Positions 1 to 64,000 of a stretch of 64,000 nt of DNA are shown here, in pieces. The translations under genes were made by a program, and so were the position numbers. This stretch comes from Dehalococcoidia bacterium (GTDB lineage Bacteria; Chloroflexota; Dehalococcoidia; Plut-88900): positions 64,001-128,000 of the forward strand of contig CBDBLV010000003.1 in NCBI GenBank assembly GCA_965207225.1, in the 5' to 3' direction. The notes beneath the pieces were generated by a model. It did no database searches, was not told the DNA's origin, and saw only the letters and a list, made by a program, of their open reading frames with translations. Position 1 is the stretch's first letter. Each line of letters opens with the position of its first letter.

Positions 1-245
1 TGGTAAAAGTGCAATTCCGGCGTCTCCGGAGAGCGCCCTAACTTTAGCACAGCTTCTCCCCAACTTGCATTTTTTACCGTTGACCGGTCGAGGACGTTGC
101 AGCCCCTTTTGTAGCTGAATTAGGGGAATATGACCGGTCTTGGGTATTTCAGGAGCCCGGCGGATGTACAGCTTGTACCGTTTTGCGGCTCCCAGACGGC
201 AGGGAGGGCAGATAGCGTTGCATCGACGCTATCTATGTGCCACGG
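1..245 (-). promoter_or_regulatory. Conserved non-coding block downstream of Replic_Relax (candidate oriT/ori)
   Basis: Reverse complement aligns with ~15776-16003. GACCGGTC palindromes at 82-89 and 132-139; GTAGCTGAAT at 111-120. Confidence 0.5.
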
Positions 246-1975
246 TCATCGCCCCCTTCTATAGGATGCCTCTACAGGACTCTGCCGCATCCGGTGGTAG
301 AGACTGTCCCACTGGTAGGCGCTCAGCCCTGACAGCGCCAGTCGGGGGGAGGACGGCTCCCACAAGGGACGCCAGGACGCCCCCAGTATCCCCCTGGGTG
401 ACAGGACGGGGATGCAGGACACCAGGACGGGCAGCGACATCCGGTGCATCCGGGCGGCGGTATTCACGTAGGTCTCCTCCACTTCCTCGGTGTCTACCAC
501 GAACAGCGTGACGGGGTACGGGGGCAGGTCATCTTTGTGCTCATTCGACCAGTAGTAGTCTTCGTAGGGCTCCAGGCGGGCGATCACTCCCCTAGGGTGG
601 CGGGCGCGAAGCTCGTGCTCGAGGTAGAAGGGCACGGGATGGCCCCCGGCGAGAAGGTGCCCAACGGCGTCGGGGGCGATGGCCGACTGTCCCCAGTTGT
701 AGGCCCGGTCGGACCTGGCGGTGGGGACAAGCCATACAAGCTCACTGTCGGGATCGGAACGGGTCTCAGATGCAAGCTGCGAGAGGAACCAAGTGATGCC
801 GTCCGTGTGCCTCGTCTGCCTCGCCCACGTCTCGATGCGGTGGCCTACGTGCCGGGGGCGGCCCTCTTTGTCGGTGGTGCGCTCCGTGCTCCAGATGCCC
901 CTCGTGGTGGGCAGCTCGGCCCGGTCCCGGTGGGTGACGTAGCGTATGCCCTCGTCGGACAGGGTGTAGCGCACCTCGCCCCGTTTGCCGTGACGTTCCA
1001 CCAGTCCCCAGGTCTTCACAAGGCTGCGCATCATCTGGCTGACGCGTCCCTCGGAGACGCCGAGCCAGGTGGCCAGGTGCTCGCGGGGGATCATCGGGTG
1101 GTCGGTGATCAGGTCCAGCGTCCGCTTCTCCGAAGGGCTGAGGCCGAAGGCGGGTGACCCCCCCACCAGGCGCTCAGGTTGAGGGAGTGAAGCTCGCTTC
1201 CGCTCCGGCGACGCCGTGAGGGATGTTCGTCTTCTCCCCGGCTTGCCCCGGGAGATTACCCGCTCCAGCGTCAGGTACGAACGCCCGGACAGCCCCGTCG
1301 TCTCCTGCCAGACGCGGCGGTTCCGTCTTTCCAGGGCGGTCCTGGACTCCACGGCGATGAAGAAGTCCGTCAGATCGACCCGTTCGCAGAAGCTCCCCGT
1401 CTGCCTCCGCTCCCACACGCTGGGCACCAGGATGAGAATCACGTCGGGGCGGCGGCTGGAGTCGTAGTGCGACAAGGCTCGCAGCCGGTCGTGGAGGGAG
1501 CGCCTGAGCAGGGCCAGGCCCTGGCGGACGATACCTAAGTCTCGCCCATCGTGGAGGGTGATGACGGCGTCGAAGCGGCCCTTGCGGTGAAACTCCACGC
1601 GGGATCGGAGCCCGTCCGTGCCGGGGGACATGGTGGCGGCGAGGCGGTAGACGGAGGCCACCGCGTCCATCCTGCGGATGAGCAGCGTGAGCCACTCCCT
1701 GGACATGGGTAGGCCCGCACGAAGTCCGAGGGCGTGTCGTAGTCCACGAAGTCGGCGGTCTCCCTGATGCCCTGCGGCGTCAGGCAGTATCTTGCGCTCG
1801 ACGGCAGATGCACGGTGCCGTGGGTGGCCTTCCCCACGATGCCGTCGGACAGCAGCTCGGACAGATAGCGGTGGACGGTTGCGTGGGGCTCGCCTAGGAT
1901 GAGCGCCAGATCCGTCGATTCGATGAACGGCATCCGGCTGAGGGCGTCGAGCAACCGTCGGTCTGACAAAGACAT
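246..1975 (-). pseudogene. Replic_Relax (MOB_C-like) protein, copy 1, frameshifted
   Basis: N-terminal wHTH (MSLSDRRLLDALSRMPF, ATG at 1975) is in a different frame from the 486-aa ORF. The DNA reads TACCCATG here versus TACCCCATG in copy 2, a one-C loss near 1707. C-terminal PDA...FYLEHE nuclease-like motif. Confidence 0.75.
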
Positions 1976-2224
1976 GCGTTGAGCGTAACGAGGAAGCGCA
2001 TCGGTGGGCAACCGATACGTGTCAGCGGCGGTGTGGCGACTCTGGCGGGCATTCCACTTAACATCAACGAGGTTTTTCTTCTTCCGACAGGTGGTGGACC
2101 CGGGTACTTTGCAAAACGTTGGTGCAAGGGGTTTTGTAGTAGGACACAGGGCTCTGTGCGGTTGCTGCCAAGTAGTCTCACTGCTATAGTGAGGCTGCCT
2201 TAGTCCTCGTGCCGGAGAAAGGGA

Positions 2225-3100
2225 ATGGAATTCGTAGACAGAATTGTGGAAGGAAATTGCCAGCAGGCCCTTAGGGACGTGCCTGACAATTCGGTTGATC
2301 TTATATTCACTTCGCCGCCTTACGCTGACCAGAGGAAAAGCACCTACGGCGGAATAAAGCCTGACGATTACGTGGAATGGTTTCTTCCCAAGGCTGACCA
2401 ATTCTACCGCGTCCTGAAGCCGTCCGGTACGTTCATCCTCAACATCAAAGAGCGCGTCGTCAATGGAGAGCGTCACACCTACGTGATGGAGTTGGTGCTT
2501 GAGATGCGTAGGCGAGGTTGGCTATGGACTGAAGAGTTCATCTGGCATAAGAAGAACTCATACCCCGGCAAATGGCCCAATCGGTTCAGGGACAACTGGG
2601 AACGCCTTATACAATTCAACAAGCGAAAAGACTTCAACATGTACCAGGAAGAGGTGATGATACCCGTAGGAACCTGGGCAGAGCATCGCCTCTCAAATCT
2701 CAGTGATACAGACCAGATCAGAGACGAATCCAAGGTGGGCAGCGGGTTTGGCAAGAACGTATCCAATTGGCTTGGTCGAGACAAGGTGTATCCCAATAAC
2801 GTCCTCCACATGGCCACTGAGTCTTCAAACAAGAACCACAGTGCCGTCTTTCCCGTTGCGTTGCCCACCTGGTTCATCAAGCTTTTCACCCAACCCGAGG
2901 ACCTAGTGCTGGACCCTTTCCTCGGTTCCGGAAGCACGGCGGTGGCCGCTCTCAACTTGGGCAGACACTTCCTCGGCATCGAAATCAACAGCGAGTACGC
3001 GGAGTTGGCCAGGGAACGGGTGCTAAGGGCGGGGGACGCCATACCCTCGGTCAACGGGGCTGAGATGGCGGATGAGGCAATGCAGGGGGTCGCTGGATGA
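2225..3100 (+). CDS. Beta-class DNA amino-methyltransferase (probably N4-cytosine)
   Basis: Motif IV TSPPY precedes motif I DPFLGSGST; HSAVFP motif present. Confidence 0.92.
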   Translation: MEFVDRIVEGNCQQALRDVPDNSVDLIFTSPPYADQRKSTYGGIKPDDYVEWFLPKADQFYRVLKPSGTFILNIKERVVNGERHTYVMELVLEMRRRGWLWTEEFIWHKKNSYPGKWPNRFRDNWERLIQFNKRKDFNMYQEEVMIPVGTWAEHRLSNLSDTDQIRDESKVGSGFGKNVSNWLGRDKVYPNNVLHMATESSNKNHSAVFPVALPTWFIKLFTQPEDLVLDPFLGSGSTAVAALNLGRHFLGIEINSEYAELARERVLRAGDAIPSVNGAEMADEAMQGVAG

Positions 3101-3858
3101 AATCGCTGGATTTCGACGTTGTGCGGCGGTACGTCAACGAACACATCGGCGTCTTCCATCAGGGGCGACTCGACACCTTGAACAAGCTGGATCTGAAGCG
3201 AGCGCTCCAGAAGAACCCCTATCTGTTCAGGGCCAAAAATGTCTTGACCGCATCGGAGATGATCAACGGCATCATGGATGCGTTCCTGTCCTCCTCCGAA
3301 GAAGAGCGCTTCGGCACATTCCTTGAGGGGCTTGCCGTATTTGTAGCTGAACAGACAACTGGGGGACACAAGTCGGCAGCGTCCGGCATCGACTTGGAGT
3401 TTAGCAACCAAGGCGTCCACTACCTGGTCTCAGTGAAGTCCGGCCCCAATTGGGGTAACGCAGCCCAACAGAATCAATTGGAGCGCGAGTTGAGGGACGG
3501 TGTGGCGAGGCTGCAACAGCGAAGGCCCGGGGCAAATGTACAATCCGTCCTGGGCATATGTTACGGCCGCGTTCGTACGCGATATCTCCGTGGCTACTTG
3601 AAACTAGTTGGACAGAATTTCTGGTATTTCATCAGCGAGAATAAGGACTTGTATACGGAGATCATCGAGCCAATCGGATACCGTGCTAAGGAACACAACG
3701 AGGAATACGAGCGCAGCAAGGCTCAAGTGACCAATCGTTTGACCGCAGCCTTTATCGGGGATTACTGCTATCCCTCCGGCGAAATTGATTGGCCTAAGCT
3801 AGTTTATGCGGCCTGCGGCAACTACGACTTGGATAGATTCTTCGGTCGTTCGAGATAG
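3097..3858 (+). CDS. Type II restriction endonuclease, EcoO109I/PmeII-like
   Basis: ATGA overlap with the MTase; motifs KNPYLF, GIDLEF, SVKSGPNWGN. Confidence 0.8.
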   Translation: MKSLDFDVVRRYVNEHIGVFHQGRLDTLNKLDLKRALQKNPYLFRAKNVLTASEMINGIMDAFLSSSEEERFGTFLEGLAVFVAEQTTGGHKSAASGIDLEFSNQGVHYLVSVKSGPNWGNAAQQNQLERELRDGVARLQQRRPGANVQSVLGICYGRVRTRYLRGYLKLVGQNFWYFISENKDLYTEIIEPIGYRAKEHNEEYERSKAQVTNRLTAAFIGDYCYPSGEIDWPKLVYAACGNYDLDRFFGRSR

Positions 3859-3908
3859 CTGAACACACCCTCGTGAGCATCTAGAGTCCCATCCACAATT
3901 CGAAGATA

Positions 3909-3958
3909 GTTCTGCCTACCGTCAACTCAGGCCCACCAGACTTGATAAAATCAAGAAC
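3909..3958. other. LSR recombination junction J1 (E-left | E-mid)
   Basis: GTTCTGCCTACCGTCAACTCAGGC-CC-ACCAGACTTGATAAAATCAAGAAC: a 50-bp imperfect inverted repeat centred on CC at 3933-3934. Confidence 0.85.
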
Positions 3959-4055
3959 CTTCGCGTTGAAGCTCGTGTTGGACCTGTAGGCTGAGCCTTG
4001 TCCTGTTCCCGTTGAGAGAGGGCCCCCCAAGGAGAGGTGAGGAAAGGCTGGACGT

Positions 4056-6464
4056 TCACATCTCGTCCCGTCCCTCGGTTTCACTCGCCGGCATGCGGTA
4101 GCCTACACGCGGCTCGGTGAAGATGTACTTCGGGACGTTGGCGTCGTCGCCCAGCCTGCGACGCAGGTTTCTCATCGTGGCGCGCAGCAACTGGACAGCG
4201 CGGGTGTATGTTGCTCCCCAGACCTTTTCCAGGATCTGGTCATGAGTCAAAACTCGCCCGGCGCTGATCGAAAGCTCGAAGAGCAGCTTGTACTCGGTCG
4301 GAGACAACTGCGCCCGATGGCCGGCTACAGTCACGGCTCGGTCTGCGTAGTCGATAACCAACTCTCCCAGACGATAGGGCTGACGCCGCGTCGCCTTGCC
4401 AGTTGACCGCCGCTTCCGTAATGAAGCTTCGACTCTCGCAGTTAATTCGGTCGCGGAGAAAGGCTTGACGATATAGTCGTCGGCACCCATTTTGAGAGCC
4501 TTCACAACATTCTCTTCCTGATCGTTCGCGGACAGAAAGATGACCGGCACGTCGGACAACTCGCGGACGCGACGCATCAGTTCGAGCCCGCTGGTCCCCG
4601 GAACCATCAGGTCCATCAAGACCAGGTGAGGATGCTCCAACTCCAGGATATGCATCATCTCATCCGGGTTCCCCGTCCCGAAAGTCGTGTGTCCATGGTC
4701 ATTGAGTATGGTTCGAAGAAGCCGCAAGACTTGAGGCTCGTCGTCCACAGCAAGAATCTTCGTTCCATCATGCGGCGTGATGACTTGAACGTCATTCGCT
4801 GACTTCTGAACGGCGGCCATGGGAATCGTAAAGGTGATCCTGGTCCCCTGTCCCTCTCCACCGCTTTCGGCCAGGATGCGACCTCCATGCGCCTCTACAA
4901 TACCCTTGCAGATCGCGAGCCCCAGGCCCTCTCCCGCGACCCGCTGCTCGCGACCATCGCCCTCAATCCGAGAGAACTTCTTGAACAGATTGGGCAACTC
5001 GTCGGCAGGTATTCCTCTGCCTCCGTCTGTTACGGAGAACGCGACATAAACGTCTTCCCGCGATGCACTCACCCTGATCGTTGTTGAATCTCCTGAGTAC
5101 TTGGATGCGTTGGACAGTAGGTTGTTCAGCACTTGACCGATACGCTGGCTATCCGCCGCGATCTGCGGAAGATCGGGCGGGAGTTCGACTTCGATGGGAT
5201 TCCGTCGCCCTTGGCGAACAAACGCCATTCTCGCCTCGTCGACAATCTCCTCCACATCCGTAGGTTCGAGAGTTACTGACAATGCCCCCGCTTCTATCTG
5301 CGTCATGTCGAGAAGGTTGTTGACGAGGTCGCTCAGATGGTCGGACTGCCCATCTATCATTCGGAAGTACTGGAGCATTTCGGAAATGGTGGGGGGACTG
5401 GATCTAGCCAACACGATGCCAGTACAGCCTTTGATTGTGGTCAGCGGTGTTCGCAACTCATGGCTCACCATGGCGAGGAACTCGCGGCGCAGACGTTCGA
5501 CCTCCTCCACCGGAGTCATATCTTGTACTACGGCAACAGCGGAGACAATCTCCCCGTCATCCGAGTAGATCGGCGTGGCGTTGACGAGAGTGGTCACCTT
5601 ACGCCCATCGGGGAGATCGAACTGGATTTCTTCGGCCCGCACTACTTCGCCGCGGTCCAGCGCCCGGGCCAGGGGGCGCTCGTGGCCTTCGTATTTCTCG
5701 CCATCCGACCGGCGGTAAATCGCCACCTCGTGATAGCGCACGAGTGTGGAGCCGGGCTCCGGCGAGACACCCAGGATGCGTTCTGCCTCTCTGTTGACCG
5801 ACGCGAAGGTCCTTGTCTTGGCATCGACTACCAGGACTCCCACCGGCGAGGAATCCACTAACGCAGCCAACCGACGCCTCTCGGTCTCAACCTGGTCCCT
5901 GGTTTGCAGCTCTTGCTCGTACTTGAGAGCGTTGACTATTGAGATGGCGGCCTGTGACGCGAACATCACGAGGATATCTTCGTCTTCTTCAGAGAACTCC
6001 TTCCCACCTTCCTTCTCGGTAAGGTAGATGTTTCCGACAGGCTCGTCATGGTGGCGGATCGGCACCCCGAGGAAGGACTTCATCGGCGGGTGATTCTCAG
6101 GGAAGCCGGCCGAGCGGGAGTGCTGGCTGAGATCTGCGAGTCGTAACGGCTCTTGTATTTCGTTCAGGTATCCGAGGAGACCCAACCCTTGCGGTGGATC
6201 TCCCAGCCGACTGCGTTCTTCGGGAGTGATGCCAGAGGTGATGAACTCTCGAATTCGTCCAGCGCTGTCGAACACCCCTACCGCGCCATAACGGGCGTTG
6301 GTTAATGAGCAAGCGCCGTCAACGATTTCCTGAAGCACGGCGTCGAAGTCCAGAACCTCGGTGATGCGGCGACCGACCTCGCTCACCCTGGTGAAGCGAG
6401 CACGAAGGGTCTCGATCTCCAGCCTGAGGGCATCGTGCTTCTTCGCGGAACCATCTCGGTTCAT
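4056..6464 (-). CDS. Fused soluble sensor kinase-response regulator (GAF-PAS-HisKA-HATPase-REC-OmpR wHTH)
   Basis: SHELRTPLT H-box, NLLSNASKY N-box, GLGLAI G-box, AVDDEP receiver, KdpE-like C-terminus (YIFTEPRVGYR). No TM segment. Confidence 0.92.
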   Translation of the reverse strand: MNRDGSAKKHDALRLEIETLRARFTRVSEVGRRITEVLDFDAVLQEIVDGACSLTNARYGAVGVFDSAGRIREFITSGITPEERSRLGDPPQGLGLLGYLNEIQEPLRLADLSQHSRSAGFPENHPPMKSFLGVPIRHHDEPVGNIYLTEKEGGKEFSEEDEDILVMFASQAAISIVNALKYEQELQTRDQVETERRRLAALVDSSPVGVLVVDAKTRTFASVNREAERILGVSPEPGSTLVRYHEVAIYRRSDGEKYEGHERPLARALDRGEVVRAEEIQFDLPDGRKVTTLVNATPIYSDDGEIVSAVAVVQDMTPVEEVERLRREFLAMVSHELRTPLTTIKGCTGIVLARSSPPTISEMLQYFRMIDGQSDHLSDLVNNLLDMTQIEAGALSVTLEPTDVEEIVDEARMAFVRQGRRNPIEVELPPDLPQIAADSQRIGQVLNNLLSNASKYSGDSTTIRVSASREDVYVAFSVTDGGRGIPADELPNLFKKFSRIEGDGREQRVAGEGLGLAICKGIVEAHGGRILAESGGEGQGTRITFTIPMAAVQKSANDVQVITPHDGTKILAVDDEPQVLRLLRTILNDHGHTTFGTGNPDEMMHILELEHPHLVLMDLMVPGTSGLELMRRVRELSDVPVIFLSANDQEENVVKALKMGADDYIVKPFSATELTARVEASLRKRRSTGKATRRQPYRLGELVIDYADRAVTVAGHRAQLSPTEYKLLFELSISAGRVLTHDQILEKVWGATYTRAVQLLRATMRNLRRRLGDDANVPKYIFTEPRVGYRMPASETEGRDEM

Positions 6465-6559
6465 GTTGCCACCCGCCAGACAATCTTGAGCAACGAGGGG
6501 ATAAGAATACCGCCCATTGTACCGCAGACGTTGTCAAGGTCTGCTGACCGTCAGAAATC

Positions 6560-6610
6560 TTTGATGGTTCTTTGATGGAAACGGGGCTGTTTTTGATGGG
6601 CATTTGATAC
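6560..6610. promoter_or_regulatory. OmpR/PhoB-type tandem direct-repeat operator
   Basis: TTTGAT(GG) at 6560, 6571, 6592 and 6603 (spacing 11, 21, 11) in a divergent intergenic region. Confidence 0.65.
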
Positions 6611-6655
6611 GAGCCGCCTATGGTGGCCGGTATCACTATCTGTAGGAGGTGTGAG

Positions 6656-7480
6656 ATGAAAAACGGAATGCTCAAACTTGCTGGATGGGTCACGGCTTTC
6701 GCGTTAATTGCGGTCGCCGCGTGGGCCTCGCCCACAGCAACTGCACAAACGCCTCCGGAGGCGCAGAGTACGAATTCCGGAGCGTATTTCCTCGGAGGAG
6801 ATGGTCAGGAACGTTCATTATCTGTAGGTGATGTGGTTACACAGACACAGCGCCTTGCTGACGGCACATGCGGATCCCACGACTTTACCGTTGGGGGACG
6901 TGGGTACGTAAAGTCCATAAGTGTGGTATTTGACCAAAGCCGCTGCGCCATGGTCGTCGCTGAGATTGTCTCGGACCCTACGACCCAGGCACAGGAACCC
7001 TTTATTCAGGCCAAGTCCGAAGTGACCAGTCGTTCGACACAATCGTCGTCTGAGGCGAAGTGGCGCGTTCGAGCTGTAGGTGAGTGGCGTGGCTTTGCCA
7101 ACGAAGAATTAACACAGGCCACGGCAACAATAAAATTTAAGACATCGAGCCTCACCGGTGGCGGCCCACTTTTTGATAGATACATTGCTCCTCCTGACTG
7201 TTGGGGTAACTACAACCCGCCGACTTTCAACTGGACTGAGGACTCCTGCACGAGTCTCGGCTCCGCCTCAGACCCAGGATTGGTGTCATCAACAATTTCC
7301 GGAAAATTCCATCACGCTGTTTTTAGGTGGATGCATCATGAAATCAGATCGACGGCCAAAGCTCGTGGATGGGTATCCATACCTGCCGCGTTCGATTGGG
7401 ACTGTCGGTCAATAGGCCATGTGTCGTGGCCCTCCACCTTCCATTGCGAGAGATTGTGGAATCTTCTCAGTTGGCCATAA
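6656..7480 (+). CDS. Secreted hypothetical protein (Cys/Trp-rich)
   Basis: GGAGG RBS before ATG 6656; signal peptide ending ATA-Q. Confidence 0.7.
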   Translation: MKNGMLKLAGWVTAFALIAVAAWASPTATAQTPPEAQSTNSGAYFLGGDGQERSLSVGDVVTQTQRLADGTCGSHDFTVGGRGYVKSISVVFDQSRCAMVVAEIVSDPTTQAQEPFIQAKSEVTSRSTQSSSEAKWRVRAVGEWRGFANEELTQATATIKFKTSSLTGGGPLFDRYIAPPDCWGNYNPPTFNWTEDSCTSLGSASDPGLVSSTISGKFHHAVFRWMHHEIRSTAKARGWVSIPAAFDWDCRSIGHVSWPSTFHCERLWNLLSWP

Positions 7481-8721
7481 GTCCTGTGGCTAACGGATAT
7501 GCGCCGAATCATCCAGCCAAGCCGGGCAGTGTCTCGCCAACGTCTATGCCCGGCTCCCGGCAAGTCTGGCCGATCTAGAGGAGTGATTCTGCGAAACATC
7601 AGTTAAACAACTGATCGTGACTTCCGGATCTCTTGGTTCCATCAACAATGCACTTAAAGAGAACACTTTCACATTTGGCGGATAAGGCTACACGGCTCCC
7701 TTTATTTGTCAATGCAATATTGGCGGATGAAATATGGAGGAATCGTGAATTTCAAGCGTTTCTACTGCTCATGCTTCTCTTATTGGTCGTGTTACTGAGT
7801 TTGATCGGGGGATGTTTACCCATCCCGTTTCCGCGGGATGATGTCATTATCGGGTGACTTCACAATCAGTTGTTTCGATTACGCCCACAGCCACTCTGGC
7901 CGGTTCGGTCGAATCCACATCGGCAAGCTCTCACTGGTCTTCGTCCTTTGCGCGCTCTGGCTTTTCCCGCTCAATGTCAAAATTGACAATGTGAACGCGC
8001 CTGACTTGTACTCAAGCTCCCCTTCAACCAGCTTCCGTTGCGTGCTCATGCCTGCGATGCAAAGGCAACAGAAAACTGAGACACTCGTGGACAGTGGGCC
8101 TGGACTCATCCCCAAACACTTAATTGCCTGAGGACCGCGAAACGTGTGTCGTTGTTCAATCTCACCCTGCCTCAAGCTAAGGGAGCACCCGCGCCAACCA
8201 ACAACCTCACGCCGGTGCCTTCGCCAACACCAACACCCGCGCCGACCGACACCCCCACGCCTGTCCCTTCGGCTATGCCAACGCCGTCGCCACCCAGCCC
8301 AATAGCGGGTTTGGAGCGCGGCGCGTGGCTGGAAGAGAACAGGCCGGCATTGGCCAACCAGGTCAAGGCGCTGTCCTGGGTCTCAGACGGCGTTGACGAT
8401 ACGGAGCGCGAGGCTGCTGAAGTCTTGATTGCTATGGCCTTATGGCATCGCGACGTGTTTTACAACCTGACGAGCAAGCGATGGGTCCAGAACCACATCA
8501 CCACACACGAAGCTGCCACCATTGACGAGGTTTACTCAATTGCCAATTACGCCCCTGCACTAGCAATCGCTATGCTGGAGAAATCCTGGGTGAAGGATGA
8601 CATCACCAGGGATGAAGCCGTGGTAATTGACCGTCTGGAAAGCATCGTAAGAGCCGAGGACGAGTCCCTGCAACAGCAGGTAATTCGCAAGGTCTTCGAA
8701 ATTCTGGACATGCCATTCCTA

Positions 8722-9587
8722 GGGCCAATCGACAATTGTTAGAAACTGGTTTCAAATCGCTGTAAGAGGCGAAACAGGGAAACCGCCAGCGTGTGAGCCA
8801 TACCTAGAAACGGAGGCTTACATGAATCGGTACGAGCTAAGCGCAACGCAGTGGCGCGAGATCAAGGGGTTCCTTCCGGGGCGACCCGGTTCAGTAGGCG
8901 TGACCGCAAAGGACAACCGCAGCTTCGTCAACCGCGTCCTTTGGGTGCTGCGCAGCGGTGCTCACTGGAAGGACCGGCCGCCGAGGTACGGGAACTGGAA
9001 GAGCGCACATAAGCGGTTTACGCGCTGGGCAAGAGACGGCATCTGGGAGCGTATCTTCAAGGTGCTGCTGGCAGACCCAAAGAACGCCTGGGTCATGATC
9101 GATTCCACCATCGTCCGTGCCCATCAGCAGGCGATCTGCGGAAAAGGGGGGCCAAGAACCAGGCTCTGGGGCGTTCCAGAGGAGGACTGAGCACCAAGAT
9201 TCATATGTTGACTGACGCCGTAGGCCAGCCTATGCGCTTCATCCTGACCGGAGGGCAGGTGGCAGACTCCCCAAAGGGCATACCGTTGTTGACCGGTATT
9301 GACGCCACCCATGTGATCGCCGACAAGGGATATGACAGCGACAAAATCCTGGCCTATATCCAGGCTCAAGGAGCGGCTGCGGTCATACCGTCAACGTCAA
9401 ACCGTAAGACCCAAAGAGAGTACAGCCGGGAACTGTACCGGGAGCGTAACCTGATCGAACGAGCGTTCAACAGGCTCGAGCAGTGGCGCAGGATCGCAAC
9501 ACGCTATGACCGCAGAAGCCTTGACTTCCTCGCAGCGCTACATCTGACTGCAGCCGTCACATGGAGCACATGATTGTCGATTGGCCC
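8722..9587 (+). mobile_element. IS5-family insertion sequence (IS427-like), 866 bp
   Basis: 15-bp perfect TIR GGGCCAATCGACAAT/ATTGTCGATTGGCCC with TA (within CTAG) duplicated on both sides. Confidence 0.93.
8822..9573 (+). CDS. IS5 transposase, two ORFs joined by a probable programmed frameshift
   Basis: OrfA 8822-9190 (WVLRSGAHW, IDST) and OrfB to 9573 (ADKGYD, RNLIER, RRIATRYD); slippery AAAAAGGGGGG near 9142-9151. Confidence 0.85.
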
Positions 9588-11666
9588 TAGACACCGTTGA
9601 AAGTGCCGACGCTTCGGCGGTACGCTCACTGTAAAGTCTTGAGGACGCAGGGTCGGCTGAGTTTCTGGAGCTTATGAACCACCCCACACTCAGTGACGGC
9701 ATTGACGATGAAGAGGCAAGAATTGTTGTCTTGCTGGGCAGCACCAACAGGAATATGCCGGAACGTGTGCCTGCCCTGCTGGACGGGACCAGCGTTTCCA
9801 AGAGGAACGCATCATCAACCTGCCTCACTCTGGTGAAGTGTTGCTGGCAATCATCCGGTTCCACGACCACACCGGGCCCAACATGGATTACCTGGAGCAC
9901 GCGGTGCTGCACCATGAAGGTTCCATGGGCGAGCCGCTGCCTACCAACTACGTGGCATGGTACTTTGTGGACTACATTTCCGGCGGATGGCACGAGGGCA
10001 CTCACATAGCGTCGAATCCGGAGCGCGACCCCGCCCACGGCGAGTATTGCCGCGCGCCGAGGCACGCGGCCCATGAAACAGGCCACTACTACTGGACGGA
10101 TTCTCAGGCATGGATTAGCGAAGGTGCAGCGGATATGCTCGTCATACTCTCCGAGAATGCACGCGCCGGGCGACCACTGGTTCACAACCGGGAGCAATGC
10201 ACGTTGTTCAACACCATCAGTGAGGTTGCCGATGCAGAAAAAGGCAGCGACGCGTATGACTGCTCCTACCGGTTGGGACAGCGACTGTTCCTTGACCTGT
10301 ACCATGTCTTCGGTGAAGCAGCTTTCCGGCAGGCATTCCGTAGCCTCTACTTGAAACGATTACGTGATGACCCCACCGACGATTGCGAAGGCACCCAGCT
10401 GGGCATTTGCCACGTGGAATCGACCTTCAAGTCTGGTGTGTCGGACGAGGTCGTTGCAAAGGTTGACAAGGTCATCGGCCACTGGTTCTATGGAAGAACG
10501 GGTACCCACGAAGGGGACCGGGCGGTCTTGGGGGCGTTGTACCGCGAGATGGGAGGGAGCAGCTGGACCAACAACGCCAACTGGCTGAGCGACGCCCACA
10601 TCGGGGAGTGGCATGGCGTTGCTACTGATGCCGACGGCCGTGTTATTGAACTGAATCTCGAAGACAACCCATTGTCGGGTCAGATCCCGCCCGGATTGGG
10701 CAATCTTGCCAACTTGAGGGAACTGCTGCTCGGTTACAACCACTTGCGTGGGCCGATGCCGCCGGAATTGGGCAGCCTCACCCAATTGACCCGATTGGAA
10801 TTGGACCACAACGATCTGACCGGGGCGATACCGTCCTCCCTGGGCAGCCTCACCCAATTGACCCGGTTGGAATTGAACGACAACGGTCTGACAGGAGATA
10901 TACCTTCCTCCTTTGGAAACCTCACTCACCTAACCCGATTGGAACTCGATGGCAATAGTTTGTCTGGAAATATACGCACTTCTCTGAGCAACCTAACGGC
11001 GTTAAGGTTCCTGAGGGTGGCCTTCGGAAACCGTTTTTCAGGTTGCATACCTTTGATGTTGAACACCGTAGCGGACAACGACCTTGCGAACTTGGGTTTG
11101 ACAGATTGCTGAATTAGCAGCCTATCGTGGATTGACTTGAAGCCTGTCGGGACAATACCGCAGGAAAAAATAACAAAGTACGTCACGTCGAGACTCTAAT
11201 CATCAGGGGAGGTTGAGGGCGAGTTGGCTAGTAGGCTCCTGGGGACGGGCTTCGACGCTGAAACCTGCCAAGCTCTATCGTTTATGCCTTACGCTCTTCG
11301 CAAGCCTAGACCTGATTCTCATACGGAGAAGTTTCGTACTAAGAGCACTACAACGCATACAGCTAGTACACCACTAGACAAGTACGCAATCCAATCGTCG
11401 TCGGCGTGTAGCCAGCTCCACTGAAACCCAAGTGCCCTCTCGCAGTAGTGTAAGCACGCCTTCAGGACCAGAGCAGTGATCGCGATGCCAAGCAAGCCGA
11501 CGCACAGCCGGTCCAATGCGTCCATCAGCGTACACCTTGTTCGCTCACGATGCCTCTATCCGTGATGAGAAAGCTAAATGGGTCGATGGCCTGACTTGGG
11601 TAACTCATTGATGGTGTGTTCGATGTCAGCTTGGGCTTGTCCTCGACGATTTTGTATTCGTATTTG

Positions 11667-12131
11667 TCATCGTCCGGCCCCAATTGGTCTCGACCCCCGT
11701 TGCCAATTCTCTTGGCTCTCTTGCACTTGAACATTCTCACCGAGTTCCTCAGAGATGCGCTTCACCCCGGACTCGATCTCGCACGCCCAAATGACCCGCC
11801 ACTTCCATCCAAGACTATCCAGAGCAGAGCGTGCCTGAGCATCCCTTTTCGCATTTCTTTCGATCTTCGTCGTCCAGTAATCCGTGTTGCTCTTGGGCAT
11901 CCTTGATCTCTTGCATCCATGCCAGTGCCAGAAGCACCCATGGACAAACAACGCGACTCGATGGCGAGGGAAGACCAAGTCAGGACAGCCGGGGAGATCA
12001 GCACGGTGGAGTCGAAAGCGATGTCCCGCCCTATGAAGAGCCTTTCTCACTTCCATCTCGGGTCTAGTGTCCCGTGACTTCACCTTGGCCATAATCGCGC
12101 TTCGCTCGCGGCTGTCTATCTGATCGGCCAA
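11667..12131 (-). CDS. vsr: Very short patch repair endonuclease
   Basis: RSAIMAKVKSRDTRPE, LPGCPD, FVHGCFWH and IWACE motifs. Confidence 0.92.
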   Translation of the reverse strand: MADQIDSRERSAIMAKVKSRDTRPEMEVRKALHRAGHRFRLHRADLPGCPDLVFPRHRVALFVHGCFWHWHGCKRSRMPKSNTDYWTTKIERNAKRDAQARSALDSLGWKWRVIWACEIESGVKRISEELGENVQVQESQENWQRGSRPIGAGR

Positions 12132-12143
12132 GAGTTAAGCCCC

Positions 12144-13100
12144 TTAGAGATTCTCGGGTACCCTTATCAGCAAAGACCTGTCGGCTTCCACGGCCTCCAC
12201 ACGTCTGTTGTACTGCTCCAACAATGTCTTGAAGCCTTCGGCCAATCCTCCTTTGCCGAATCCTCCTAGTTCTTCAAGATTCTGACCAACGAACGACTCG
12301 ATAGCGAGAATCCCTACCCTATCTTGTACCTCAATAGCCTCTGCCATCTGGCGAGCCGCTTGAAGCCTCGTATCGAGCACCAGGAGCATGGGCCGATAGC
12401 CATTCCGGATATTCTCCTCGCATTTGTTCAAGACCGGCGGCATCGGCGCAACCGTTACGTGAAAGGCTGTGTCGCCCACCACAAAATCCTCTGGCCGCCC
12501 GAGTTGCCTGTCAGCGGTCGTGTAAGAGAAATTCTCTATCTCCAAATCAGGGTATCGAACCGCGAGCTTGGCCCCAACCAAGTGCTGGGCGACTGCGCCT
12601 CCCTTAGAGCCCGCAGCTGCCAAAATATCGGCTACAATCTGCGGCGATGGCTTATTCAGATTTACCTCAACCTCAATTGCTTGCTGGTCAAGATAGTCCT
12701 TCACCCGCCCCACCAGCCAAGCTTGTAGAGAATCGATGACCTGCCCGCGGTCTGACTCGGAGAGATCAACCAACGCCGCCGTCTCATTCAGTGCCGCCGC
12801 AATGCCTTCAGCAGCAGGAACCGTAGCCCTTGTGGTTCTTCCTCCCTCGCTGGTGAACCGTCTATCCTCGCCGTGCCTGCTAAGTATCAACTGGATGAGG
12901 GAACCACTTGTTCGCACTTGATTCCCAGGCGTTATGTAATTGCTCCTACTCAGCGGGTAAGCGCCTCTCATCCGTTCCAAGACAGCCAGACCGGCGCATA
13001 TAACGTAGGTGTTTGGTTCTACACCAGGAGATGGCCTGTGACCGTCGAACCACGACCTAAGTGTGACAAGTGCCTCACTGTAAGCTCGTTGGCCAGTCAT
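12144..13100 (-). CDS. DUF4928-like protein (putative restriction nuclease of a dcm-vsr cassette)
   Basis: EGGRTTR, GAVAQHLVGAKL and DF-GDTAFHVT motifs; lies between a C5-MTase and vsr. Confidence 0.7.
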   Translation of the reverse strand: MTGQRAYSEALVTLRSWFDGHRPSPGVEPNTYVICAGLAVLERMRGAYPLSRSNYITPGNQVRTSGSLIQLILSRHGEDRRFTSEGGRTTRATVPAAEGIAAALNETAALVDLSESDRGQVIDSLQAWLVGRVKDYLDQQAIEVEVNLNKPSPQIVADILAAAGSKGGAVAQHLVGAKLAVRYPDLEIENFSYTTADRQLGRPEDFVVGDTAFHVTVAPMPPVLNKCEENIRNGYRPMLLVLDTRLQAARQMAEAIEVQDRVGILAIESFVGQNLEELGGFGKGGLAEGFKTLLEQYNRRVEAVEADRSLLIRVPENL

Positions 13101-14209
13101 GGCGACACCGACGTCCGTCTGCGAGCGACGGCCTCAACAGTCTCTCGACTGGACAACCCGGCGCGGCTCCGAGACCCGTTATCCTTGGAGTGCTCATCAG
13201 CAGGTAAGTCCCGGCACAATCTCGCCAGATGGACAAGTAGCCGATTAGAGAGCCAACGAACCACCGGGACCGCCACGCCGTCGCCAATTGCCCTATAGGC
13301 GTCGTTGTACTTTGACGGAAGCCAGAAGGAATCTGGCACTCCCATAAGGCGCGCAGCCTCCCTTGGTGACAGTAGCCGAGACCTAATGCGGCCGTTGTCC
13401 AACACAAGGACGATCTGACGGCTTGAGCCACCCTGTGGTGTTCTCAGGCATCCCGCGACGCCGTCGAACCTTGCTTCAGCTCTTTGAACTCCCTCCCGTA
13501 TCCTCTTGTAAACGAAGCCTACCGATTGACCATTCTCAATGGCACTTTCCGTCTTCTTCCGATTCACGTCTGTCATCATAGCCAACAGACGCTCCGTCTC
13601 ATCAGGCTCATGCCATGCCACGCTTGTAGGAGTCTCTTCAACCATGTCCTCGACGGCAGGAATAGAGCAGGTGGGCTCCGGCAGATTCCACCAACGCCAT
13701 GATTCTGTGAGCGCCTCCGGCAACTGCTCATAGGCAGACCTAACGGACTTGGGGAACCATGGAACAGTCTCGTCGGCCTCTTCATTCACCAATAGGGAAC
13801 AATCAACGCGGGAGTCTATGGCGACTACGAATACTCTTGGTCGGGACTGAGGAAGGAATTGGCGAGCGTCGATCACAAGAGGACCGAACTGCATGCCCAG
13901 CGTTGCCAGGGACTCACAGAGAATCGGAAAGTCGTCCCCGTAGAGCATCCCGACGACGTTTTCGATGACTATGAGGGGCGGTCGCTGCCCCCGGTCAAGT
14001 GAATCACGCATCAGCCTCCAGAACTCCCAATAGGTCCCACTGCGCTCTGCCTTCATGCCCCTTCTAGAGCCCGCTAGCGATAAGTCTTGGCAAGGAAAGG
14101 ACGCCCAAGCCATGTCAGTGTCAACGGGTAGTGAGTCAGTGGCTACGCTTGCTACGTCGCCCAGCACAAACTCTCCAGCGCCGAATTCGGCCTCATATAC
14201 TTCCTGCTG
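13097..14209 (-). pseudogene. C5-cytosine DNA methyltransferase, 5'-truncated
   Basis: Has SFPCQDLS, IENV, PQSRPR and GDGVAVPV. Homology starts at QQEVYEAEFG, so the motif I FxGxG region is missing. Confidence 0.8.
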
Positions 14210-15775
14210 CCCTCGAGCGGGAGATACTTCATCACCGCCAACGGCATCCAGGAGGCCGCCGACTTCCTGGGTTTCGACACGCCCTCGGAGTTCGTGCGGG
14301 CTTACCCCATGTCCAGGGAGTGGCTGACGCTGCTCCTGCGCAGGATGGACGCGGTGGTCGCCGTCTACCGCCTGGCCGCCGCCATGTCGCCCGGCACGGA
14401 TTCACATCAGACCCGCGTGGAGTTTCACCGCAAGGGCCGGTTCGACGCCACCATCACGCTCCACGACGGGCGAGACTTCGGCGTGGTGCGTCAGGGTCTC
14501 GGCCTGCGCAGGCGCTCCCTCCACGACCGGCTGCGTGCCCTAGCCCACTACGACGCCGGCCGCCGCCCGGACATCGTGCTCATCCTGGTTCCTAGTGTCT
14601 GGGAGCGGCGGCGGACGGGGAGGTTCTGCGAGGGGGTGTACCTGACGGACTTCTTCATCGCCGTGGAGTCCCGGTGGGCACTGGAACGGCGGGACCGCCG
14701 GGTCTGGCAGGAGACCACGGGGCTGTCCGGGCATTCGTACCTGACGCTGGAGCGGGTGATCTCCCGGGGCACGCCGGGCAGGAGACGACGACCCCTCACG
14801 GCGTCGCCGGAGCGGAAGCGAGCTTCCCTGCCCGACCCCGAACGCATGGTGGGGGATTCGCCCGCCTTCGGCCTCAGCCCCTCGGAGAAGCGGACGCTGG
14901 ACCTGATCACCGACCACCCCATGATCCCCCGGGAGCACCTGGCGACCTGGCTGGGCGTCTCCGAGGGAAGGGTCAGCCAGATGATGCACGGCCTGGTGAA
15001 GACCTGGGGCCTCATCGAACGTCACGGCAAACGGGGTGACGTGCGCTACACCCTGTCCGACGAGGGAATACGCTACGTGACCTACCGGGACCGGGCGGAA
15101 CTGCCCACCACGCGGGGCATCTGGAGCACGGAGCTGACTGCTGACAAAGATGGTCGCACCCGTCACGTGGGCCACCGCATCGAGACGTGGGCGCGGCAGA
15201 GGAAGCACGCCGACAGCATCACGTGGTTCCTGTCGAAGCTCCAGGCCGAGACCCGTACCGACCCCGACAGCGCGCTGGTGTGGGTTGTCCCCACGGCCCG
15301 GTCCGACCGGGCCTACAACTGGGGCCGCTCCGCCATCGCCCCCGACGCCGTGGGGCAGCTTCTCGCCGGGGGCCATCCCGTGCCGTTCTACCTTGAGCAC
15401 GAGCTGCGCGCCCGTCACCCCAGGGGAGTGATCGCCCGCTTGGAGCCCTACGAAGACTACTACTGGTCGCATGAGCACAAAGAGGACCTGCCGCCGTACC
15501 TGATCACCCTGTTCGTCGTGGACACCGAGGAGGTCGAGGACACTTACGTGAGCACCGCCGCCGGAATGAACTGCATGTCGCTACCCATCCTGGCGTCCTG
15601 CACGCCCGTGCTGTCACGCAGGGGGATACTGGGGGAGTCCTGGCGGCCCCTGTGGGCGCCGTCCTCCCCCCGGCTGAGGCTGTCCCAGCTGAGTGCTTAC
15701 GTCTACGACCCGCTGTACCACCGCATGCGTGCCAGTGATCCTGTAGAGGCATCCAATAGGGGGAGGCATAGATAG
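14207..15775 (+). pseudogene. Replic_Relax (MOB_C-like) protein, copy 2, 5'-truncated
   Basis: Colinear with copy 1 from LPSSGRYF onward; the first ~55 codons are absent and it abuts the truncated MTase. Confidence 0.75.
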
Positions 15776-16280
15776 CGTTGTATCGACGCTATCTGCCCTC
15801 CCTGCGGTCTGGGGGCCGCAAAACGGTACAAGTTGTACCTCCGGCAGGGTCTCAAAATACGCCAGACCGGTCATATTCCTCTGTTTCAGCTACGAAAGGG
15901 GCTGCACAGACCTCGACCGGTCAACGGCCAAAAGTACAAGTTGGGGAGAAGTTGTGCTAAAGTTGGGGAGCACGCCGGAGACACCAAAGTTGCACTTTTA
16001 CCACCCTGACCGGTCAGCATTTTGAGCGGGATGTAGGTAGGGACGCGGCTGTGAAGCGTCTTTGAGGAGCAAAATCGGCGCATTGGCGGCGTCTGCGGCC
16101 CATGCTGGCCCACCGGAAATTGCAGGAATTGAGGTGGGGGTGCATGACGCGAAAAGGGGTGATGGGCAGGAGCGGACATTTCGGGCCAGCCACGTTCGGA
16201 TTCATGCAACATTTCGGGGGTTGGGCCGAAAATGGTGACCGGTCGCTGTCAAGGACCGGTTCCACCGAAAATTGCAGAAG
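15776..16280 (+). promoter_or_regulatory. Conserved non-coding block (candidate oriT/ori) of E-mid
   Basis: GACCGGTC at 15865, 15915, 16008 and 16237; TTCAGCTAC near 15885; CCAAAAGTACAA near 15928. Homologous to 1-245. Confidence 0.5.
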
Positions 16281-16305
16281 CGGCCCACCCCGATAGAAGG
16301 CGAAT

Positions 16306-16743
16306 ATGACATCTCGGAAGTTGACGGAGAAATCGAGGGCCGGAGACGGCAAGCCCGACCAGAAGTGGGTCGTGGAGTACCTCGTACAGCGGGAGGGTCA
16401 GCGCAGGACGGCGGCCCTCCTGGGGGTGAACCGGAAGACGGTGGCGCTGGCGCTGGGCCGTGAGCGGCTGACGGGGAGGATGGCCCTGGCCGTGCAGCGG
16501 TTCATGGCCGGCCTGGACGATCCCGACGGGGAACTGGCGACGCCCCTGGACAGGCTGGAGGCGAGGATGCGGCGTGTGATCAAGGCCGTGGATGATCTCA
16601 GGGAGCTGGTGGAGGACCTGACGGAGCGCGTGGAGGCCCTAGAGGCGGTGCAGCAGGAGCCCGATACCGAGGGCCGGGGGCTGGGCCTGTTCGACTGGTG
16701 GCGGCGGCGCAGGCCGCAGGGTGAGAACGGGAGACATGGCTGA
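16306..16743 (+). CDS. HTH plus coiled-coil protein, homologue of 31234-32103
   Basis: GQRRTAALLGVNRKTV HTH followed by heptad repeats. Confidence 0.65.
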   Translation: MTSRKLTEKSRAGDGKPDQKWVVEYLVQREGQRRTAALLGVNRKTVALALGRERLTGRMALAVQRFMAGLDDPDGELATPLDRLEARMRRVIKAVDDLRELVEDLTERVEALEAVQQEPDTEGRGLGLFDWWRRRRPQGENGRHG

Positions 16744-17170
16744 GCGGGTGCGCTGGATTACGAAGGCGGAGGCGGCGCGGGAGATGGAGGTCTCCATTTC
16801 GACGCTGGACCGGATGATACGGCGTGGAGAGGTCGAGGTGCGCAGGGAGGGCCGGAGGGTCTACGTGGAGATGGAGGGGCCGGAGCGGGTGAGCGACGAG
16901 GAGCTGCTGCGTCGGGCTATTGGGCGGGAGGACAGGCTTCAACGGAGGCTGGTGAAGCTGGACCAACGGGCGCAGGCGTTGGAGCGGGAGCGCGACGAGG
17001 CGGTGCACGCCGCAGCCGCCGACCGGCAGGCGCTAGAGGAGATGGAGGAGCGGTACGAGAAGGAGCGTGACGCCCGCAGAAGGATGAGACGGCTGGCCAT
17101 CAGGCTCGGCTTGGCCGTGGTCGTGTTGCTAGCCGTCGTGGGCCTGCTCGTGTGGCGGCTGGTCGCATAG
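16736..17170 (+). CDS. Xis/MerR-like HTH with coiled coil and C-terminal TM helix
   Basis: ITKAEAAREMEVSISTLDRMIRRGEV...GRRVYV; C-terminal LGLAVVVLLAVVGLLVW. Confidence 0.7.
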   Translation: MAERVRWITKAEAAREMEVSISTLDRMIRRGEVEVRREGRRVYVEMEGPERVSDEELLRRAIGREDRLQRRLVKLDQRAQALERERDEAVHAAAADRQALEEMEERYEKERDARRRMRRLAIRLGLAVVVLLAVVGLLVWRLVA

Positions 17171-17180
17171 GGTATAGCGC

Positions 17181-19859
17181 ATGGCCGGAGATGACATCGG
17201 ACACCAGATACGCATCGCCGCCGAGAGCACTTGGCTCTACAGCCTATTCGCTGTTGGGCCGACGCGTGTGTCGCTGACCGACGAAACGCTCACCTTCGAG
17301 GGACGCCTGGGTGGAGCATCCAACGAGGTGCCCGTCGGAGCCATCGACTCAATCACGGTCTCACCATCGTTGTTGTGGCATCGGCTGACCATACAGTTGG
17401 GAGATGGGACCGAGCGGTCAGTTGGAGGACTTGACGAGAGCAAAGCTGCACGGGTCCGGGACGCGGTGTTGGCGAGCACCGTCGAGGTCGCCAAGGCTTT
17501 GAGCCCTGAATTGAAGCGGCTCGATGAGCAGGTTCGGCAACACTTCGCCGCCGACCGCTACGCCCGATACAGCGACTGCCGGAAGCTTCACGAGTCTCTA
17601 GCGCCGGTTCTACGGCAATGCAAGGCACTCACCCGTGGACGCCTGAACCAAGAAGCGTCAGAGACGGCGGAGCGGCTTTCGCCCCTAGAATCGGTTGCGG
17701 GGTTCGAGGCGGCAAGAAGGCGTGCGAACAGCCTGTTCATTTCCAACGCCAAGCCCTCCGTACAGCAAGCCGCATCCGAGACGCTGGGTAACCCTCTCAC
17801 GGATGAACAGGCCGAAGCCGTCGCCACCGACGAGGACGCGACCCTTGTGCTGGCGGGCGCGGGAACGGGCAAGACCGCGGTCATCGTCGGCAAGGTCGCC
17901 CATGTCGTCCGCAACCTGGGAGTCTCCCCGAACGAGGTGCTGGTCCTGGCATTCAACCGCAAGGCGGCCGATGAGATACGGGGACGGCTCAAGGGCGACC
18001 TCTCCGCAGCGCACGTCCACACCTTCCACAGCTTCGGTCGCCGCGTCATAGCCGAGTCCGAGTCCGCTCCCACCATATCGAAGCTGGCCGAGGACGAACT
18101 GGCGCTGAGGCGCGCAGTTGACAACATCATCGGCGAGCTACTCAACGACCTGGAGCAGTCGAGGGCTGTGATCGACTTCATCGTCTACCACCACGCGCCC
18201 TACAGATCGGCCTTCGAGTTCGACACCCTTGACCAGTACGAGGAGTACGTCCGCGAAGTCGAGTTGCGGACCCTGAGCGGGGATCTGGTCAAGAGTTTCG
18301 AGGAACTGTCCATCGCGAACTACCTGACGGAACACGGCGTCGAGTTCCGGTACGAAGACCGGTACGAGACAGCGACGGCGACGAACCAACGCAGGCAGTA
18401 CCAGCCGGATTTCTTCCTGCCCGGCCACGACATCTACATCGAGCACTTCGCACTCAACGAACATGGACGCCCTCCCCCCGGCTGGAGAGGGTACGTGGAG
18501 GGCGTCGAGTGGAAGAGGAACATCCACCGTCAACACGGCTCGACGCTGGTGGAGACCTACAGCTGGCAACACCGGCGGGGCATCCTGCTTGAGACGCTGC
18601 GCAAGCGCCTCGAAGAGGCAGGGGTTAGCTTCGAGCAGGTCCCTCGCCAAACCCTGGTGCGGCAACTCGGCCAGGAGCAGACCTCGTCGCTGGCGGGGCT
18701 GCTGGCGACCTTCCTGAATCACGTAAAGACCGGCGGCCTCTCGCCCGAGACGCTTCGCGCCCGCGCTCGCGAGAGCGGGGGCCGTTGGCGCAATGAGAGC
18801 TTCCTTGCCGTTTTCGAGCAGGTGCGCAACCGCTACCAGAAGCTGCTCTCGGACCAAGGGGAGCTGGACTTCCACGACCTCATCAACGTCGCTGCAGGGC
18901 ATATCCGTGAGGGCCGATGGAAGTCCGGATACCGGTATGTGCTGGTGGATGAGTTCCAGGACATATCCGCAGGTAGGATGGCGCTCATCCAGGCCCTCCG
19001 TGGCCATGGCGTAGCTTACTTCCTAGTGGGAGACGACTGGCAGTCGATCTACAGGTTCGCGGGAAGCGACGTCGGTCTACTGCGGAGTTGCGGCGAATTG
19101 CTCGGCTATGTGGAGCAGCGGACACTGAGCCGCACATTCCGGTTCGCCGACGGCATTCTTGGCCCTTCGACCGAGTTCGTGAAACGGAACACGGAGCAGA
19201 CTCAGAGACCTCTGCTGTCCGCCAGCGGAGCGGAGGACGAGGGTGTCACCGTCGTCGCCGACGCCAGTCCCGCAGGCGGGGTGGCGCGGGCGTTGCAGGA
19301 CATCGAGACAAGGGTGCAAGAACAGCCGCGCAGCGTCCTGGTGCTGGGACGCTACCGACAGGGCCGCGAGGTGGTCCAGTCGATTCGGCGGAGCAGGTCG
19401 CTGCGAGTGGAGTTCAGCACAGTTCACGGAGCAAAGGGACGCGAGGCCGACTACGTGATCGTGCTCGACCTCAACGACGGGCGCTATGGGTTTCCCTCGA
19501 AGGTGGAGGACGATCCGCTGCTGGAGCTCGTGCTGCCCCGGTCTCAGGGGGGAGCATACCCGTTTGCGGAGGAGCGGCGTCTCTTCTACGTCGCGATGAC
19601 CCGGGCGCGGATCGGCGCCTACCTGGTGGCCGACCCTGTGCGGCCATCCCAGTTTGTGACGGAGGTGTTGAGGGAGTCCCACGAGTTGCGGCAGATCGGC
19701 GAACTGGCGACGAAGTGTCCGCGTTGCGGCAGGGGCGTGCTCCAGATGATAGAAGGCAGGCGTGGCCGATTCTGGGGCTGCACTGGGTACCAGTCCACGC
19801 CGCCATGCCGATACACCAAGGACATTGAGGGAGAAACCGCCCATAGAGGGCGGGAATAA
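17181..19859 (+). CDS. UvrD-family helicase IV-like protein with inserted nuclease-like domain and C-terminal Zn ribbon
   Basis: AGAGTGKT, VDEFQD, GDDWQSIY, STVHGAKGRE and EERRLFYVAMTR; insert KSFEE...YQPDF...IEHF; CPRC...GC...C tail. Confidence 0.88.
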   Translation: MAGDDIGHQIRIAAESTWLYSLFAVGPTRVSLTDETLTFEGRLGGASNEVPVGAIDSITVSPSLLWHRLTIQLGDGTERSVGGLDESKAARVRDAVLASTVEVAKALSPELKRLDEQVRQHFAADRYARYSDCRKLHESLAPVLRQCKALTRGRLNQEASETAERLSPLESVAGFEAARRRANSLFISNAKPSVQQAASETLGNPLTDEQAEAVATDEDATLVLAGAGTGKTAVIVGKVAHVVRNLGVSPNEVLVLAFNRKAADEIRGRLKGDLSAAHVHTFHSFGRRVIAESESAPTISKLAEDELALRRAVDNIIGELLNDLEQSRAVIDFIVYHHAPYRSAFEFDTLDQYEEYVREVELRTLSGDLVKSFEELSIANYLTEHGVEFRYEDRYETATATNQRRQYQPDFFLPGHDIYIEHFALNEHGRPPPGWRGYVEGVEWKRNIHRQHGSTLVETYSWQHRRGILLETLRKRLEEAGVSFEQVPRQTLVRQLGQEQTSSLAGLLATFLNHVKTGGLSPETLRARARESGGRWRNESFLAVFEQVRNRYQKLLSDQGELDFHDLINVAAGHIREGRWKSGYRYVLVDEFQDISAGRMALIQALRGHGVAYFLVGDDWQSIYRFAGSDVGLLRSCGELLGYVEQRTLSRTFRFADGILGPSTEFVKRNTEQTQRPLLSASGAEDEGVTVVADASPAGGVARALQDIETRVQEQPRSVLVLGRYRQGREVVQSIRRSRSLRVEFSTVHGAKGREADYVIVLDLNDGRYGFPSKVEDDPLLELVLPRSQGGAYPFAEERRLFYVAMTRARIGAYLVADPVRPSQFVTEVLRESHELRQIGELATKCPRCGRGVLQMIEGRRGRFWGCTGYQSTPPCRYTKDIEGETAHRGRE

Positions 19860-20036
19860 CGGGACTGAGAGAAGCCGCCGCCCGACACTTCGACTCTCCC
19901 TCGTCGTCCTGACCGTTCGATTTGCAGCCCTCAAGCGATGCAGGAGTGTCCGATGCCCCTTGCGCCAAGGTATCCTATGGCCTACAATTTGGGAGGTGGG
20001 CGAACTCCACCAGACCGATGACCACGGAGGGTTGAG

Positions 20037-20885
20037 ATGAAGAGAAAGCTCTTGAGCCTATCGGCCCTGTTCGCAGTGATAGTCACCGCGACGCTGGCTG
20101 TGGCCTGCACTGACGATTCGTCCGACTTCGAGGAAGCGGTGATGGAAGAGTTGACCGCCATTAGCGCGACGACGGACCAGCTATCCCAATCGTTGGAACA
20201 GGCGCAGTCTGCGGCTGCTGATTCTGACGGAGGCATACTGGTGACCGGGGAAGGCCGTCTCAGCGTGGAGCCGGACCTGGCGGTGCTCAACATTGGTATT
20301 GAGGCGCAGTCAGAGACGGTCTCTCAGGCGAGAACCGATGCGGCTCAGGCAATGTCGAGGGTTGTGGCAGCCGTCAAGGCGCGGGGGCTGTCCGACGCAG
20401 ACATTCAGACCATGTCGTTCAACATCAGACCGGAGTACCGGTATGAGGAGATCGAACGAGACGGCAGCTACGTGAGTGAGCGGAAGCTCGTCGGCTATGT
20501 CGTCGGCAACTTCGCCTTGATCAAGGTGCGCGACATGGACGCCGTCGGTCCGATCATCGACGACGTGGCGGAGGCCGGGGGCGACCTTGCCAGGATCAAC
20601 GGAATCAGCTTCACCGTGGAGGACCCGAAGCCCTTCATGGAGGAACTCCGGAGGGAGGCATTCGAGGAGGCGAAAGCCAAGGCGGAGCAGCTTGCGGGCC
20701 TAGCAGGCGTGACGCTCGGCCAAGCCCTGTCGATAAGCGAGTCCGCCGCGGCGGACGGCTTGCCTGGCTCCGATCTTGACTTCCTGCGCCAGATAGCTGC
20801 CTACGACTACGAGAGCAGCCCCATCAGCGGCGGGGAGACGGAGCTTCGCCTGACGGTCAGAGTCCGGTTTGCCCTGGAGCCGTAG
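20037..20885 (+). CDS. SIMPL (DUF541) domain lipoprotein
   Basis: Lipobox AVAC; VTGEG...PDLA, DIQT and AKAKAEQLA motifs. Confidence 0.85.
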   Translation: MKRKLLSLSALFAVIVTATLAVACTDDSSDFEEAVMEELTAISATTDQLSQSLEQAQSAAADSDGGILVTGEGRLSVEPDLAVLNIGIEAQSETVSQARTDAAQAMSRVVAAVKARGLSDADIQTMSFNIRPEYRYEEIERDGSYVSERKLVGYVVGNFALIKVRDMDAVGPIIDDVAEAGGDLARINGISFTVEDPKPFMEELRREAFEEAKAKAEQLAGLAGVTLGQALSISESAAADGLPGSDLDFLRQIAAYDYESSPISGGETELRLTVRVRFALEP

Positions 20886-21224
20886 ATGAACGCAGTGGAA
20901 GCAAGGACGGCGGCAATGACGAGGACGAAGACCAAACGATGGACCCCATCGGAGCATCTGGAGACCGCAGAGGAGATGGCAGCCTACCTGAACGCCGCCT
21001 TCGAAGAGGACGACGTGCGGCTGATCCTGGCAACGCTGGGGGACATCGCCCGCGCCCGGAGGATGGCGGTGGTGGCGCAGGAGACGGGGCTGGGCAGGGA
21101 GAGCCTCTACAAGTCGCTGTCCGCCGACGGCAACCCGGAGTTCGTCACCATCTTGAAGGTGATGCGCGCCGTGGGACTCAGACTTCAGGCCGCAGTGGTG
21201 CCTGGAGCGAACGACGCCGCCTGA
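20886..21224 (+). CDS. Addiction-module antidote protein (HI1420-like HTH)
   Basis: EHLETAEEMAAYL, LGDIARAR and RESLYKSLSADGNPEF; start may be the later ATG. Confidence 0.85.
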   Translation: MNAVEARTAAMTRTKTKRWTPSEHLETAEEMAAYLNAAFEEDDVRLILATLGDIARARRMAVVAQETGLGRESLYKSLSADGNPEFVTILKVMRAVGLRLQAAVVPGANDAA

Positions 21225-21283
21225 GAGCGTCGCAGTGACGGACGACACGACTGAGGGAACAGACGATTCCAGAGGAGGACGAC

Positions 21284-22948
21284 ATGACGAAGAAGCACCT
21301 ACAGCCCCTGACGCCGGCGGCGCTCTACGCCAGGGTGTCCAGCGACCGCCAGGACGTGGACCTGTCCGTGTCCGCCCAGCTTCGGGCGCTCAAGGAGTAC
21401 GCCAGGGCCAACGGCTACTCCGTGGCCCGGGAGTACATCGACGAGGCCGAGAGCGGGCGAGTCGCCGACCGGCCCCAGTTCCGGGAGATGATCGACGAGG
21501 GCTCCAAGCCCCAGGCGCCTTTTGCGGTGATTTTAGTCTGGAAGTTTTCGAGATTCACCCGCAAGCGGGAGCACGCCGTGGCCTTCAAGTCCCAGCTGCG
21601 GCGCAAGGGCATCCGGGTGGTGTCCATCACCGAGCAGGCCGAGGACAACGCCACCGGCAGGCTGCTGGAGGGCATCATCGAGAGCGTCGATGAATACTAC
21701 AGCGAGAATTTGGCGCAGGAGGTCGTCCGGGGCATGAGGGAGGCTGCGTCGCGGGGTTTCTTCCTCGGCTCGAAGGCACCCTTCGGCTACAAGAAGATCA
21801 AGGTGCAGGACGGCCCCAAGGAGCGCCCCTCGCTGGAGGTGGACCCGGCCACGGCTCCTGTAGTGAAGGAGATATTCGAGAAGTCTCTAAACGGTCACGG
21901 ACTCAAGGAGCTTTGCAAGGAACTGAACGACCGGGGCGTCACCAACCGGGGCAAGCGCTGGTACAAGGGCGGTCTCCACTACGTGCTGCGGAACGAGGCG
22001 TACACCGGAACAGCGGTGTGGGGACTCAAGGGCAAGGGAGAGAAGACCCAGGACCCGGTGAGGGTTGAGGGAGCGTGGCCCGCGCTGGTGTCGAGGGAGT
22101 TGTTCGACGAGGTTCAGCAAGCCATGAGCGAGCGCGCCCCGAAGGTGCAGAGGCCCGCGAGGGTGGGAAGCCCCTATCTGCTGAGCGGCCTGCTCAAGTG
22201 CGGGGTGTGCGGCAGGCCCTACTCGGCCCAGGGAGCCAAGAGCGGCCAGTTCGCCTACTACATCTGCGGGACGCTGTTCCGGGAGGGAGCGGGGACGTGC
22301 AGTGCCCGCTACCTGAACGCTTCCAGGGTGGAGGAGTTCGTGGTGGAGAAGATCAGGGAGCGCATCCTCACCGAGGAGACCATCGTGGAGCTGGTGCAGC
22401 TTGTGGCGGAGGAGATCGACGCGATGGCCGGTGAGCTTGCAGGGAGGCTGGAGTCTGTGGAGGCGGAGTTGTCCGACGTGCAGAGGCGTCTTGGGAAGCT
22501 CTACGAGGCCATCGAGACGAGCGACCTGACGCTGGAGGTGCTGTCGCCCCGCATCATGTCCCTGCGGCACCGCGAGGAGCAATTGGAGGCTGCGCGTGAG
22601 GACGCCGAGACCCAGCTGGAACAGCGGAGAGTGGAATTGCCCGACACCGAGGAAATCGCGCGGTACGTGGCGGACTTCCGGGACTTCCTGAAGCAGGGGA
22701 CGATACCGGAGCGCAAGGCGCTCATCCGCAACTTCGTGGAGGGCATCGAGGTGGAGGGAAACGAGGCGACGCTGACGTACACGGTCCCCATGCCGAGCGA
22801 CGGCGTGACCAGGGAATCGGCCTCGGTTCTTGATTTCGTCCAGTTCAGCCCACCAGACTTGACGGTAGACAGAACCGGAGCGTGCAAAGCCACCTCCTCG
22901 GCGTCCCTTCCCCCTATGGGAGCATCCTCCGGCATGGGTATGGAGTAG
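21284..22948 (+). CDS. Large serine recombinase LSR1 (integrase of E-mid)
   Basis: YARVSS catalytic motif, recombinase domain, LLSGLLKCGVCG Zn ribbon and coiled coil; GGAGG RBS. Residues after 22851 are read-through into E-right. Confidence 0.95.
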   Translation: MTKKHLQPLTPAALYARVSSDRQDVDLSVSAQLRALKEYARANGYSVAREYIDEAESGRVADRPQFREMIDEGSKPQAPFAVILVWKFSRFTRKREHAVAFKSQLRRKGIRVVSITEQAEDNATGRLLEGIIESVDEYYSENLAQEVVRGMREAASRGFFLGSKAPFGYKKIKVQDGPKERPSLEVDPATAPVVKEIFEKSLNGHGLKELCKELNDRGVTNRGKRWYKGGLHYVLRNEAYTGTAVWGLKGKGEKTQDPVRVEGAWPALVSRELFDEVQQAMSERAPKVQRPARVGSPYLLSGLLKCGVCGRPYSAQGAKSGQFAYYICGTLFREGAGTCSARYLNASRVEEFVVEKIRERILTEETIVELVQLVAEEIDAMAGELAGRLESVEAELSDVQRRLGKLYEAIETSDLTLEVLSPRIMSLRHREEQLEAAREDAETQLEQRRVELPDTEEIARYVADFRDFLKQGTIPERKALIRNFVEGIEVEGNEATLTYTVPMPSDGVTRESASVLDFVQFSPPDLTVDRTGACKATSSASLPPMGASSGMGME

Positions 22949-24432
22949 CGTAGCAGCGCGTTCCCCGGCATCACGACGATCTCCTTCACGAAGGACTCGA
23001 TGAAGGCCCTCCGCTCGGTCAGCTCGCTCTCGTTGAGGAACACGCTCAGGTCCTGGGCATAGGCCGTGATGGTCTCCACGTCGTCCAGCACCTCCCTGCG
23101 CTGGGAGAGAATGGCCCTGGCCTCAACAGCCGACGCCTCCAGCTTCTCCTGCCGCTCCCTGTGGTCTCTGATGCGGGGCTTGAAGTCCTCGATGTCCAGA
23201 TCGGTAGTCTCCGCTAGGTCGTAGAGCCGCCCCAGCCTGCGCTTCACGTCCTCAAGCTCAGACTCGATGGTCTGAAGCTTCTGCCGCTGCTCCTTTGCGA
23301 TGCCGTCCATCTCCTCGTCCACCAGCTTCACCAACTCCCGGATGTTGGAGTCGGTGAGCACATTCTGACGTATCTTCCCCACCACCATCTCCTCGAAGCG
23401 CCGTGCGTTGAGCCTGGGAGTCTCGCAGGCGTGCCTGCCCCGTTTCATGATCGACTGGCAGACGTAGTAGGCATACTTCCCGCTCTTGGCGTCCTGGCCG
23501 CTGAGCGCCCCGTCGCACGCCTTACACTTGACCATCCCGCTGAGCAGGTAGGTGCTTCCCACCCTGCGGGGGTGAGTCTTCCTGGGAGCGCGGGAGCGCA
23601 TGCGCCTGTTCACCCTCTTGAACTGGGCCTTGGAGATGATTCCGGGAAACGCCTTGTCCACCCTCACCGGCTCATCCTTGCCCTTTCCGCCGACGCCCCA
23701 GAGGAGGGTTCCGGCGTAGGCTTCGTTGCGGAGGATGATGTGGACGCCGTTCTTGGACCAGAGCCTGCCCGTGGGATTGGCGATGCCCTCTGTGTTGAGG
23801 GTCTGGGCGATGTCCAGGATGCCCCTGCCCGACTCGGCCATGGAGAAGATGCGCTGGACCACGGGAGCGGTGGCGGGATCGGGCTCCAGGGTTGGGCGCT
23901 TCTTGGCCCCGTCCTGTACCATGCGCTTGGCGTAGCCGTAGGGCACGCGGCTGGCGACCCAAAAGCCTCTGGAGGCCGCTTCCCGCATCCCCCGCCGAAC
24001 TTCCTCGGCAAGATTTTCCGAGTAAAACTCGTCCACCGACTCGATGATGGCCTCCATGAGCCTGCCGGTGGCGGAGTCGTCTGCGTGCTCGGTGATGGAG
24101 ACGACGCGGACGCCCTTGCGCCTGAGCATGGACTTGAAGGCGACGGCGTGCTCACGCTTGCGGGTGAACCTGCTAAATTTCCAAACAAGAATCTCCGCAA
24201 ACGGGGCCTCCGGCTTGCTGGCCTCGTCCAGCATCTTGCGGAACTGGGGCCGGTCGGCGATGCGTCCGCTCTCGGCCTCGTCGATGTACTCCCGTGCGAC
24301 GGTGTAGCCGTTCTTGTCGGCGTAGTCGCGCAATGCCCGCAGCTGGGCGGCCACGGACAGGTCCACGTCCTGGCGGTCGCTGGAGACCCTGGCGTACAGG
24401 GCGACGGGTATCAGGTCGGTCCGTTCACTCAT
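22501..24432 (-). CDS. Large serine recombinase LSR2 (integrase of E-right)
   Basis: YARVSS motif; paralogue of LSR1; GGAGG RBS before ATG 24432. Residues left of 22850 are read-through antisense to LSR1. Confidence 0.93.
   Translation of the reverse strand: MSERTDLIPVALYARVSSDRQDVDLSVAAQLRALRDYADKNGYTVAREYIDEAESGRIADRPQFRKMLDEASKPEAPFAEILVWKFSRFTRKREHAVAFKSMLRRKGVRVVSITEHADDSATGRLMEAIIESVDEFYSENLAEEVRRGMREAASRGFWVASRVPYGYAKRMVQDGAKKRPTLEPDPATAPVVQRIFSMAESGRGILDIAQTLNTEGIANPTGRLWSKNGVHIILRNEAYAGTLLWGVGGKGKDEPVRVDKAFPGIISKAQFKRVNRRMRSRAPRKTHPRRVGSTYLLSGMVKCKACDGALSGQDAKSGKYAYYVCQSIMKRGRHACETPRLNARRFEEMVVGKIRQNVLTDSNIRELVKLVDEEMDGIAKEQRQKLQTIESELEDVKRRLGRLYDLAETTDLDIEDFKPRIRDHRERQEKLEASAVEARAILSQRREVLDDVETITAYAQDLSVFLNESELTERRAFIESFVKEIVVMPGNALLRYSIPMPEDAPIGGRDAEEVALHAPVLSTVKSGGLNWTKSRTEADSLVTPSLGMGTVYVSVASFPSTSMPSTKLRMSALRSGIVPCFRKSRKSATYRAISSVSGNSTLRCSSWVSASSRAASNCSSRCRRDMMRGDSTSSVRSLVSMAS
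22826..22875. other. LSR recombination junction J2 (E-mid | E-right), inside both LSR genes
   Basis: GTTCTTGATTTCGTCCAGTTCAGC-CC-ACCAGACTTGACGGTAGACAGAAC: 50 bp centred on CC at 22850-22851. Confidence 0.85.
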
Positions 24433-24486
24433 TGGTTCCTCCTTCGTATCGGCCATACTGTTCGGCGTCGTGCGAGTAGAGGCTTC

Positions 24487-25605
24487 TCACCGCGCTGGAT
24501 TCGCCCCCCAGCACTCCGTCAGGCCCTGTTCGGCGTCAATGGACGGCACCCCGGCGACCGGCTCCGCACTCACCAACGCCACGCCCGTATCGTGGAAGCC
24601 GAGGTCGGTTGCGGGCTGCGGCTTCTGTCCGGTCTTGGCGAACTCGACCACGGCCTCAACGCCCTGCATTGCCATCCGAACCGGAAACTGCATGGCGGTG
24701 GCTCCAAGCTCTCCGCTGGCGACCCTGTTCACTCCGGAACAGGCCCCGTCGATGGTGACGATCAGCACCTCGCGCTCCAGCCCCATGGAACGGAGCGCCG
24801 TGTATGCTCCCGCCGCCGCGGGCTCGTTGATGGCGTACACCAGGCGGATCGACGGGTCCATGCGCATCAGTCGCTCCATCGCGCTGCGTCCACCTGCTTC
24901 CGCGCCCATGGTGGCAGCGCTGCCGGCGATGCGCGGGTCGTCCTCGTCGTACTTCACCCCCGGGTCCTTGATGTCGATGCCGAAGCCGTGGAGGAAGCCC
25001 TGGTTGCGCATCACGTCGACGGTGACCGGCGTCTCGTAACCGTCCAGCGTCGCGATCCGCGTCCGGGCCGCCAGCGGCCCCAGCTTCTCCCGCGCCCAGA
25101 TGCCGACTAGTTCACCGGCCCGGAAGTTGTCGGTGGCGAAGGTGGCGTCAACCGTGTCCGGCAGGTCGAAGGGTGTGTCGAGGGCGATCACCAGCACGCC
25201 CTCCGCACGCGCTTGCGCGACCGACGGGGCGAGGGCCAGCGGGTCCGACGGGGTGATGAGGATGCCCTTCGCGCCCGCCGCGACCAGTTCCTCGATGGCC
25301 GCTATCTGCGCCTGTGCATCCCCGTCGTAGGCGCCGCTGTAGGTGCGCAGTTCGACGCCGAGCTCCCCGGCGCGCTCAAGCGCCACCTCGGCCATGGTGA
25401 CGAAGAAGGGGTTGCCCTCGGTCTTGGTAATCATCCCCACGACCACGAGGTCGGCCTCGGTGGAAGCAGGTTCCTGAGCGCAACCGATGAAAATCACGAC
25501 GATAAGGCAGAACGACATGGCGACGAAGGACGGCACCCTGGCAGACATGGCAACAGGCGTGCGGCCATTCGTCCGATTCATAGGTACGTTCTGCTCTCGT
25601 TTCAT
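24487..25605 (-). CDS. Sugar ABC transporter substrate-binding lipoprotein (FrcB/RbsB-like), orphan
   Basis: ITKTEGNPFF, VIALDTP, FATDNFRAG, YAINEPAA and TAMQFP; FIGC lipobox-like motif; start uncertain. Confidence 0.85.
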   Translation of the reverse strand: MKREQNVPMNRTNGRTPVAMSARVPSFVAMSFCLIVVIFIGCAQEPASTEADLVVVGMITKTEGNPFFVTMAEVALERAGELGVELRTYSGAYDGDAQAQIAAIEELVAAGAKGILITPSDPLALAPSVAQARAEGVLVIALDTPFDLPDTVDATFATDNFRAGELVGIWAREKLGPLAARTRIATLDGYETPVTVDVMRNQGFLHGFGIDIKDPGVKYDEDDPRIAGSAATMGAEAGGRSAMERLMRMDPSIRLVYAINEPAAAGAYTALRSMGLEREVLIVTIDGACSGVNRVASGELGATAMQFPVRMAMQGVEAVVEFAKTGQKPQPATDLGFHDTGVALVSAEPVAGVPSIDAEQGLTECWGANPAR

Positions 25606-25607
25606 CC

Positions 25608-25832
25608 CTATTCGTCCCGGGCTGAGCGCCGCCGCTGCATTCGTTCCTTGATACGCCACTCCCGTTCCTCCATGTACAGGCGGATGGCCTCCCGGAGCAC
25701 CTCGCTCAGGGTGCGGCTCTCGTCCTTCACCACCTGTCGCACCTGTTGGGCCATCTCTGGGGGCAGGGAGAAGGTGATGGTGTCGGTGTTCCTCGGCTTG
25801 ACGGGCAACGTGCGCTCCCCATTTTTGTCCAT
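25608..25832 (-). CDS. Ribbon-helix-helix (CopG-like) regulator
   Basis: TITFSLPPEM...RTLSEVLREAIRLY. Confidence 0.75.
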   Translation of the reverse strand: MDKNGERTLPVKPRNTDTITFSLPPEMAQQVRQVVKDESRTLSEVLREAIRLYMEEREWRIKERMQRRRSARDE

Positions 25833-26367
25833 TGATATAGTGTAGCGTCTTACTCTCTATCATCCCCCATCGGCAACCCCGCCGTCAAGGGAGAGATGGC
25901 AGGAACCGGGCCGGGAGACCCTGACCCTGCGATTTTGCTGCGACAGTGTTGCACCATTGCAGCGAGCAATCTGCCAGCGTGGGCAAGGTCCGTCTCAGGT
26001 CGTCTGGAGCCGTCAAATGACTCCCCGGATGCCGGATGTGATGTGCTACCCGTGTACAAGGATTTGTGTCAGTTCCCAAAAGGGAAGTCGGGGCTGTTCT
26101 GAAGCTGAATCAGGCCGAAACGGAGGGTGTTGCTAAACGAGAGCGAGCACTTCGATATAAGGGCAGGTTCACCCGATTCGGGCAAGACTTCCCAAAAGGG
26201 AACTGAGGGCATTGGGTGCCTAGAGCGTCTCTTCAGCTACATAGGAGCCACAACGCAGCGAGCGATCCGGCGGGGCCGGTTAAGGCGGCCGATACGCCTT
26301 CTGAAGCTGCCCGGAGCTCCTTCGGGGGCCGGTTTTGATGTCGTGGGGGTGTACAGGGATTGGCGTC

Positions 26368-26935
26368 AGTTGCAGAAATGCAAGTCGGGGGCGCTTCCAA
26401 GCTGAAATCGGGCGAAAGGGAGGGGAGGTTGGCAAGTGAGCAAGCAATGTTTGGTCGGGGCGTGTTCCACGGCGTTGGGTGAGAGTTGCAGAAATGCAAG
26501 TCGGCAAGATGGCCACATCGGAGCCGCATCGCAGCAAGCGATGCCGAGGCCCTCTGGGACGGCGACAGTACGATGGTTGACACGTCACGCGGCCGAGAGC
26601 GCCCTCCAGGCCGAGAAGGAGATGGGCGGCGCTCCCGCCGGTTCTGCAACGAATTGTACTTTTGGGAGCTGTTGGGGGCTGACACGGTAAGTAGTGGGAA
26701 TGGCCTTTTGTCCCCTATAGGAAGTCCTGGGAACGGCTCGGTGGGACAAGTTGCGGCATGTTGCGCAGTCTGCGGCGTCCGTGTGTGAGACGTAGTGGCC
26801 GGGCGGCTGTAGGCAGGGACCGTAGCTGGGAGGCGAGGGTGACGGGGTGTGTGACGCGGCGGCGAAAAGGGCCTGATGGGTCGGTTCTGCAACGGACTGT
26901 ACTTCTGAGGGCGGTAGCGAGATTGGTGACCGGTC
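26368..26935. repeat. Iteron-like repeats in the non-coding block downstream of Replic_Relax copy 3
   Basis: AGTTGCAGAAATGCAAGTCGG at 26368 and 26484 (21/21). CGGTTCTGCAACG...TGTACTT at 26639 and 26882 carries the inverted GTTGCAGAA. GACCGGTC at 26928. Confidence 0.7.
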
Positions 26936-27006
26936 ATGTGGGCAAGTTGTCCCAGCAAGGCTGCTGGGACGACCCCTATTGGAAGGGTTCGGAACGGAAA
27001 GGGCGG

Positions 27007-29046
27007 TCATTGCGCAGGCTGATGCATCACGGAAATCGGCCTTCTGTGGAGGGAATATGGCGGGGGCAGTATCCATGAATCCCCCAGGACGCCGTGCTCG
27101 GCAAGGTCCACAGTGTTCGATGTGACGATGGGCGCGTCGTCCTCTGCGTCGGCGACGTCGAGGAAGGCTGACTCAGTAGCGGGGGACTCGAAGACGAAGA
27201 GCACGTGAGGCAGGTGTCCCCCGTGGTCTCGCTTCGCCCAGCCACTACGGAAGTAGCGCCGGTAGGACCTCAGGCGTTTGGGGATGCGCTTTGGTGTTGT
27301 GGCTCTCCGCTCGAACTCCAGAAGGAACGGACGCCACTCGCCCTTGTACTCCAGGGTGAAGGAGGCGTCGGGGTGGATGGCGTAGGTGGTCTGGTCGTGG
27401 CGGTAGCCGATGCTGGAGCGGTGGGTGGGCAGCAGGTCGAACAGGTCGTAGTCCGGGGAATTAGCGACCTCGGCTGAGAGGGCTGAAGCGAAGCGGACGA
27501 CGCCGGCGTGGTGGCGCAGCTGGGCGGCCAGGGCGCGCAGGGCTGTCCCGACGTAGACGGAGGGCTTCCTGAGGGTGAGTTCAGGGCTCCAGCGGTCGAG
27601 GGTGAGGCCGACGGCGGCCCGGTCCCGGCGGGCCAGATGCGTCAACCCCTCGTCGGTGAGCATGAGCAGGGAGCCGTCCTCCCGCACTAGGCCGTGCTCA
27701 CGGAGGGAGCGGAGCACCTGGTTGACCCGGCGCAGGGTGACGCCGCCCATCAGTCCCGCAAGCTGCTCACGGGTGCATAGGGGCCATGCCGACAGCAGGT
27801 TCAGGGCGTCCTTCCCGGCGCGGGTGAGTTGCGCCGAGAGAGATGACGTGAGTTGCTCGCCAGGCTCCGGCATGGCGGCCTTCACACGGGAGGAGTAGAG
27901 GTCTTCGAGCTCGGGCCTCGGGTTGTCGCGGAAGAATGAATGAGACTTGTCCAGCAGCCGATCCATCCAGGCCATGATGCTTCTCAGGGACGCGCCGGGG
28001 TCGATAGGCACGGGCGGGTCGATGTCCCGTCCGTCTCCGCACTGTTGCCAGACGGCGCCGGTGTGGGCAACGGCCAGGAGCTCCCCTTCCGTCGCCGCGA
28101 AGGTCCTGCGGTGCTCCGATGGGTCTCCCAGTGAGCGTATGGCCCTGCGGGTGGCCTGGTCGGCATGGGTCAGGACCAGGGTGGCGAAGGGCCTCTCCCG
28201 GCTGGGGAGGCGCTCGACGCTTCTAAGGCGGTAGCGCAGGTTGGAGGTGGGCAGGGTCGCTCCCTGGCGGATGATGCCGATGGAGCGTCCACCGGACATG
28301 GTGATCAGCATGTCGTAGGGGCCGCTGCGGTAGTGGTCCACGCGCACGGGCTTCTCATGCGGGTCAGCATCGGCGATCATGGCGGCGACGCGGTAGTGCA
28401 CGGCCACGGCGTCCATACGCTCGGCCAGCAGCCGGACCCACTGCCTGGACACCGGGTACTCGCTGAGGAAGTGGTCCGTGCCGTGCTCGATCCGCCCTCC
28501 GGCGACGATCCCCTGCTTCGTGGGGAAGTAACGGCGCTGGGGCCGGGAGCCGAGAATGCCCAGGTGGTGCGGCACGGAGGCCGCCAGGCCCCGACTGGCG
28601 AGCTTGCCTAGGCGTTCTCTCATAGTGGAGGCTGGGACTCTGCCGAAGCGGGAGAGTTCGTCCACGGTGGCCAGGGGTGTGGCGCAGACCAGCCGGAGAG
28701 CGTCCTCAAGGGCCTCGGACAGGCGCTTGGAACCGGTCGCCGGGCCGCCGTCCTTCAGCCGCCGTCTGGCTCGCGCTTGGAGTATCAGCCGCTCCTCGGC
28801 GTCCTCCACCGCCTCTGGTCTGTCGCCCACTTGCTCCAGCACCGCGCTGGGGATAGCGCGCCCGGCGTGGCCCCGGTCGAGGAAGCGCCACAGGGTGTGA
28901 CGGGACACGCCGAGGGTCTCGGCCGCCTTGGGCCTCCCGTGCAGCACGGCGTAGGTGCGCACGTAGTCCCGGACCGCCTCATCGAGGTCCGCTCCACCCT
29001 GCGCCGCGCCGTTCGATGCTTGTGTTCGTGTATCCGTGGCTGCCAC
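27007..29046 (-). CDS. Replic_Relax (MOB_C-like) protein, copy 3, intact and divergent, with extra N-terminal HTH
   Basis: YPVSRQWVRLLAERMDAVAVHYR matches copies 1 and 2; HPDASF...FLLEFER...Y-RYF motif. Confidence 0.8.
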   Translation of the reverse strand: MAATDTRTQASNGAAQGGADLDEAVRDYVRTYAVLHGRPKAAETLGVSRHTLWRFLDRGHAGRAIPSAVLEQVGDRPEAVEDAEERLILQARARRRLKDGGPATGSKRLSEALEDALRLVCATPLATVDELSRFGRVPASTMRERLGKLASRGLAASVPHHLGILGSRPQRRYFPTKQGIVAGGRIEHGTDHFLSEYPVSRQWVRLLAERMDAVAVHYRVAAMIADADPHEKPVRVDHYRSGPYDMLITMSGGRSIGIIRQGATLPTSNLRYRLRSVERLPSRERPFATLVLTHADQATRRAIRSLGDPSEHRRTFAATEGELLAVAHTGAVWQQCGDGRDIDPPVPIDPGASLRSIMAWMDRLLDKSHSFFRDNPRPELEDLYSSRVKAAMPEPGEQLTSSLSAQLTRAGKDALNLLSAWPLCTREQLAGLMGGVTLRRVNQVLRSLREHGLVREDGSLLMLTDEGLTHLARRDRAAVGLTLDRWSPELTLRKPSVYVGTALRALAAQLRHHAGVVRFASALSAEVANSPDYDLFDLLPTHRSSIGYRHDQTTYAIHPDASFTLEYKGEWRPFLLEFERRATTPKRIPKRLRSYRRYFRSGWAKRDHGGHLPHVLFVFESPATESAFLDVADAEDDAPIVTSNTVDLAEHGVLGDSWILPPPYSLHRRPISVMHQPAQ

Positions 29047-29245
29047 TTGGTTCTCCGCTTGTCAGCAAGTCCCAACGTCCCATCTTGAACGGCAAATTGT
29101 TCGCATGTAACGCCTTGCAAGCCGTTGTATTGGCGTGGGATTTGTGGTAGAGGCGGGGCCGTGATCACGATGCCCTGAGCCGCCGCCAGGATGACGCAGC
29201 CTTGAGGATGCGGCATTGAGGATGCGGGGCTTGCTTGATGGCGGT

Positions 29246-29485
29246 TCATCCGCCGGCGTCTCTGCCGGACGGCAGGTCTGTCCGCTCGTCCGCTGCCTTG
29301 GGTATCTCACCCCGCAGATGGGCGCGGACGATCATCCGGGCCAGGATGCGCAGCCCGTGTTGGAGCTGAGCTCGCTGCTCGGCGGTGTAGGGCTCCCTCG
29401 GCCCGTCGATGGAGGGATCGGAAGCGTCTCCTCCGCTCCTCTTCCTTTGCCCGTTCCTTGTATCTTCTCTATTGCCGTCTCTCAT
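29246..29485 (-). CDS. Small hypothetical protein upstream of Replic_Relax
   Basis: YTAEQRAQLQHGLRILARMIVRAHLR amphipathic helix; a similar LRILTRM stretch recurs near 30450-30480. Confidence 0.45.
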   Translation of the reverse strand: MRDGNREDTRNGQRKRSGGDASDPSIDGPREPYTAEQRAQLQHGLRILARMIVRAHLRGEIPKAADERTDLPSGRDAGG

Positions 29486-29625
29486 GGGTCACAGTCGCAG
29501 CGGCGGTTCGTCGGGCCGCTGGCCTCTCGTCTACAGGTGTCCTGGGTGGCCGCCGGGCACAGACGGACCGGCTGGTGGGCTACCGCCCGGTCTTTACGTC
29601 AGTGTGGGCGACCGGAATGGCGAGC

Positions 29626-29675
29626 GTTATCCCCTGGAAGGGACTACATCGGTGTAGTGGCTTCCAGGGGACAAC
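29626..29675. repeat. Long hairpin
   Basis: GTTATCCCCTGGAAG-gg-ACTACA-tcgg-TGTAGT-gg-CTTCCAGGGGACAAC. Confidence 0.75.
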
Positions 29676-31233
29676 ACGGATGTATCCAGTGACGGTGAGT
29701 CGCAATGGGCCGAGCTCCCCTCCGGGCTGAGGCCGGGGAGGCCGAGGCGTCACAGGGGTTGTCGGTCTCCCTGTCCAACTCAGCGCCAAGATGTTCACCT
29801 CCTGCGGTTTGCTGTGGTTCACCGGACCGCCGGCATCTCAAGAGAGTGTGAACGACCGGGACGCCGAAAAAGACCTCACGCATGGTGGCGCCACGGAAGG
29901 TCTCCAATCAGGGAGCCGTTTCTTGCAGTGGCAGGGGTGTACAGGAAATGGAGTTTGGTGACGAAGTGACCTGAGTCGTGATTTCGTAGCTGAATCAGGG
30001 GTAAATCGGCCCCTATGGGACGTAACCGGCGAGCAATCTGTTGAAAGGCCCCAGTTCGGTCTCTAATGACAAAAGAGGGCTTGAGGCGGGGGTGTCTGCA
30101 CCGGAGAAAATCGACGGTCCGATCACAACAGCCGCCAAAAATCCCGCTTGAGGCGGGGGTGCGTGACGTCGGGACAGCGCCGGACGGGACCGGGTGCGGT
30201 TCCCGGCGGGATGAGCCGCCCAGGTGCCTGGAGCTTCGGTGTCAGCGCCAACTCGTTTACCTCCCTGCGGACTGCTGCTGACCGTTGGACCGCAGCGCCT
30301 GCAAAAGAGTGTGAACAACGGACGGGCGATCCGGAACCTCCCACGGGGCGGTGCGGAAATGCACCTGCCCGTATGCGGGTGCGAACATGCACCGCCTCCC
30401 GAGGGCTTGCGAAGCCCGCGACACCTCCCGCCACAGGAAGGGCGAATGGACATGCGGGTCAGGATGCGCAGCGTCTCTCGCCGCTTGACGGTGTGGGCCG
30501 CCGTCGCTCCATTCGAGGGCGTGGCAACCCACTTTGATGGCTTCCTTCTATCGACCCCTTTCATCCCGCTCCTCTTGGCAGGTATTGGCGGGATTGCAGA
30601 CTGGCCTTTCCGCCCTTGACGCCGGTTCTGTGGCGTCCTTAGGCGAGTTTGCGGATATGGGAGAACGAGCGGTATCCCTCGGAGGGGACTACGTCAATGC
30701 AAATGGGTTGCTGGCCCCCTGATGCGTCAGCTTCCTATCGGTGACGACACTGCGAGGGGCTTCCTTGAAGTCAGGGGGGCAGTACGCAGAAACAGACTCG
30801 CTGCAAGTTGCAGATTCGCGCTGTTTCAAAGCTGAGATGGAGAGGCACGTCTCCCTACCGGGCCAAATCACAGAACACTTTGTGTCAGGGGCCGGTTGCA
30901 GGAAATAGCAACTTGCATGAGGGTGCGGAATGGACGGAATTGAGCGAGGGATCGTGGCCGCTATCGGCCCGCCAACGGTTTCAGGCTGGCCGAGTGCCGA
31001 TGGGCTGACCTGTCAGACTACAATCGCTCAGAGGCGGCTATCGCAGTGCGAGGGCTGTAAGGAGATTAGGAGCACATTGTAGAATACAATCTCGGTGATA
31101 TTCGTAGCTGTTTGAAGGGGAATACGGGATGCCTGAAGGCAATCCGGCGAGCAGTTTTACTGCGGGTCAGTGCTAAGTCTGTTGTACTGATTGTATTGTA
31201 GTCTGTTGTAGTTTCTGAGGTAAGGAGGAGCCA

Positions 31234-32103
31234 ATGGTTGGCCATGAAGAACCCAGCGGAGCCGGGTCGAAGGGTGCCAGCGACGGCAAGAGCATCCCTC
31301 TATCGGATGCCCCCCTAACGGACGATCCCCTACTGGACCTGCTGGACGCTATGATGAATGACCGGGGCAAGGTGGCTGCTGCGGAGGCCCTGGGGGTGAA
31401 CTACCGCACTATGGTGACCTGCCACGAGTCTCGTCACGTATCGCGGCGGATGCGGAAGGCGTTGGCGGAGTTCAGGGACAAGCACGGTGACGGCGGGGAT
31501 GAGCAGGACGATGACGCCGGTGACATTGCGGAGAGCATAGCTGCGCTGGAAGAACGGCTGGCGGCGTTGGAGGAAGCGCACGGCGACCTGGTGGAGACCG
31601 TCGAAGCCCAGGCGAGACAACTGACGGACTTGGAGCGCAATGCTGGAGGGTCGCAGGACGGGGCGGTGGAAGAGAAACGGGAGCGGAGCAAGCCTGGTCC
31701 GGTCGGTGATGGCGATGGTCAGCGCAGGGAGTGGCGGCCTCCACGACGGGAGCACGGCCTTCCCGACGCCGGAGTGGTCACGTTGGAGGAACAGCCGGAC
31801 GAAGGGCACGCCTTCGGGCCGGCTGCCCCGTTGGTGGCGGAATGGCGAGGGCTGAGGAGTGTCGGTGAGGCGTCGGGCGGTCGGGTTGAACGGGCGAAGG
31901 CTGCGGTGCGACGGTGGGAGCTGGAGATAGCCATGCTCAGCGACTACGGCCTGACGCTGCCGCCGGAGACCGAACCCCTGGACGCTTCGCGCAGGGAGGA
32001 CCACCTGCGGTGGCGGAAGGAGGCGCTGGCAGCGGCCTTGGCGAAAGCAAGGCGGCTGCGCTGGCTGAGGCGAGCACTCACCCTGGGTCTGCGATGGGGG
32101 TAG
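31234..32103 (+). CDS. HTH plus coiled-coil protein, homologue of 16306-16743
   Basis: GKVAAAEALGVNYRTM...SRRMRKALAEF, then a coiled coil; GGAGG RBS. Confidence 0.7.
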   Translation: MVGHEEPSGAGSKGASDGKSIPLSDAPLTDDPLLDLLDAMMNDRGKVAAAEALGVNYRTMVTCHESRHVSRRMRKALAEFRDKHGDGGDEQDDDAGDIAESIAALEERLAALEEAHGDLVETVEAQARQLTDLERNAGGSQDGAVEEKRERSKPGPVGDGDGQRREWRPPRREHGLPDAGVVTLEEQPDEGHAFGPAAPLVAEWRGLRSVGEASGGRVERAKAAVRRWELEIAMLSDYGLTLPPETEPLDASRREDHLRWRKEALAAALAKARRLRWLRRALTLGLRWG

Positions 32104-32308
32104 CCGACTGAAGTAGCTCAAGGCGCCCTTCGCCGTCGGCCAGCAGATCGGACAGTCCGCGGTGGACTCGGCTCTTTCCAAGCGACGGCCTGGACGGAGG
32201 TGGTAGAATGCAACCCGTAGAAGAACGCTCTGTTGGAGGAGCCTCGGAGTGGATGCGCCGGTGTCGGTTGGAGATGGCGCAGGCTCCGGGTCGATTGTCG
32301 GGTGAGAT

Positions 32309-33067
32309 ATGACGACGCCAGACACATTCACCAAAACCGCAGAAGTGCAAGGCGGCTTCCGGCTGCCCGACCCCCCGCAGCGGGAACCGGATGAGATGAC
32401 GCAGTACGACCAGCTCTTCAAGTACGGCTACTCCCACGCCTTGGCAGTGCATCTGGGCAACCCGGAGACCTCCCTGGTGGAGGCGGACCGCTGGATAGTC
32501 GCCAGGCCGGAGTTCAACAAGGCACGCGCCCGGCGCCCCGACCTCTTGGTGGCCTTTGGTGTTGATCCCGAGGTGTATCGCCGGAGCAACGGGTACATCG
32601 TCTCGGAGCAGGGGAAGCCGCCGGACTTCGTGCTTGAGGTGGCGTCGGAGAGCACCGGAGCAATGGACGTGGGGGCCAAACGGGTGGACTATGCCCGTCT
32701 GGGCATACCTGAGTACTGGCGCTTCGACGAGACGGGAGAGTATCACGGGGCGAGGTTGGCCGGAGACCGGCTGGTGGAGGGTCGGTACGAACCCATACCG
32801 ATAGAGACCGTGTCCGATGGAGTCCTTCAGGGATACAGTCCTGCGCTGAACCTGTACCTGAGGTGGGAGGATGGAGCCCTGGTGTTCTATGATCCTGCCA
32901 CGGGACGTCCCATCGCCAGCCTGGAAGACGAGCGGCAGGCGCGAGCGGCGGCGGAAGCCCTTGCGGAGGCGCAGCAAGTTCGCGCCGACACAGAGCAAGC
33001 CCGTGCCGACAGTGCCGAAGCTCGAGTCCGGGAGTTGGAGGAGCGGCTCCGTAGCCAGGGAGCGTAG
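32309..33067 (+). CDS. Uma2 (DUF820) family putative endonuclease
   Basis: RRPDLLVAF, PPDFVLEVASEST, K-DYARLGIPEYWRFD and a C-terminal coiled coil. Confidence 0.9.
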   Translation: MTTPDTFTKTAEVQGGFRLPDPPQREPDEMTQYDQLFKYGYSHALAVHLGNPETSLVEADRWIVARPEFNKARARRPDLLVAFGVDPEVYRRSNGYIVSEQGKPPDFVLEVASESTGAMDVGAKRVDYARLGIPEYWRFDETGEYHGARLAGDRLVEGRYEPIPIETVSDGVLQGYSPALNLYLRWEDGALVFYDPATGRPIASLEDERQARAAAEALAEAQQVRADTEQARADSAEARVRELEERLRSQGA

Positions 33068-33241
33068 CCTCACTGCCGGATCAGTAGGGCAAGGAGCAAC
33101 AACACCGACCTTAAGGTTATCGAATTGAGTAGATTGGCAGTCCAACTCACCCAAATTGCGGTCGCATCGGCTGCCTTTTCTTGGGTCTTGCCCAAGACCT
33201 TGGGGCGTAACCCTCGCCGCAGGCCTTTGAAAGCCTTGGAG

Positions 33242-33265
33242 CCCCCCCTCCCCCCCCCCCCCCCC
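33242..33265. repeat. C7-T-C16 homopolymer upstream of the giant adhesin
   Basis: Directly visible, 40 bp before ATG 33306. Confidence 0.85.
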
Positions 33266-33305
33266 GCCCAATAGCTATTCTGTTTCCGGCCTGCGCGATG
33301 ATGAC

Positions 33306-36300
33306 ATGATGAGCCGCGCCGCCGGGTTCCGACGCCTGCTCACGTTCCGTACCTTGCTGGCCGTGGCCGCGGTGCTGGCGCTGCTCCTGACCCTGCTCCA
33401 TGCGCAGCAGGCGCAGGCCCAGTCCGGCGGCCTGACGCTCGCCGTGACCGAGCGCAGCGAAAGCAGCCTGACGGTGCAGTGGAGCCAGCTTGAAGACGTG
33501 GTTACCTATACCGTCATCCTCCTCGGGGGTGACGAGTTTTTGGTGCACACCGCCTCACCCGGAGAGGACACCTACGTCTTCACTGGCTTGCAGGCTGACT
33601 TCCAGTACGAGCTGAGCGTCAGCGCCTTCCGCAGCGACGCCAGCAGCGCCGGCGAGGTTCAGATCAGGGCGCGCACACTGCCGCCCATCAAGCCAGAGCC
33701 GACGCCGGTGGTGGAGCCCGAGATCGTCCCCCAAGTAAGCGTGACGGCTGGCCCTGAGGTAACCGAGGGCAGCGACGCCGTATTCACGATAACGGCAGAC
33801 CCGGCGCCTGCCGGTGACATCACTGTGGAGCTGACTATCACTGCCGGCGGCGACGTGATCGGCGACGGAGAGACCGGCCAACGGACCGTGACTGTTCCGG
33901 CCAGCGGATCAGCGACCTACGCCGTGTCCACCGTCGACGATGGCGTGGTCGAATCCCCCGGAACCGTTACGGCGACGCTCGTCTCCGCCGGCGGCGGCTA
34001 CGCCGTCGCGGATACGCCCGGAAACGCGGCGACTGTGACGGTGACCAGCGAAGACTGGCTCCTCCGCACTCCCACGATCAAATTGGTCCAGCCCAGTAGC
34101 ATTACTTCTGAATATGGGCCAACCCTCTTCGGGATGTACGTCCGCCCGGTGTCGACCAAGCCCTTGCTGATCAACGTGAAATTGTCGCAGCAGAACGACT
34201 TCTACGATCCCGCGGATCTGGGGCTGAAGCAGTGGCTGATTCCGGCCGGAGAAGACTACGTGGTGCACGAGATCACTCCGATTGACGACAGCGTGGCCGA
34301 ACCTGACGGCAGCATCACCCTGGAACTGCTGCCGGGAACGGGATACAAGCTGGGGCCGTACAAGTCCGCCACGAAAAGGATCCGAGACGAAGACCTGACC
34401 GAGGAGGAGCGGAAGAATTACACGCCGGAAATCCGGGTCACCGGGACATGGGTCAGCGGGAGACCTCATCAAGAAGGCAGCGATCACCGGTTCAAGTTCG
34501 CGTCGAAAAAATCCCTGTCCAGTCCGCTCCCCATCACCGTGGAGATCAGCCAGATTGGCGATTTCGTGGCGCCGGAACACCTGGGCAAGTACCAGCTGAC
34601 CATTCCCGCCGCTCCTTCCAACGCCTACTTGACTATCCCCACGGTGGACGACCAGGTGGACGAGCCGAACGGCCGAGTGGTGGCGCGGGTTCTGCCCGGC
34701 GACGGCTACGTGGCAGCCCGGTGGCAGGAAAAGGAACACGGGTGGCATGACTACGGCAGCCAGTGGATCCAGGACAATGACGAGGTGGAATTCACCCTCG
34801 CCGCCGGTCCAGACATCAGCGAAGGCGGCGAGGCGGAGTTCACCATCAGCGCCTCGGAGGCGTCGCCAGCCCGGACGGAAACCATCAAGGCCCTCGTCAG
34901 CCAGGGCGGCGACTTCGTGGACGCGCCGGGCGACCTGGGCCTGCGTACCCTCACCATCACCACCGGGCAGTCCGTCACGCTGCGCGTTGCCACCGACGAC
35001 GACGGGACCGATGAAGCCGACGGCTGGGTGAGCCTGTCCATTGAAGGCGCTGCGGCGCAGGTCGCAGTCTCCGACGACGATGGCGGGCAGGTCGCGCAGG
35101 CCGGAGATTGCGTAGCCGATGTCTCCACCAACTGCACGGCCCGCGTTGATGGCAAGGTGGGCGGCGTACTGGATTCCAACCGCGACCAGGACTGGCACGG
35201 CGTCAACCTGACCGCAGGCCGGACCTACTGGATGAAGGCGTGGGGTTTTGAGGCGGGGGTGTACTGCGTATACGACGCCCAGGGCAATTGCGCGCAAGAG
35301 GGCTACTTGGGCCAGGACGTCGTCTTCACGCCGGAGCAAAGCGGAACCTGGTTCATCGGGGTCCGGCCGTCGGGGATGACGGGGGCATGGCCCCCGACTC
35401 CGCCTCAGCACCTCTCACCTGAGTTAGTGGCACTGGAACTGCAAACGAAACCGCTGCCCGAATACGAGAGGGCCTACGTGCTGGAAGTGACCACCGTTAC
35501 CGACGATTACCCCGCCGACGCGACCACCACCGGTCAATTGAGCGCCGACGGCAGCGCGGCCACCGGCCGCAATGAAACCCGCGTGGACGTGGACTGGTTC
35601 CGGGTCATCCTGAGCGCCGGTGCGCAGTATCTTATCTACGCCGATTCGACGCTGACCAAGTCTGGACTGCTGCACCCGCTCCACGCCAGGGTCGAAGGGG
35701 TGTACGACTCCGGCGGCAACCTCGTCGCCAGCGGCGTGGAGTCCCCAATGTTGGCGGCGACTCCGGACGCTCGCATAACTCCGGACGCCGACGGCACTTA
35801 CTACGTCGCCGTCACGGGCAACCGGTACAACTACCGCCTTGACAAAGGTCACCAGCCCCCCCACCCCGATTCCACCAGGTATTCAACCTGCCTGCTGACT
35901 GCTTTCAACTGTTATGACAGTCACTGGAGATTAAGTCTGGGCAACGGGGTTGAATCCTCGGATTGGCACAATGGCGGCGTCCCATACCAACTGTCCGTCG
36001 TCACTGCGGTGGACGACTACGCAGACCACCGGGACACGACCGCCAACGTTGCTGTCGGCGGATCGTTGACCGGGGTCATAGACTACCCGGGCGACGTGGA
36101 CTGGGTCGCGGTCACGCTCCCGCCTGGCAGCCTGTATGAATTCAAGGTTGAGGGTGTTGCCGCCAACGGCAAAGCGACTTTGCCGGATCCCCATTTCACG
36201 GATTTGCTTTACGCGGCGGGTGGGGAGTTCGGTGGCGTCGTGCGCTTCCGTGGTATGCGCAGCGCGGTATGGCGTTGGTCGCAGCATGACGTCGGGAAAC

Positions 36301-39300
36301 CGGTGGATGTCGTAAACACGGACGATATGGGCTGGCACCGGCCCCCTGCGAGCCGCCTGTTCTTCCCCGGTTATGAGAACATCTATTTCATCGGCGTGAC
36401 CTCGGCGGAAAATCGCGAAGGTGTTCTGGATACCGGCGCCTACCGGGTCAGCGTATCCATCGTCCCGCAGGACCCGGAGGGAGACGACAGCTCCACGACC
36501 AGCGCTCTGACCGTTGATGGCGGAGCCGTCGAAGCGCATATCGATTCCGGCGGGGACGTGGATTGGTTCGCCGTCCAGCTCGAGGCCGGCCGCAACTATC
36601 TGCTCGGGGTATCCGTGCAGTGCCCGTACACGAGCTCGTACAGGTGCGCTTATTGGGACAGCGGCTGGGCCGTCCAGGTAAAGCTTGCTGACGCCAACGG
36701 CAAGGAAGTAGGGGTGGGATCGGGATTCAGAGATGCCCATGAAGCCGTTCAAATTGAGGCCTCGGGCACGTACTATCTCGTGGTCAGGACAGGCTTTAAT
36801 TTCCACTGGTCCGGCCAGAAGCTCAAGTACAACGCGTGGGCCAGCCTGCTCCCGGATGATGAGGCGACCGACGACATCCATACCGCCGCCGTGTTGCCGC
36901 CGGCCGTAAAGCAGTCCAAGCAGGGCGAAATCCAGTACCCGGACGACGTTGACTGGTACCGGGTCACGGTGCAGGCCGGCCGGTCCCACACCTTCACGGC
37001 GGTCTATAATCCCGCCCACAGCGTTGCCTACTACGGAGCCCGGATTAGCCCCAGCCACCGGATTGACGGACTGTTTGACTCGACTGGGGCGCCGGTCTAT
37101 GACAACGTCTACTTCTACGATGAGCGGGGGATCAAGCAAGCTTACGCGCACACAAAACGGAGCGGCAGAAGCTGGAGGGAGCTCGTTTTCGAGCCGGATG
37201 CGGACGGCGTCTATTACGTGGCGGTCTCTGGAAGCCTCGGCCCGTACCAGGTGAGACATCGGTCCGCGGTTGCCGCCGCCGTCCCGGTCCTGTCCATCAC
37301 GGCCGACGCAGCGTCGGTCGCCGAGGGCGGCAGCGCGGAGTTCACCCTGACGGCCAACCCTGCCCCCACGTTGGACCTGGCGGTGAGCGTCACGGTGTCG
37401 GCCAGCGGCGACTACGGGGCAACCACGGGGAAGCGGACGGTGACCGTCAGCACGGGCGGGAAGGCCACGCTGACCGTCGCTACCACCGGGGACGACGCCG
37501 ACGAACCCGACGGTTCGGTGACGGCCACGCTGGATACTCCGGCCACCGACGCCGGCTACAAGGTGTCAGCGGCCCAAGGCGCAGCCACGGTCACCGTCTC
37601 CGACGACGACGGACCCGCCCTGCCGGTCATCAGCGTCACCTCCGACGGCGACGTGACCGAGGGCACAGACGCCAGCTTCACAGTGACGGCGAGCCCGGCC
37701 CCCACGTTGGACCTTGCCGTGAGCGTCACGGTGTCGGCCAGCGGCGACTACGGGGCAACCACGGGGAAGCGGACGGTGACCGTCAGCACGGGCGGGAAGG
37801 CCACGCTGACCGTCGCCACCACCGGGGACGACGCCGACGAACCCGACGGTTCGGTGACGGCCACGCTGGATACTCCGGCCACCGACGCCGGCTACAAGGT
37901 GTCAGCGGCCCAGGGCGCAGCCACGGTCACCGTCTCCGACGACGACGGACCCGCCCTGCCGGTGATCAGCGTGACCTCCGACGGCGACGTGACCGAGGGG
38001 GCCGACGCGAGCTTCACGGTGACGGCCAACCCGGCCCCGGACGCGGACCTGGACGTGAGCGTCACGGTCAGCGCCACCGGCGACTACGGGGCGGCCACGG
38101 GGCAGCGGACGGTGACCATCCCGACGGCGGGCTACGCCGCGCTGGCGGTGGCCACCACCGGCGACGACGTTGACGAGACCAACGGCTCGGTGACGGTGAC
38201 GGTGGACCCCGACGCGGACCACGACGACTACCTGGTGTCCACGACCCAGGGGTCGGCCACGGTGGCCGTGGCGGACGACGACGACCCTGCGGGGGCGGAC
38301 TACACCGACTACCAGACGGTGGTCGATATCCTCCTAGAGGTGCGGGACAACCCGCCGAACCCGGCCATGCGCAACAACCCGGCCCACGTGAAGAAGTGGA
38401 ACCGGGTGCTGGCGGCCGTCGGCTACGACAGCGGGGAGTCGGCCATGCCGGCCTCCGAGGTCCACGACAACGCGGCCCAGTGGCCGGACAGCCCCTTCCA
38501 CGCGGCGTCGGTGTACCTGACGAGCCTGGAGCAGCCGCGGGGCCAGGGGCAGCAGCAGACGCCGGAGATCAGCATTGCCGGCGGCACTGGCATCACCGAG
38601 GGCGGCGACGCCGTCTTCACGGTGACGGCCAGCCCGGCCCCAGCGGCGAACCTGGACGTGAGCGTCACGGTGTCCCAGAGCGGCGACTACGGCGCGACCA
38701 CGGGCCAGCGGACGGTGACGGTTTCCACCAGCGGCATCGTCAGCTTCGCCGTGGGCACCACGGATGACAGCGCGGATGAAACCGACGGGTCGGTGACGGC
38801 CACGGTGAATACGGGCGCCGGTTACACGGTGTCGGCGACCCAGGGCGCGGCCACGGTGGCGGTGTCGGACAACGACGACGCCCCCACGCCGGAGGTGAGC
38901 GTCACCGCTGGCAATGGGGTCACCGAGGGCGGCGACGCCGTCTTCACGGTGACGGCCAGCCCGGCGCCGGCGGCGAACCTGGACGTGAGCGTGACGGTGT
39001 CCCAGAGCGGAGACTACGGCGCGACGACGGGCCAGCGCACGGTGACCATACCCACGTCGGGCAGCGTCACCGTAACCATCACAACCACCGACGATACTAC
39101 CGACGAGACCGACGGGTCGGTGACGGCCACGGTGAACGCGGGCAGCGGCTACACGGTGTCCTCGACCCAGGGCGCGGCCACGGTGGCGGTGTCGGACGAC
39201 GACCCTCAGGGGCCGGACCACACCGACTACCAGACGGTGGTGGACATCCTCCTGGAGGTGCGGGACAACCCGCCGAACCCGGCCATGCGCAACAACCCGG

Positions 39301-42300
39301 CCCACGTGAAGAAGTGGAACCGGGTGCTGGCCGCCGTCGGCTACGACAGCGGGGAGTCGGCCATGCCGGCCTCCGAGGTCCACGACAACGCGGCCCGGTG
39401 GCCGGACAGCCCCTTCAAGGCGGCCTCCGACTACCTGAGGAGCCAGGAGAACCAGGGCCAGCAGCAGACGCCGGAGATCAGCATTGCCGGCGGCGCTGGC
39501 ATCACCGAGGGCGGCGACGCCGTCTTCACGGTGACGGCCAGCCCGGCGCCTTCGTCCAACCTGGACGTGAGCGTCACGGTGTCGCAGAGCGGCGACTACG
39601 GCGCGACCACCGGCCAGCGCACGGTGACCATACCCACGTCGGGCAGCGTCACCCTGACCGTTGGCACCACGGACGATACTACTGACGAGACCGACGGGTC
39701 GGTGACCGCAACCGTCAACGCGGGCAGCGGCTACACCGTGTCGTCGTCCCAGGGCGCGGCCACGGTGGCCGTCTCGGACAACGACGACGCCCCCACGCCG
39801 GTGGTGAGCGTCAGCGCTGGCTCCGGCGTCACCGAGGGCGGCGACGCCGTCTTCACGGTGACGGCGAGCCCGGCCCCGGCGTCCAACCTGGACGTGAGCG
39901 TGACGGTGTCCCAGAGCGGCGACTACGGCGCGACGACGGGCCAGCGCACGGTGACCATACCCACGTCGGGCAGCGTCACCCTGACGGTCGGCACCACCGA
40001 CGATACTACTGACGAGACCGACGGGTCGGTGACGGCGACGGTGAATACGGGCAGCGACTACACGGTGTCCTCGTCCCAGGGCGCGGCCACGGTGGCGGTG
40101 TCGGACAACGACGACGCCCCCACGCCGGTGGTGAGCGTCAGCGCTGGCTCCGGCGTCACCGAGGGCGGCTCCGCCGTCTTCACGGTGACGGCCAGTCCGG
40201 CCCCGGCGGCCAACCTGGACGTGAGCGTCACGGTGTCCCAGAGCGGGGACTACGGCGCGACCACGGGCCAGCGGACGGTGACCATACCCACCTCGGGCAG
40301 CGTCACCGTAACCATCACAACCACCGACGATACTACTGACGAGGCCGACGGGTCGGTCACCGCAACCGTCAACGCGGGCAGCGACTACACCGTGTCGTCA
40401 ACCCAGGGCGCGGCCACGGTGGCGGTGTCGGACAACGACGACGCCTCCACGCCGGTGGTGAGCGTCACCGGCGCCGCCGGCGGCACCGAGGGCGAGTCGG
40501 TCACCTTCACGGTGACGGCCAGCCCGGCGCCGGCGGCGGACCTGGCGGTGAGCCTCACGGTCTCCCAGAGCGGCGACTACGGCGCGGCCACGGGCCAGCG
40601 CACGGTGACCGTCCCCACCACGGGCAGCGTCACCTTCACCGTCGGCACCACGGACGACAGTACTGACGAGACCGACGGGTCGGTCACCGCAACGGTGAAC
40701 GCGGGCAGCGGCTACACCGTGTCCTCGTCCCAGGGCGCGGCCACGGTCGGCGTCGCAGACAACGACGACCCGGTCGTTGAGGAGCAGACGGGCTACACGG
40801 TGGACCCGGACGTGATCGCGAAGGTCAGGGAGCTGGCGTCGCAGACGCAGCACGGCACGGCCCACGTGAACCGCTGGAACCGGGTGCTCGTCGCCTTCGG
40901 CGAGCACGACGGCACCGGCGTCACGGGCGGCCCGATGACGGCGGCCGAGGCCCAGGACATGGCGGACAAACACAGCAGCCCCGTGTGGGACGAGGTGGTG
41001 ACCGAGCTGACGGCGCTGGAGGCGGCGTCAGCGCAGACGCCACCGCCGCCCACGCCTGAGGTGAGCGTCACCGCTGGAAGCGGGATAACCGAGGGCGGCG
41101 ACGCCGTCTTCACGGTGACGGCCAGCCCGGCGCCTTCGTCCAATCTGGACGTGAGCGTCACGGTCTCGCAGAGCGGCGACTACGGCGCGACCACGGGCCA
41201 GCGGACGGTGACGATACCCACCACGGGCAGCGTCACCCTCACCGTGGGCACCACGGACGATACTACTGACGAGACCGACGGGTCGGTCACGGCCACGGTG
41301 AACGCGGGCAGCGGCTACACGGTGTCCTCGTCCCAGGGCGCGGCCACGGTGGCGGTGTCCGACAACGACGACGCCCCCACGCCGGTGGTGAGCGTCACCG
41401 CTGGCAGCGGGGTGACCGAGGGCGGGGACGCCGTCTTCACGGTGACGGCCAGCCCGGCGCCGGCGTCCAACCTGGACGTGAGCGTGACGGTCTCCCAGAG
41501 CGGCGACTACGGCGCGACCACGGGCCAGCGCACGGTGACCGTCCCCACCACGGGCAGCGTCACCCTCACAGTCGGCACCACCGACGACAGCGCCGACGAG
41601 ACCGACGGGTCGGTGACGGCCACGGTGAACGCGGGCAGCGGCTACACCGTGTCCTCGACCCAGGGCGCGGCCACGGTCGGCGTGGCCGACAACGACGACG
41701 CCCCCACGCCGGTGGTGAGCGTCACTGCTGGCAGCGGGGTGACCGAGGGTGGGGACGTCGTCTTCACGGTGACGGCCAGCCCGGCCCCGGCGTCCAACCT
41801 GGCGGTGAGCGTCACGGTATCGCAGAGCGGCGACTACGGCGCGACCACAGGCCGGCGCACGGTGACCGTCCCGACTTCGGGCAGCGTCACCCTCACCGTT
41901 GGCACCACCGACGATACTACTGACGAGACCGACGGCTCGGTCATCGCGACGGTGAACGCGGGCAGCGGCTACACGGTGTCCTCGTCCCAGGGCGCGGCCA
42001 CGGTCGGCGTGTCCGACAACGACGACGCCCCCACGCCGGTGGTGAGCGTCACCGCTGGCAGCGGGGTGACCGAGGGCGGGGACGCCGTCTTCACGGTGAC
42101 GGCCATCCCGGCCCCGGCGGCCAACCTGGCGGTGAGCGTCACGGTCTCCCAGAGCGGCGACTACGGCGCGACCACGGGCCACCGCACGGTGACGATACCC
42201 ACCACGGGCAGCGTCACCCTCACCGTGGGCACCACCGACGATACTACTGACGAGACCGACGGGTCGGTGACGGCCACGGTGAACGCGGGCAGCGGCTACA

Positions 42301-42707
42301 CGGTGTCCTCGACCCAGGGCGCGGCCACGGTCGGCGTGGCCGACAACGACGACGCCGCGCCGGAGGTGGAGATTACCGTCACCGTCGAGGCCGCGTCGGC
42401 GGTGGAGGGCGACGTGCTGGAGTTCCGGGTGCGGCTGTCCGAGGCGTCCACCGAGGAGATCAGGATCAGATGGAACACCGCGCCTGCGTACCACCTGCTG
42501 GACGACCGGGCGCACATGACCGACTATCAGTACACGGAGGGTGAGCTGGTGTTCGCGCCGGGGGTGACGGAGCTGACGGCGGAGGTGTGGCTGGAGTACG
42601 ACGACGATGAGGAGCCGGACGAGTACTTCGTGGTGGAGGCGTACCTGCCCGGGACCCTCTACCCGCCCGACGCCGTGGGAACCATGACGATCATAGACGA
42701 CGACTAG
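33306..42707 (+). CDS. Giant secreted adhesin-like protein (FN3, Calx-beta-like repeats, PPC-like domains), 3133 aa
   Basis: Signal peptide ending AQA-Q; FN3 domain; D-DWF/DVDWY PPC-like repeats; DD-DE-DG Ca-binding repeats; terminal Calx-beta. Confidence 0.88.
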   Translation: MMSRAAGFRRLLTFRTLLAVAAVLALLLTLLHAQQAQAQSGGLTLAVTERSESSLTVQWSQLEDVVTYTVILLGGDEFLVHTASPGEDTYVFTGLQADFQYELSVSAFRSDASSAGEVQIRARTLPPIKPEPTPVVEPEIVPQVSVTAGPEVTEGSDAVFTITADPAPAGDITVELTITAGGDVIGDGETGQRTVTVPASGSATYAVSTVDDGVVESPGTVTATLVSAGGGYAVADTPGNAATVTVTSEDWLLRTPTIKLVQPSSITSEYGPTLFGMYVRPVSTKPLLINVKLSQQNDFYDPADLGLKQWLIPAGEDYVVHEITPIDDSVAEPDGSITLELLPGTGYKLGPYKSATKRIRDEDLTEEERKNYTPEIRVTGTWVSGRPHQEGSDHRFKFASKKSLSSPLPITVEISQIGDFVAPEHLGKYQLTIPAAPSNAYLTIPTVDDQVDEPNGRVVARVLPGDGYVAARWQEKEHGWHDYGSQWIQDNDEVEFTLAAGPDISEGGEAEFTISASEASPARTETIKALVSQGGDFVDAPGDLGLRTLTITTGQSVTLRVATDDDGTDEADGWVSLSIEGAAAQVAVSDDDGGQVAQAGDCVADVSTNCTARVDGKVGGVLDSNRDQDWHGVNLTAGRTYWMKAWGFEAGVYCVYDAQGNCAQEGYLGQDVVFTPEQSGTWFIGVRPSGMTGAWPPTPPQHLSPELVALELQTKPLPEYERAYVLEVTTVTDDYPADATTTGQLSADGSAATGRNETRVDVDWFRVILSAGAQYLIYADSTLTKSGLLHPLHARVEGVYDSGGNLVASGVESPMLAATPDARITPDADGTYYVAVTGNRYNYRLDKGHQPPHPDSTRYSTCLLTAFNCYDSHWRLSLGNGVESSDWHNGGVPYQLSVVTAVDDYADHRDTTANVAVGGSLTGVIDYPGDVDWVAVTLPPGSLYEFKVEGVAANGKATLPDPHFTDLLYAAGGEFGGVVRFRGMRSAVWRWSQHDVGKPVDVVNTDDMGWHRPPASRLFFPGYENIYFIGVTSAENREGVLDTGAYRVSVSIVPQDPEGDDSSTTSALTVDGGAVEAHIDSGGDVDWFAVQLEAGRNYLLGVSVQCPYTSSYRCAYWDSGWAVQVKLADANGKEVGVGSGFRDAHEAVQIEASGTYYLVVRTGFNFHWSGQKLKYNAWASLLPDDEATDDIHTAAVLPPAVKQSKQGEIQYPDDVDWYRVTVQAGRSHTFTAVYNPAHSVAYYGARISPSHRIDGLFDSTGAPVYDNVYFYDERGIKQAYAHTKRSGRSWRELVFEPDADGVYYVAVSGSLGPYQVRHRSAVAAAVPVLSITADAASVAEGGSAEFTLTANPAPTLDLAVSVTVSASGDYGATTGKRTVTVSTGGKATLTVATTGDDADEPDGSVTATLDTPATDAGYKVSAAQGAATVTVSDDDGPALPVISVTSDGDVTEGTDASFTVTASPAPTLDLAVSVTVSASGDYGATTGKRTVTVSTGGKATLTVATTGDDADEPDGSVTATLDTPATDAGYKVSAAQGAATVTVSDDDGPALPVISVTSDGDVTEGADASFTVTANPAPDADLDVSVTVSATGDYGAATGQRTVTIPTAGYAALAVATTGDDVDETNGSVTVTVDPDADHDDYLVSTTQGSATVAVADDDDPAGADYTDYQTVVDILLEVRDNPPNPAMRNNPAHVKKWNRVLAAVGYDSGESAMPASEVHDNAAQWPDSPFHAASVYLTSLEQPRGQGQQQTPEISIAGGTGITEGGDAVFTVTASPAPAANLDVSVTVSQSGDYGATTGQRTVTVSTSGIVSFAVGTTDDSADETDGSVTATVNTGAGYTVSATQGAATVAVSDNDDAPTPEVSVTAGNGVTEGGDAVFTVTASPAPAANLDVSVTVSQSGDYGATTGQRTVTIPTSGSVTVTITTTDDTTDETDGSVTATVNAGSGYTVSSTQGAATVAVSDDDPQGPDHTDYQTVVDILLEVRDNPPNPAMRNNPAHVKKWNRVLAAVGYDSGESAMPASEVHDNAARWPDSPFKAASDYLRSQENQGQQQTPEISIAGGAGITEGGDAVFTVTASPAPSSNLDVSVTVSQSGDYGATTGQRTVTIPTSGSVTLTVGTTDDTTDETDGSVTATVNAGSGYTVSSSQGAATVAVSDNDDAPTPVVSVSAGSGVTEGGDAVFTVTASPAPASNLDVSVTVSQSGDYGATTGQRTVTIPTSGSVTLTVGTTDDTTDETDGSVTATVNTGSDYTVSSSQGAATVAVSDNDDAPTPVVSVSAGSGVTEGGSAVFTVTASPAPAANLDVSVTVSQSGDYGATTGQRTVTIPTSGSVTVTITTTDDTTDEADGSVTATVNAGSDYTVSSTQGAATVAVSDNDDASTPVVSVTGAAGGTEGESVTFTVTASPAPAADLAVSLTVSQSGDYGAATGQRTVTVPTTGSVTFTVGTTDDSTDETDGSVTATVNAGSGYTVSSSQGAATVGVADNDDPVVEEQTGYTVDPDVIAKVRELASQTQHGTAHVNRWNRVLVAFGEHDGTGVTGGPMTAAEAQDMADKHSSPVWDEVVTELTALEAASAQTPPPPTPEVSVTAGSGITEGGDAVFTVTASPAPSSNLDVSVTVSQSGDYGATTGQRTVTIPTTGSVTLTVGTTDDTTDETDGSVTATVNAGSGYTVSSSQGAATVAVSDNDDAPTPVVSVTAGSGVTEGGDAVFTVTASPAPASNLDVSVTVSQSGDYGATTGQRTVTVPTTGSVTLTVGTTDDSADETDGSVTATVNAGSGYTVSSTQGAATVGVADNDDAPTPVVSVTAGSGVTEGGDVVFTVTASPAPASNLAVSVTVSQSGDYGATTGRRTVTVPTSGSVTLTVGTTDDTTDETDGSVIATVNAGSGYTVSSSQGAATVGVSDNDDAPTPVVSVTAGSGVTEGGDAVFTVTAIPAPAANLAVSVTVSQSGDYGATTGHRTVTIPTTGSVTLTVGTTDDTTDETDGSVTATVNAGSGYTVSSTQGAATVGVADNDDAAPEVEITVTVEAASAVEGDVLEFRVRLSEASTEEIRIRWNTAPAYHLLDDRAHMTDYQYTEGELVFAPGVTELTAEVWLEYDDDEEPDEYFVVEAYLPGTLYPPDAVGTMTIIDDD
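37280..42355 (+). repeat. 13 intragenic ~327-bp (109-aa) tandem units with three helical inserts
   Basis: Period 327 bp (e.g. 39781 and 40108); units counted from the translation; boundaries approximate. Confidence 0.88.
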
Positions 42708-42735
42708 TCCGGCCCGGCCGGACCGGCAAGAGGAT

Positions 42736-42774
42736 GCAAGGGGGGCCTGCGGCAATGTCGCAGGCCCCCCTTGC
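42736..42774 (+). terminator. GC-rich hairpin after the adhesin
   Basis: GCAAGGGGGGCCTGCG-gcaatgt-CGCAGGCCCCCCTTGC; no U-tract. Confidence 0.65.
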
Positions 42775-42863
42775 GCTGGCCGTGGGGCGGCTAGGTAATA
42801 TACTAACGTGGGTGTCAGGATCGCCGGAGTGAAGTTGGATCACCCATCCACAATTCGAAAATG

Positions 42864-42907
42864 GTTCTGCCTATCGTCAACTCAGGCCCACCATCCAGGA
42901 CAAGAAC
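42864..42907. other. LSR junction J3 (E-right | host-side half-site)
   Basis: GTTCTGCCTATCGTCAACTCAGGC-CC-ACCATCCAGGACAAGAAC; the right-arm AGAAC is 6 bp closer to the core than in J1 and J2. Confidence 0.8.
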
Positions 42908-43151
42908 TTGTCGCGTACTTACTAGCATTCGAACGGACCCCTCAACCTACCGGAATACGTCACTGAAGTAGCCCGAATCAAAGGTTTATCAGGGACGTGG
43001 TTACCGTGACTAGAGAATCTGTCAGTCCAACCCTATGACTCAGTTAAAACAATTCGGGGCCAATGGATACAATAGCGTATGTGAACAGCTTCGATTTGCA
43101 AGCCGTTACAACTGTGGTAAAGGATGTGGTAATTGACAGGACGATTCCGTA

Positions 43152-43190
43152 AAATCATAGCTAAAGACTGATCCCACTCCCTCCGCCACT
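43152..43190 (+). repeat. 39-bp direct repeat, copy 1 (tyrosine-integrase att-like, contains a tRNA-Ser-like 3' end)
   Basis: 38/39 identical to 50624-50662; ATCCCACTCCCTCCGCCA at 43171-43188; arm-type-like TGTGGTAA repeats at 43113 and 43125. Confidence 0.85.
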
Positions 43191-43277
43191 ACACCTCTTT
43201 TGGTCATCCTCCTTTTTCTCATTTTACGCTTGCTTCATAGCTAAAATGGCCATTTAATCTGCCTTTCCTCGCCCTAT

Positions 43278-43677
43278 TAGGTGAGGCATCCGTACTGCGT
43301 GACGAATCCCGGCTGGTGTTCCCGTCGGTTCTAAAGGCAGAGTCTCCGATGTCCGATATGACTCTCACAAATATCCTGGCTCTATCGGTCTGGCTGACCA
43401 CGCCACCGTCCACGGGTTTCCCAGCAGCTTCAAGAACTGGACATTGGAACAAACAGATACCTCTTGGGTAGTATCAGAGGCGGCGCTTGCTCACAGTCTG
43501 GGCAATTCAACCGAGCAGGCTTACACGAGGTCTGATTTATTCGAGCGTCGCAGGGAGCTGATGCAGATGTGGGCAGACTATGTGCTGGACGATTCCCGGG
43601 ACAAAGAGAACCATTTGCAGTTAAATAGGCCGACCTCAGCTAACAACGCTTCTCAGCCAGTGCAGGTCTCTACTTGA
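43278..43677 (+). pseudogene. P4-like tyrosine integrase C-terminal remnant
   Basis: LVFPS...MSDMTL, a frameshift, TVHGF(P)SSFKNW, EAALAH and AYTRSDLFERRRELMQMWADY. Confidence 0.85.
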
Positions 43678-43866
43678 GTCGGGCCTTGAATTCACTGACC
43701 TTTGTCCACAGGCGGTAACTTGCCCTTTACCGTGGGCCCTTTAGCGATGCGTTAAAGGCTGTTCGGATGCTTCATGGCTGAGGAGCCCGCTGACCTCTGT
43801 GCGTTGGCAAAGAGCAGGTTCTTAGCGGGCGTCCTATTGAGTGGTTAGTAGCCTGATCAGGCGAAG

Positions 43867-44895
43867 CTAGGTGCCCAAGCTGGCGATCTGAGCAATGAGC
43901 GAGCCGATGTCCGAGTAGCGGTGCTCAACGCCTCCCATCTTCAATCGCCAGGTGGTTGTTTCACCAGAAGTATCGGCGGCTATTTCGACGTCCGTTTGCT
44001 CACCAGCAACTCGGCTTTCGTAAATTCTGAAACCCTCGCGTTCCAACGCTCGACGCATCCACATGCCGGGGAGTCCATCGGCTATAAGCAAGGCAGTGCC
44101 TTTGGCCGGAATGAGAGGCCTGAAGCCTCCGATGTCGGAGTCAAAGTACAGCTCGGAGCTGGAGAATGTGGACTGCAACTCTCCTCGCAGTATCAGGTCC
44201 TCGGGCGCGCCGAGTTCCAGCTTATGCTCGGATGTTATCAGCCACAGGGTGTCGGCTGACCTCAATGCCAGGTCCAGGTCGTGGGTGGACATCAGGACTG
44301 CCAGACCCGTCTCGCGGCTCAGTCGTTTCAACAGGCCCGTAATCTCGACACGGGTGGGCAGGTCAAGAAATGCGGTAGGTTCATCAAGCAGCATCACAGC
44401 GGGCTGCTGGGCAAGGGCGCGCGCAATCATCACTCTTTGGCGTTCCCCGTCACTCAGTTCGGCGATATCACGTGATGCCAAGTGATTGGACCGGGTCACA
44501 CCTATAGCCCACCGGACAACCCTGTGGTCTTGAGCCGTTAGCCCCGCCGCCCAGCCGGTGTACGGATAGCGACCCAGGGCTATCAGCTCGTAGCCCGTCA
44601 AATGGCCAACGGTCAGGCGTTGTGTAAGTACAACGCTCAGCAGCTTTGCAAGTGCATAGCCGCTCAGGCGGTCGATATCGCTTCCCTCAATCTCCACATT
44701 GCCGGCAAGCGTCGGTTGCATCTTGCCAAGGGTCCTGAGTAGAGTCGATTTGCCGGCGCCGTTGGGCCCGAGCATGCATACGAACTCGCCTCTATGGAGC
44801 TCCAGGTCCACGTTTTGCAGGACTATAGTGCGCTTGGACCGACCTGACTTGTATCCTACAGCGAGATCATGGGTGGCCAGAGCTACTTCCTTCAA
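43867..44895 (-). CDS. Fe-siderophore/cobalamin ABC transporter ATPase
   Basis: GPNGAGKST, LSDGERQR and LLDEPTAFLD; TTG start at 44895 overlaps the permease stop. Confidence 0.9.
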   Translation of the reverse strand: MKEVALATHDLAVGYKSGRSKRTIVLQNVDLELHRGEFVCMLGPNGAGKSTLLRTLGKMQPTLAGNVEIEGSDIDRLSGYALAKLLSVVLTQRLTVGHLTGYELIALGRYPYTGWAAGLTAQDHRVVRWAIGVTRSNHLASRDIAELSDGERQRVMIARALAQQPAVMLLDEPTAFLDLPTRVEITGLLKRLSRETGLAVLMSTHDLDLALRSADTLWLITSEHKLELGAPEDLILRGELQSTFSSSELYFDSDIGGFRPLIPAKGTALLIADGLPGMWMRRALEREGFRIYESRVAGEQTDVEIAADTSGETTTWRLKMGGVEHRYSDIGSLIAQIASLGT

Positions 44896-46022
44896 AGGGC
44901 AAATCCCCTTCTTGCCTTCAGCAACACCCAGATGGCTACCGGGCCCCCAAACAAGGCGGTGGCGGCGTTTATAGGCAGATTGAGGCTGCTGTTGGGCAAC
45001 TCGGCGAGAATTCCGCAGGCCAGTGCGATCACTACGCCTACCAGTAAAGAGCCGGGAACCAGGATGCGATGGTCGGATGTGCCGAATATGCCGCGAGCGA
45101 TGTGTGGTATAGCGATGCCAAGAAATCCGATAGGCCCGGCATAGGCTACAACCGCGCCGGCCATGAGGGAGGCGCTGCCCATGATTACCACTCTTGCCCT
45201 CCTCACGTTCAGCCCCATGCTCTGAGCGTAGCTTTCTCCGAGCAACAGGGCGTTGAGAGGCTTGGTCGTGACAACAGCCAGTACGAGGGCCACCCCGATG
45301 GAAGACGATAAAAATGGCATCTCGTCCCATCGGACGCGGTTGAAACTACCCAGCCCCCACTCCACAAACTCCCTGGTCTGCTGTTCGTTGGCGAAGAAGA
45401 TGAGGATGGTCACTATGGCGCCAATCAGTGAAGCCATCACGACTCCCAGCAGCAACACCACAACCATATCCCCAACACGTGAGGCAACCATGAGCATGAT
45501 TGCGAGAACCGCAGCGGCGCCAAGAGCCGCCCCGGCAACCGTTCCGAGATTGTTGAAGATGCCGCTGCCCACTCCGGAAAAGATCTCTGCGGAAGCCGGA
45601 CTCACGAGAATGACCAGCGCCACTCCCAGGCTAGCTCCGGAAGACACCCCCAGGGTGAACGGGCTGGCGAGGGGATTCCTGAACACGGTCTGCATTTGCA
45701 GACCTGCCAGCCCCAGGGCAGTACCGACCATCATGCCCGTCAGGACCCTTGGAAGCCGGATGTCCATGACTATGGTCTGCCATGAACTCTTCTCGGCTTC
45801 GCCTCCTAGCAGGATTGCCAACACCTGATCAACTGGTATGTTGACTGACGACCAGCTCAGGGACAATAGAATTGCGCCAACGCCTAGAAGCGCCAGCAGG
45901 ACGAAGATTGACAATTGACGCTTAGCACGAGAGCCGGTGTCTATGGCAACGCGGTCATCCTCAGCATCCGGCATGCGCTCGGGTTGAGTAGGCGCAGATG
46001 TCGCCGGACCGGAGAGACTCAT
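44892..46022 (-). CDS. FecCD/BtuC-family permease
   Basis: IRLPRVL, FRNPLASP--LGVSSGA and GPIGFLGI. Confidence 0.92.
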   Translation of the reverse strand: MSLSGPATSAPTQPERMPDAEDDRVAIDTGSRAKRQLSIFVLLALLGVGAILLSLSWSSVNIPVDQVLAILLGGEAEKSSWQTIVMDIRLPRVLTGMMVGTALGLAGLQMQTVFRNPLASPFTLGVSSGASLGVALVILVSPASAEIFSGVGSGIFNNLGTVAGAALGAAAVLAIMLMVASRVGDMVVVLLLGVVMASLIGAIVTILIFFANEQQTREFVEWGLGSFNRVRWDEMPFLSSSIGVALVLAVVTTKPLNALLLGESYAQSMGLNVRRARVVIMGSASLMAGAVVAYAGPIGFLGIAIPHIARGIFGTSDHRILVPGSLLVGVVIALACGILAELPNSSLNLPINAATALFGGPVAIWVLLKARRGFAL

Positions 46023-46810
46023 TTGGTTCGAGGCCCTGCGTGATTACTCAATATGCCGAAAAATTCTCTCACGATTGGTATAAGGACATCCACGCGAGAT
46101 TTGCTCTGGTGATGGTCGAGTCCCTGCAAAGACTTGAAGGAAACGTTGGGGAACTCAAGTGCGGCCTGCCTGGCTAAATCGTGGTCTTCATCCCGGGTCC
46201 CGCATAGCAACAGGTAGGGTATCCGACCCCGTGAGAGCCCTTCACTCAACCCTCGGATTCTACTCGTAGCGACAAGCGCGGCTCCCAGGGCCTTCCAGTC
46301 TCGGGCCTCCAACTCGGCCTTCTGCGCATGGCTTAGGGGGCCGGACTCGGTTTCTCTTCGTTCGATGGCGGCCTCTACGCCGCAATCGATGTATCGCTGG
46401 CCCCACTCTTCGAAGTCTGCGGGAAGTCTCTCAGGGTACGGATGGGCGCCCAGCACTATCACGGAGCGAAACCTATGTGGGGCATAAGCACTGAGTCCAA
46501 AGCCGGTGATCCCTCCCAGCGAATAGCCCAGGAAGTAGGCTGTTTCCGCTCCAACTGCGTCGAGCACAGACGTGACGTCTTGAACTCTCCTTGACAGGCT
46601 GTAGGAGGACGGATCATGCGATTTTTCGCTTCTGCCGTGTCCGCGAGCATCCATAGTGATTACCTGAAACGCATCCTTCAGGGCGCTGACGTGGCCTCCC
46701 GTATGCCAGGCCTCTCCCGATACCCCGAAGCCGTGAAGCAGAACCAGAGGGGGGCCGTCTCCTTCGACGTCGAAGTGAATCCGGCCCCCCTCACTAGCTG
46801 CAAACGGAAT
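46019..46810 (-). CDS. Alpha/beta hydrolase with ATT at the expected start
   Basis: GYSLG nucleophile and DARGHG. The open frame extends to (I)PFAASEGGRIHFDVEGDGPPLVLLHG with a GAGGA RBS. Confidence 0.8.
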   Translation of the reverse strand: MPFAASEGGRIHFDVEGDGPPLVLLHGFGVSGEAWHTGGHVSALKDAFQVITMDARGHGRSEKSHDPSSYSLSRRVQDVTSVLDAVGAETAYFLGYSLGGITGFGLSAYAPHRFRSVIVLGAHPYPERLPADFEEWGQRYIDCGVEAAIERRETESGPLSHAQKAELEARDWKALGAALVATSRIRGLSEGLSRGRIPYLLLCGTRDEDHDLARQAALEFPNVSFKSLQGLDHHQSKSRVDVLIPIVREFFGILSNHAGPRTK

Positions 46811-46827
46811 TGTCTAATTCCTCGGTG

Positions 46828-49371
46828 TTATCTCGCAGGTGGAGTAATAATCTCCAGCCATACTGTTTCGTGGTTCGGGACCAACTCTGGATGGATGATG
46901 CTCACAAGGTCTTTCAGCAGGAGGTCGGCCCTGTAGTTTACGGCGGTCTTGTAGTAGTCCTCTCCACGCTTGAAGATGTGGAAGGCTGCGCTGTTATGGA
47001 GAGCGGGAATCTCCGCGTTCAGAGGGTCCTGCGCAACCCAGGCATTTCCGTCGCCCCCATTGTCCAGGGCGTCATACGAAGCGTTCCACCAGAAGTCAGC
47101 AGTTGCTCCAAATTCGACGGCCTCTTCTGTGGAGATGCTTGCGAAGGCATCCAGTGCCAGATCGGCGTCTATCAGGACAGGGGTCCCACCGGCATCCCTG
47201 ATTAGGTGGTAGTCCACTCGGTCAGGGCCAAAGGTGAACCAGGAGCCGCGTTCAGTAAATGAGCCGTGCATTATCGCTGGCCGGCTCTCCACGGGCACTG
47301 CCTCAGCTACCCGTTGGGCCAGGGTCACGTACTCACGCTCAACGGGCTCGAATAGCTCATTCGCGAATTTCTCTTTGTTGAAGAACAGCGCCCAGAACTT
47401 AAGGTGTTCCGCAGCTCCCAGGGGAGTTTCCCAGTAGGAGTTGTAGAACACAGCACTGAGTCCAAGCTCCCTGGCCGTCACTCTTTGTGACGCACTGAAG
47501 GGCACCACAACTATCTCAGGTCCCGCATCGACAACCGGCTCCCAACCGTCTGCCGAGACGTTGGCGACCAAGAAATCGTCGGCCTTGTATCTTCTGTCCA
47601 ATTCCGGCGTGATTTGAGAGAAATCCCCAAACGGTATGTAACCCAAGCCGATAAGGGAGTCGGCTTCACCAAGGAACTCAAGAGCTGTAACTACAGACCC
47701 GCCACCGGAGTTTTCGTATAGGGTTTCGATGGGCACCTGGATGACGTGGGCGTCGGCCAGGTTACCCATCAGGGGCGGGACAGGGGTTCCCTTTTGGACG
47801 AGCACGTAGGTTTCCCGGCTTCCAGCGTTAGCGTCTCCGACGGGTCCCATGTGCAGGAGCTTGTAGTTTCCGTGGTAGCTGACCGTCCAGTCCTTGGCCC
47901 AATTCGCCTCGACCTTGTCGGGGAAGTAGTCAGCCCCCTCGATATATGCATCCACTGGGCCTTGCGGGTTGGCCGCAATTATCCCGACCTGAGCTGCCGT
48001 TTCAATTCGGTCCAGGAACACAGGCTGGTGCCCGGGGAGCAGGCCAGGGTGGATGATGCTAACGAGGTCTTTCAGCAGGATGTCTACTCTGACAGCGCCG
48101 GTGCTGTGGTAGTCGACCGCCCGGCCGTACCGATGGAACGCGTTGCCTTGCTCCAATGCTGCGAATCTCGAATTGAGTACGTTACGTTCCAGGTACTCGG
48201 GCACGTTGGTGGCCCGGGGCCTGAACGCCAACTCGAACCAGTACTCAGAGTCCTGGGCGTATTCCAGGGCAGTTTCCAGGGCCACCCCTCCGAAGCCCAG
48301 GTGGGCGGTGCCATCCAGCAAACCCTGATCCACGGCCTTTAGCAGGGGCCGCTGGCCTCCCGCGTCCTCAATCAGTACGGACTCGAGGCGGGTGCGATTC
48401 CTGCTCTGAAACTGGCCGGAGCTTGCAATAGTGCCAAGCAGGACGGAGGGTGAATCAGACTGGCTCTGGGCCAGCTCCTTGACCCTGTTGTACTCTGCAG
48501 CGATGGGGTCGAAGTACCTGTTGGCGCGGGCCTCCAGGTTGAAGAACAGCGAAACGAACTTCACCTGCTCGGCGGAGCCCAGCGGGCCTTCCGAGAAGGG
48601 TGAGTAGTGAATGGCAGGCACCCCGACCTGGAGGGCGTTGTTCCGCCAGTCGTCCCCGTTGTACTGGAAGTAGACGTCGGGGTCGCCGTCGAGGATCAGT
48701 TCCAGGTCTTCGCCGTAGCTCGTTTCCTTGTGTACGTCATCCTGTGCTACACGGGAGATAACGTCGGGCAGGAAATGGTTCTGGGACCCGGACGTTCTTG
48801 TGTTCACGCCGATGAGCGAGTCCAGGACGCCAAGGCTGTCCAAGGCAGCGAACGACGCTCCGCCGCCTTCCCAAAAGCGTTTGACCGGCACCTCGACAAC
48901 CATCGCATCTTCAAGCTCTCCCGAGAGCTCGGGGGCCGGCGTGCCGCATTGCACCAGGACATAGCTGATATTGTTCTGGGTGTCCGGGCTGTCGTCAGTA
49001 TCGACCGTCAGGACCTTGTAGTTGTCGAAGTATTCGACCCACCATTCCTTGGCATACTGAGCTTCGGTCTTGTCCGGAAAGTAGTCTGTGTCTTCTTCGA
49101 AGGAATCGGCGCACTCCTGTAGATTATTGACGACGAGGTTCTTCACGACAGGCACCTGCACTTCCACAGGTACTTCGACGGGCACTTCTACAGTCGTCTC
49201 AACTTCCACAACACGATCAACAGGGACTTCTACCGGCACTTCAACGGTCCGCTCAACGGGGACCTCTACCGGCACTTCAACGGTCCGCTCTACCACCGTG
49301 TCTCCGCAAGCCAGGATAGCGGTGAGAGCCAAAAGGACCAGGGGGATGAACCACGCTTTTCTTAACGCCAT
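46828..49371 (-). CDS. Tandem two-domain BtuF/FepB-like substrate-binding lipoprotein with VEVP linker
   Basis: Lipobox ILAC; two copies of DYFPDK...PLG-AE--KF--LFFN...D-LLKDLVSIIHP. Confidence 0.88.
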   Translation of the reverse strand: MALRKAWFIPLVLLALTAILACGDTVVERTVEVPVEVPVERTVEVPVEVPVDRVVEVETTVEVPVEVPVEVQVPVVKNLVVNNLQECADSFEEDTDYFPDKTEAQYAKEWWVEYFDNYKVLTVDTDDSPDTQNNISYVLVQCGTPAPELSGELEDAMVVEVPVKRFWEGGGASFAALDSLGVLDSLIGVNTRTSGSQNHFLPDVISRVAQDDVHKETSYGEDLELILDGDPDVYFQYNGDDWRNNALQVGVPAIHYSPFSEGPLGSAEQVKFVSLFFNLEARANRYFDPIAAEYNRVKELAQSQSDSPSVLLGTIASSGQFQSRNRTRLESVLIEDAGGQRPLLKAVDQGLLDGTAHLGFGGVALETALEYAQDSEYWFELAFRPRATNVPEYLERNVLNSRFAALEQGNAFHRYGRAVDYHSTGAVRVDILLKDLVSIIHPGLLPGHQPVFLDRIETAAQVGIIAANPQGPVDAYIEGADYFPDKVEANWAKDWTVSYHGNYKLLHMGPVGDANAGSRETYVLVQKGTPVPPLMGNLADAHVIQVPIETLYENSGGGSVVTALEFLGEADSLIGLGYIPFGDFSQITPELDRRYKADDFLVANVSADGWEPVVDAGPEIVVVPFSASQRVTARELGLSAVFYNSYWETPLGAAEHLKFWALFFNKEKFANELFEPVEREYVTLAQRVAEAVPVESRPAIMHGSFTERGSWFTFGPDRVDYHLIRDAGGTPVLIDADLALDAFASISTEEAVEFGATADFWWNASYDALDNGGDGNAWVAQDPLNAEIPALHNSAAFHIFKRGEDYYKTAVNYRADLLLKDLVSIIHPELVPNHETVWLEIITPPAR

Positions 49372-50059
49372 TATCGGAACACTCCTTTACCTTTATTGCT
49401 ATTAAGTATCTGTTAGTTTTTAGGTTTAGTTAGCCATTATAAGCTCATATGTTGAAGTCTTACTGATATGGCATATCGATAGTGCTAAGCCGAGCATTCT
49501 ACTGATGCAAGTTAGTCGTTGTCAAGTCCCGTGACCCCCCGGTTGGATGGATGCGGAACTATCTGCGGGCCGCCCTGCAGCCCGCGTGTCCGATCTAGTC
49601 TCCTTCCGGCAAAAAGTCAGACATACGATTGAGCGGAGGGGAGAGCGCCCAGACATGAGCGAACTACGTGTAGGACGATCCACCGGCCCGAACAAATCTC
49701 TTACAGGTCCTCGGGCCAAGCTCGTTGAATCAAGGCCCGAAATCGCCGCTACTCCTACCTCCGGTCGATCCTTGACTTCACTGGCCCTGCTCAGCAGGCA
49801 GCCCTGCTTCTTGCCCTGGCTCCCTTTCATATGGAACGTCAACGCATCGCTCGGACCCCGGGACATTTCCTCGGTTAATCGAGAGAGATGCTGACGTCTA
49901 TTGCAATAGTCTGTAGGGGGAGTTCGTCAAAGGGCCACCCTCAAATGGCAGCTCCCCACCCGATGGCCCTTTATTGATGTCATTGGGGTGTACAGGAATT
50001 CGATTGATGTCCCCCGTGGGGGAGAATGGGCCATTTCGTGGCTAAGACAGGTGAAAAAG

Positions 50060-50640
50060 AGGGACTGTCAGGGCGATGAAGCAAGTGGTGTTAGGTGCGG
50101 CTCGGTGCCACGGAAGTGGGACATGGCCGGCCACACGGACACCCGGCATTCATGCTTCGAAGTACCTAGGTGCGATTCCGGACCGGCAAGATATAAACGG
50201 CAGAAGAGTCAAAAGTCCTTCCGAAAGGCCCCCTGCAAGACGAGCTGAGAAGAAGGTCGGTAATGGGCGAAACGCTAGCAAGGAAGGGATGGATATTTGT
50301 CGGGCGAAAGGCAGAGCGCCAACAACGCGGGGTATGACCTCGGACTTAAGTGCGGTAGTGGTAAGGGCGTGAGATGTCAGTTCTTGGACGTATACCACAG
50401 GCCTTGGCCCAGGTGAATGATCCCAGACGGACCATTGACCATTTGGTCTTTGATGCCAAAAGGCTGTTGTGAGAATAGGAAGGCGCCGAAACCCGCGGCG
50501 AGGAGAAGGTTGGCAGTTTGCTTTGGGTGTCTCTAGAAACTCGCTGAGCCACTGCGTGAGGATATTCCGTTTCAGCGTAGGGTAGTCGAAGGCATTATCG
50601 CACTCGGGGAGGCAAATGCCCCCAAATCATAGCTGAAGAC
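50060..50640 (+). ncRNA. Candidate large structured ncRNA, ROOL-like
   Basis: No credible ORF. GNRA hairpins (CCAC-GGAA-GTGG, CC-GAAA-GG), GAAGCA/TGCTTC pairing (50078/50153) and a terminal AGTC-GAA-GGC...GCT-GAA-GACT helix. Family resemblance is from recollection only; 5' end approximate. Confidence 0.5.
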
Positions 50641-50662
50641 TGATCCCACTCCCTCCGCCACT
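50624..50662 (+). repeat. 39-bp direct repeat, copy 2
   Basis: AAATCATAGCTGAAGACTGATCCCACTCCCTCCGCCACT. Confidence 0.85.
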
Positions 50663-50788
50663 GTTCCCGTCTAAAGACCACTAATTGCCCGAACGCGGCT
50701 AACCTTGAACGACTGACACTGGAAACGCTTTGGCGATATTCCCGCTCCGGCAAGACAAGGTCAATCTTCTACATTACAATGGCGGGCT

Positions 50789-52372
50789 ATGGGGGAAGCC
50801 GCACAAAACGTCAAGTGGGGCAAGGTCATCGACCAGAACAGGTGCATCGGGTGTCATGCCTGTACAGTTGCCTGCAAGCAGGAGCACAGTGTCCCCCTGG
50901 GCGTGACGCGGACCTATGTGAAACAAGTGGAACTCGGGGTCTTCCCGAACCCTCAACGACAGTTCCAGGTAACCCGTTGCAACCAGTGCAATAACCCTCC
51001 CTGCGTCGCAGCATGTCCCACCACCGCCATGTACCGGCGCCCCGACGGCATAGTCGACTTTGATAGAGACAGGTGCATCGGGTGCAAGGCGTGCATAGCC
51101 GCTTGTCCCTACGACGCCATCTACATAGACCCGGAGAGCCACACCGCCGAGAAGTGTAACTTCTGTACAAATCGCATAGACATCGGCCTCGAACCGGCCT
51201 GCGTGGTAGTTTGCCCCACGCAGGCCATTTTAGTTGGGGACATGAACGATCCCGACAGCCAGGTGTCCCGACTACTGAATAGCCATGAGGTGAAGAGCAG
51301 GCGTCCAGAAAAAGGGACTGAGCCAAAGCTGTTCTATGTGGGAGCCAACGCGCGTACCCTCGATCCTCAGTCGGCTTCCAGTCCCCACCACACCTCCGTT
51401 GCCGATAGTCGGGTCCGGGCCCAGTCCCAGTCCAGCGTGCTATACGGCAGCATCACAGGTTCCGCACACAGAAAAAGCAGCGGCGACCCGGACCAAAGCG
51501 CAGCCGCAGCCATCCTGGTCTACGACCAGCCCCACCGGACTCCCTGGGACTGGAGGGTGTCTTCATATAGCTGGACCAAGTCGATCGCCGCGGGCGTCTT
51601 TACTATGACCGCCGTCCTGGGGCTGACGGGCGTGTCCCTCAGTCAAAGCTGGGAAGTCATAACTGCAGTCCTATCGGCGGTTTTCCTGGGGGTGACGGGA
51701 CTCCTTTTGATAGCAGACCTTGATCAACCGATGCGGTTCTACTATGTCCTGACCAAACCCCAGTGGAGGTCCTGGCTGGTGAGGGGTGCATACCTTATGT
51801 CTGCATTTGTCCTTGTGTTGCTGCTGTATTTCATATCCGCCCTATTGGAATGGCAAAGACTCATCGAGGCTCTGCGGTGGGTGGGAACTGTGGTCGCGGT
51901 TGCCGTAGCCGTTTACACTGCCTTCCTGCTAACGCGGTCTAGGGGTCGAGACCTCTGGCAAAACCCCCTTCTTGTACCAGCCTTTATCTCCCACGCCGTG
52001 GTGGCCGGTTCCGCAACGCTGCTGGTAGTCAGCAGTTTCGTGGAGCTGGAGTCGGCAGGCGTTACAGGGTTGCAGCTGTCCCTGCTTATCTCCCTGGCTG
52101 TTTTCCTGGGACTTGCGCTCGGTGAACTCCTCAACCTCCACCCCACCCCCCACGCATCCATTGCGGCCCGGAACATGTGGCGGGGCCGGTATCGTCTCTA
52201 CTACTGGGCCGGCGTATTCCTTGGGGGCATTATTCCCCTGGCCCTTATAGGCCTTGCGTTAGCGAACGCACCGGACTGGACCTACATTGCCGCATCCGCT
52301 TCGGCCCTGGCCGGGCTTCTGGCCTACGAGCACGCGTATATCCAGGCAGGGCAGTCGGTGCCTCAAAGCTGA
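50789..52372 (+). CDS. NrfC-like 4Fe-4S subunit fused to NrfD/PsrC-like membrane anchor
   Basis: CIGCHAC, CNQC-NPPC, CIGCKAC and KCNFC, followed by multiple TM helices with DLDQP-RF. Confidence 0.9.
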   Translation: MGEAAQNVKWGKVIDQNRCIGCHACTVACKQEHSVPLGVTRTYVKQVELGVFPNPQRQFQVTRCNQCNNPPCVAACPTTAMYRRPDGIVDFDRDRCIGCKACIAACPYDAIYIDPESHTAEKCNFCTNRIDIGLEPACVVVCPTQAILVGDMNDPDSQVSRLLNSHEVKSRRPEKGTEPKLFYVGANARTLDPQSASSPHHTSVADSRVRAQSQSSVLYGSITGSAHRKSSGDPDQSAAAAILVYDQPHRTPWDWRVSSYSWTKSIAAGVFTMTAVLGLTGVSLSQSWEVITAVLSAVFLGVTGLLLIADLDQPMRFYYVLTKPQWRSWLVRGAYLMSAFVLVLLLYFISALLEWQRLIEALRWVGTVVAVAVAVYTAFLLTRSRGRDLWQNPLLVPAFISHAVVAGSATLLVVSSFVELESAGVTGLQLSLLISLAVFLGLALGELLNLHPTPHASIAARNMWRGRYRLYYWAGVFLGGIIPLALIGLALANAPDWTYIAASASALAGLLAYEHAYIQAGQSVPQS

Positions 52373-52402
52373 GCCCGTTGAATGTGATGTGGGGCAAAGA
52401 GC

Positions 52403-55366
52403 ATGAGTGAGGCGAAAATGGAAAGAGCGCAGGTGGGAAGCGATGCGGACACCGATGGCTGTACACCGCGAAAAGATAATGGGCTGAGGTCCACCCCCAG
52501 GCTTGAGGACTGGGACGACTGGAAGGAGTATGACCCCAGGGAGTGGCCCCGCAGGGTGGAGCGACGTTACACCCTGGTCCCGACCGCATGCTTCAACTGC
52601 GAATCGGCCTGCGGCCTGCTCGCATACGTAGACAAGGACACCCACCGGATACGCAAACTGGAGGGGCACCCCCTTCATCCGGCCAGCCGGGGCCGGAACT
52701 GTGCCAAGGGAGCCGCCACCCTTAACCAGCTCACGAATCCCGACCGGATCCTCTATCCCTTAAGGAGAGTGGGCAAACGGGGAGAGGGAAAATGGCAAAG
52801 GGTGTCGTGGGAAGAGGCCCTCGAGGACATCGCCGGACGCGTCCGAAAGGCCATTATCGAGGAGCGACGCGACCAGGTGGTCTATCACGTCGGCAGGCCG
52901 GGTGAGGACCTGTATACCGAGCGGGTGCTGGCTGCCTGGGGGATCGATGGTCACAACTCTCATACCAATATCTGCTCGTCCGGCGCCCGACTTGGCTATG
53001 CAGCATGGATGGGAATGGACCGCCCCACGCCCGACCATGACAACGCGAAATTCATCTTGCTCATGAGCTCCCACTTGGAGGCAGGGCATTACTTCGTACC
53101 TCAGGCCCAGCGGATCGTGGAATCCCAGGCCTCTGGTACTAAGGTCGCTGTAGTCGACACCCGGCTGTCCAATACGGCCTCCAAGTCGGACTACTGGCTG
53201 GCCCCGAGACCTGGTACCGAAGCGGGTATGTTGCTGGCCATAGCCAACTATCTGCTCCAGGAAGACCTGTACAACCGCCCTTTCCTTGAGAAGTGGGTCA
53301 ACTGGCGAGACTTCATGAAGGACCAGACCTATCTCCGCTACCTCGTCGATCAGGAACTCCTGGGTCAGATACCCGAAGACTATTCCTTAGACAGCTTCAT
53401 CCAAGTGCTGAAGGACCTCTACGGCGGATACACCTTTGAATGGGCTGAGGCCGAAACAGGTGTATCTGCCAAACAGCTTCTTGAGGTTGCGGAGGAGGTG
53501 GCCCGGGCCGGGACCGCATTCGCCAGCCACATATGGAGAAATGCAGCTGCGGGGCACCTGGGCGGGTGGATGGTGCCCCGGACGCTCTTTTTCCTGAATG
53601 TGCTCACCGGGTCGGTCGGTACCCCAGGCGGCACCCTGCCCAATGCCTGGGCCAAGTTCGTGCCCCGGGCCTTCACCCAGCCGGCCCCCCTGAAGAACTG
53701 GAACGATGTCCACTTCCCCCCCGAATATCCCTTCGCCCACTTCGAGATGAGCTTCCTGTTGCCCCACCTCCTCAAGGAGCGAGACCGGTCCATAGATGTC
53801 TATTTCACCCGGGTCTACAACCCCGTTTGGACCAATCCCGACGGCTTCTCCTGGATCGATATGTTCCAGCACAGCAGCCGCATCGGGCTCCACGTGGCCC
53901 TCACGCCCGTGTGGAACGAGACAGCCCAGTATGCCGACTACGTCCTTCCCATGGGCCTCTCCCCCGAGCGACATGACCTCCACAGCTACGAAAGCCACGC
54001 ATGCCAGTGGATCGGGTTCCGGCAGCCCGTGGTCAGGGTAGCCAGGGAGAGAGACGGCGATCAGATAGACTTCACTCACCAGACGAACCCGGGAGAAGTG
54101 TGGGAGGAAAACGAGTTCTGGATAGAACTTTCCTGGAAGATAGACCCTGACGGCTCCCTGGGCATTCGGCAGCACTTCGAGTCGCCCTACAGGCAAGGCG
54201 AGAAGGTCTCGATAGGGGAGTATTACCGGTGGATTTTTGCAAACTCCGTGCCCGGGCTCCCCGAGACCGCAGAAAAAGAAGGTCTAACACCTCTCGAATA
54301 CATGAAGCGATACGGCGCATTCAAGGTAACCGACGACGTATACAGTCAACAGGAACGGCAGCTACCCCTAGAGGTTACGGGAAAGGCTGAGGTGGATGAA
54401 GAAACACGGCAGGTCTGGAGCTCGACTCCCCCGCCCCCGACCAACGTGCGTCCCTACCCCGGACCCTTCCGGGACAAGGATGGTCGGACCAGGGTCGGCA
54501 TACAGGTGGACGGCCAATGCGTCGAGGGCTTTCCTACTCCCTCGGGCAAGCTGGAGTTCTACTCGCCCACTTTTGCAGAGTGGGGCTGGCCCGAGTACGC
54601 CATTCCCATCTACCCCCGCAATCCTCAACAGCGGGAGAGCATGCCCCACATTACGAGCCAGGTGCATCACTCGATAATAGACACGTCCCGTAACGAGTAC
54701 GTACTCCTGCCCACTTTTCGGCTGCCCACCCTGATTCATACCCGCACCAACGGGGCCAAGTGGCTCCACGAGATTGCCCACATCAACCCCGTGTGGATTA
54801 ATCCCCGGGACGCCGCCCGGATCGGCGTAGTCACCGGCGACCTGGCAAGGGTCGAGACCGAAATAGGCCACTTCGTCGACCGCGTCTGGGTTACAGAGGC
54901 GATCCGTCCCGGCGTAGTCGCGTGTTCCCACCACCTGGGCCGGTGGCGGCTGCACAGGGACTCGGGGAGTGACAGGTGGAACTCGGCCCTGGTGACCATC
55001 GAAAAGCAAAACGACACGTGGTCCCTACGGCAAATCGAGGGCGCGACTCCCTTCAAAAGCGCTGACCCGGATTCGGAGCGGATCTGGTGGAGCGACGGCG
55101 GAGTGCACCAGAACCTGGTTTTTCCTGTCCAGCCCGACCCCATTAGCGGAGGCCACAGCTGGCACCAGAAGGTGAGGGTTGAGAAAGCAGGCCCCGACGA
55201 TGAGTACGGGGACATCTCGGTAGATCAAGACGCCGCATCCCGGGTGTACAAGAGCTGGCTGGAGCAGACCAGGCCCGCCCCGGGCCCCGGGGGCCTGCGA
55301 AGACCCCACTGGATGCTGCGCCCTTTGAAGCCCCACATCGACGCCTATAGATTCCAGAACTCGTAA
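52403..55366 (+). CDS. Molybdopterin-dependent oxidoreductase, catalytic subunit
   Basis: CFNCESAC...CAKG Fe-S motif, PDRILYPLRR, ADYVLP and a C-terminal WINPRDA domain; no TAT signal. Confidence 0.9.
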   Translation: MSEAKMERAQVGSDADTDGCTPRKDNGLRSTPRLEDWDDWKEYDPREWPRRVERRYTLVPTACFNCESACGLLAYVDKDTHRIRKLEGHPLHPASRGRNCAKGAATLNQLTNPDRILYPLRRVGKRGEGKWQRVSWEEALEDIAGRVRKAIIEERRDQVVYHVGRPGEDLYTERVLAAWGIDGHNSHTNICSSGARLGYAAWMGMDRPTPDHDNAKFILLMSSHLEAGHYFVPQAQRIVESQASGTKVAVVDTRLSNTASKSDYWLAPRPGTEAGMLLAIANYLLQEDLYNRPFLEKWVNWRDFMKDQTYLRYLVDQELLGQIPEDYSLDSFIQVLKDLYGGYTFEWAEAETGVSAKQLLEVAEEVARAGTAFASHIWRNAAAGHLGGWMVPRTLFFLNVLTGSVGTPGGTLPNAWAKFVPRAFTQPAPLKNWNDVHFPPEYPFAHFEMSFLLPHLLKERDRSIDVYFTRVYNPVWTNPDGFSWIDMFQHSSRIGLHVALTPVWNETAQYADYVLPMGLSPERHDLHSYESHACQWIGFRQPVVRVARERDGDQIDFTHQTNPGEVWEENEFWIELSWKIDPDGSLGIRQHFESPYRQGEKVSIGEYYRWIFANSVPGLPETAEKEGLTPLEYMKRYGAFKVTDDVYSQQERQLPLEVTGKAEVDEETRQVWSSTPPPPTNVRPYPGPFRDKDGRTRVGIQVDGQCVEGFPTPSGKLEFYSPTFAEWGWPEYAIPIYPRNPQQRESMPHITSQVHHSIIDTSRNEYVLLPTFRLPTLIHTRTNGAKWLHEIAHINPVWINPRDAARIGVVTGDLARVETEIGHFVDRVWVTEAIRPGVVACSHHLGRWRLHRDSGSDRWNSALVTIEKQNDTWSLRQIEGATPFKSADPDSERIWWSDGGVHQNLVFPVQPDPISGGHSWHQKVRVEKAGPDDEYGDISVDQDAASRVYKSWLEQTRPAPGPGGLRRPHWMLRPLKPHIDAYRFQNS

Positions 55367-55399
55367 TACAATGGCCCTGCGTCGGAAGGAGGGGATGGT

Positions 55400-56533
55400 T
55401 TGAGCATCAAGGCATTGATAATCGGGTTGGGGGACGTGGGGGGTTGGGCGCTGGAATTCCTGGCCCGGGCCCCGGGCGTCGAATCCATAGCCGTCGCCGA
55501 CATCCGCGCCGACTGGGGCGAATACCGCACCAACCTGGCAGCCATCGGCGCGGCCATGAACGGCCAGGACAAGTCCTTCGAGTTTCATCGAGTCGACCTT
55601 TCCGATGTATCACGGACGTCAGATGTGCTTATAAAGGCCAAGCCCGGCGTAGTCATCAACGTCTCGTCCCTGCTATCCCCCCGGTCTGTCACGGAGCAGT
55701 TGTCCAAGATCCAGGGAGAGGTCGGGGAGCGGGCCCGTGCCGCGCTAACCATCGGGGCGCAGCTCCCGTGGCATCTCGCCACCGCTTACAGTGTGATGAA
55801 AGCCAGGGAGGAGTCGGGGCTGGATATCCCGGTGGTTAACGTGTCCTTTGCCGACGTGGTGAACCCCATGTTGTGGGGTGCAGGGGTGGGGGCGGTGTGC
55901 GGGGCAGGGAACTGCGAACACCTTGCCTATGAGATACGCCGTGCGATAGCAGTGGAGCACGAGCGGCCACAAGATGCTGCGCAGGTGTTCCTCGTAAGCG
56001 GCGGCAGCGCCATGCTCCACGCCGGCCCGGGCAAGCTCCCCTACTTCCTGAAACTCACGGTCGACGGCCGGGACGTCACACCCAGCTACGATCCAAAGGC
56101 TCTGATAGAGTCCGCCATCGAGAGCCGGTTCTTCCGCGGCGAGGGCCAGGCCCCGCTATTCTCCACGCCTGCGGCATCGGCGGTTAAGAACGCTCTGGCC
56201 ATAGCCCAAGACACGCAAGAGTTGATGACGGTGAACTCCCCGCTGGGCCTGCCGGGAGACTACCCGTCGAGACTCGGGACCCGGGGCGCAGAACTCGTAC
56301 TCCCCGATGAGTTGAGTCGGGAGGAGGCGGAAGAGATCGGTCGGGCAGCATTGCCCGTATTCGGTTTCTCGGCGATAGAGGAGGATGGGACGGCCATATA
56401 CTCGGATGAGACCCGGGACCGCCTCAAAGACTTGTTGGGATACGACTGCCCAAGGATTCATCCCTCCGAAGCGTGGGTGCGGGCCCGGGAACTCATGCAA
56501 GCCTACCGGGGGTTCCTGGACCTAAACACGTAA
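55400..56533 (+). CDS. NAD(P)-binding Rossmann-fold protein
   Basis: IIGLGDVG and AVADI; GGAGG RBS. Confidence 0.75.
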   Translation: MSIKALIIGLGDVGGWALEFLARAPGVESIAVADIRADWGEYRTNLAAIGAAMNGQDKSFEFHRVDLSDVSRTSDVLIKAKPGVVINVSSLLSPRSVTEQLSKIQGEVGERARAALTIGAQLPWHLATAYSVMKAREESGLDIPVVNVSFADVVNPMLWGAGVGAVCGAGNCEHLAYEIRRAIAVEHERPQDAAQVFLVSGGSAMLHAGPGKLPYFLKLTVDGRDVTPSYDPKALIESAIESRFFRGEGQAPLFSTPAASAVKNALAIAQDTQELMTVNSPLGLPGDYPSRLGTRGAELVLPDELSREEAEEIGRAALPVFGFSAIEEDGTAIYSDETRDRLKDLLGYDCPRIHPSEAWVRARELMQAYRGFLDLNT

Positions 56534-57771
56534 TGGCTTCAACCCCAGGCATCTACGAACGGCTCAGGAAGATAGACCCCAGCTGGCTTGTGCTGGCCAC
56601 CGCGTTCGTGGTCATTTTCGTTAACAGCGGGTCTCGGATGGTGTTCGGCGTGACACTGAAGCCGATGCAGGAGGACCTGGGGTGGAACAGGGGACCGCTT
56701 TCCCTGGTGCAGACCACCTATATGGTGGTCTCCGCGTTTGCCATGCCTCTGGCGGGCCGACTCGCCGACAAGTACGGTTTTCGGCTGGTAATCGCATTCT
56801 TCGTGCTGGTCCTGGCCGCGGGCGCCGCGTTCACCGGCCTCATCCAGGCGCCGTGGCAGCTCTTCCTCCTATACGGCGTTGTGTTCGCGATCGGGAGCGG
56901 GGGCTCGAACCTGGGCGTGCTGATAGTGCTGGTAAGCCGCTGGTTCCCGAGAAATCCAGGCAAGGCCAACAGCACGGCAATAGCGGGCGGCGCCATAGGG
57001 CAGCTGGTAATCATCTCCATACTGTCGACGTTCCTACTCGACTCTGGGTGGCGCACTTCCTATGTGGTCGTGGGGCTGATAATTCCCGTACTCAGCGTGC
57101 CAATGCTGCTGGCCTTCGTCAGGCAACGACCGGCAATGGAGGTAGGCAAGGAGTCGACGCCCGCGGTTCGGCAGATGGAAGTGGGGAATACGTACAAGGG
57201 AGTCGTCACTTCCCGAAAGTTCCTCACCCTGATCTTCATGCTGTTGATTTGCGGTTTCCAGGACTTCCTGGTCAGCACGCATATCGTCGCCTTCGCCACC
57301 GACCAGGGAATCAGCCCCGTACTGGCGGGCAACCTGCTGGCGATAATGGGGGTGATGGGGATGATGGGGGTGTTGTTCTCCGGATATCTATCGGATGCCC
57401 TCGGGCCCGGGAAACCTGCAGGATTATGCTTCTGGATAAGAATAGGCATCTTCTCCCTGGTCGTGATATCGAATTCACAGCCGGCAGTCATTGCCTTCGG
57501 CCTGCTTTACGGGTTCACCTTCTTGATGACGGCCCCCCTGGCCCCGATCTACCTGACTCGGGCCTTCGGGACTCGCAACCTGGGGGCGCTCACCGGCACA
57601 GCCAACATGGTGCACCAGATCGGTGGTGGGTTGGGAGCTTACGTGGCAGGGCTGATGTTCGACACTTATGGCAACTACGACGCAACCTGGGTCTTGGCCC
57701 TGGGGCTCTCGGTGATCGCCGCTATTTCGGTGGTTGCCATCCGAGACCGGGATATGTTCTGTATGCACTAG
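56533..57771 (+). CDS. MFS transporter
   Basis: GRLADKYGFR and GYLSDALG motifs; about 12 TM helices. Confidence 0.9.
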   Translation: MASTPGIYERLRKIDPSWLVLATAFVVIFVNSGSRMVFGVTLKPMQEDLGWNRGPLSLVQTTYMVVSAFAMPLAGRLADKYGFRLVIAFFVLVLAAGAAFTGLIQAPWQLFLLYGVVFAIGSGGSNLGVLIVLVSRWFPRNPGKANSTAIAGGAIGQLVIISILSTFLLDSGWRTSYVVVGLIIPVLSVPMLLAFVRQRPAMEVGKESTPAVRQMEVGNTYKGVVTSRKFLTLIFMLLICGFQDFLVSTHIVAFATDQGISPVLAGNLLAIMGVMGMMGVLFSGYLSDALGPGKPAGLCFWIRIGIFSLVVISNSQPAVIAFGLLYGFTFLMTAPLAPIYLTRAFGTRNLGALTGTANMVHQIGGGLGAYVAGLMFDTYGNYDATWVLALGLSVIAAISVVAIRDRDMFCMH

Positions 57772-57875
57772 CCCCGGACGGCAAGCCGAAACAGGCGCAT
57801 CCGTCATGCTGCCGGGTTTATGGACAGGTCATAGGGGGTCGGCTATCATGTTGGCCGTTTGCCAAAGGAGCCGAC

Positions 57876-59039
<1,164 letters not shown>

Positions 59040-59050
59040 GGACTGAATAA

Positions 59051-59929
59051 ATGAGCATTCTCGTAAACGACGAAACACGCCTGCTGGTGCAGGGCATTAC
59101 CGGCAGGGACGGCAGCTTCCACGCCATGCGCTGCCGTGAATACGGCACTAACCTGGTGGCGGGTGTGACGCCCGGCAAGGGAGGAACGGACGTGGAGGGC
59201 GTGCCCGTGTACAACTCTGTGGAGAAGGCGGTGGCGGAGACGGGGGCCAATGTGGCCCTGATCTTCGTTCCGGCGCCCTTCGCCGCGGACGCAATCCTGG
59301 AGTCGGCGGATGCCGAAGTGCCGCTAATCATCGCCATCACTGAGGGCATCCCGGTCATGGACATGGTGAGCGTGGGGAAGTACCTGAAGGACAAGCCGGT
59401 GAAGCTAATCGGCCCGAACTGTCCGGGTGCGATTTCACCCGGGTCCCGGGCCAAGGTAGGCATCATGCCGGGCAACATTCACATGCCGGGCAGGGTGGGC
59501 ATCGTGTCCCGGAGCGGTACCCTGACCTACGAGGCCGTGGCCCAGCTGACCGAGCTGGGCATCGGGCAGTCCACGTGCGTTGGCATCGGCGGGGACCCGA
59601 TAATCGGGACCAACTTCGTAGAAATCCTGAAGCTCTTTCAAGAAGACGACGACACCGACGCCATAGTGATGATCGGGGAGATAGGCGGGTCTCGGGAGCA
59701 GGAAGCAGCAGCGTTCATCAAGGAGAACGTTACGAAACCCGTGGTGTCGTTCATTGGGGGCGCGACGGCGCCCCCGGGCCGACGGATGGGTCATGCGGGT
59801 GCGATAATCACGGGAGAAAGCGGCACCGCCAAGGCCAAGCAGCAGGCCCTTAGCGAAGCAGGTGCAGCCATCGCATACAGCCCCGCTGAGATCGGATCGA
59901 CGATGCAGAAGGTGCTAGGCACGGGCTAG
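59051..59929 (+). CDS. sucD: Succinyl-CoA synthetase alpha subunit
   Basis: [21 protein letters not shown] and RMGHAGA. Confidence 0.97.
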
Positions 59930-59959
59930 CTGGCGACTTCAGAATTGACTCGGCTGCTA

Positions 59960-59988
59960 TTGATAGGAGCCGGTCAATCTGCTATCTT
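59960..59988 (+). promoter_or_regulatory. Sigma70-like promoter of tRNA-Ala
   Basis: TTGATA-N17-TATCTT with TG extension. Confidence 0.55.
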
Positions 59989-60010
59989 CTGAATTCCTTA
60001 CGGACCGCAC

Positions 60011-60086
<76 letters not shown>

Positions 60087-60215
60087 CCCACCTTCCATCA
60101 TTACACCTGCACCTGAACGGCCTGCGCTCGCATTCTCCCAATGGTCGAATCAGTGTTGTCAATCAACGCTTCTGGAGCGAGTCACCCTTGGGGATAGGGC
60201 ATGCGCAAGTCGACT

Positions 60216-61061
60216 CTATGATTTGGCGTCCTTTTTCTCACTTGAGGTTGCCGATTCCGCAACGACCTTGACTCCTTCAATGGTCCCGGTAGCTGCCTTG
60301 CGCACGGCATCTCCGGCGGCATCGCTTACGTCGTATGCGGCTTCGATGGCGCCTGTTGCCACGGCGGAGGCGGTCTTCTCTGCATCGACTCCAACGGATC
60401 GTGCCGCGTTGATGGAGCCTCGAACGGCGGCCAGGGAGATCTGTGCCACGTCCTCACCCATAGCGGCCGCACTGCTGATGAGCTCGCGAGACGTGTCGCG
60501 GGCTGCGGTTGTGACATCGCCGCCCGTTGTCGCAACAGCCTTTACAACTCCGGCGATTGTCCCCTGAGATGCGACAGTCAGGGCCCCCCCGATTTCCTTG
60601 GTGCCGTCAATCGCGCCTCGGGTGACCTGGACGAGGGATTCCTCTGCGGCTATACCGACGGAGGCCCCGCCTCTAAGAGCGCCCTCAACTGCCTGTTGTG
60701 TGGCGACCCCGAGCTCTGCGCCCGCGTCACGTGAACCGCGGATGGCGCCGACCACCACGTCGTGGAGCATGGTTGTAGTCGCCGTGGCAACCTGGCCCGT
60801 TCCTTCAATCACACCTATGGCTGCATCCCTGATTACTGAGCCGGCACTCCCACCGATCTTCCCCGTGGCCTCCAGGACACCCAGCACTGCATCCTGTGCC
60901 AGGTGTCCGGCCTCGCCGCCGATGGTGCGCGCGCTTCTAAGGGCATTGACGGTATTCTCTCGGACCGCGTCGATGGCGAGTCCCGTGACTTCTCCGGTCC
61001 CTCGTACGGTGCTGGCTATCGAATCCCTGACCGTTGTTCCAATCCTGCCTAGTATTGCCAT
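60216..61061 (-). CDS. Ala/Gly/Thr-rich helical-repeat hypothetical protein
   Basis: GGAGG RBS before ATG 61061; repeated A--G-I-G-----G units. Confidence 0.75.
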   Translation of the reverse strand: MAILGRIGTTVRDSIASTVRGTGEVTGLAIDAVRENTVNALRSARTIGGEAGHLAQDAVLGVLEATGKIGGSAGSVIRDAAIGVIEGTGQVATATTTMLHDVVVGAIRGSRDAGAELGVATQQAVEGALRGGASVGIAAEESLVQVTRGAIDGTKEIGGALTVASQGTIAGVVKAVATTGGDVTTAARDTSRELISSAAAMGEDVAQISLAAVRGSINAARSVGVDAEKTASAVATGAIEAAYDVSDAAGDAVRKAATGTIEGVKVVAESATSSEKKDAKS

Positions 61062-61574
61062 AACATCCTCCAGTTCTTCCAAAGACAATGAGGGAGTGAT
61101 GCAACATTTTATCACAAGCCAAATGTTAGGCTGAGGCCGTCTATGTACACACGAGTATGGCCAGTAGCATGAGAAGCTGAGATCACCCTTTTAGGCGCGT
61201 CAGCTTTGTTTATACAATTAGCCAAGTCTAGTGTAATGACTCTATTAACCGCATTTGAATGCTGCGTTTAAGCCAAAGCAGATTTGTAAGCGAAATTAAG
61301 TTCACTTACTAAGCGAATCTCAAAGGGAATATGCAACAAGGTTATTATTACACTTCGACTTCTGGATCCGTTTCGAGTCCGGGCAGCCTGATAGAATAGA
61401 TCCGGGAGTGGCAGCTAAGTGGTCCGTGAGTGCGGTCTCTCTTCGTCAGACTGTTCACGGCCACGAAGACGTTGCCGGGGACTTCGAGGTGTGTCTGTGT
61501 CGCCGGCGGTTGTGCCAGGTTGTAGGCGTCGGACGGGGTTGGGCTAGTGCAAATCAGCCTTTTGATTGAGGTGT

Positions 61575-63035
61575 ATGGCAGTGATTCTGAATAGCGCACG
61601 CAAGACCGTCCTGAGGCATATCCGGCGGTCGCTGATAACCGGGCTGCTAGTCTTGCTGCCCGTGGCCCTCACCTACGTTATCGTACGTTTCCTGTTCGAT
61701 ATCGTGGACGGATTCCTGCGTCCCTGGATCGAGTGGCTCCTCGAGCGGTTCGGGATTGAATGGTCGTTGCCGGGGCCGGGAGTGGTTCTGGCCGTAATCA
61801 TAGTCTACCTGATCGGTGCCTTCGCCACTTTTAGGTTGGGGAGCATGGTAGTCGACTGGATACGAAAGTCTCTTCTCCGCATACCGTTCATCGGCACACT
61901 CTACTCAGCCAATCGACAGCTTATCGAGTCCTTTTCCGGCGCCAGCGTCACGGGATTCAAGCGGGTAGTGCTTGTACAGTTTCCCAGGGCGGATGCCTGG
62001 AGCCTGGGCTTTCTGACCGGGTTAACGGATGCCGCAGATGCGGAGAAGCTGATAATGACCTATGTTCCAACCGCGCCGCTGCCGAATTCGGGATTCGTGG
62101 TGCTGATGCCGCCGGAGGACGTTCTGGACACTGATCTGACAGTTCCCGAGGCGATGCAGCTCATATTCTCCGGGGGCATCGTCTCACCCAGAACAATAAA
62201 GACGAGAAAGATCGACGTGACTGAGGTTGAAAGACAGTTACGGGATATGGAGCAACCCGCCCATGCGGTAACGAGGGCGGTAGGTACGAGCGTTACCGCA
62301 GCTGCGACTAAGGCTGCGAAGTTATCCGTTGGGAAGATAAGGCAATCGTCTGCGAGAGCATTACATACGGTGGGGGCCGCGGCCCACGGGCCCAGTTCCG
62401 TCGCACGGGACGCCATGGTAGGGGCCATGCACGCTGTGGACTCTCTCGGGGTGTGGTCCGCAGAACACGTCAGGGATGCAACGATGGGTGTCGTGCTTGG
62501 CGTCAGGGACGCGACGGGAGTTACAACGAGGATTCTCCACGACGCGGTTGCCGGCGCGCTCTACCACAGAAAGGGGAGAGACGAGCAAACATCAACAATT
62601 CAAGGCGCTGCCGAGGGGACGATGCAGGTGGCGGCATCCGTGGGCATCCCCGCTGACCTCGCTGTGAGGCAGATATCTCGGGCGGCGGTGGAGGCCCTTA
62701 AGAACAACGAAGAAGACCTGATTGAAGGTGGAAAGGCTGCGATGCGGGGGATAATCAGTGGTTCGGCGACGGCGGGAGAGAATGTGTCGGTGGCAGCCGA
62801 GCAAAGCGCGTATGAACTGGTCTCCCATGCAGCGATGATGGAATTCCCGGAGCTTGGGGAGCTTGCTGAAGCGATAGCCGATGCCGCTGCTCAGGCTGCT
62901 GCGGAGCTTTCATTGGACCCGAATGAACTGGCCGGGACGGCAGCAAAGGGCTCTCTGAGGGCCGCCGAGGAGGCAGGCCATTCTGCAGGCGAGGCGGTTA
63001 AGGCGGCTATTGGGAAGAGGTATGGGGCGTTGTAG
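61575..63035 (+). CDS. DUF502 membrane protein fused to an Ala-rich helical-repeat domain
   Basis: GLLVLLP, RIPFIG-LY, FKRVVLVQFPR, YVPTAP-PNSGF and IFSGG. Confidence 0.82.
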   Translation: MAVILNSARKTVLRHIRRSLITGLLVLLPVALTYVIVRFLFDIVDGFLRPWIEWLLERFGIEWSLPGPGVVLAVIIVYLIGAFATFRLGSMVVDWIRKSLLRIPFIGTLYSANRQLIESFSGASVTGFKRVVLVQFPRADAWSLGFLTGLTDAADAEKLIMTYVPTAPLPNSGFVVLMPPEDVLDTDLTVPEAMQLIFSGGIVSPRTIKTRKIDVTEVERQLRDMEQPAHAVTRAVGTSVTAAATKAAKLSVGKIRQSSARALHTVGAAAHGPSSVARDAMVGAMHAVDSLGVWSAEHVRDATMGVVLGVRDATGVTTRILHDAVAGALYHRKGRDEQTSTIQGAAEGTMQVAASVGIPADLAVRQISRAAVEALKNNEEDLIEGGKAAMRGIISGSATAGENVSVAAEQSAYELVSHAAMMEFPELGELAEAIADAAAQAAAELSLDPNELAGTAAKGSLRAAEEAGHSAGEAVKAAIGKRYGAL

Positions 63036-63219
63036 CAAAGACCCCGTTAACGACTACGCAGGCCCGCTAGCTTCAATCCAATCGTGTGGTAATCGTTGTC
63101 GGCTTTGGTCCAGATTTCCACGTGACTCATGGCTGGCTCCCGGTCCCCTCAACTCCACCGCCCGCCGCCTTCTCACTAACCCTCTATTTGAGACCCGCCT
63201 CGTGCTTTAGCACAATGCC

Positions 63220-63948
63220 TTACTTGAGATTGGGGCCCGTGCTGCCCGGGGCTTGACTCCTCGATTCATCCGTGGAAGCAGAGGCAGTGTCTTCTCCTGG
63301 GGGAAAGTCGGGCGGGGACTCCTCGGAGGGGGGAGGTTGACTGCGGAGCCGATTTCTTATCCCCATTACCAGTTTCACCACCGCCAGCGCAATCCGCAAG
63401 ACAAACTCCAGGCCGATGAGGAAGAGCAGGTAATAGAGGATGCTCTCACTGTAGTCTCCTGCCACCTCCAGGCTTTCCAGCGAGTCCGTAACCGAGAAGA
63501 AAGAAGCGTCTACAAGGAAGATGCCTAGTACGGCAAAGGGAAGAATCTTCGCCAGGTCCCGAGACAGATCTTCCTTGAAGTAGGACGTGACCCGGATGGC
63601 GGATACCGTGGCCAGCGCTATCAACAAAGTCTCGGGAAAAGTCTGGCCCTTGGACAGAAAGGCCAGTATCAGCGTCAGGACTGCGAACCAGAAAAAGGCG
63701 AAGACCGGAAACAGTACAAGGTACTTGAAGACATACAGGACCACGTGGAGGACCGACCTCCCCGGCCCGTGGCTTCGGCCCTCGTACCTGGAGATGTCAA
63801 GTTTGAACATGTCCCGAGCCGCGACAAACCGATAGAACTTGAACACGAACACCGCGTACGCGGACATGCCCAGGACGTAAATTGAAACGGGCCACAGCAG
63901 GTCCCAGGCATCATTGACGTCCAGGCCCTTGGTGAATATGTCGTTCAT
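63220..63948 (-). CDS. Hypothetical membrane protein
   Basis: Several TM segments; EDLSRDLAKILPF motif. Confidence 0.7.
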   Translation of the reverse strand: MNDIFTKGLDVNDAWDLLWPVSIYVLGMSAYAVFVFKFYRFVAARDMFKLDISRYEGRSHGPGRSVLHVVLYVFKYLVLFPVFAFFWFAVLTLILAFLSKGQTFPETLLIALATVSAIRVTSYFKEDLSRDLAKILPFAVLGIFLVDASFFSVTDSLESLEVAGDYSESILYYLLFLIGLEFVLRIALAVVKLVMGIRNRLRSQPPPSEESPPDFPPGEDTASASTDESRSQAPGSTGPNLK

Positions 63949-64000
63949 ATCCTCGCCTGCTTCTCCTAAAGGCAACTGCCGGCAATGCGGCGCCGCAACG

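Follow-up and report, generated by a model that had tools for sequence, protein, structure and literature searches.

Among described systems, the Dehalococcoides ssrA islands with the integrase DsiB come closest to the elements reported here (McMurdie et al. 2011, PMC3146451). They belong to the same bacterial class and, in the excerpted text of that paper, share with our family a reverse-strand CcrB-like large serine recombinase (LSR) beside attL, an integrase 3′ end that overlaps the attachment (att) site and places the stop codon outside the island, a target at the 3′ end of a tRNA-like gene, and several copies in tandem downstream with swappable cargo. Like the elements of our window they are described there as being without conjugation genes, and they were proposed to be integrative mobilisable elements (IMEs). 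In contrast to the ssrA islands, the family described here targets ordinary tRNA genes for at least five different amino acids, carries a Replic_Relax/MOBC gene and small HTH open reading frames (ORFs) in place of DsiA, RecF-like, ParB and Mom proteins, and includes a second integrase clade of reversed polarity; siblings of the window elements also carry T4SS genes. The ssrA-island arrangement itself occurs in a relative from the class, where an LSR overlaps tmRNA antisense; this LSR shares only 33% identity with LSR2 of the window (residues 19-331). No family integrase adjoins the tmRNA of the present genome (C1:198772-199125).

SCC elements have two recombinases and target rlmH/orfX, and to our knowledge they are without a relaxase and do not target tRNA genes. 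SCCmec (CcrA/CcrB) nevertheless resembles the present family in that CcrB is the best family match of LSR1 and, according to an excerpt of PMC11470126, in comprising cargo-carrying cassettes that can stack in tandem. Tycheposons of Prochlorococcus (Hackl et al. 2020, 10.1101/2020.12.28.424599) are likewise modular cargo elements at tRNA genes with tandem junctions, but in the excerpted account they belong to a different phylum, use tyrosine recombinases in 910/937 cases and carry replication modules (primases, helicases) instead of a MOBC-type gene. Streptococcal IME_Class_8 (Coluzzi et al. 2017, PMC5357655) combines a serine integrase with Rel_PF13814/MobC in a compact IME as the window elements do; it is represented in the passages seen of that paper by only two elements from Firmicutes, and these include VirD4, whereas the window elements are without a coupling protein. 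Those passages mention neither tRNA targets nor tandem arrays. The preliminary description had proposed a possibly undescribed family. Targets, modules and polarity do set it apart, but an LSR overlapping attL with islands in tandem (PMC3146451, in part) and streptococcal IMEs with a serine integrase and PF13814/MOBC (PMC5357655, in part) were already known.

The array and its attachment sites

The window is a 64,000-nt stretch of contig C3. We read its positions 1-42907, with a probability of about 0.85, as the distal segment of a long array in which LSR-inserted integrative mobilisable elements follow one another in tandem at tRNA-end sites. Three LSR + Replic_Relax units lie here, and their alternating orientation (−, +, −), as first described, is borne out by the strands of both genes.

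1-3934, −, E-left, right-hand part (3.9 kb in the window); whole element C3:58975-67933, 9 kb
3934-22850, +, E-mid, 18.9 kb, LSR1 (co-directional) class
22851-42888, −, E-right, 20 kb, LSR2 (anti-directional) class
3909-3958, +, J1, hybrid A.CC.B, central CC 3933-3934, both arms attP-type (GTTCT/AGAAC at N19)
22826-22875, +, J2, hybrid B'.CC.A', central CC 22850-22851
42864-42913, +, J3, attR-type A.CC.c, central CC 42888-42889
60011-60086, +, tRNA-Ala(ggc), ends CCACCA; unoccupied family-type site

The arms swap across the stack around a common core, GCCCACCA, which lies on the + strand at 3931, 22848 and 42886 (J1, J2 and J3). The bare 8-mer is not rare (7 window matches against 4.16 expected). 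The 50-nt pattern GTTCT-N19-CC-N19-AGAAC matches the window twice, at J1 and J2, against 0.01 expected; none of 100 shuffled windows held two or more matches, and all 15 occurrences in the genome fall at element junctions. J3 has the left arm of this pattern and its right-arm AGAAC at N13, spaced as in attB half-sites. The core and GTTCT...AGAAC arms given in the preliminary description were found at every junction, with N13 instead of N19 at J3, and the symmetry of the reconstructed attP sites was recovered as a 12-bp perfect inverted repeat for E-mid, GGTTCTTGATTT, and a match at 15/17 positions for E-right.

The att core coincides with tRNA gene 3′ ends (..CC|ACCA). Sister copies of the elements abut six intact tRNA genes (Ile-gat, Ala-tgc, Lys-ctt, Val-tac, Val-gac and Met-cat), and all six sites show GTTCG-N13-CC towards the tRNA and an arm of attP type opposite. 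Eleven of the 49 tRNAs in the genome end in CCACCA, six of them occupied. In the model we favour, each element would be inserted by its own LSR, the crossover CC being the last two acceptor-stem bases; the chromosomal half-site is the tRNA 3′ end with its T-loop GTTCG 13 bp from the crossover, and the element arms present the corresponding GTTCT at 19 bp. A serine integrase is expected to show such an outer-motif shift between its attB and attP: it amounts to 6 bp in this family, and the excerpted text of PMC3783163 places the ZD motif 5 bp nearer the centre in attB. Integration would leave hybrid sites that keep CC and at least one usable arm, and later elements may then have inserted beside the first, producing the P-P hybrid junctions J1 and J2 and, at the far end of the stack, J3. 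Because both arms of J1 and J2 are attP-type, a pairing that canonical serine integrases recombine only when a directionality factor is present (PMC3783163, in part), the use of hybrid sites is an assumption of this model.

The preliminary description had counted three elements at a hotspot. Tandem accretion at a single shared core stands, the site being a tRNA-type attB, but the stack extends far beyond three: C3:1-106888 is filled by at least seven elements, with junctions at C3 positions 11518, 24845, 58975, 67933, 86850 and 106888. E-left, for which about 20 kb had been proposed, is 9 kb long and ends at a B'.CC.A' junction at C3:58975, and the minus-strand LSR2-like gene predicted to its left is present. 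Further arrays in the genome read tRNA-Met-E2-E3-E1-E2-E1 (78 kb), tRNA-Val-E2-E1 and tRNA-Val-E3-E1. An A.CC.B junction expected within C3:24845-58975 was not found, and no head-of-array tRNA was found, as the array continues past the beginning of contig C3. The single candidate for the head, a contig end of C1 with tRNA-Ala-tgc, maps 2.19 Mb from the J3 flank in the relative G008.

Integrase polarity and element pairing

21284-22948, +, LSR1, Resolvase + Recombinase + Zn_ribbon_recom (Pfam)
22501-24456, −, LSR2, large serine recombinase (Pfam)
C3:58629-60569, −, LSR2-type gene of E-left, left of the window, 92% identity to LSR2

The integrases form two clades that point in opposite directions relative to the site. 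LSR1-type genes read CC in 11/12 copies of this genome and 21/21 copies in other genomes, and LSR2-type genes read GG in 15/15 and 72/81, respectively; genes of the LSR1 clade run in the direction of the tRNA and those of the LSR2 clade against it. Element orientation therefore alternates, and stacked LSR1 and LSR2 elements face each other with their integrase genes overlapping antisense, J2 lying inside this overlap. As the att site occupies the last integrase codons, the C-terminal tail varies with integration state. In LSR1 the B' arm forms the last ten codons ahead of the crossover, and the ORF crosses J2 into E-right, giving 554 aa integrated and a predicted 540 aa on the circular element, while LSR2 has 651 aa beside E-mid, 559 aa on the circular element and 544-568 aa in copies adjoining tRNAs. 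The curated CcrB family matches LSR1 with E 1.9e-49, under the family cut-off. Copies 92-95% identical to LSR2 occur at four different tRNAs.

The overlapping tail-to-tail LSR1/LSR2 pair (B.A junction) occurs seven times in the genome, and 26 of 80 LSR2 loci in other genomes converge on an LSR1-type gene. Together with the lack of homotypic pairs among 19 element-element junctions (0/19) and of E1 at the six tRNA-adjacent sites of this genome (0/6), this could mean that the convergent pair is a composite unit, formed by one attP × attP fusion and then moved or inherited jointly, so that the stack would record a few co-integrate events and not a series of independent integrations. We consider this improbable, since both classes are found solitary at tRNAs in other genomes: 29/80 LSR2 loci have a tRNA as immediate neighbour (Ala 11, Ile 7, Val 4, Met 4, Lys 3), and at 15/81 sites the E1 tail arm borders directly on an intact tRNA. 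In this genome E1 also varies its partners, following E2 tails seven times and E3 tails three times, modules are mosaic between copies, and a co-integrate would be without an intact attP for integrating. Serial insertion of separate elements is accordingly preferred.

Element modules and the putative relaxase

E-left and E-right carry the following features.

246-1706, −, Replic_Relax gene of E-left (Pfam)
1535-2476, −, wHTH ORF (Pfam)
2225-3100, +, N6_N4 methylase of a type II restriction-modification pair (Pfam)
3097-3858, +, EcoO109I-like endonuclease of the same pair (Pfam)
3909-3932, tail arm A of E-left
24487-25863, −, periplasmic binding protein of E-right (Pfam)
26233-26958, −, ORF241
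27007-29046, −, RR2, Replic_Relax (Pfam)
29047-30012, non-coding block with a 23-nt hairpin at 29626-29675
30013-30564, −, ORF183
31234-32103, +, ORF289
32309-33067, +, Uma2 (Pfam)
33306-42707, +, 3133-aa repeat protein
42864-42887, tail arm A of E-right

E-mid was divided into cargo and backbone by comparison with seven other copies in the genome.

3934-14207, cargo region
4056-6464, −, hybrid histidine kinase (Pfam)
about 8722-9588, IS5-family insertion (Pfam)
9838-11112, LRR protein (Pfam)
12144-13100, −, DUF4928 (Pfam)
13097-14167, −, C5 methylase, with DUF4928 (Pfam)
14207-17067, backbone, to which LSR1 also belongs
14294-15775, +, RR1, Replic_Relax (PF13814, MOBC relaxase family), 493 aa, Pfam E 1.7e-9
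15776-16305, conserved non-coding block, part of the backbone
16306-16743, +, ORF145, small backbone ORF, no family
16721-17170, +, ORF149, small backbone ORF
17181-21266, optional block
17181-19859, UvrD/helicase IV-like (Pfam)
20037-20885, SIMPL (Pfam)
20886-21224, antitoxin-like (Pfam)

The common gene order first ascribed to the two complete elements holds except for the position of the long non-coding block, which is upstream of the Replic_Relax gene in E-right and downstream of it in E-mid. Window 1-2050 in E-left matches the E-mid Replic_Relax module at 85-86% identity, inverted, and E-right shares its modules as a mosaic with other copies in the genome. Cargo, which across elements includes restriction-modification systems, a sensor kinase, an LRR protein and a giant repeat protein, is exchanged between copies. 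The E-mid non-coding block contains the palindrome core GACCGGTCA four times (15865, 15915, 16007, 16236) and is kept in E-left (window 1-237 against 15767-16003, 84%) and in 5/7 other E1 copies; it is a candidate oriT or operator. ORF149 combines a weak excisionase-type HTH (HTH_17 E 3e-4 and TIGR01764 E 1.7e-3, both under curated cut-offs) with a coiled coil and a hydrophobic tail, and may be a directionality factor.

PF13814 scores above cut-off in all three window elements. RR1, with 834 relatives and a structure model of pLDDT 87, comprises a nuclease-like N domain, a winged helix and a nuclease-like C domain; its flanking domains give nuclease-like fold matches of middling strength (Z 8.3-8.4). 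D351, E368 and E370 of the C domain are near-invariant across 30 Replic_Relax sequences and, judged from sequence, appear to match the DEE motif reported for MOBC relaxases in an excerpt of PMC6736028. The same excerpt describes the MOBC relaxases TraX (pAD1) and MobC (CloDF13), after Francia et al. 2013, as kin of PD-(D/E)XK restriction enzymes, and the putative relaxase resembles them in its PF13814 match, D...ExE residues and nuclease-like fold, a likeness of family, residues and fold rather than of direct alignment. At 493-679 aa the Replic_Relax proteins are longer than TraX/MobC, with an extra N-terminal nuclease-like domain and the central winged helix. Searches of PDB sequences and NCBIfam gave no match to the Replic_Relax protein.

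In line with the preliminary description, a scan of 30 ORFs (window 1-45330) revealed no T4SS, coupling-protein, capsid or primase domain, nor did it reveal a polymerase or terminase domain. Sibling elements yielded 12 TraG-D_C matches in the coupling-protein search and seven VirB4-like matches. In 12 siblings the Replic_Relax gene adjoins a TrwB/TraG-type coupling-protein gene, a likeness to MOBC relaxases, and a relaxase gene beside a coupling-protein gene is the usual arrangement. One tRNA-Ile sibling combines Replic_Relax with a coupling protein, a TraC-like ATPase and a TrbL-like protein. Because siblings carry coupling-protein and VirB4-like genes, we read the window elements as probable mobilisable islands. 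They most likely excise as circles, which may be nicked at the conserved non-coding block by the MOBC-type nuclease and mobilised by conjugative siblings that belong to the same family and genome.

The preliminary description had left mobilisable and replicative elements side by side. As integrating plasmids or phage-packaged satellites, the elements would use Replic_Relax to start replication and not transfer, as the Pfam name (replication-relaxation), the lack of coupling-protein and T4SS genes in the window elements, the UvrD/helicase IV-like helicase of E-mid and the repeated palindrome, which could represent iterons, might suggest. This too seems improbable: in siblings a gene of this kind stands beside that of a coupling protein, PF13814 is treated as a MOBC relaxase family in the excerpted text of PMC5357655, none of the replication and packaging domains sought was detected in the 30 scanned ORFs, and the helicase is present in only 3/7 other E1 copies. 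Mobilisable elements are thus the better supported of the two.

Family spread and assembly integrity

In this genome the family is represented by 33 integrases, and there are 30 Replic_Relax genes. The island family is common in Dehalococcoidia MAGs, and the LSR + Replic_Relax pairs that were expected in related genomes are indeed common among other Dehalococcoidia. The anticipated empty allele of the window locus was not recovered among 40 relatives; in G001 the orthologous J3 flank has CGAAC at N13 and the site is occupied, and G008 diverges 215 nt past J3. The orthologous tRNA-Ala(tgc) is occupied in this genome and has no adjoining integrase in five congeners. Neither an excised circle nor a restored site was seen in the contigs assembled from four runs on one sample. 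The sole go-back joint, from 22843 to 3940, occurs on one contig of one run at depth 12.8, with 13 other letters inserted and the core reversed within.

The genome is a 5-contig MAG with 8.3% contamination, three contig ends fall inside island arrays and none of the contigs listed from the four runs bridges J1 or J2, yet a stack misjoined from integrase and Replic_Relax repeats is very improbable, given that every junction shows the exact arm combination of reciprocal exchange at CC, that the same junction types recur in many independent assemblies, single-contig chromosomes included, and that in four runs single contigs span the unique parts of the cargo with 0-1 differences.

Junctions, att arms and integrase polarity

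The three junctions that the preliminary description assigned to the stacked elements E-left, E-mid and E-right are real, as their shared arms and a 50-nt pattern attest. By itself the 8-mer GCCCACCA is unremarkable, with 7 matches in the window and 4.16 expected. The full pattern GTTCT-N19-CC-N19-AGAAC, for which the chance expectation is 0.01, occurs at 3909-3958 (J1) and at 22826-22875 (J2). J3 (42864-42913) has the same left arm as J1 over ~50 nt, while in its right arm AGAAC stands at N13, not N19. With arm types lettered, J1 reads A.CC.B, J2 B'.CC.A' and J3 A.CC.c, a composition by which B arms bound E-mid and A arms bound E-right. As had been claimed, symmetry is higher in the rebuilt attP sites (a 12-bp perfect repeat for E-mid, 15/17 for E-right) than in the observed junctions, and on this site symmetry the crossover would lie at the CC.

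The arms are laid out as expected of serine-integrase att sites, whose ~40-50 bp carry imperfectly inverted arms on either side of a 2-bp crossover, with GTTCT-N19-CC-N19-AGAAC opposed to GTTCG-N13-CC on the tRNA side and N13-AGAAC at J3; the distance to the central CC is thus 13 bp from the T-loop GTTCG of the tRNA and 19 bp from the GTTCT of element arms. Rutherford et al. (PMC3783163) showed the zinc-ribbon (ZD) motif of serine integrase sites to be 5 bp nearer the centre in attB than in attP. The 6-bp motif shift observed here fits that structural model of attB/attP recognition. It identifies the right arm of J3 as the chromosomal half-site, and the recognition rule is directly testable with short synthetic sites.

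The integrases of the two elements that meet at J2 are as follows.

21284-22948, plus strand, LSR1, large serine recombinase of E-mid (PF00239 2.9e-32, PF07508 3.9e-24, PF13408 3.7e-15)
22501-24456, minus strand, LSR2, large serine recombinase of E-right (PF00239 3.1e-33, PF07508 5.8e-21, PF13408 6.7e-11)

Both have the Pfam domain order of large serine recombinases, namely resolvase catalytic, recombinase and zinc beta-ribbon. Their tails vary with context because the att site occupies the last codons of the integrase gene: LSR1 has 554 aa when integrated and 540 aa on the circle, and LSR2 has 651 aa beside E-mid, 559 aa on the circle and 544-568 aa beside tRNAs. Polarity, taken as how the central dinucleotide reads in the reading direction of the integrase, is CC for LSR1-type genes in 11/12 copies of the source genome and in 21/21 copies of other genomes. 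For LSR2-type genes it is GG in 15/15 and 72/81 copies respectively, the other nine comprising two with CC, three that fit both patterns and four that fit neither. What makes the elements of the window alternate in orientation is therefore that their integrases belong to two clades. A truncated integrase gene at G000:C2:150888-152111 (+), 69% identical to LSR2, ends in an A-type arm followed by CC ACCA, so that an LSR2-like gene has LSR1-like polarity and the tail of an E1 (LSR1-class) element is joined to the gene.

Among the assembled contigs of four runs from one sample that contain the sequence, no excision joint was found and no contig bridging J1 or J2 was listed. One contig of run X4 (depth 12.8) joins 22843 back to 3940, that is, the LSR1-side arm to the E1 tail arm, with 13 intervening letters that hold the core in reverse orientation; it could be an E1-like attP of flipped polarity from another strain. 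The order of integration, and the choice of the hybrid site that accepts a newcomer, we infer. In runs X3-X6, contigs at least 90% like the LSR1 gene (21347-22007) have a summed depth of 5595-16785 compared with ~7-40 for unique cargo of the same element. From these contig-derived depths, which are not copy numbers, the sampled community seems very rich in integrase genes of the family.

tRNA 3' ends as targets and the extent of the arrays

Elsewhere in the source genome, LSR2-type genes terminate against the antisense 3' halves of tRNA genes, and GCCCACCA is the end of the acceptor stem with the discriminator A and the encoded CCA. Six elements adjoin intact tRNAs (Ile-gat, Ala-tgc, Lys-ctt, Val-tac, Val-gac and Met-cat). 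Among the genome's 49 tRNA genes, 11 end in CCACCA, six of them occupied and five free, one of the latter lying inside the window.

60011-60086, tRNA-Ala(ggc), free CCACCA tRNA gene

Four different tRNAs host LSR2 copies 92-95% identical to that of the window, which argues for specificity towards a type of tRNA end and not a single gene. The tRNA-Ala(tgc) gene is occupied in the source genome, and in five congeners no integrase lies within the examined flank of its orthologue. Descriptions of serine integrases usually give each a single specific target gene, and it is tyrosine integrases that classically target tRNA genes; in the present family, serine integrases use many different tRNA gene ends.

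Our tentative reading, to which as a whole we assign a probability of about 0.4, is that the integrases, rather than being bound to one gene, recognise what many tRNA genes share, namely the T-loop GTTCG as outer motif together with the ..CC-A-CCA end. Near-identical enzymes may then be usable at any tRNA gene that starts with GG and encodes its CCA, and each insertion may restore the tRNA and leave a fresh usable site. Two integrase clades of opposite polarity may in turn give rise to mixed stacks in which neighbours are never alike, an arrangement that may guard the stack against collapse by recombination. An inversion of the short, asymmetric core, flanked as it is by near-palindromic arms, may have given rise to the polarity switch itself.

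When reference genomes were scanned with LSR2, 273 relatives were recovered; the 80 retained all come from Dehalococcoidia or Chloroflexota MAGs. Among these 80 loci, 29 adjoin a tRNA (Ala 11, Ile 7, Val 4, Met 4, Lys 3), 26 are convergent with an LSR1-type gene, two are convergent with a third type of integrase, and the remaining 23 fall into other or undetermined classes. The E1 tail arm recurs in at least 80 further stretches of other genomes. Among the 81 matches listed, intact tRNAs account for 15 sites, tRNA-like arms for 6, A arms for 11, D arms for 4 and a B' arm for one; 2 have another GTTCT/GTTCG left arm, and 42 are of other kinds. Within the source genome E1 occupies none of the six tRNA-adjacent sites. 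The idea that E1 parasitises LSR2-class elements (E2), inserting only in the ends of E2 and of third-class elements (E3) and never at tRNAs, is refuted by the 15 of 81 listed tail arms at intact tRNAs. Separately, in another relative of the class, a convergent tRNA-Asn has a distant serine recombinase (G037:C1:1196510-1200574; 476-aa frame, 26% identical to LSR2) immediately upstream of it, and the design of an integrase facing a tRNA end may extend beyond this family.

The window spans C3:64001-128000. The minus-strand LSR2-like gene predicted to its left is present at C3:58629-60569 (-), with 92% identity, and a B'.CC.A' junction lies at C3:58975. Together they make E-left a complete element of 9 kb, so the size of ~20 kb proposed for the elements applies to E-mid and E-right but not to E-left. 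In E-left the integrase is of LSR2 type and the arms are A arms, joined with a Replic_Relax module 85-87% identical to that of E-mid. With more junctions at C3:24845 and C3:11518, and the contig start falling inside another element, the tandem stack that had been described as three elements comprises at least seven and fills C3:1-106888. The A.CC.B junction expected between C3:24845 and 58975 was found neither by motif nor by BLAST. As the head of this array, the end of contig C1, where tRNA-Ala-tgc precedes an LSR2 gene, is not supported, the two flanks lying at 2.19 and 0.006 Mb in the relative G008.

In the source genome, 33 integrases of the family and 30 Replic_Relax genes with more than 350 matched residues were counted, and a further array of 78 kb runs tRNA-Met-E2-E3-E1-E2-E1. 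None of 19 element-element junctions in this genome is homotypic (A.B 7, B.A 7, D.B 3, A.D 1, B.p 1). The family builds arrays of 100 kb and more; summed by coordinates, and with two arrays of uncertain limits, the arrays cover roughly 0.5 Mb of the 4.03-Mb genome. If the multi-tRNA reading holds, with conjugative siblings that share the integrase family, this would be an open-ended gene-accretion system of about a tenth of the genome, across a whole group of uncultured Dehalococcoidia.

The empty allele anticipated for the J3 locus was not found among 40 relatives. Just right of J3, 43171-43660 reads in translation as the C-terminal end of a tyrosine integrase and is preceded by a piece sharing 92% identity with the tRNA-Ser(tga) 3' end and the region downstream of it; both pieces have copies beside three tRNA-Ser genes of the source genome and in congeners, and the chromosomal flank of the stack thus appears to be a remnant of another kind of island. 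An ORF outside the stack at 43867-45330 (-) encodes an ABC-type ATPase of 487 aa with an AAA_21/AbiEii-type match, which may belong to a defence system. The tRNA-Met array has at its far end (G000:C5:1988772-1990643) an altered core, CC AGTGAG in place of CC ACCA, and there the LSR1-type frame continues for 1072 aa, reaching sequence that weakly matches an FtsK-type P-loop.

Replic_Relax proteins, transfer genes and described systems

Three Replic_Relax genes were identified by Pfam in the window.

246-1706, minus strand, Replic_Relax gene of E-left
14294-15775, plus strand, Replic_Relax gene of E-mid (protein RR1)
27007-29046, minus strand, Replic_Relax gene of E-right (protein RR2)

Their products match PF13814 with 48.4, 38.4 and 34.2 bits against a cut-off of 25.3. 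This family is treated as the MOBC relaxases in a passage of PMC5357655, and a passage of PMC6736028, citing Francia 2013, ascribes to MOBC relaxases a DEE metal motif and a resemblance to restriction enzymes. RR1 has 834 relatives at E <=0.001 among cluster representatives, and in an alignment of 30 sequences its residues D351, E368 and E370 hardly vary, each being at least 90% conserved. A structure model of RR1 (pLDDT 87) has a central winged helix, with Z ~10 to MarR proteins, between two domains with middling nuclease matches: residues 13-174 match the fold of PaqCI (Z 8.4), and the C domain (residues 203-469) matches the nucleases Cdn1 and VC1899 at no more than Z 8.4 and 8.3, respectively. 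By sequence the Replic_Relax protein had no match in the PDB or in NCBIfam, and a Foldseek search of the model against the PDB matched only the winged helix, with nothing at E <=0.001. Four GACCGGTCA palindromes lie in the non-coding block adjoining the RR1 gene. An integrative mobilisable element (IME) has its own integrase with a relaxase and an oriT, lies between att sites and lacks mating-pore genes; with an integrase, a PF13814 gene as putative relaxase and att boundaries, the window elements are candidate IMEs.

The absence of T4SS and coupling-protein domains noted earlier for the window elements is borne out in the 30 ORFs scanned, and no coupling protein occurs in E-mid, E-right or the visible part of E-left. 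Searches of the genome with PF02534 and PF03135 gave no match, a negative that depended on the model used, since PF12696, PF12846 and PF10412 did match. In the source genome there are 12 coupling-protein-like TraG-D_C ORFs of ~850-1030 aa, every one beside the Replic_Relax gene of a sibling element, and seven AAA_10 ORFs of 344-794 aa, six of them of ~750-800 aa. The tRNA-Ile element (C1:177753 onward) combines an LSR2-type integrase and Replic_Relax with a TrwB/TraG-type coupling protein (843 aa), a TraC/VirB4-like ATPase (787 aa) and a TrbL-like protein just below cut-off, and in the C3:24845 element, which shares its array with the window, Replic_Relax is accompanied by a coupling-protein-like gene. 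From gene content, the three window elements are best read as putatively mobilisable relatives of conjugative siblings.

Within the literature found, the nearest described system is the Dehalococcoides ssrA islands with their integrase DsiB. A portion of McMurdie et al. (PMC3146451) describes for dsiB the same placement of the att site in the last codons of the integrase gene. The ssrA islands target the 3' end of ssrA, whereas this family targets tRNA genes, and no family integrase lies beside the tmRNA of the source genome. Their integrase/attL arrangement is shared by the LSR2 clade, while the LSR1 clade is opposite and overlaps attR. The ssrA-island module DsiB-DsiA-RecF-like-ParB-Mom is not that of the window elements, and among the window ORFs scanned none matched a small serine recombinase, ParBc or Mom domain. 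The relative G025, of the same class, carries the ssrA-island arrangement with a DsiB-like integrase 33% identical to LSR2. Beyond the ssrA islands, this family has multi-tRNA targeting, a MOBC-type module, a clade of reversed polarity and conjugative siblings; it extends the 2011 ssrA-island model to a broader system with mobilisable and conjugative members. The streptococcal IME_Class_8 differs in joining VirD4 to a serine integrase and a MOBC relaxase. The suggestion of an undescribed family holds insofar as no description appears in the literature searched, but the design is known from ssrA islands. A search combining Dehalococcoidia, serine recombinase, tRNA and integrative returned no paper, and 'tRNA' does not occur in the main text of Durrant et al. 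2022 (PMC10083194).

Element anatomy and cargo

Comparison with seven other E1 copies in the source genome delimits the parts of E-mid. Its backbone is 14207-17067 (RR1, the non-coding block and two small ORFs) with LSR1 (21273-22850), its cargo is 3934-14207, and a helicase-SIMPL-antitoxin block (17181-21266) occurs in three of the seven other copies. Over 9588-14208, identity to another copy reaches 98%, compared with only 91-93% to the backbone of that copy, which indicates that modules are exchanged between copies. In E2 and E3 copies the integrase is the only part common to all. Cargo of the window elements comprises two restriction-modification pairs, a hybrid sensor kinase, an LRR protein, an IS5-family insertion, a periplasmic binding protein, Uma2 and a 3133-aa repeat protein, with a GC content of ~54-57% compared with 63-65% for the backbones. 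Given restriction-modification and other accessory cargo, gene flux in uncultured Dehalococcoidia, both soil and sponge-associated, probably has this family as a main route.

The IS5-family insertion in the E-mid cargo (8722-9588) contains a DUF4096 ORF (8822-9190) and a DDE ORF (9205-9573), apparently split by a frameshift. A paralogous copy at C5:1973012-1990338 lacks it, and a contig in all four runs that joins 8719 to 9588 is probably this paralogue. The 3133-aa ORF (33306-42707) has a GC content of 70-72% and 13 tandem repeats of ~327 nt (~109 aa), 60-93% identical to a reference copy, with one fn3 match and a weak Calx-beta match; genes related to it are cargo of two other E2 copies.

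Follow-up and report, generated by a model that had tools for sequence, protein, structure and literature searches.

Tandem integrative elements of a Dehalococcoidia genome in which integration probably separates serine recombinase genes from a conserved C-terminal tail

A recombinase gene whose reading frame runs across its own recombination site raises the question of which protein it encodes before and after integration, and whether the codons left beyond the site matter. The window analyzed here, a 64,000-nucleotide stretch of a Dehalococcoidia genome, contains three abutting integrative elements (E-left, E-mid and E-right), each with a large serine recombinase (LSR) frame across a CC crossover. 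The array extends beyond the window and comprises at least 107 kb of integrative elements in tandem. A preliminary description of the window had proposed that excision joins a distally encoded tail to each recombinase; its LSRs, att sites and tails were all found where it had placed them, and its three-element layout agreed with ours. The main features are as follows.

3881..3934, reverse strand: P-type tail of E-left, GPELTVGRTIFELWMGL and a stop, in frame with the crossover
3909..3958, no strand: site A, the E-left/E-mid junction, an inverted repeat with GTTC at 3909 and GAAC ending at 3958
3933..3989, forward strand: Q'-type tail at the left end of E-mid, cognate of LSR1, PPDLIKSRTFALKLVLDL, 18 codons and then a stop
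3935..22849, forward strand: E-mid, Q-type integrative element of about 18.9 kb, from profile matches of ORFs and homology between copies
21284-22948, forward strand: LSR1, 554 aa when integrated, with Resolvase, Recombinase and Zn_ribbon_recom matches
22501-24456, reverse strand: LSR2, 651 aa from the first ATG when integrated, with Resolvase, Recombinase and Zn_ribbon_recom matches
22826..22875, no strand: site B, the E-mid/E-right junction, with Q arm, central CC at 22850-22851 and P' arm
22852..42887, reverse strand: E-right, P-type integrative element of about 20 kb, from profile matches and homology between copies
42815..42889, reverse strand: P-type tail at the right end of E-right, cognate of LSR2, GPELTIGRTIFELWMGDPTSLRRS and a stop
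42864..42907, no strand: site C, attR type, with a P arm whose GTTC is 24 nt from the centre, and central CC at 42888-42889
G000:C3:58629-60569, reverse strand: LSR of E-left, outside the window

The att sites consist of 24-nt inverted arms and a CC-ACCA core that equals a tRNA 3' end, namely the last two acceptor-stem bases, the discriminator base and CCA. The attP is a 50-bp inverted repeat around the CC dinucleotide, and a tRNA gene provides its 3' end as attB; there the T-loop GTTC lies 18 nt from the centre, compared with 24 nt in the attP arms. Site A combines a P-type left arm and a Q'-type right arm around the central CC at 3933-3934, both with the 24-nt attP-type spacing. The centre of site B was placed at its CC because GTTC occupies 22826-22829 and GAAC 22872-22875, while the flank of site C is chromosomal, with GAAC only 18 nt from the centre, which is the attB-type spacing. 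Junctions between elements and tRNA genes were found at tRNA-Ile, Ala, Lys, Val (two genes), Met and Gln, sharing a core of 6-7 bp, and all six of the tRNA junctions with the CC-ACCA core have GTTC at -18 and the P'/R' arm at +24. The same 6-nt shift appears in 13 of the 120 best homologues of LSR1, where RT is encoded at codons 6-7 instead of 8-9. When copies at several loci with differing flanks were compared by BLAST, their homology reached precisely to the crossover; that of E-mid ends exactly at the last base of the element, and that of E-right starts at its first base and stops at its last. Imperfect inverted repeats, a 2-bp crossover and attP half-sites longer than those of attB characterize serine-integrase att sites and are seen here, and multi-copy elements with exact CC boundaries suggest, indirectly, that these LSRs are putative catalysts of attP x attB recombination.

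Both LSR1 and LSR2 match PF00239, PF07508 and PF13408, the domains of large serine recombinases, and AlphaFold2 models of close homologues place long helices at about residues 364-448 between zinc-ribbon strands. As had been described, the CC crossover lies within both frames, at codon 523 of LSR1 and codon 536 of LSR2, so that site B is inside two convergent genes that overlap at 22501-22948. Residues 1-522 of LSR1 come from its element; codon 523 starts on the central CC at 22850, and from there the frame follows the P' arm and then the antisense strand of LSR2, ending after 554 aa, as claimed. Residues 1-535 of LSR2 likewise come from its element, and from codon 536 on, the gene continues through the Q arm, in reverse complement, and through about 115 codons of LSR1 antisense sequence. 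This read-through had been described correctly; the length of 643 aa given for it corresponds to a start at Met9 instead of the first ATG, which gives 651 aa. Joining the element ends in a circle would add the distal tail to each LSR, and the coordinates bear out the lengths proposed for the circle forms, 540 aa for LSR1 and 551 aa for LSR2 (559 aa when counted from the first ATG).

The arrangement is general in the family. The crossover is read through by 33/33 LSR genes of the LSR1/LSR2 family in the genome and by 120/120 of the best database homologues of LSR1, which is far beyond chance. Among the 33 ORFs of the genome, 29 end in unrelated sequence, whether in a convergent partner (14 ORFs, forming 7 pairs), the antisense strand of a tRNA gene (7) or other flanking DNA (8), and 4 run into a tail of the conserved type. 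The resulting chromosomal C-termini consist of unrelated sequence whose length varies from 5 to over 300 residues. The separated tail, consisting of the last 16-24 codons of the LSR gene, lies in frame at the far end of the element. It is very likely that the LSR frame crosses attP and that the tail is left at the opposite element end. No circle or empty-site joint at 3934 or 22850 occurs in four sets of contigs, which is weak evidence because all four sets are assembled and such contigs cannot show rare forms.

To see whether the tails are conserved as peptides, which the preliminary description had named as a means of refuting its proposal, we compared copies and homologues, and found conservation in the Q', R and P/P2 families. 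The tail translations at 3933-3989 (forward), 42815-42889 (reverse) and 3881-3934 (reverse) had been given correctly, and so had the three base differences between the two P-type tails up to their common Gly (GTA/ATA, ACT/ACC and ATC/ATT). The motif P-x-L-x3-RT, also correctly read in all tails, does not stand as peptide evidence, because it sits within the att arm and is forced by the DNA site: RT is encoded by AGA-ACC or CGA-ACT, which complement the GTTC of the arm, and VL in the tails by GTT-CTn. True peptide conservation lies past RT. In the Q' tails, the stop falls at codon 19 in 12/12 distinct copies (TAG in 8, TAA in 4), codons 10, 12, 14, 16 and 18 are hydrophobic in every copy, and Leu16 is encoded by CTG in 6, TTG in 5 and TTA in one; the copies agree at 93% of nucleotides in core and arm, at 60% in the coding stretch past the arm and at 27% past the stop. 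The R tails stop at codon 17 in 6/7 distinct copies, using three different stop codons, and keep R11, W12 and E13 invariant, with R11 encoded by 4 different codons. For P/P2, 21 distinct sequences from the source genome and 7 relatives were compared, and 15 of them stop at codon 18 or 19. Past the arm, pN/pS in the tail frame was 0.44 for P, 0.58 for Q' and 0.25 for R, versus 1.8-5.2 in the +2 frame, although the +1 frame of the Q' tail (0.57) is no worse than its tail frame (0.58). Since many copies in the genome are recent duplicates, the within-genome counts are not independent. Natural contiguous ORFs carry the same peptides: the ending ..RT[IV]FE[ML]WLG.. occurs in 28 of the 120 best homologues of LSR1, P0169 has the C-terminus ..VLSTLPDGGPKWTVDRTIFELWLGGL, 7 of 80 LSR2-like loci of other MAGs have ..RTFRWEV.. 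and then a stop, and P0193, at only 35% identity, ends in ..KLICEIWLNGVS. Judged by these sequence patterns, the tails have the character of coding sequence across copies.

The check proposed earlier, structure prediction with the tail, came out against docking, as AlphaFold2 places the tail on the enzyme in neither of two families; pLDDT was below 50 for residues 506-540 of P0026 and residues 524-546 of the L056 protein. The tail is not a predicted part of the fold in these two families, and it may be an unstructured short C-terminal motif. Solved LSR complexes also have disordered C-termini (in SPbeta integrase the last 28 residues, in phiC31 integrase residues 590-605), and excisive complexes were obtained with the RDF fused to the LSR C-terminus. 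Because C-termini are disordered and such fusions have been used, arbitrary C-terminal extensions may be harmless.

Other genes of the two complete elements are as follows.

4056-6464, reverse strand, E-mid: hybrid histidine kinase / response regulator
8822-9573, E-mid: split IS transposase
9838-11112, E-mid: LRR protein
12144-14167, reverse strand, E-mid: DUF4928 protein and C5 methylase
14294-15775, E-mid: Replic_Relax protein
16721-17170, E-mid: ORF with a weak HTH_17 match (E 3e-4, under the Pfam cut-off)
17181-19859, E-mid: UvrD-type helicase
E-mid: SIMPL protein and antitoxin-like ORF
24487-25863, reverse strand, E-right: periplasmic-binding-domain protein
27007-29046, reverse strand, E-right: Replic_Relax/HTH protein
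E-right: Uma2-like ORF
33306-42707, forward strand, E-right: repeat protein of 3133 aa

No recognized LSR RDF was found among the ORFs scanned in the elements, which is weak evidence because RDFs do not share a common family.

Considering these results, the explanation that we favor, somewhat above even odds, is an LSR split by integration from a conserved tail. Integration would cut the last 16-24 codons off the gene and leave them at the opposite element end, and the integrated gene reads on into its neighbor, be it tRNA antisense, the antisense of the neighboring recombinase or flanking DNA. As the tails are conserved as peptides, the full-length protein would be the form kept by selection, and it would be encoded only by the circle or with a suitably placed neighbor. 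That the tail has some function is probable; we would guess that it adjusts how active the enzyme is or how long it lasts. In that case the chromosomal gene would specify a weakened or differently regulated recombinase, and integration may be nearly irreversible where no complete enzyme comes in trans; an accumulation of 33 copies in arrays would agree with this. The last part, a weaker enzyme or one-way integration once the tail is lost, we put forward only tentatively.

Other readings of the same anatomy were weighed against it. If the tail were a neutral by-product, attP would merely lie at the 3' end of a gene whose fold ends before the crossover, the tail would supply a stop, and its conservation would reflect the DNA, for example an extended binding site. 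The predicted end of the folded part, about 16-25 residues before the att-encoded segment or at it, the dispensable, disordered C-termini described for model LSRs, and pN/pS values only moderately below 1 all agree with this, and McMurdie et al. also mention, for variable C-termini, a 'trivial explanation' (PMC3146451). However, a fixed stop position with varying stop codons, hydrophobic residues with a period of two, several synonymous codons for invariant residues and an identity that collapses directly past the stop are hard to derive from a DNA site; the conserved stretch also extends 20-30 nt past the 24-nt arm, and the same peptide type stands behind recombinase bodies of only 35% identity. 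We thus regard a neutral tail as rather unlikely. An alternative of a different kind, that the sites are internal inversion or shuffling sites between two recombinases, starts from sites A and B forming an inverted repeat that is 75% complementary over 51 nt, but palindromy is inherent in att arms, the core CC-ACCA, which is asymmetric, points the same way at all three sites, homology blocks stop at the sites, and the same ends adjoin tRNA genes or unrelated flanks elsewhere, which makes it hardly credible.

Two proposals give the tail a specific role, and both seem unlikely to a similar degree. As a directionality switch, the tailed circle enzyme would integrate and the tail-less or mis-tailed chromosomal enzyme would excise, with the DNA state replacing an RDF. 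The two states do encode different C-termini with conserved tails, D590-592 of phiC31 integrase is reported among acidic patches facing the RDF, where C-terminal RDF fusions gave the excisive complexes noted above, and the scan for RDFs points weakly the same way. Yet one defined excision-competent form is hard to see among arbitrary chromosomal C-termini of such different length, arrays of at least 7 elements and 33 copies are unexpected if tail loss alone allowed excision, the tail has no predicted contact to the coiled coil or zinc domain, and E-mid carries the ORF with the HTH_17 match, which is presumably excisionase-like. As a degradation or stability tag, the tail would give the circle enzyme a shorter life than the chromosomal form, or a longer one, as in the integration-dependent immunity of mycobacteriophage BPs, in which attP reportedly lies inside the repressor gene, whose C-terminal degradation tag is lost on integration. 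The tail is unstructured, rich in hydrophobic and aromatic residues, and ends in L, V or I (..WMGL, ..LGSL, ..LDL, ..LEV, ..VSI), and such a composition is typical of C-terminal degrons; the four tail families nevertheless differ in sequence, though all are hydrophobic. In contrast to the BPs system, the crossover here is in the recombinase gene and not in a repressor gene.

Compared with phage serine integrases (phiC31, Bxb1, A118/LI and SPbeta), these LSRs share the domain order, the 2-bp central dinucleotide and the inverted-repeat arms, and their outer motif is likewise further out in attP than in attB (24 vs 18 nt); in the LI integrase structures the attP/attB offset is about 5 bp. Canonical phage serine integrases generally have attP outside the int frame, and they target mostly protein-coding genes whereas the elements here target tRNA 3' ends. 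In these phages a separate RDF sets directionality. The closest counterparts are the ssrA islands of Dehalococcoides, a member of the same bacterial class, which carry a serine recombinase of about 540 aa at the island edge that reads outwards, and form tandem arrays downstream of a tRNA-like target (PMC3146451). As described there by McMurdie et al. (2011, BMC Genomics 12:287), DsiB always overlaps attL and was proposed to be complete only on the circle. By that definition (PMC3146451), 33/33 LSR ORFs here share the DsiB layout, with a frame overlapping attL and a stop outside the element, and the concept had been anticipated for serine recombinases. The likeness of LSR1 and LSR2 to DsiB is one of gene layout. 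DsiB islands occupy the single tmRNA gene ssrA with a 20-bp direct repeat and an inferred T-loop insertion (PMC3146451), while the elements here use at least 6 different tRNA genes with the crossover at CC before ACCA, and neither ssrA nor a 20-bp repeat. The six-gene integration module of those islands (DsiB, DsiA, a RecF-like protein, ParB, Mom and an RNAP-domain protein; PMC3146451) was not found in E-mid or E-right, where small ORFs were scanned in part and the LSR neighbors are Replic_Relax, UvrD, SIMPL, periplasmic-binding and HTH proteins. The text of the DsiB paper describes divergent C-termini and no conserved distal fragment (PMC3146451), whereas here the distal tails were identified and are conserved.

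Integration also rewrites the int gene of Mx8 (IntP/IntX), where attP lies within int and the recombinant gene receives a new 3' end; the altered integrase is reported as still active with changed site specificity (PMC6070905). This int is a tyrosine recombinase of a phage, whereas the present elements carry serine recombinases. The segment replaced in Mx8 is reportedly much larger. Archaeal suicidal (SSV-type) integrases have the site in their own gene, so that integration splits it and excision needs intact enzyme from elsewhere, and they are reported only from archaea (PMC8371274). The LSR genes here likewise contain attP and are split on integration. Suicidal integrases are, however, tyrosine recombinases of the Phage_integr_3 type, split into N- and C-terminal halves that include the catalytic domain, whereas the present enzymes are bacterial and of the serine type and lose only a 16-24-residue tail. 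It is a speculative and rather doubtful extension that they form a bacterial serine counterpart of suicidal integrases, in which the circle or integrated topology rewrites the C-terminus and the conserved 16-24-residue tail would be a built-in commitment or directionality device (a cis-acting mini-RDF or the opposite), and in which two recombinase lineages, their genes of opposite polarity, would each exploit the att halves of the other, giving alternating arrays with convergently overlapping 3' ends where neither gene can be completed.

Taken together, an integrase split by integration is a known idea, from DsiB in 2011 and, among tyrosine recombinases, Mx8 and the archaeal suicidal integrases; the conserved tails, the several tRNA genes as targets and the alternating arrays are new. 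We found no later work on the 2011 Dehalococcoides proposal in the literature searched, and with the conserved tails it grows from a remark into a concrete hypothesis about known peptides. Serine integrases are in wide use for genome engineering, the control of their direction is an active structural question, and a natural, DNA-state-dependent change of the LSR C-terminus offers a testable way to ask what that end does. The family looks like a ready source of integrases that act at several loci on the tRNA 3' end, a target both short and universal, and it may explain the genomic islands of more than 100 kb in sponge-associated Dehalococcoidia.

The large serine recombinase (LSR) genes of two of the three abutting integrative elements in the window, LSR1 of E-mid and LSR2 of E-right, are convergent and overlap by 448 bp (22501-22948). 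The genome (G000) is 4.03 Mb, with 61% G+C and five contigs. Both proteins match Pfam Resolvase, Recombinase and Zn_ribbon_recom, and the element junctions are att sites A, B and C.

21284-22948, + strand: LSR1, 554 aa
22501-24456, - strand: LSR2, 651 aa
3933-3934: centre of att site A
22850-22851: centre of att site B
42888-42889: centre of att site C

The sites share the layout GTTC-20 nt-CC-20 nt-GAAC, apart from the right half of site C, which is chromosomal and where just 18 nt separate GAAC from the centre. The central CC supplies positions 1-2 of codon 523 in LSR1 and of codon 536 in LSR2, so both frames span the crossover. In the preliminary description, each gene was predicted to gain on the circle a tail encoded at the far end of the element, and translation of the window sequence matches the predicted tails exactly. 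An inversion switch was rejected, as the asymmetric core CC-ACCA has identical polarity at sites A, B and C.

In a genome-wide scan for arms, the 24-nt halves of the att inverted repeat around the CC crossover, the window's elements proved to be members of a large family. The arms fall into four types (P, P2, R and Q), and every type has its primed partner. A left-end P' goes with a right-end P in 6/6 determinable elements, P2' with P2 in 2/2 and R' with R in 2/2, and a left Q' goes with a right Q in 10 cases. The recombinase of P, P2 and R elements lies at the left end and reads leftwards, while that of Q elements lies at the right end and reads rightwards. When E-mid and E-right were compared with the genome by BLAST, homology to other copies began and ended exactly at the crossover, beside differing neighbours, which identifies them as multi-copy, site-specific elements. 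The contig C3 array, which begins before base 1 and ends at base 106888, holds at least seven elements, the last three being E-left, E-mid and E-right; E-left is 9 kb long and its recombinase lies just outside the window, to the left. At E ≤1e-30, LSR1 matches G000 36 times and each of 30 related genomes 0-14 times. Along the G000 arrays, P-like elements alternate with Q-type ones, which accounts for 7 convergent overlapping recombinase pairs and the matching tail-to-tail junctions. As its target, each enzyme may use either the other type's attR or a co-integrate circle. The stretch is present in part, at ≥97% likeness, in two sponge-metagenome runs. A contig from run X3, another sponge metagenome, matches the window from 3930 rightwards and is preceded by an R-type arm, not P (loose end TTCGCAGTTCGGTAGGGTTT), so in that sample such a Q' end lies next to a different element on its left.

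In G000, every one of the family's 33 recombinase ORFs reads through the crossover. Fourteen of them form the 7 convergent overlapping pairs, 7/33 enter the antisense strand of a tRNA gene, 8/33 enter another flank, and the remaining 4/33 run into a tail of conserved type supplied by the neighbour.

C5:1068317: LSR1-type ORF with a neighbour's tail, end ..RTVFELWLGGL
C2:150888: LSR ORF with a neighbour's Q' tail
C5:380715: LSR ORF with a neighbour's P2 tail
C5:1927481: LSR ORF with a neighbour's P tail

The second of these (C2:150888-152111, + strand) is an N-terminally truncated LSR2-like body of opposite polarity, with the core read as CC, that continues into a complete Q' tail (..VLSTVKSGPPDLIKSRTFRLALVLDL*). 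Judging from this locus, lineages seem able to exchange recombinase bodies and tails. Among database homologues of LSR1, the site was crossed in all of the best 120 of 3844 with E ≤1e-50. Of these best 120, 69 enter a convergent recombinase, 28 have a sense tail of the ..RT[IV]FE[ML]WLG.. type, 13 enter a half-site of attB type, where RT comes two codons earlier, 2 a Q-like arm and 8 something else. The 80 LSR2-like loci in other metagenome-assembled genomes (MAGs) enter a tRNA gene (29), a convergent LSR1-type gene (23), the antisense strand of another recombinase (3), an R-type tail (7), a P-type tail (1) or another flank (9); two have opposite polarity, and in 6 the arm was not recognisable within the locus. 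By eye, the ends of representatives at 30-50% identity often resemble antisense tRNA translation, e.g. ..GWTRTN.. and ..GLEPTT... Some chromosomal right halves carry a decayed tail (..LTVDTTIFEMWLGSLS..) from which the GAAC motif is gone, at G000:C3:347566 and at locus L013 (G010:C1:1928330), and the 29-aa ends of many database homologues are variants of it. Such decayed tails may be what is left of old element ends that became fixed.

Since the part of the tail motif within the 24-nt arm is fixed by the DNA site, we did not count it as peptide evidence and considered only the post-arm part. In the 12 distinct copies of the Q' tail, the stop falls at codon 19 in 12/12 (TAG in 8, TAA in 4) and F10 is invariant. 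Residues 12 (L/I), 14 (L/F/I), 16 (L) and 18 (L/V) are each encoded by three to six codons; position 17 is acidic in 11/12, and positions 11, 13 and 15 are free to vary. Nucleotide identity of the Q' copies is 93% in the arm, 60% in the post-arm coding part and 27% over the 30 nt past the stop. The R tails stop at codon 17 in 6/7 distinct copies, with three different stop codons, and have an invariant R-W-E whose Arg is encoded by four codons. For the P/P2 tails, G000 and seven relatives from three genera gave 21 distinct sequences, of which 15 have the stop at codon 18 or 19. The post-arm pN/pS values in the three frames were as follows.

Post-arm pN/pS of the tails by reading frame
Tail frame: P 0.44, Q' 0.58, R 0.25
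+1 frame: P 0.64, Q' 0.57, R 0.97
+2 frame: P 1.8, Q' 2.4, R 5.2

For the Q' tails, pN/pS fails to tell the tail frame from +1, and the coding argument is carried by the constant stop position and the period of two residues. The same type of tail peptide is found on bodies that share just 35% identity with LSR1-like proteins, in the database homologues P0193 (..KLICEIWLNGVS) and P0250 (..PDRTIIELFV). Within-genome tail counts overstate independence because the copies are partly recent duplicates. These features provide sequence evidence for selection on the separated tail.

At least six different tRNA genes serve, at their 3' ends, as targets of this one serine recombinase family. Arrays start at Ile-GAT, Ala-TGC, Lys-CTT, Val-TAC, Val-GAC and Met-CAT genes, with Gln-TTG as a degenerate case.

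tRNA-gene junctions in G000: C1:177753, C1:246051, C2:75331, C5:130499, C5:1036575, C5:1911997, C5:589610

At tRNA ends, the crossover CC lies just before the discriminator base and CCA, and the outer half-site motif appears to be provided by the conserved GTTC of the T-loop. In the six CC-ACCA tRNA cases this GTTC is 18 nt from CC, in keeping with the shorter spacing that an attB half-site should have. Downstream half-sites are weakly conserved, with GAAC at +18 in 2 flank junctions of G000 and in 13 of the best 120 LSR1 database homologues. None of the seven tRNA junctions adjoins a Q-type element; one Q-type element adjoins a site outside tRNA genes that has GTTC at -18 (C5:2043313).

E-left, E-mid and E-right each carry a Replic_Relax protein and cargo, which across the elements includes restriction-modification genes, a sensor kinase and a 3133-aa repeat protein.

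2225-3858: E-left restriction-modification cargo, N6/N4 methylase and EcoO109I-type endonuclease
8822-9573, + strand: E-mid IS4/IS5-family transposase, split in two ORFs (DUF4096, DDE_Tnp_1)
12144-14167: E-mid restriction-modification cargo, DUF4928 protein and C5 cytosine methylase
33306-42707, + strand: repeat protein ORF, 3133 aa, at least 13 repeats of ~327 nt

Arrays of this kind may serve as defence islands. The only Pfam match of the 3133-aa ORF is a weak fn3 near the N-terminus, and several other P-type elements have a related repeat gene at their right end. The Replic_Relax genes of E-left (246-1706, - strand) and E-mid (14294-15775, + strand) are 86% complementary over 1318 nt; their opposite orientation is expected because the two element types have opposite polarity.

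Circle and empty-site junctions were sought in four of 22 listed runs, all of them assembled contigs; X19, X20, X1 and X3 were aligned to window positions 3600-23300 at 97% likeness. No joint at 3934 or 22850 was found in these four runs, whose assembled contigs break at repeats and drop rare forms; two unrelated joints (5676>17968 and 16910>16978) had short sides of 20-21 nt. In a search for free circular copies, LSR1 and LSR2 had no relatives in a viral contig collection, and the 5 loci from a metagenome contig search with LSR2 were uninformative. A genus-wide search with the flank right of site C recovered no empty attB for the array. Bases 1-296 of this query matched genome G001 only, where the site is occupied by a P2-type end (L026), and the match in genome G008 starts from base 216; the remaining flank is repetitive.

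Among the main texts searched, only McMurdie et al. 2011 (PMC3146451) treats a serine recombinase frame that crosses att, and it is the closest prior work. In that text, Dehalococcoides islands at the tmRNA gene encode DsiB, a 540-residue serine integrase that always overlaps attL and has its stop codon outside the island. The authors proposed that full function of DsiB may require the circle or a neighbouring island with the 3' fragment; its C-termini are described as divergent, and the main text reports no conserved distal fragment. The present family shares with these islands the 2011 idea of a gene completed on the circle, but differs in targeting several tRNA genes, in its accessory genes and in having two gene polarities. 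What is new relative to 2011 is the sequence-derived evidence of selection on the separated tail. In Mx8 (PMC6070905) and the archaeal suicidal integrases (PMC8371274), attP in the recombinase gene is described as able to alter specificity or block self-excision, and the archaeal review (PMC8371274) calls self-disrupting recombinases exclusive to archaea. Those enzymes are tyrosine recombinases, whereas the present family consists of serine recombinases.

For the structure of the tail, two natural full-length proteins were modelled with AlphaFold2: P0026, a homologue of LSR1 type with a ..IFEMWLGGL tail (mean pLDDT 80.8), and the ORF at locus L056, which has an R-type tail and a body 95% identical to LSR2 where aligned (mean pLDDT 86.8). 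The catalytic, recombinase, zinc-ribbon and coiled-coil parts of both were modelled confidently. Since pLDDT was <50 at residues 506-540 of P0026 and 524-546 of the L056 ORF, the att-encoded segment and tail are predicted to be flexible. This agrees with the solved structures as described for the SPbeta integrase, in which the last 28 residues were left unmodelled, and the phiC31 integrase, in which residues 590-605 were. Considering the disorder in both models and solved structures, the tail is best regarded as a short linear motif. Excisive serine integrase complexes have been described with the RDF fused to the C-terminus, and phiC31 D590-592 is listed among the acidic patches opposite the RDF. 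The tail could act on a partner subunit, DNA, an RDF-like protein or a protease, and it could equally be of little importance. We favour the reading that the tail tunes the activity or stability of the enzyme. The chromosomal LSR copy would then be a poorer enzyme, which would fit the build-up of arrays.
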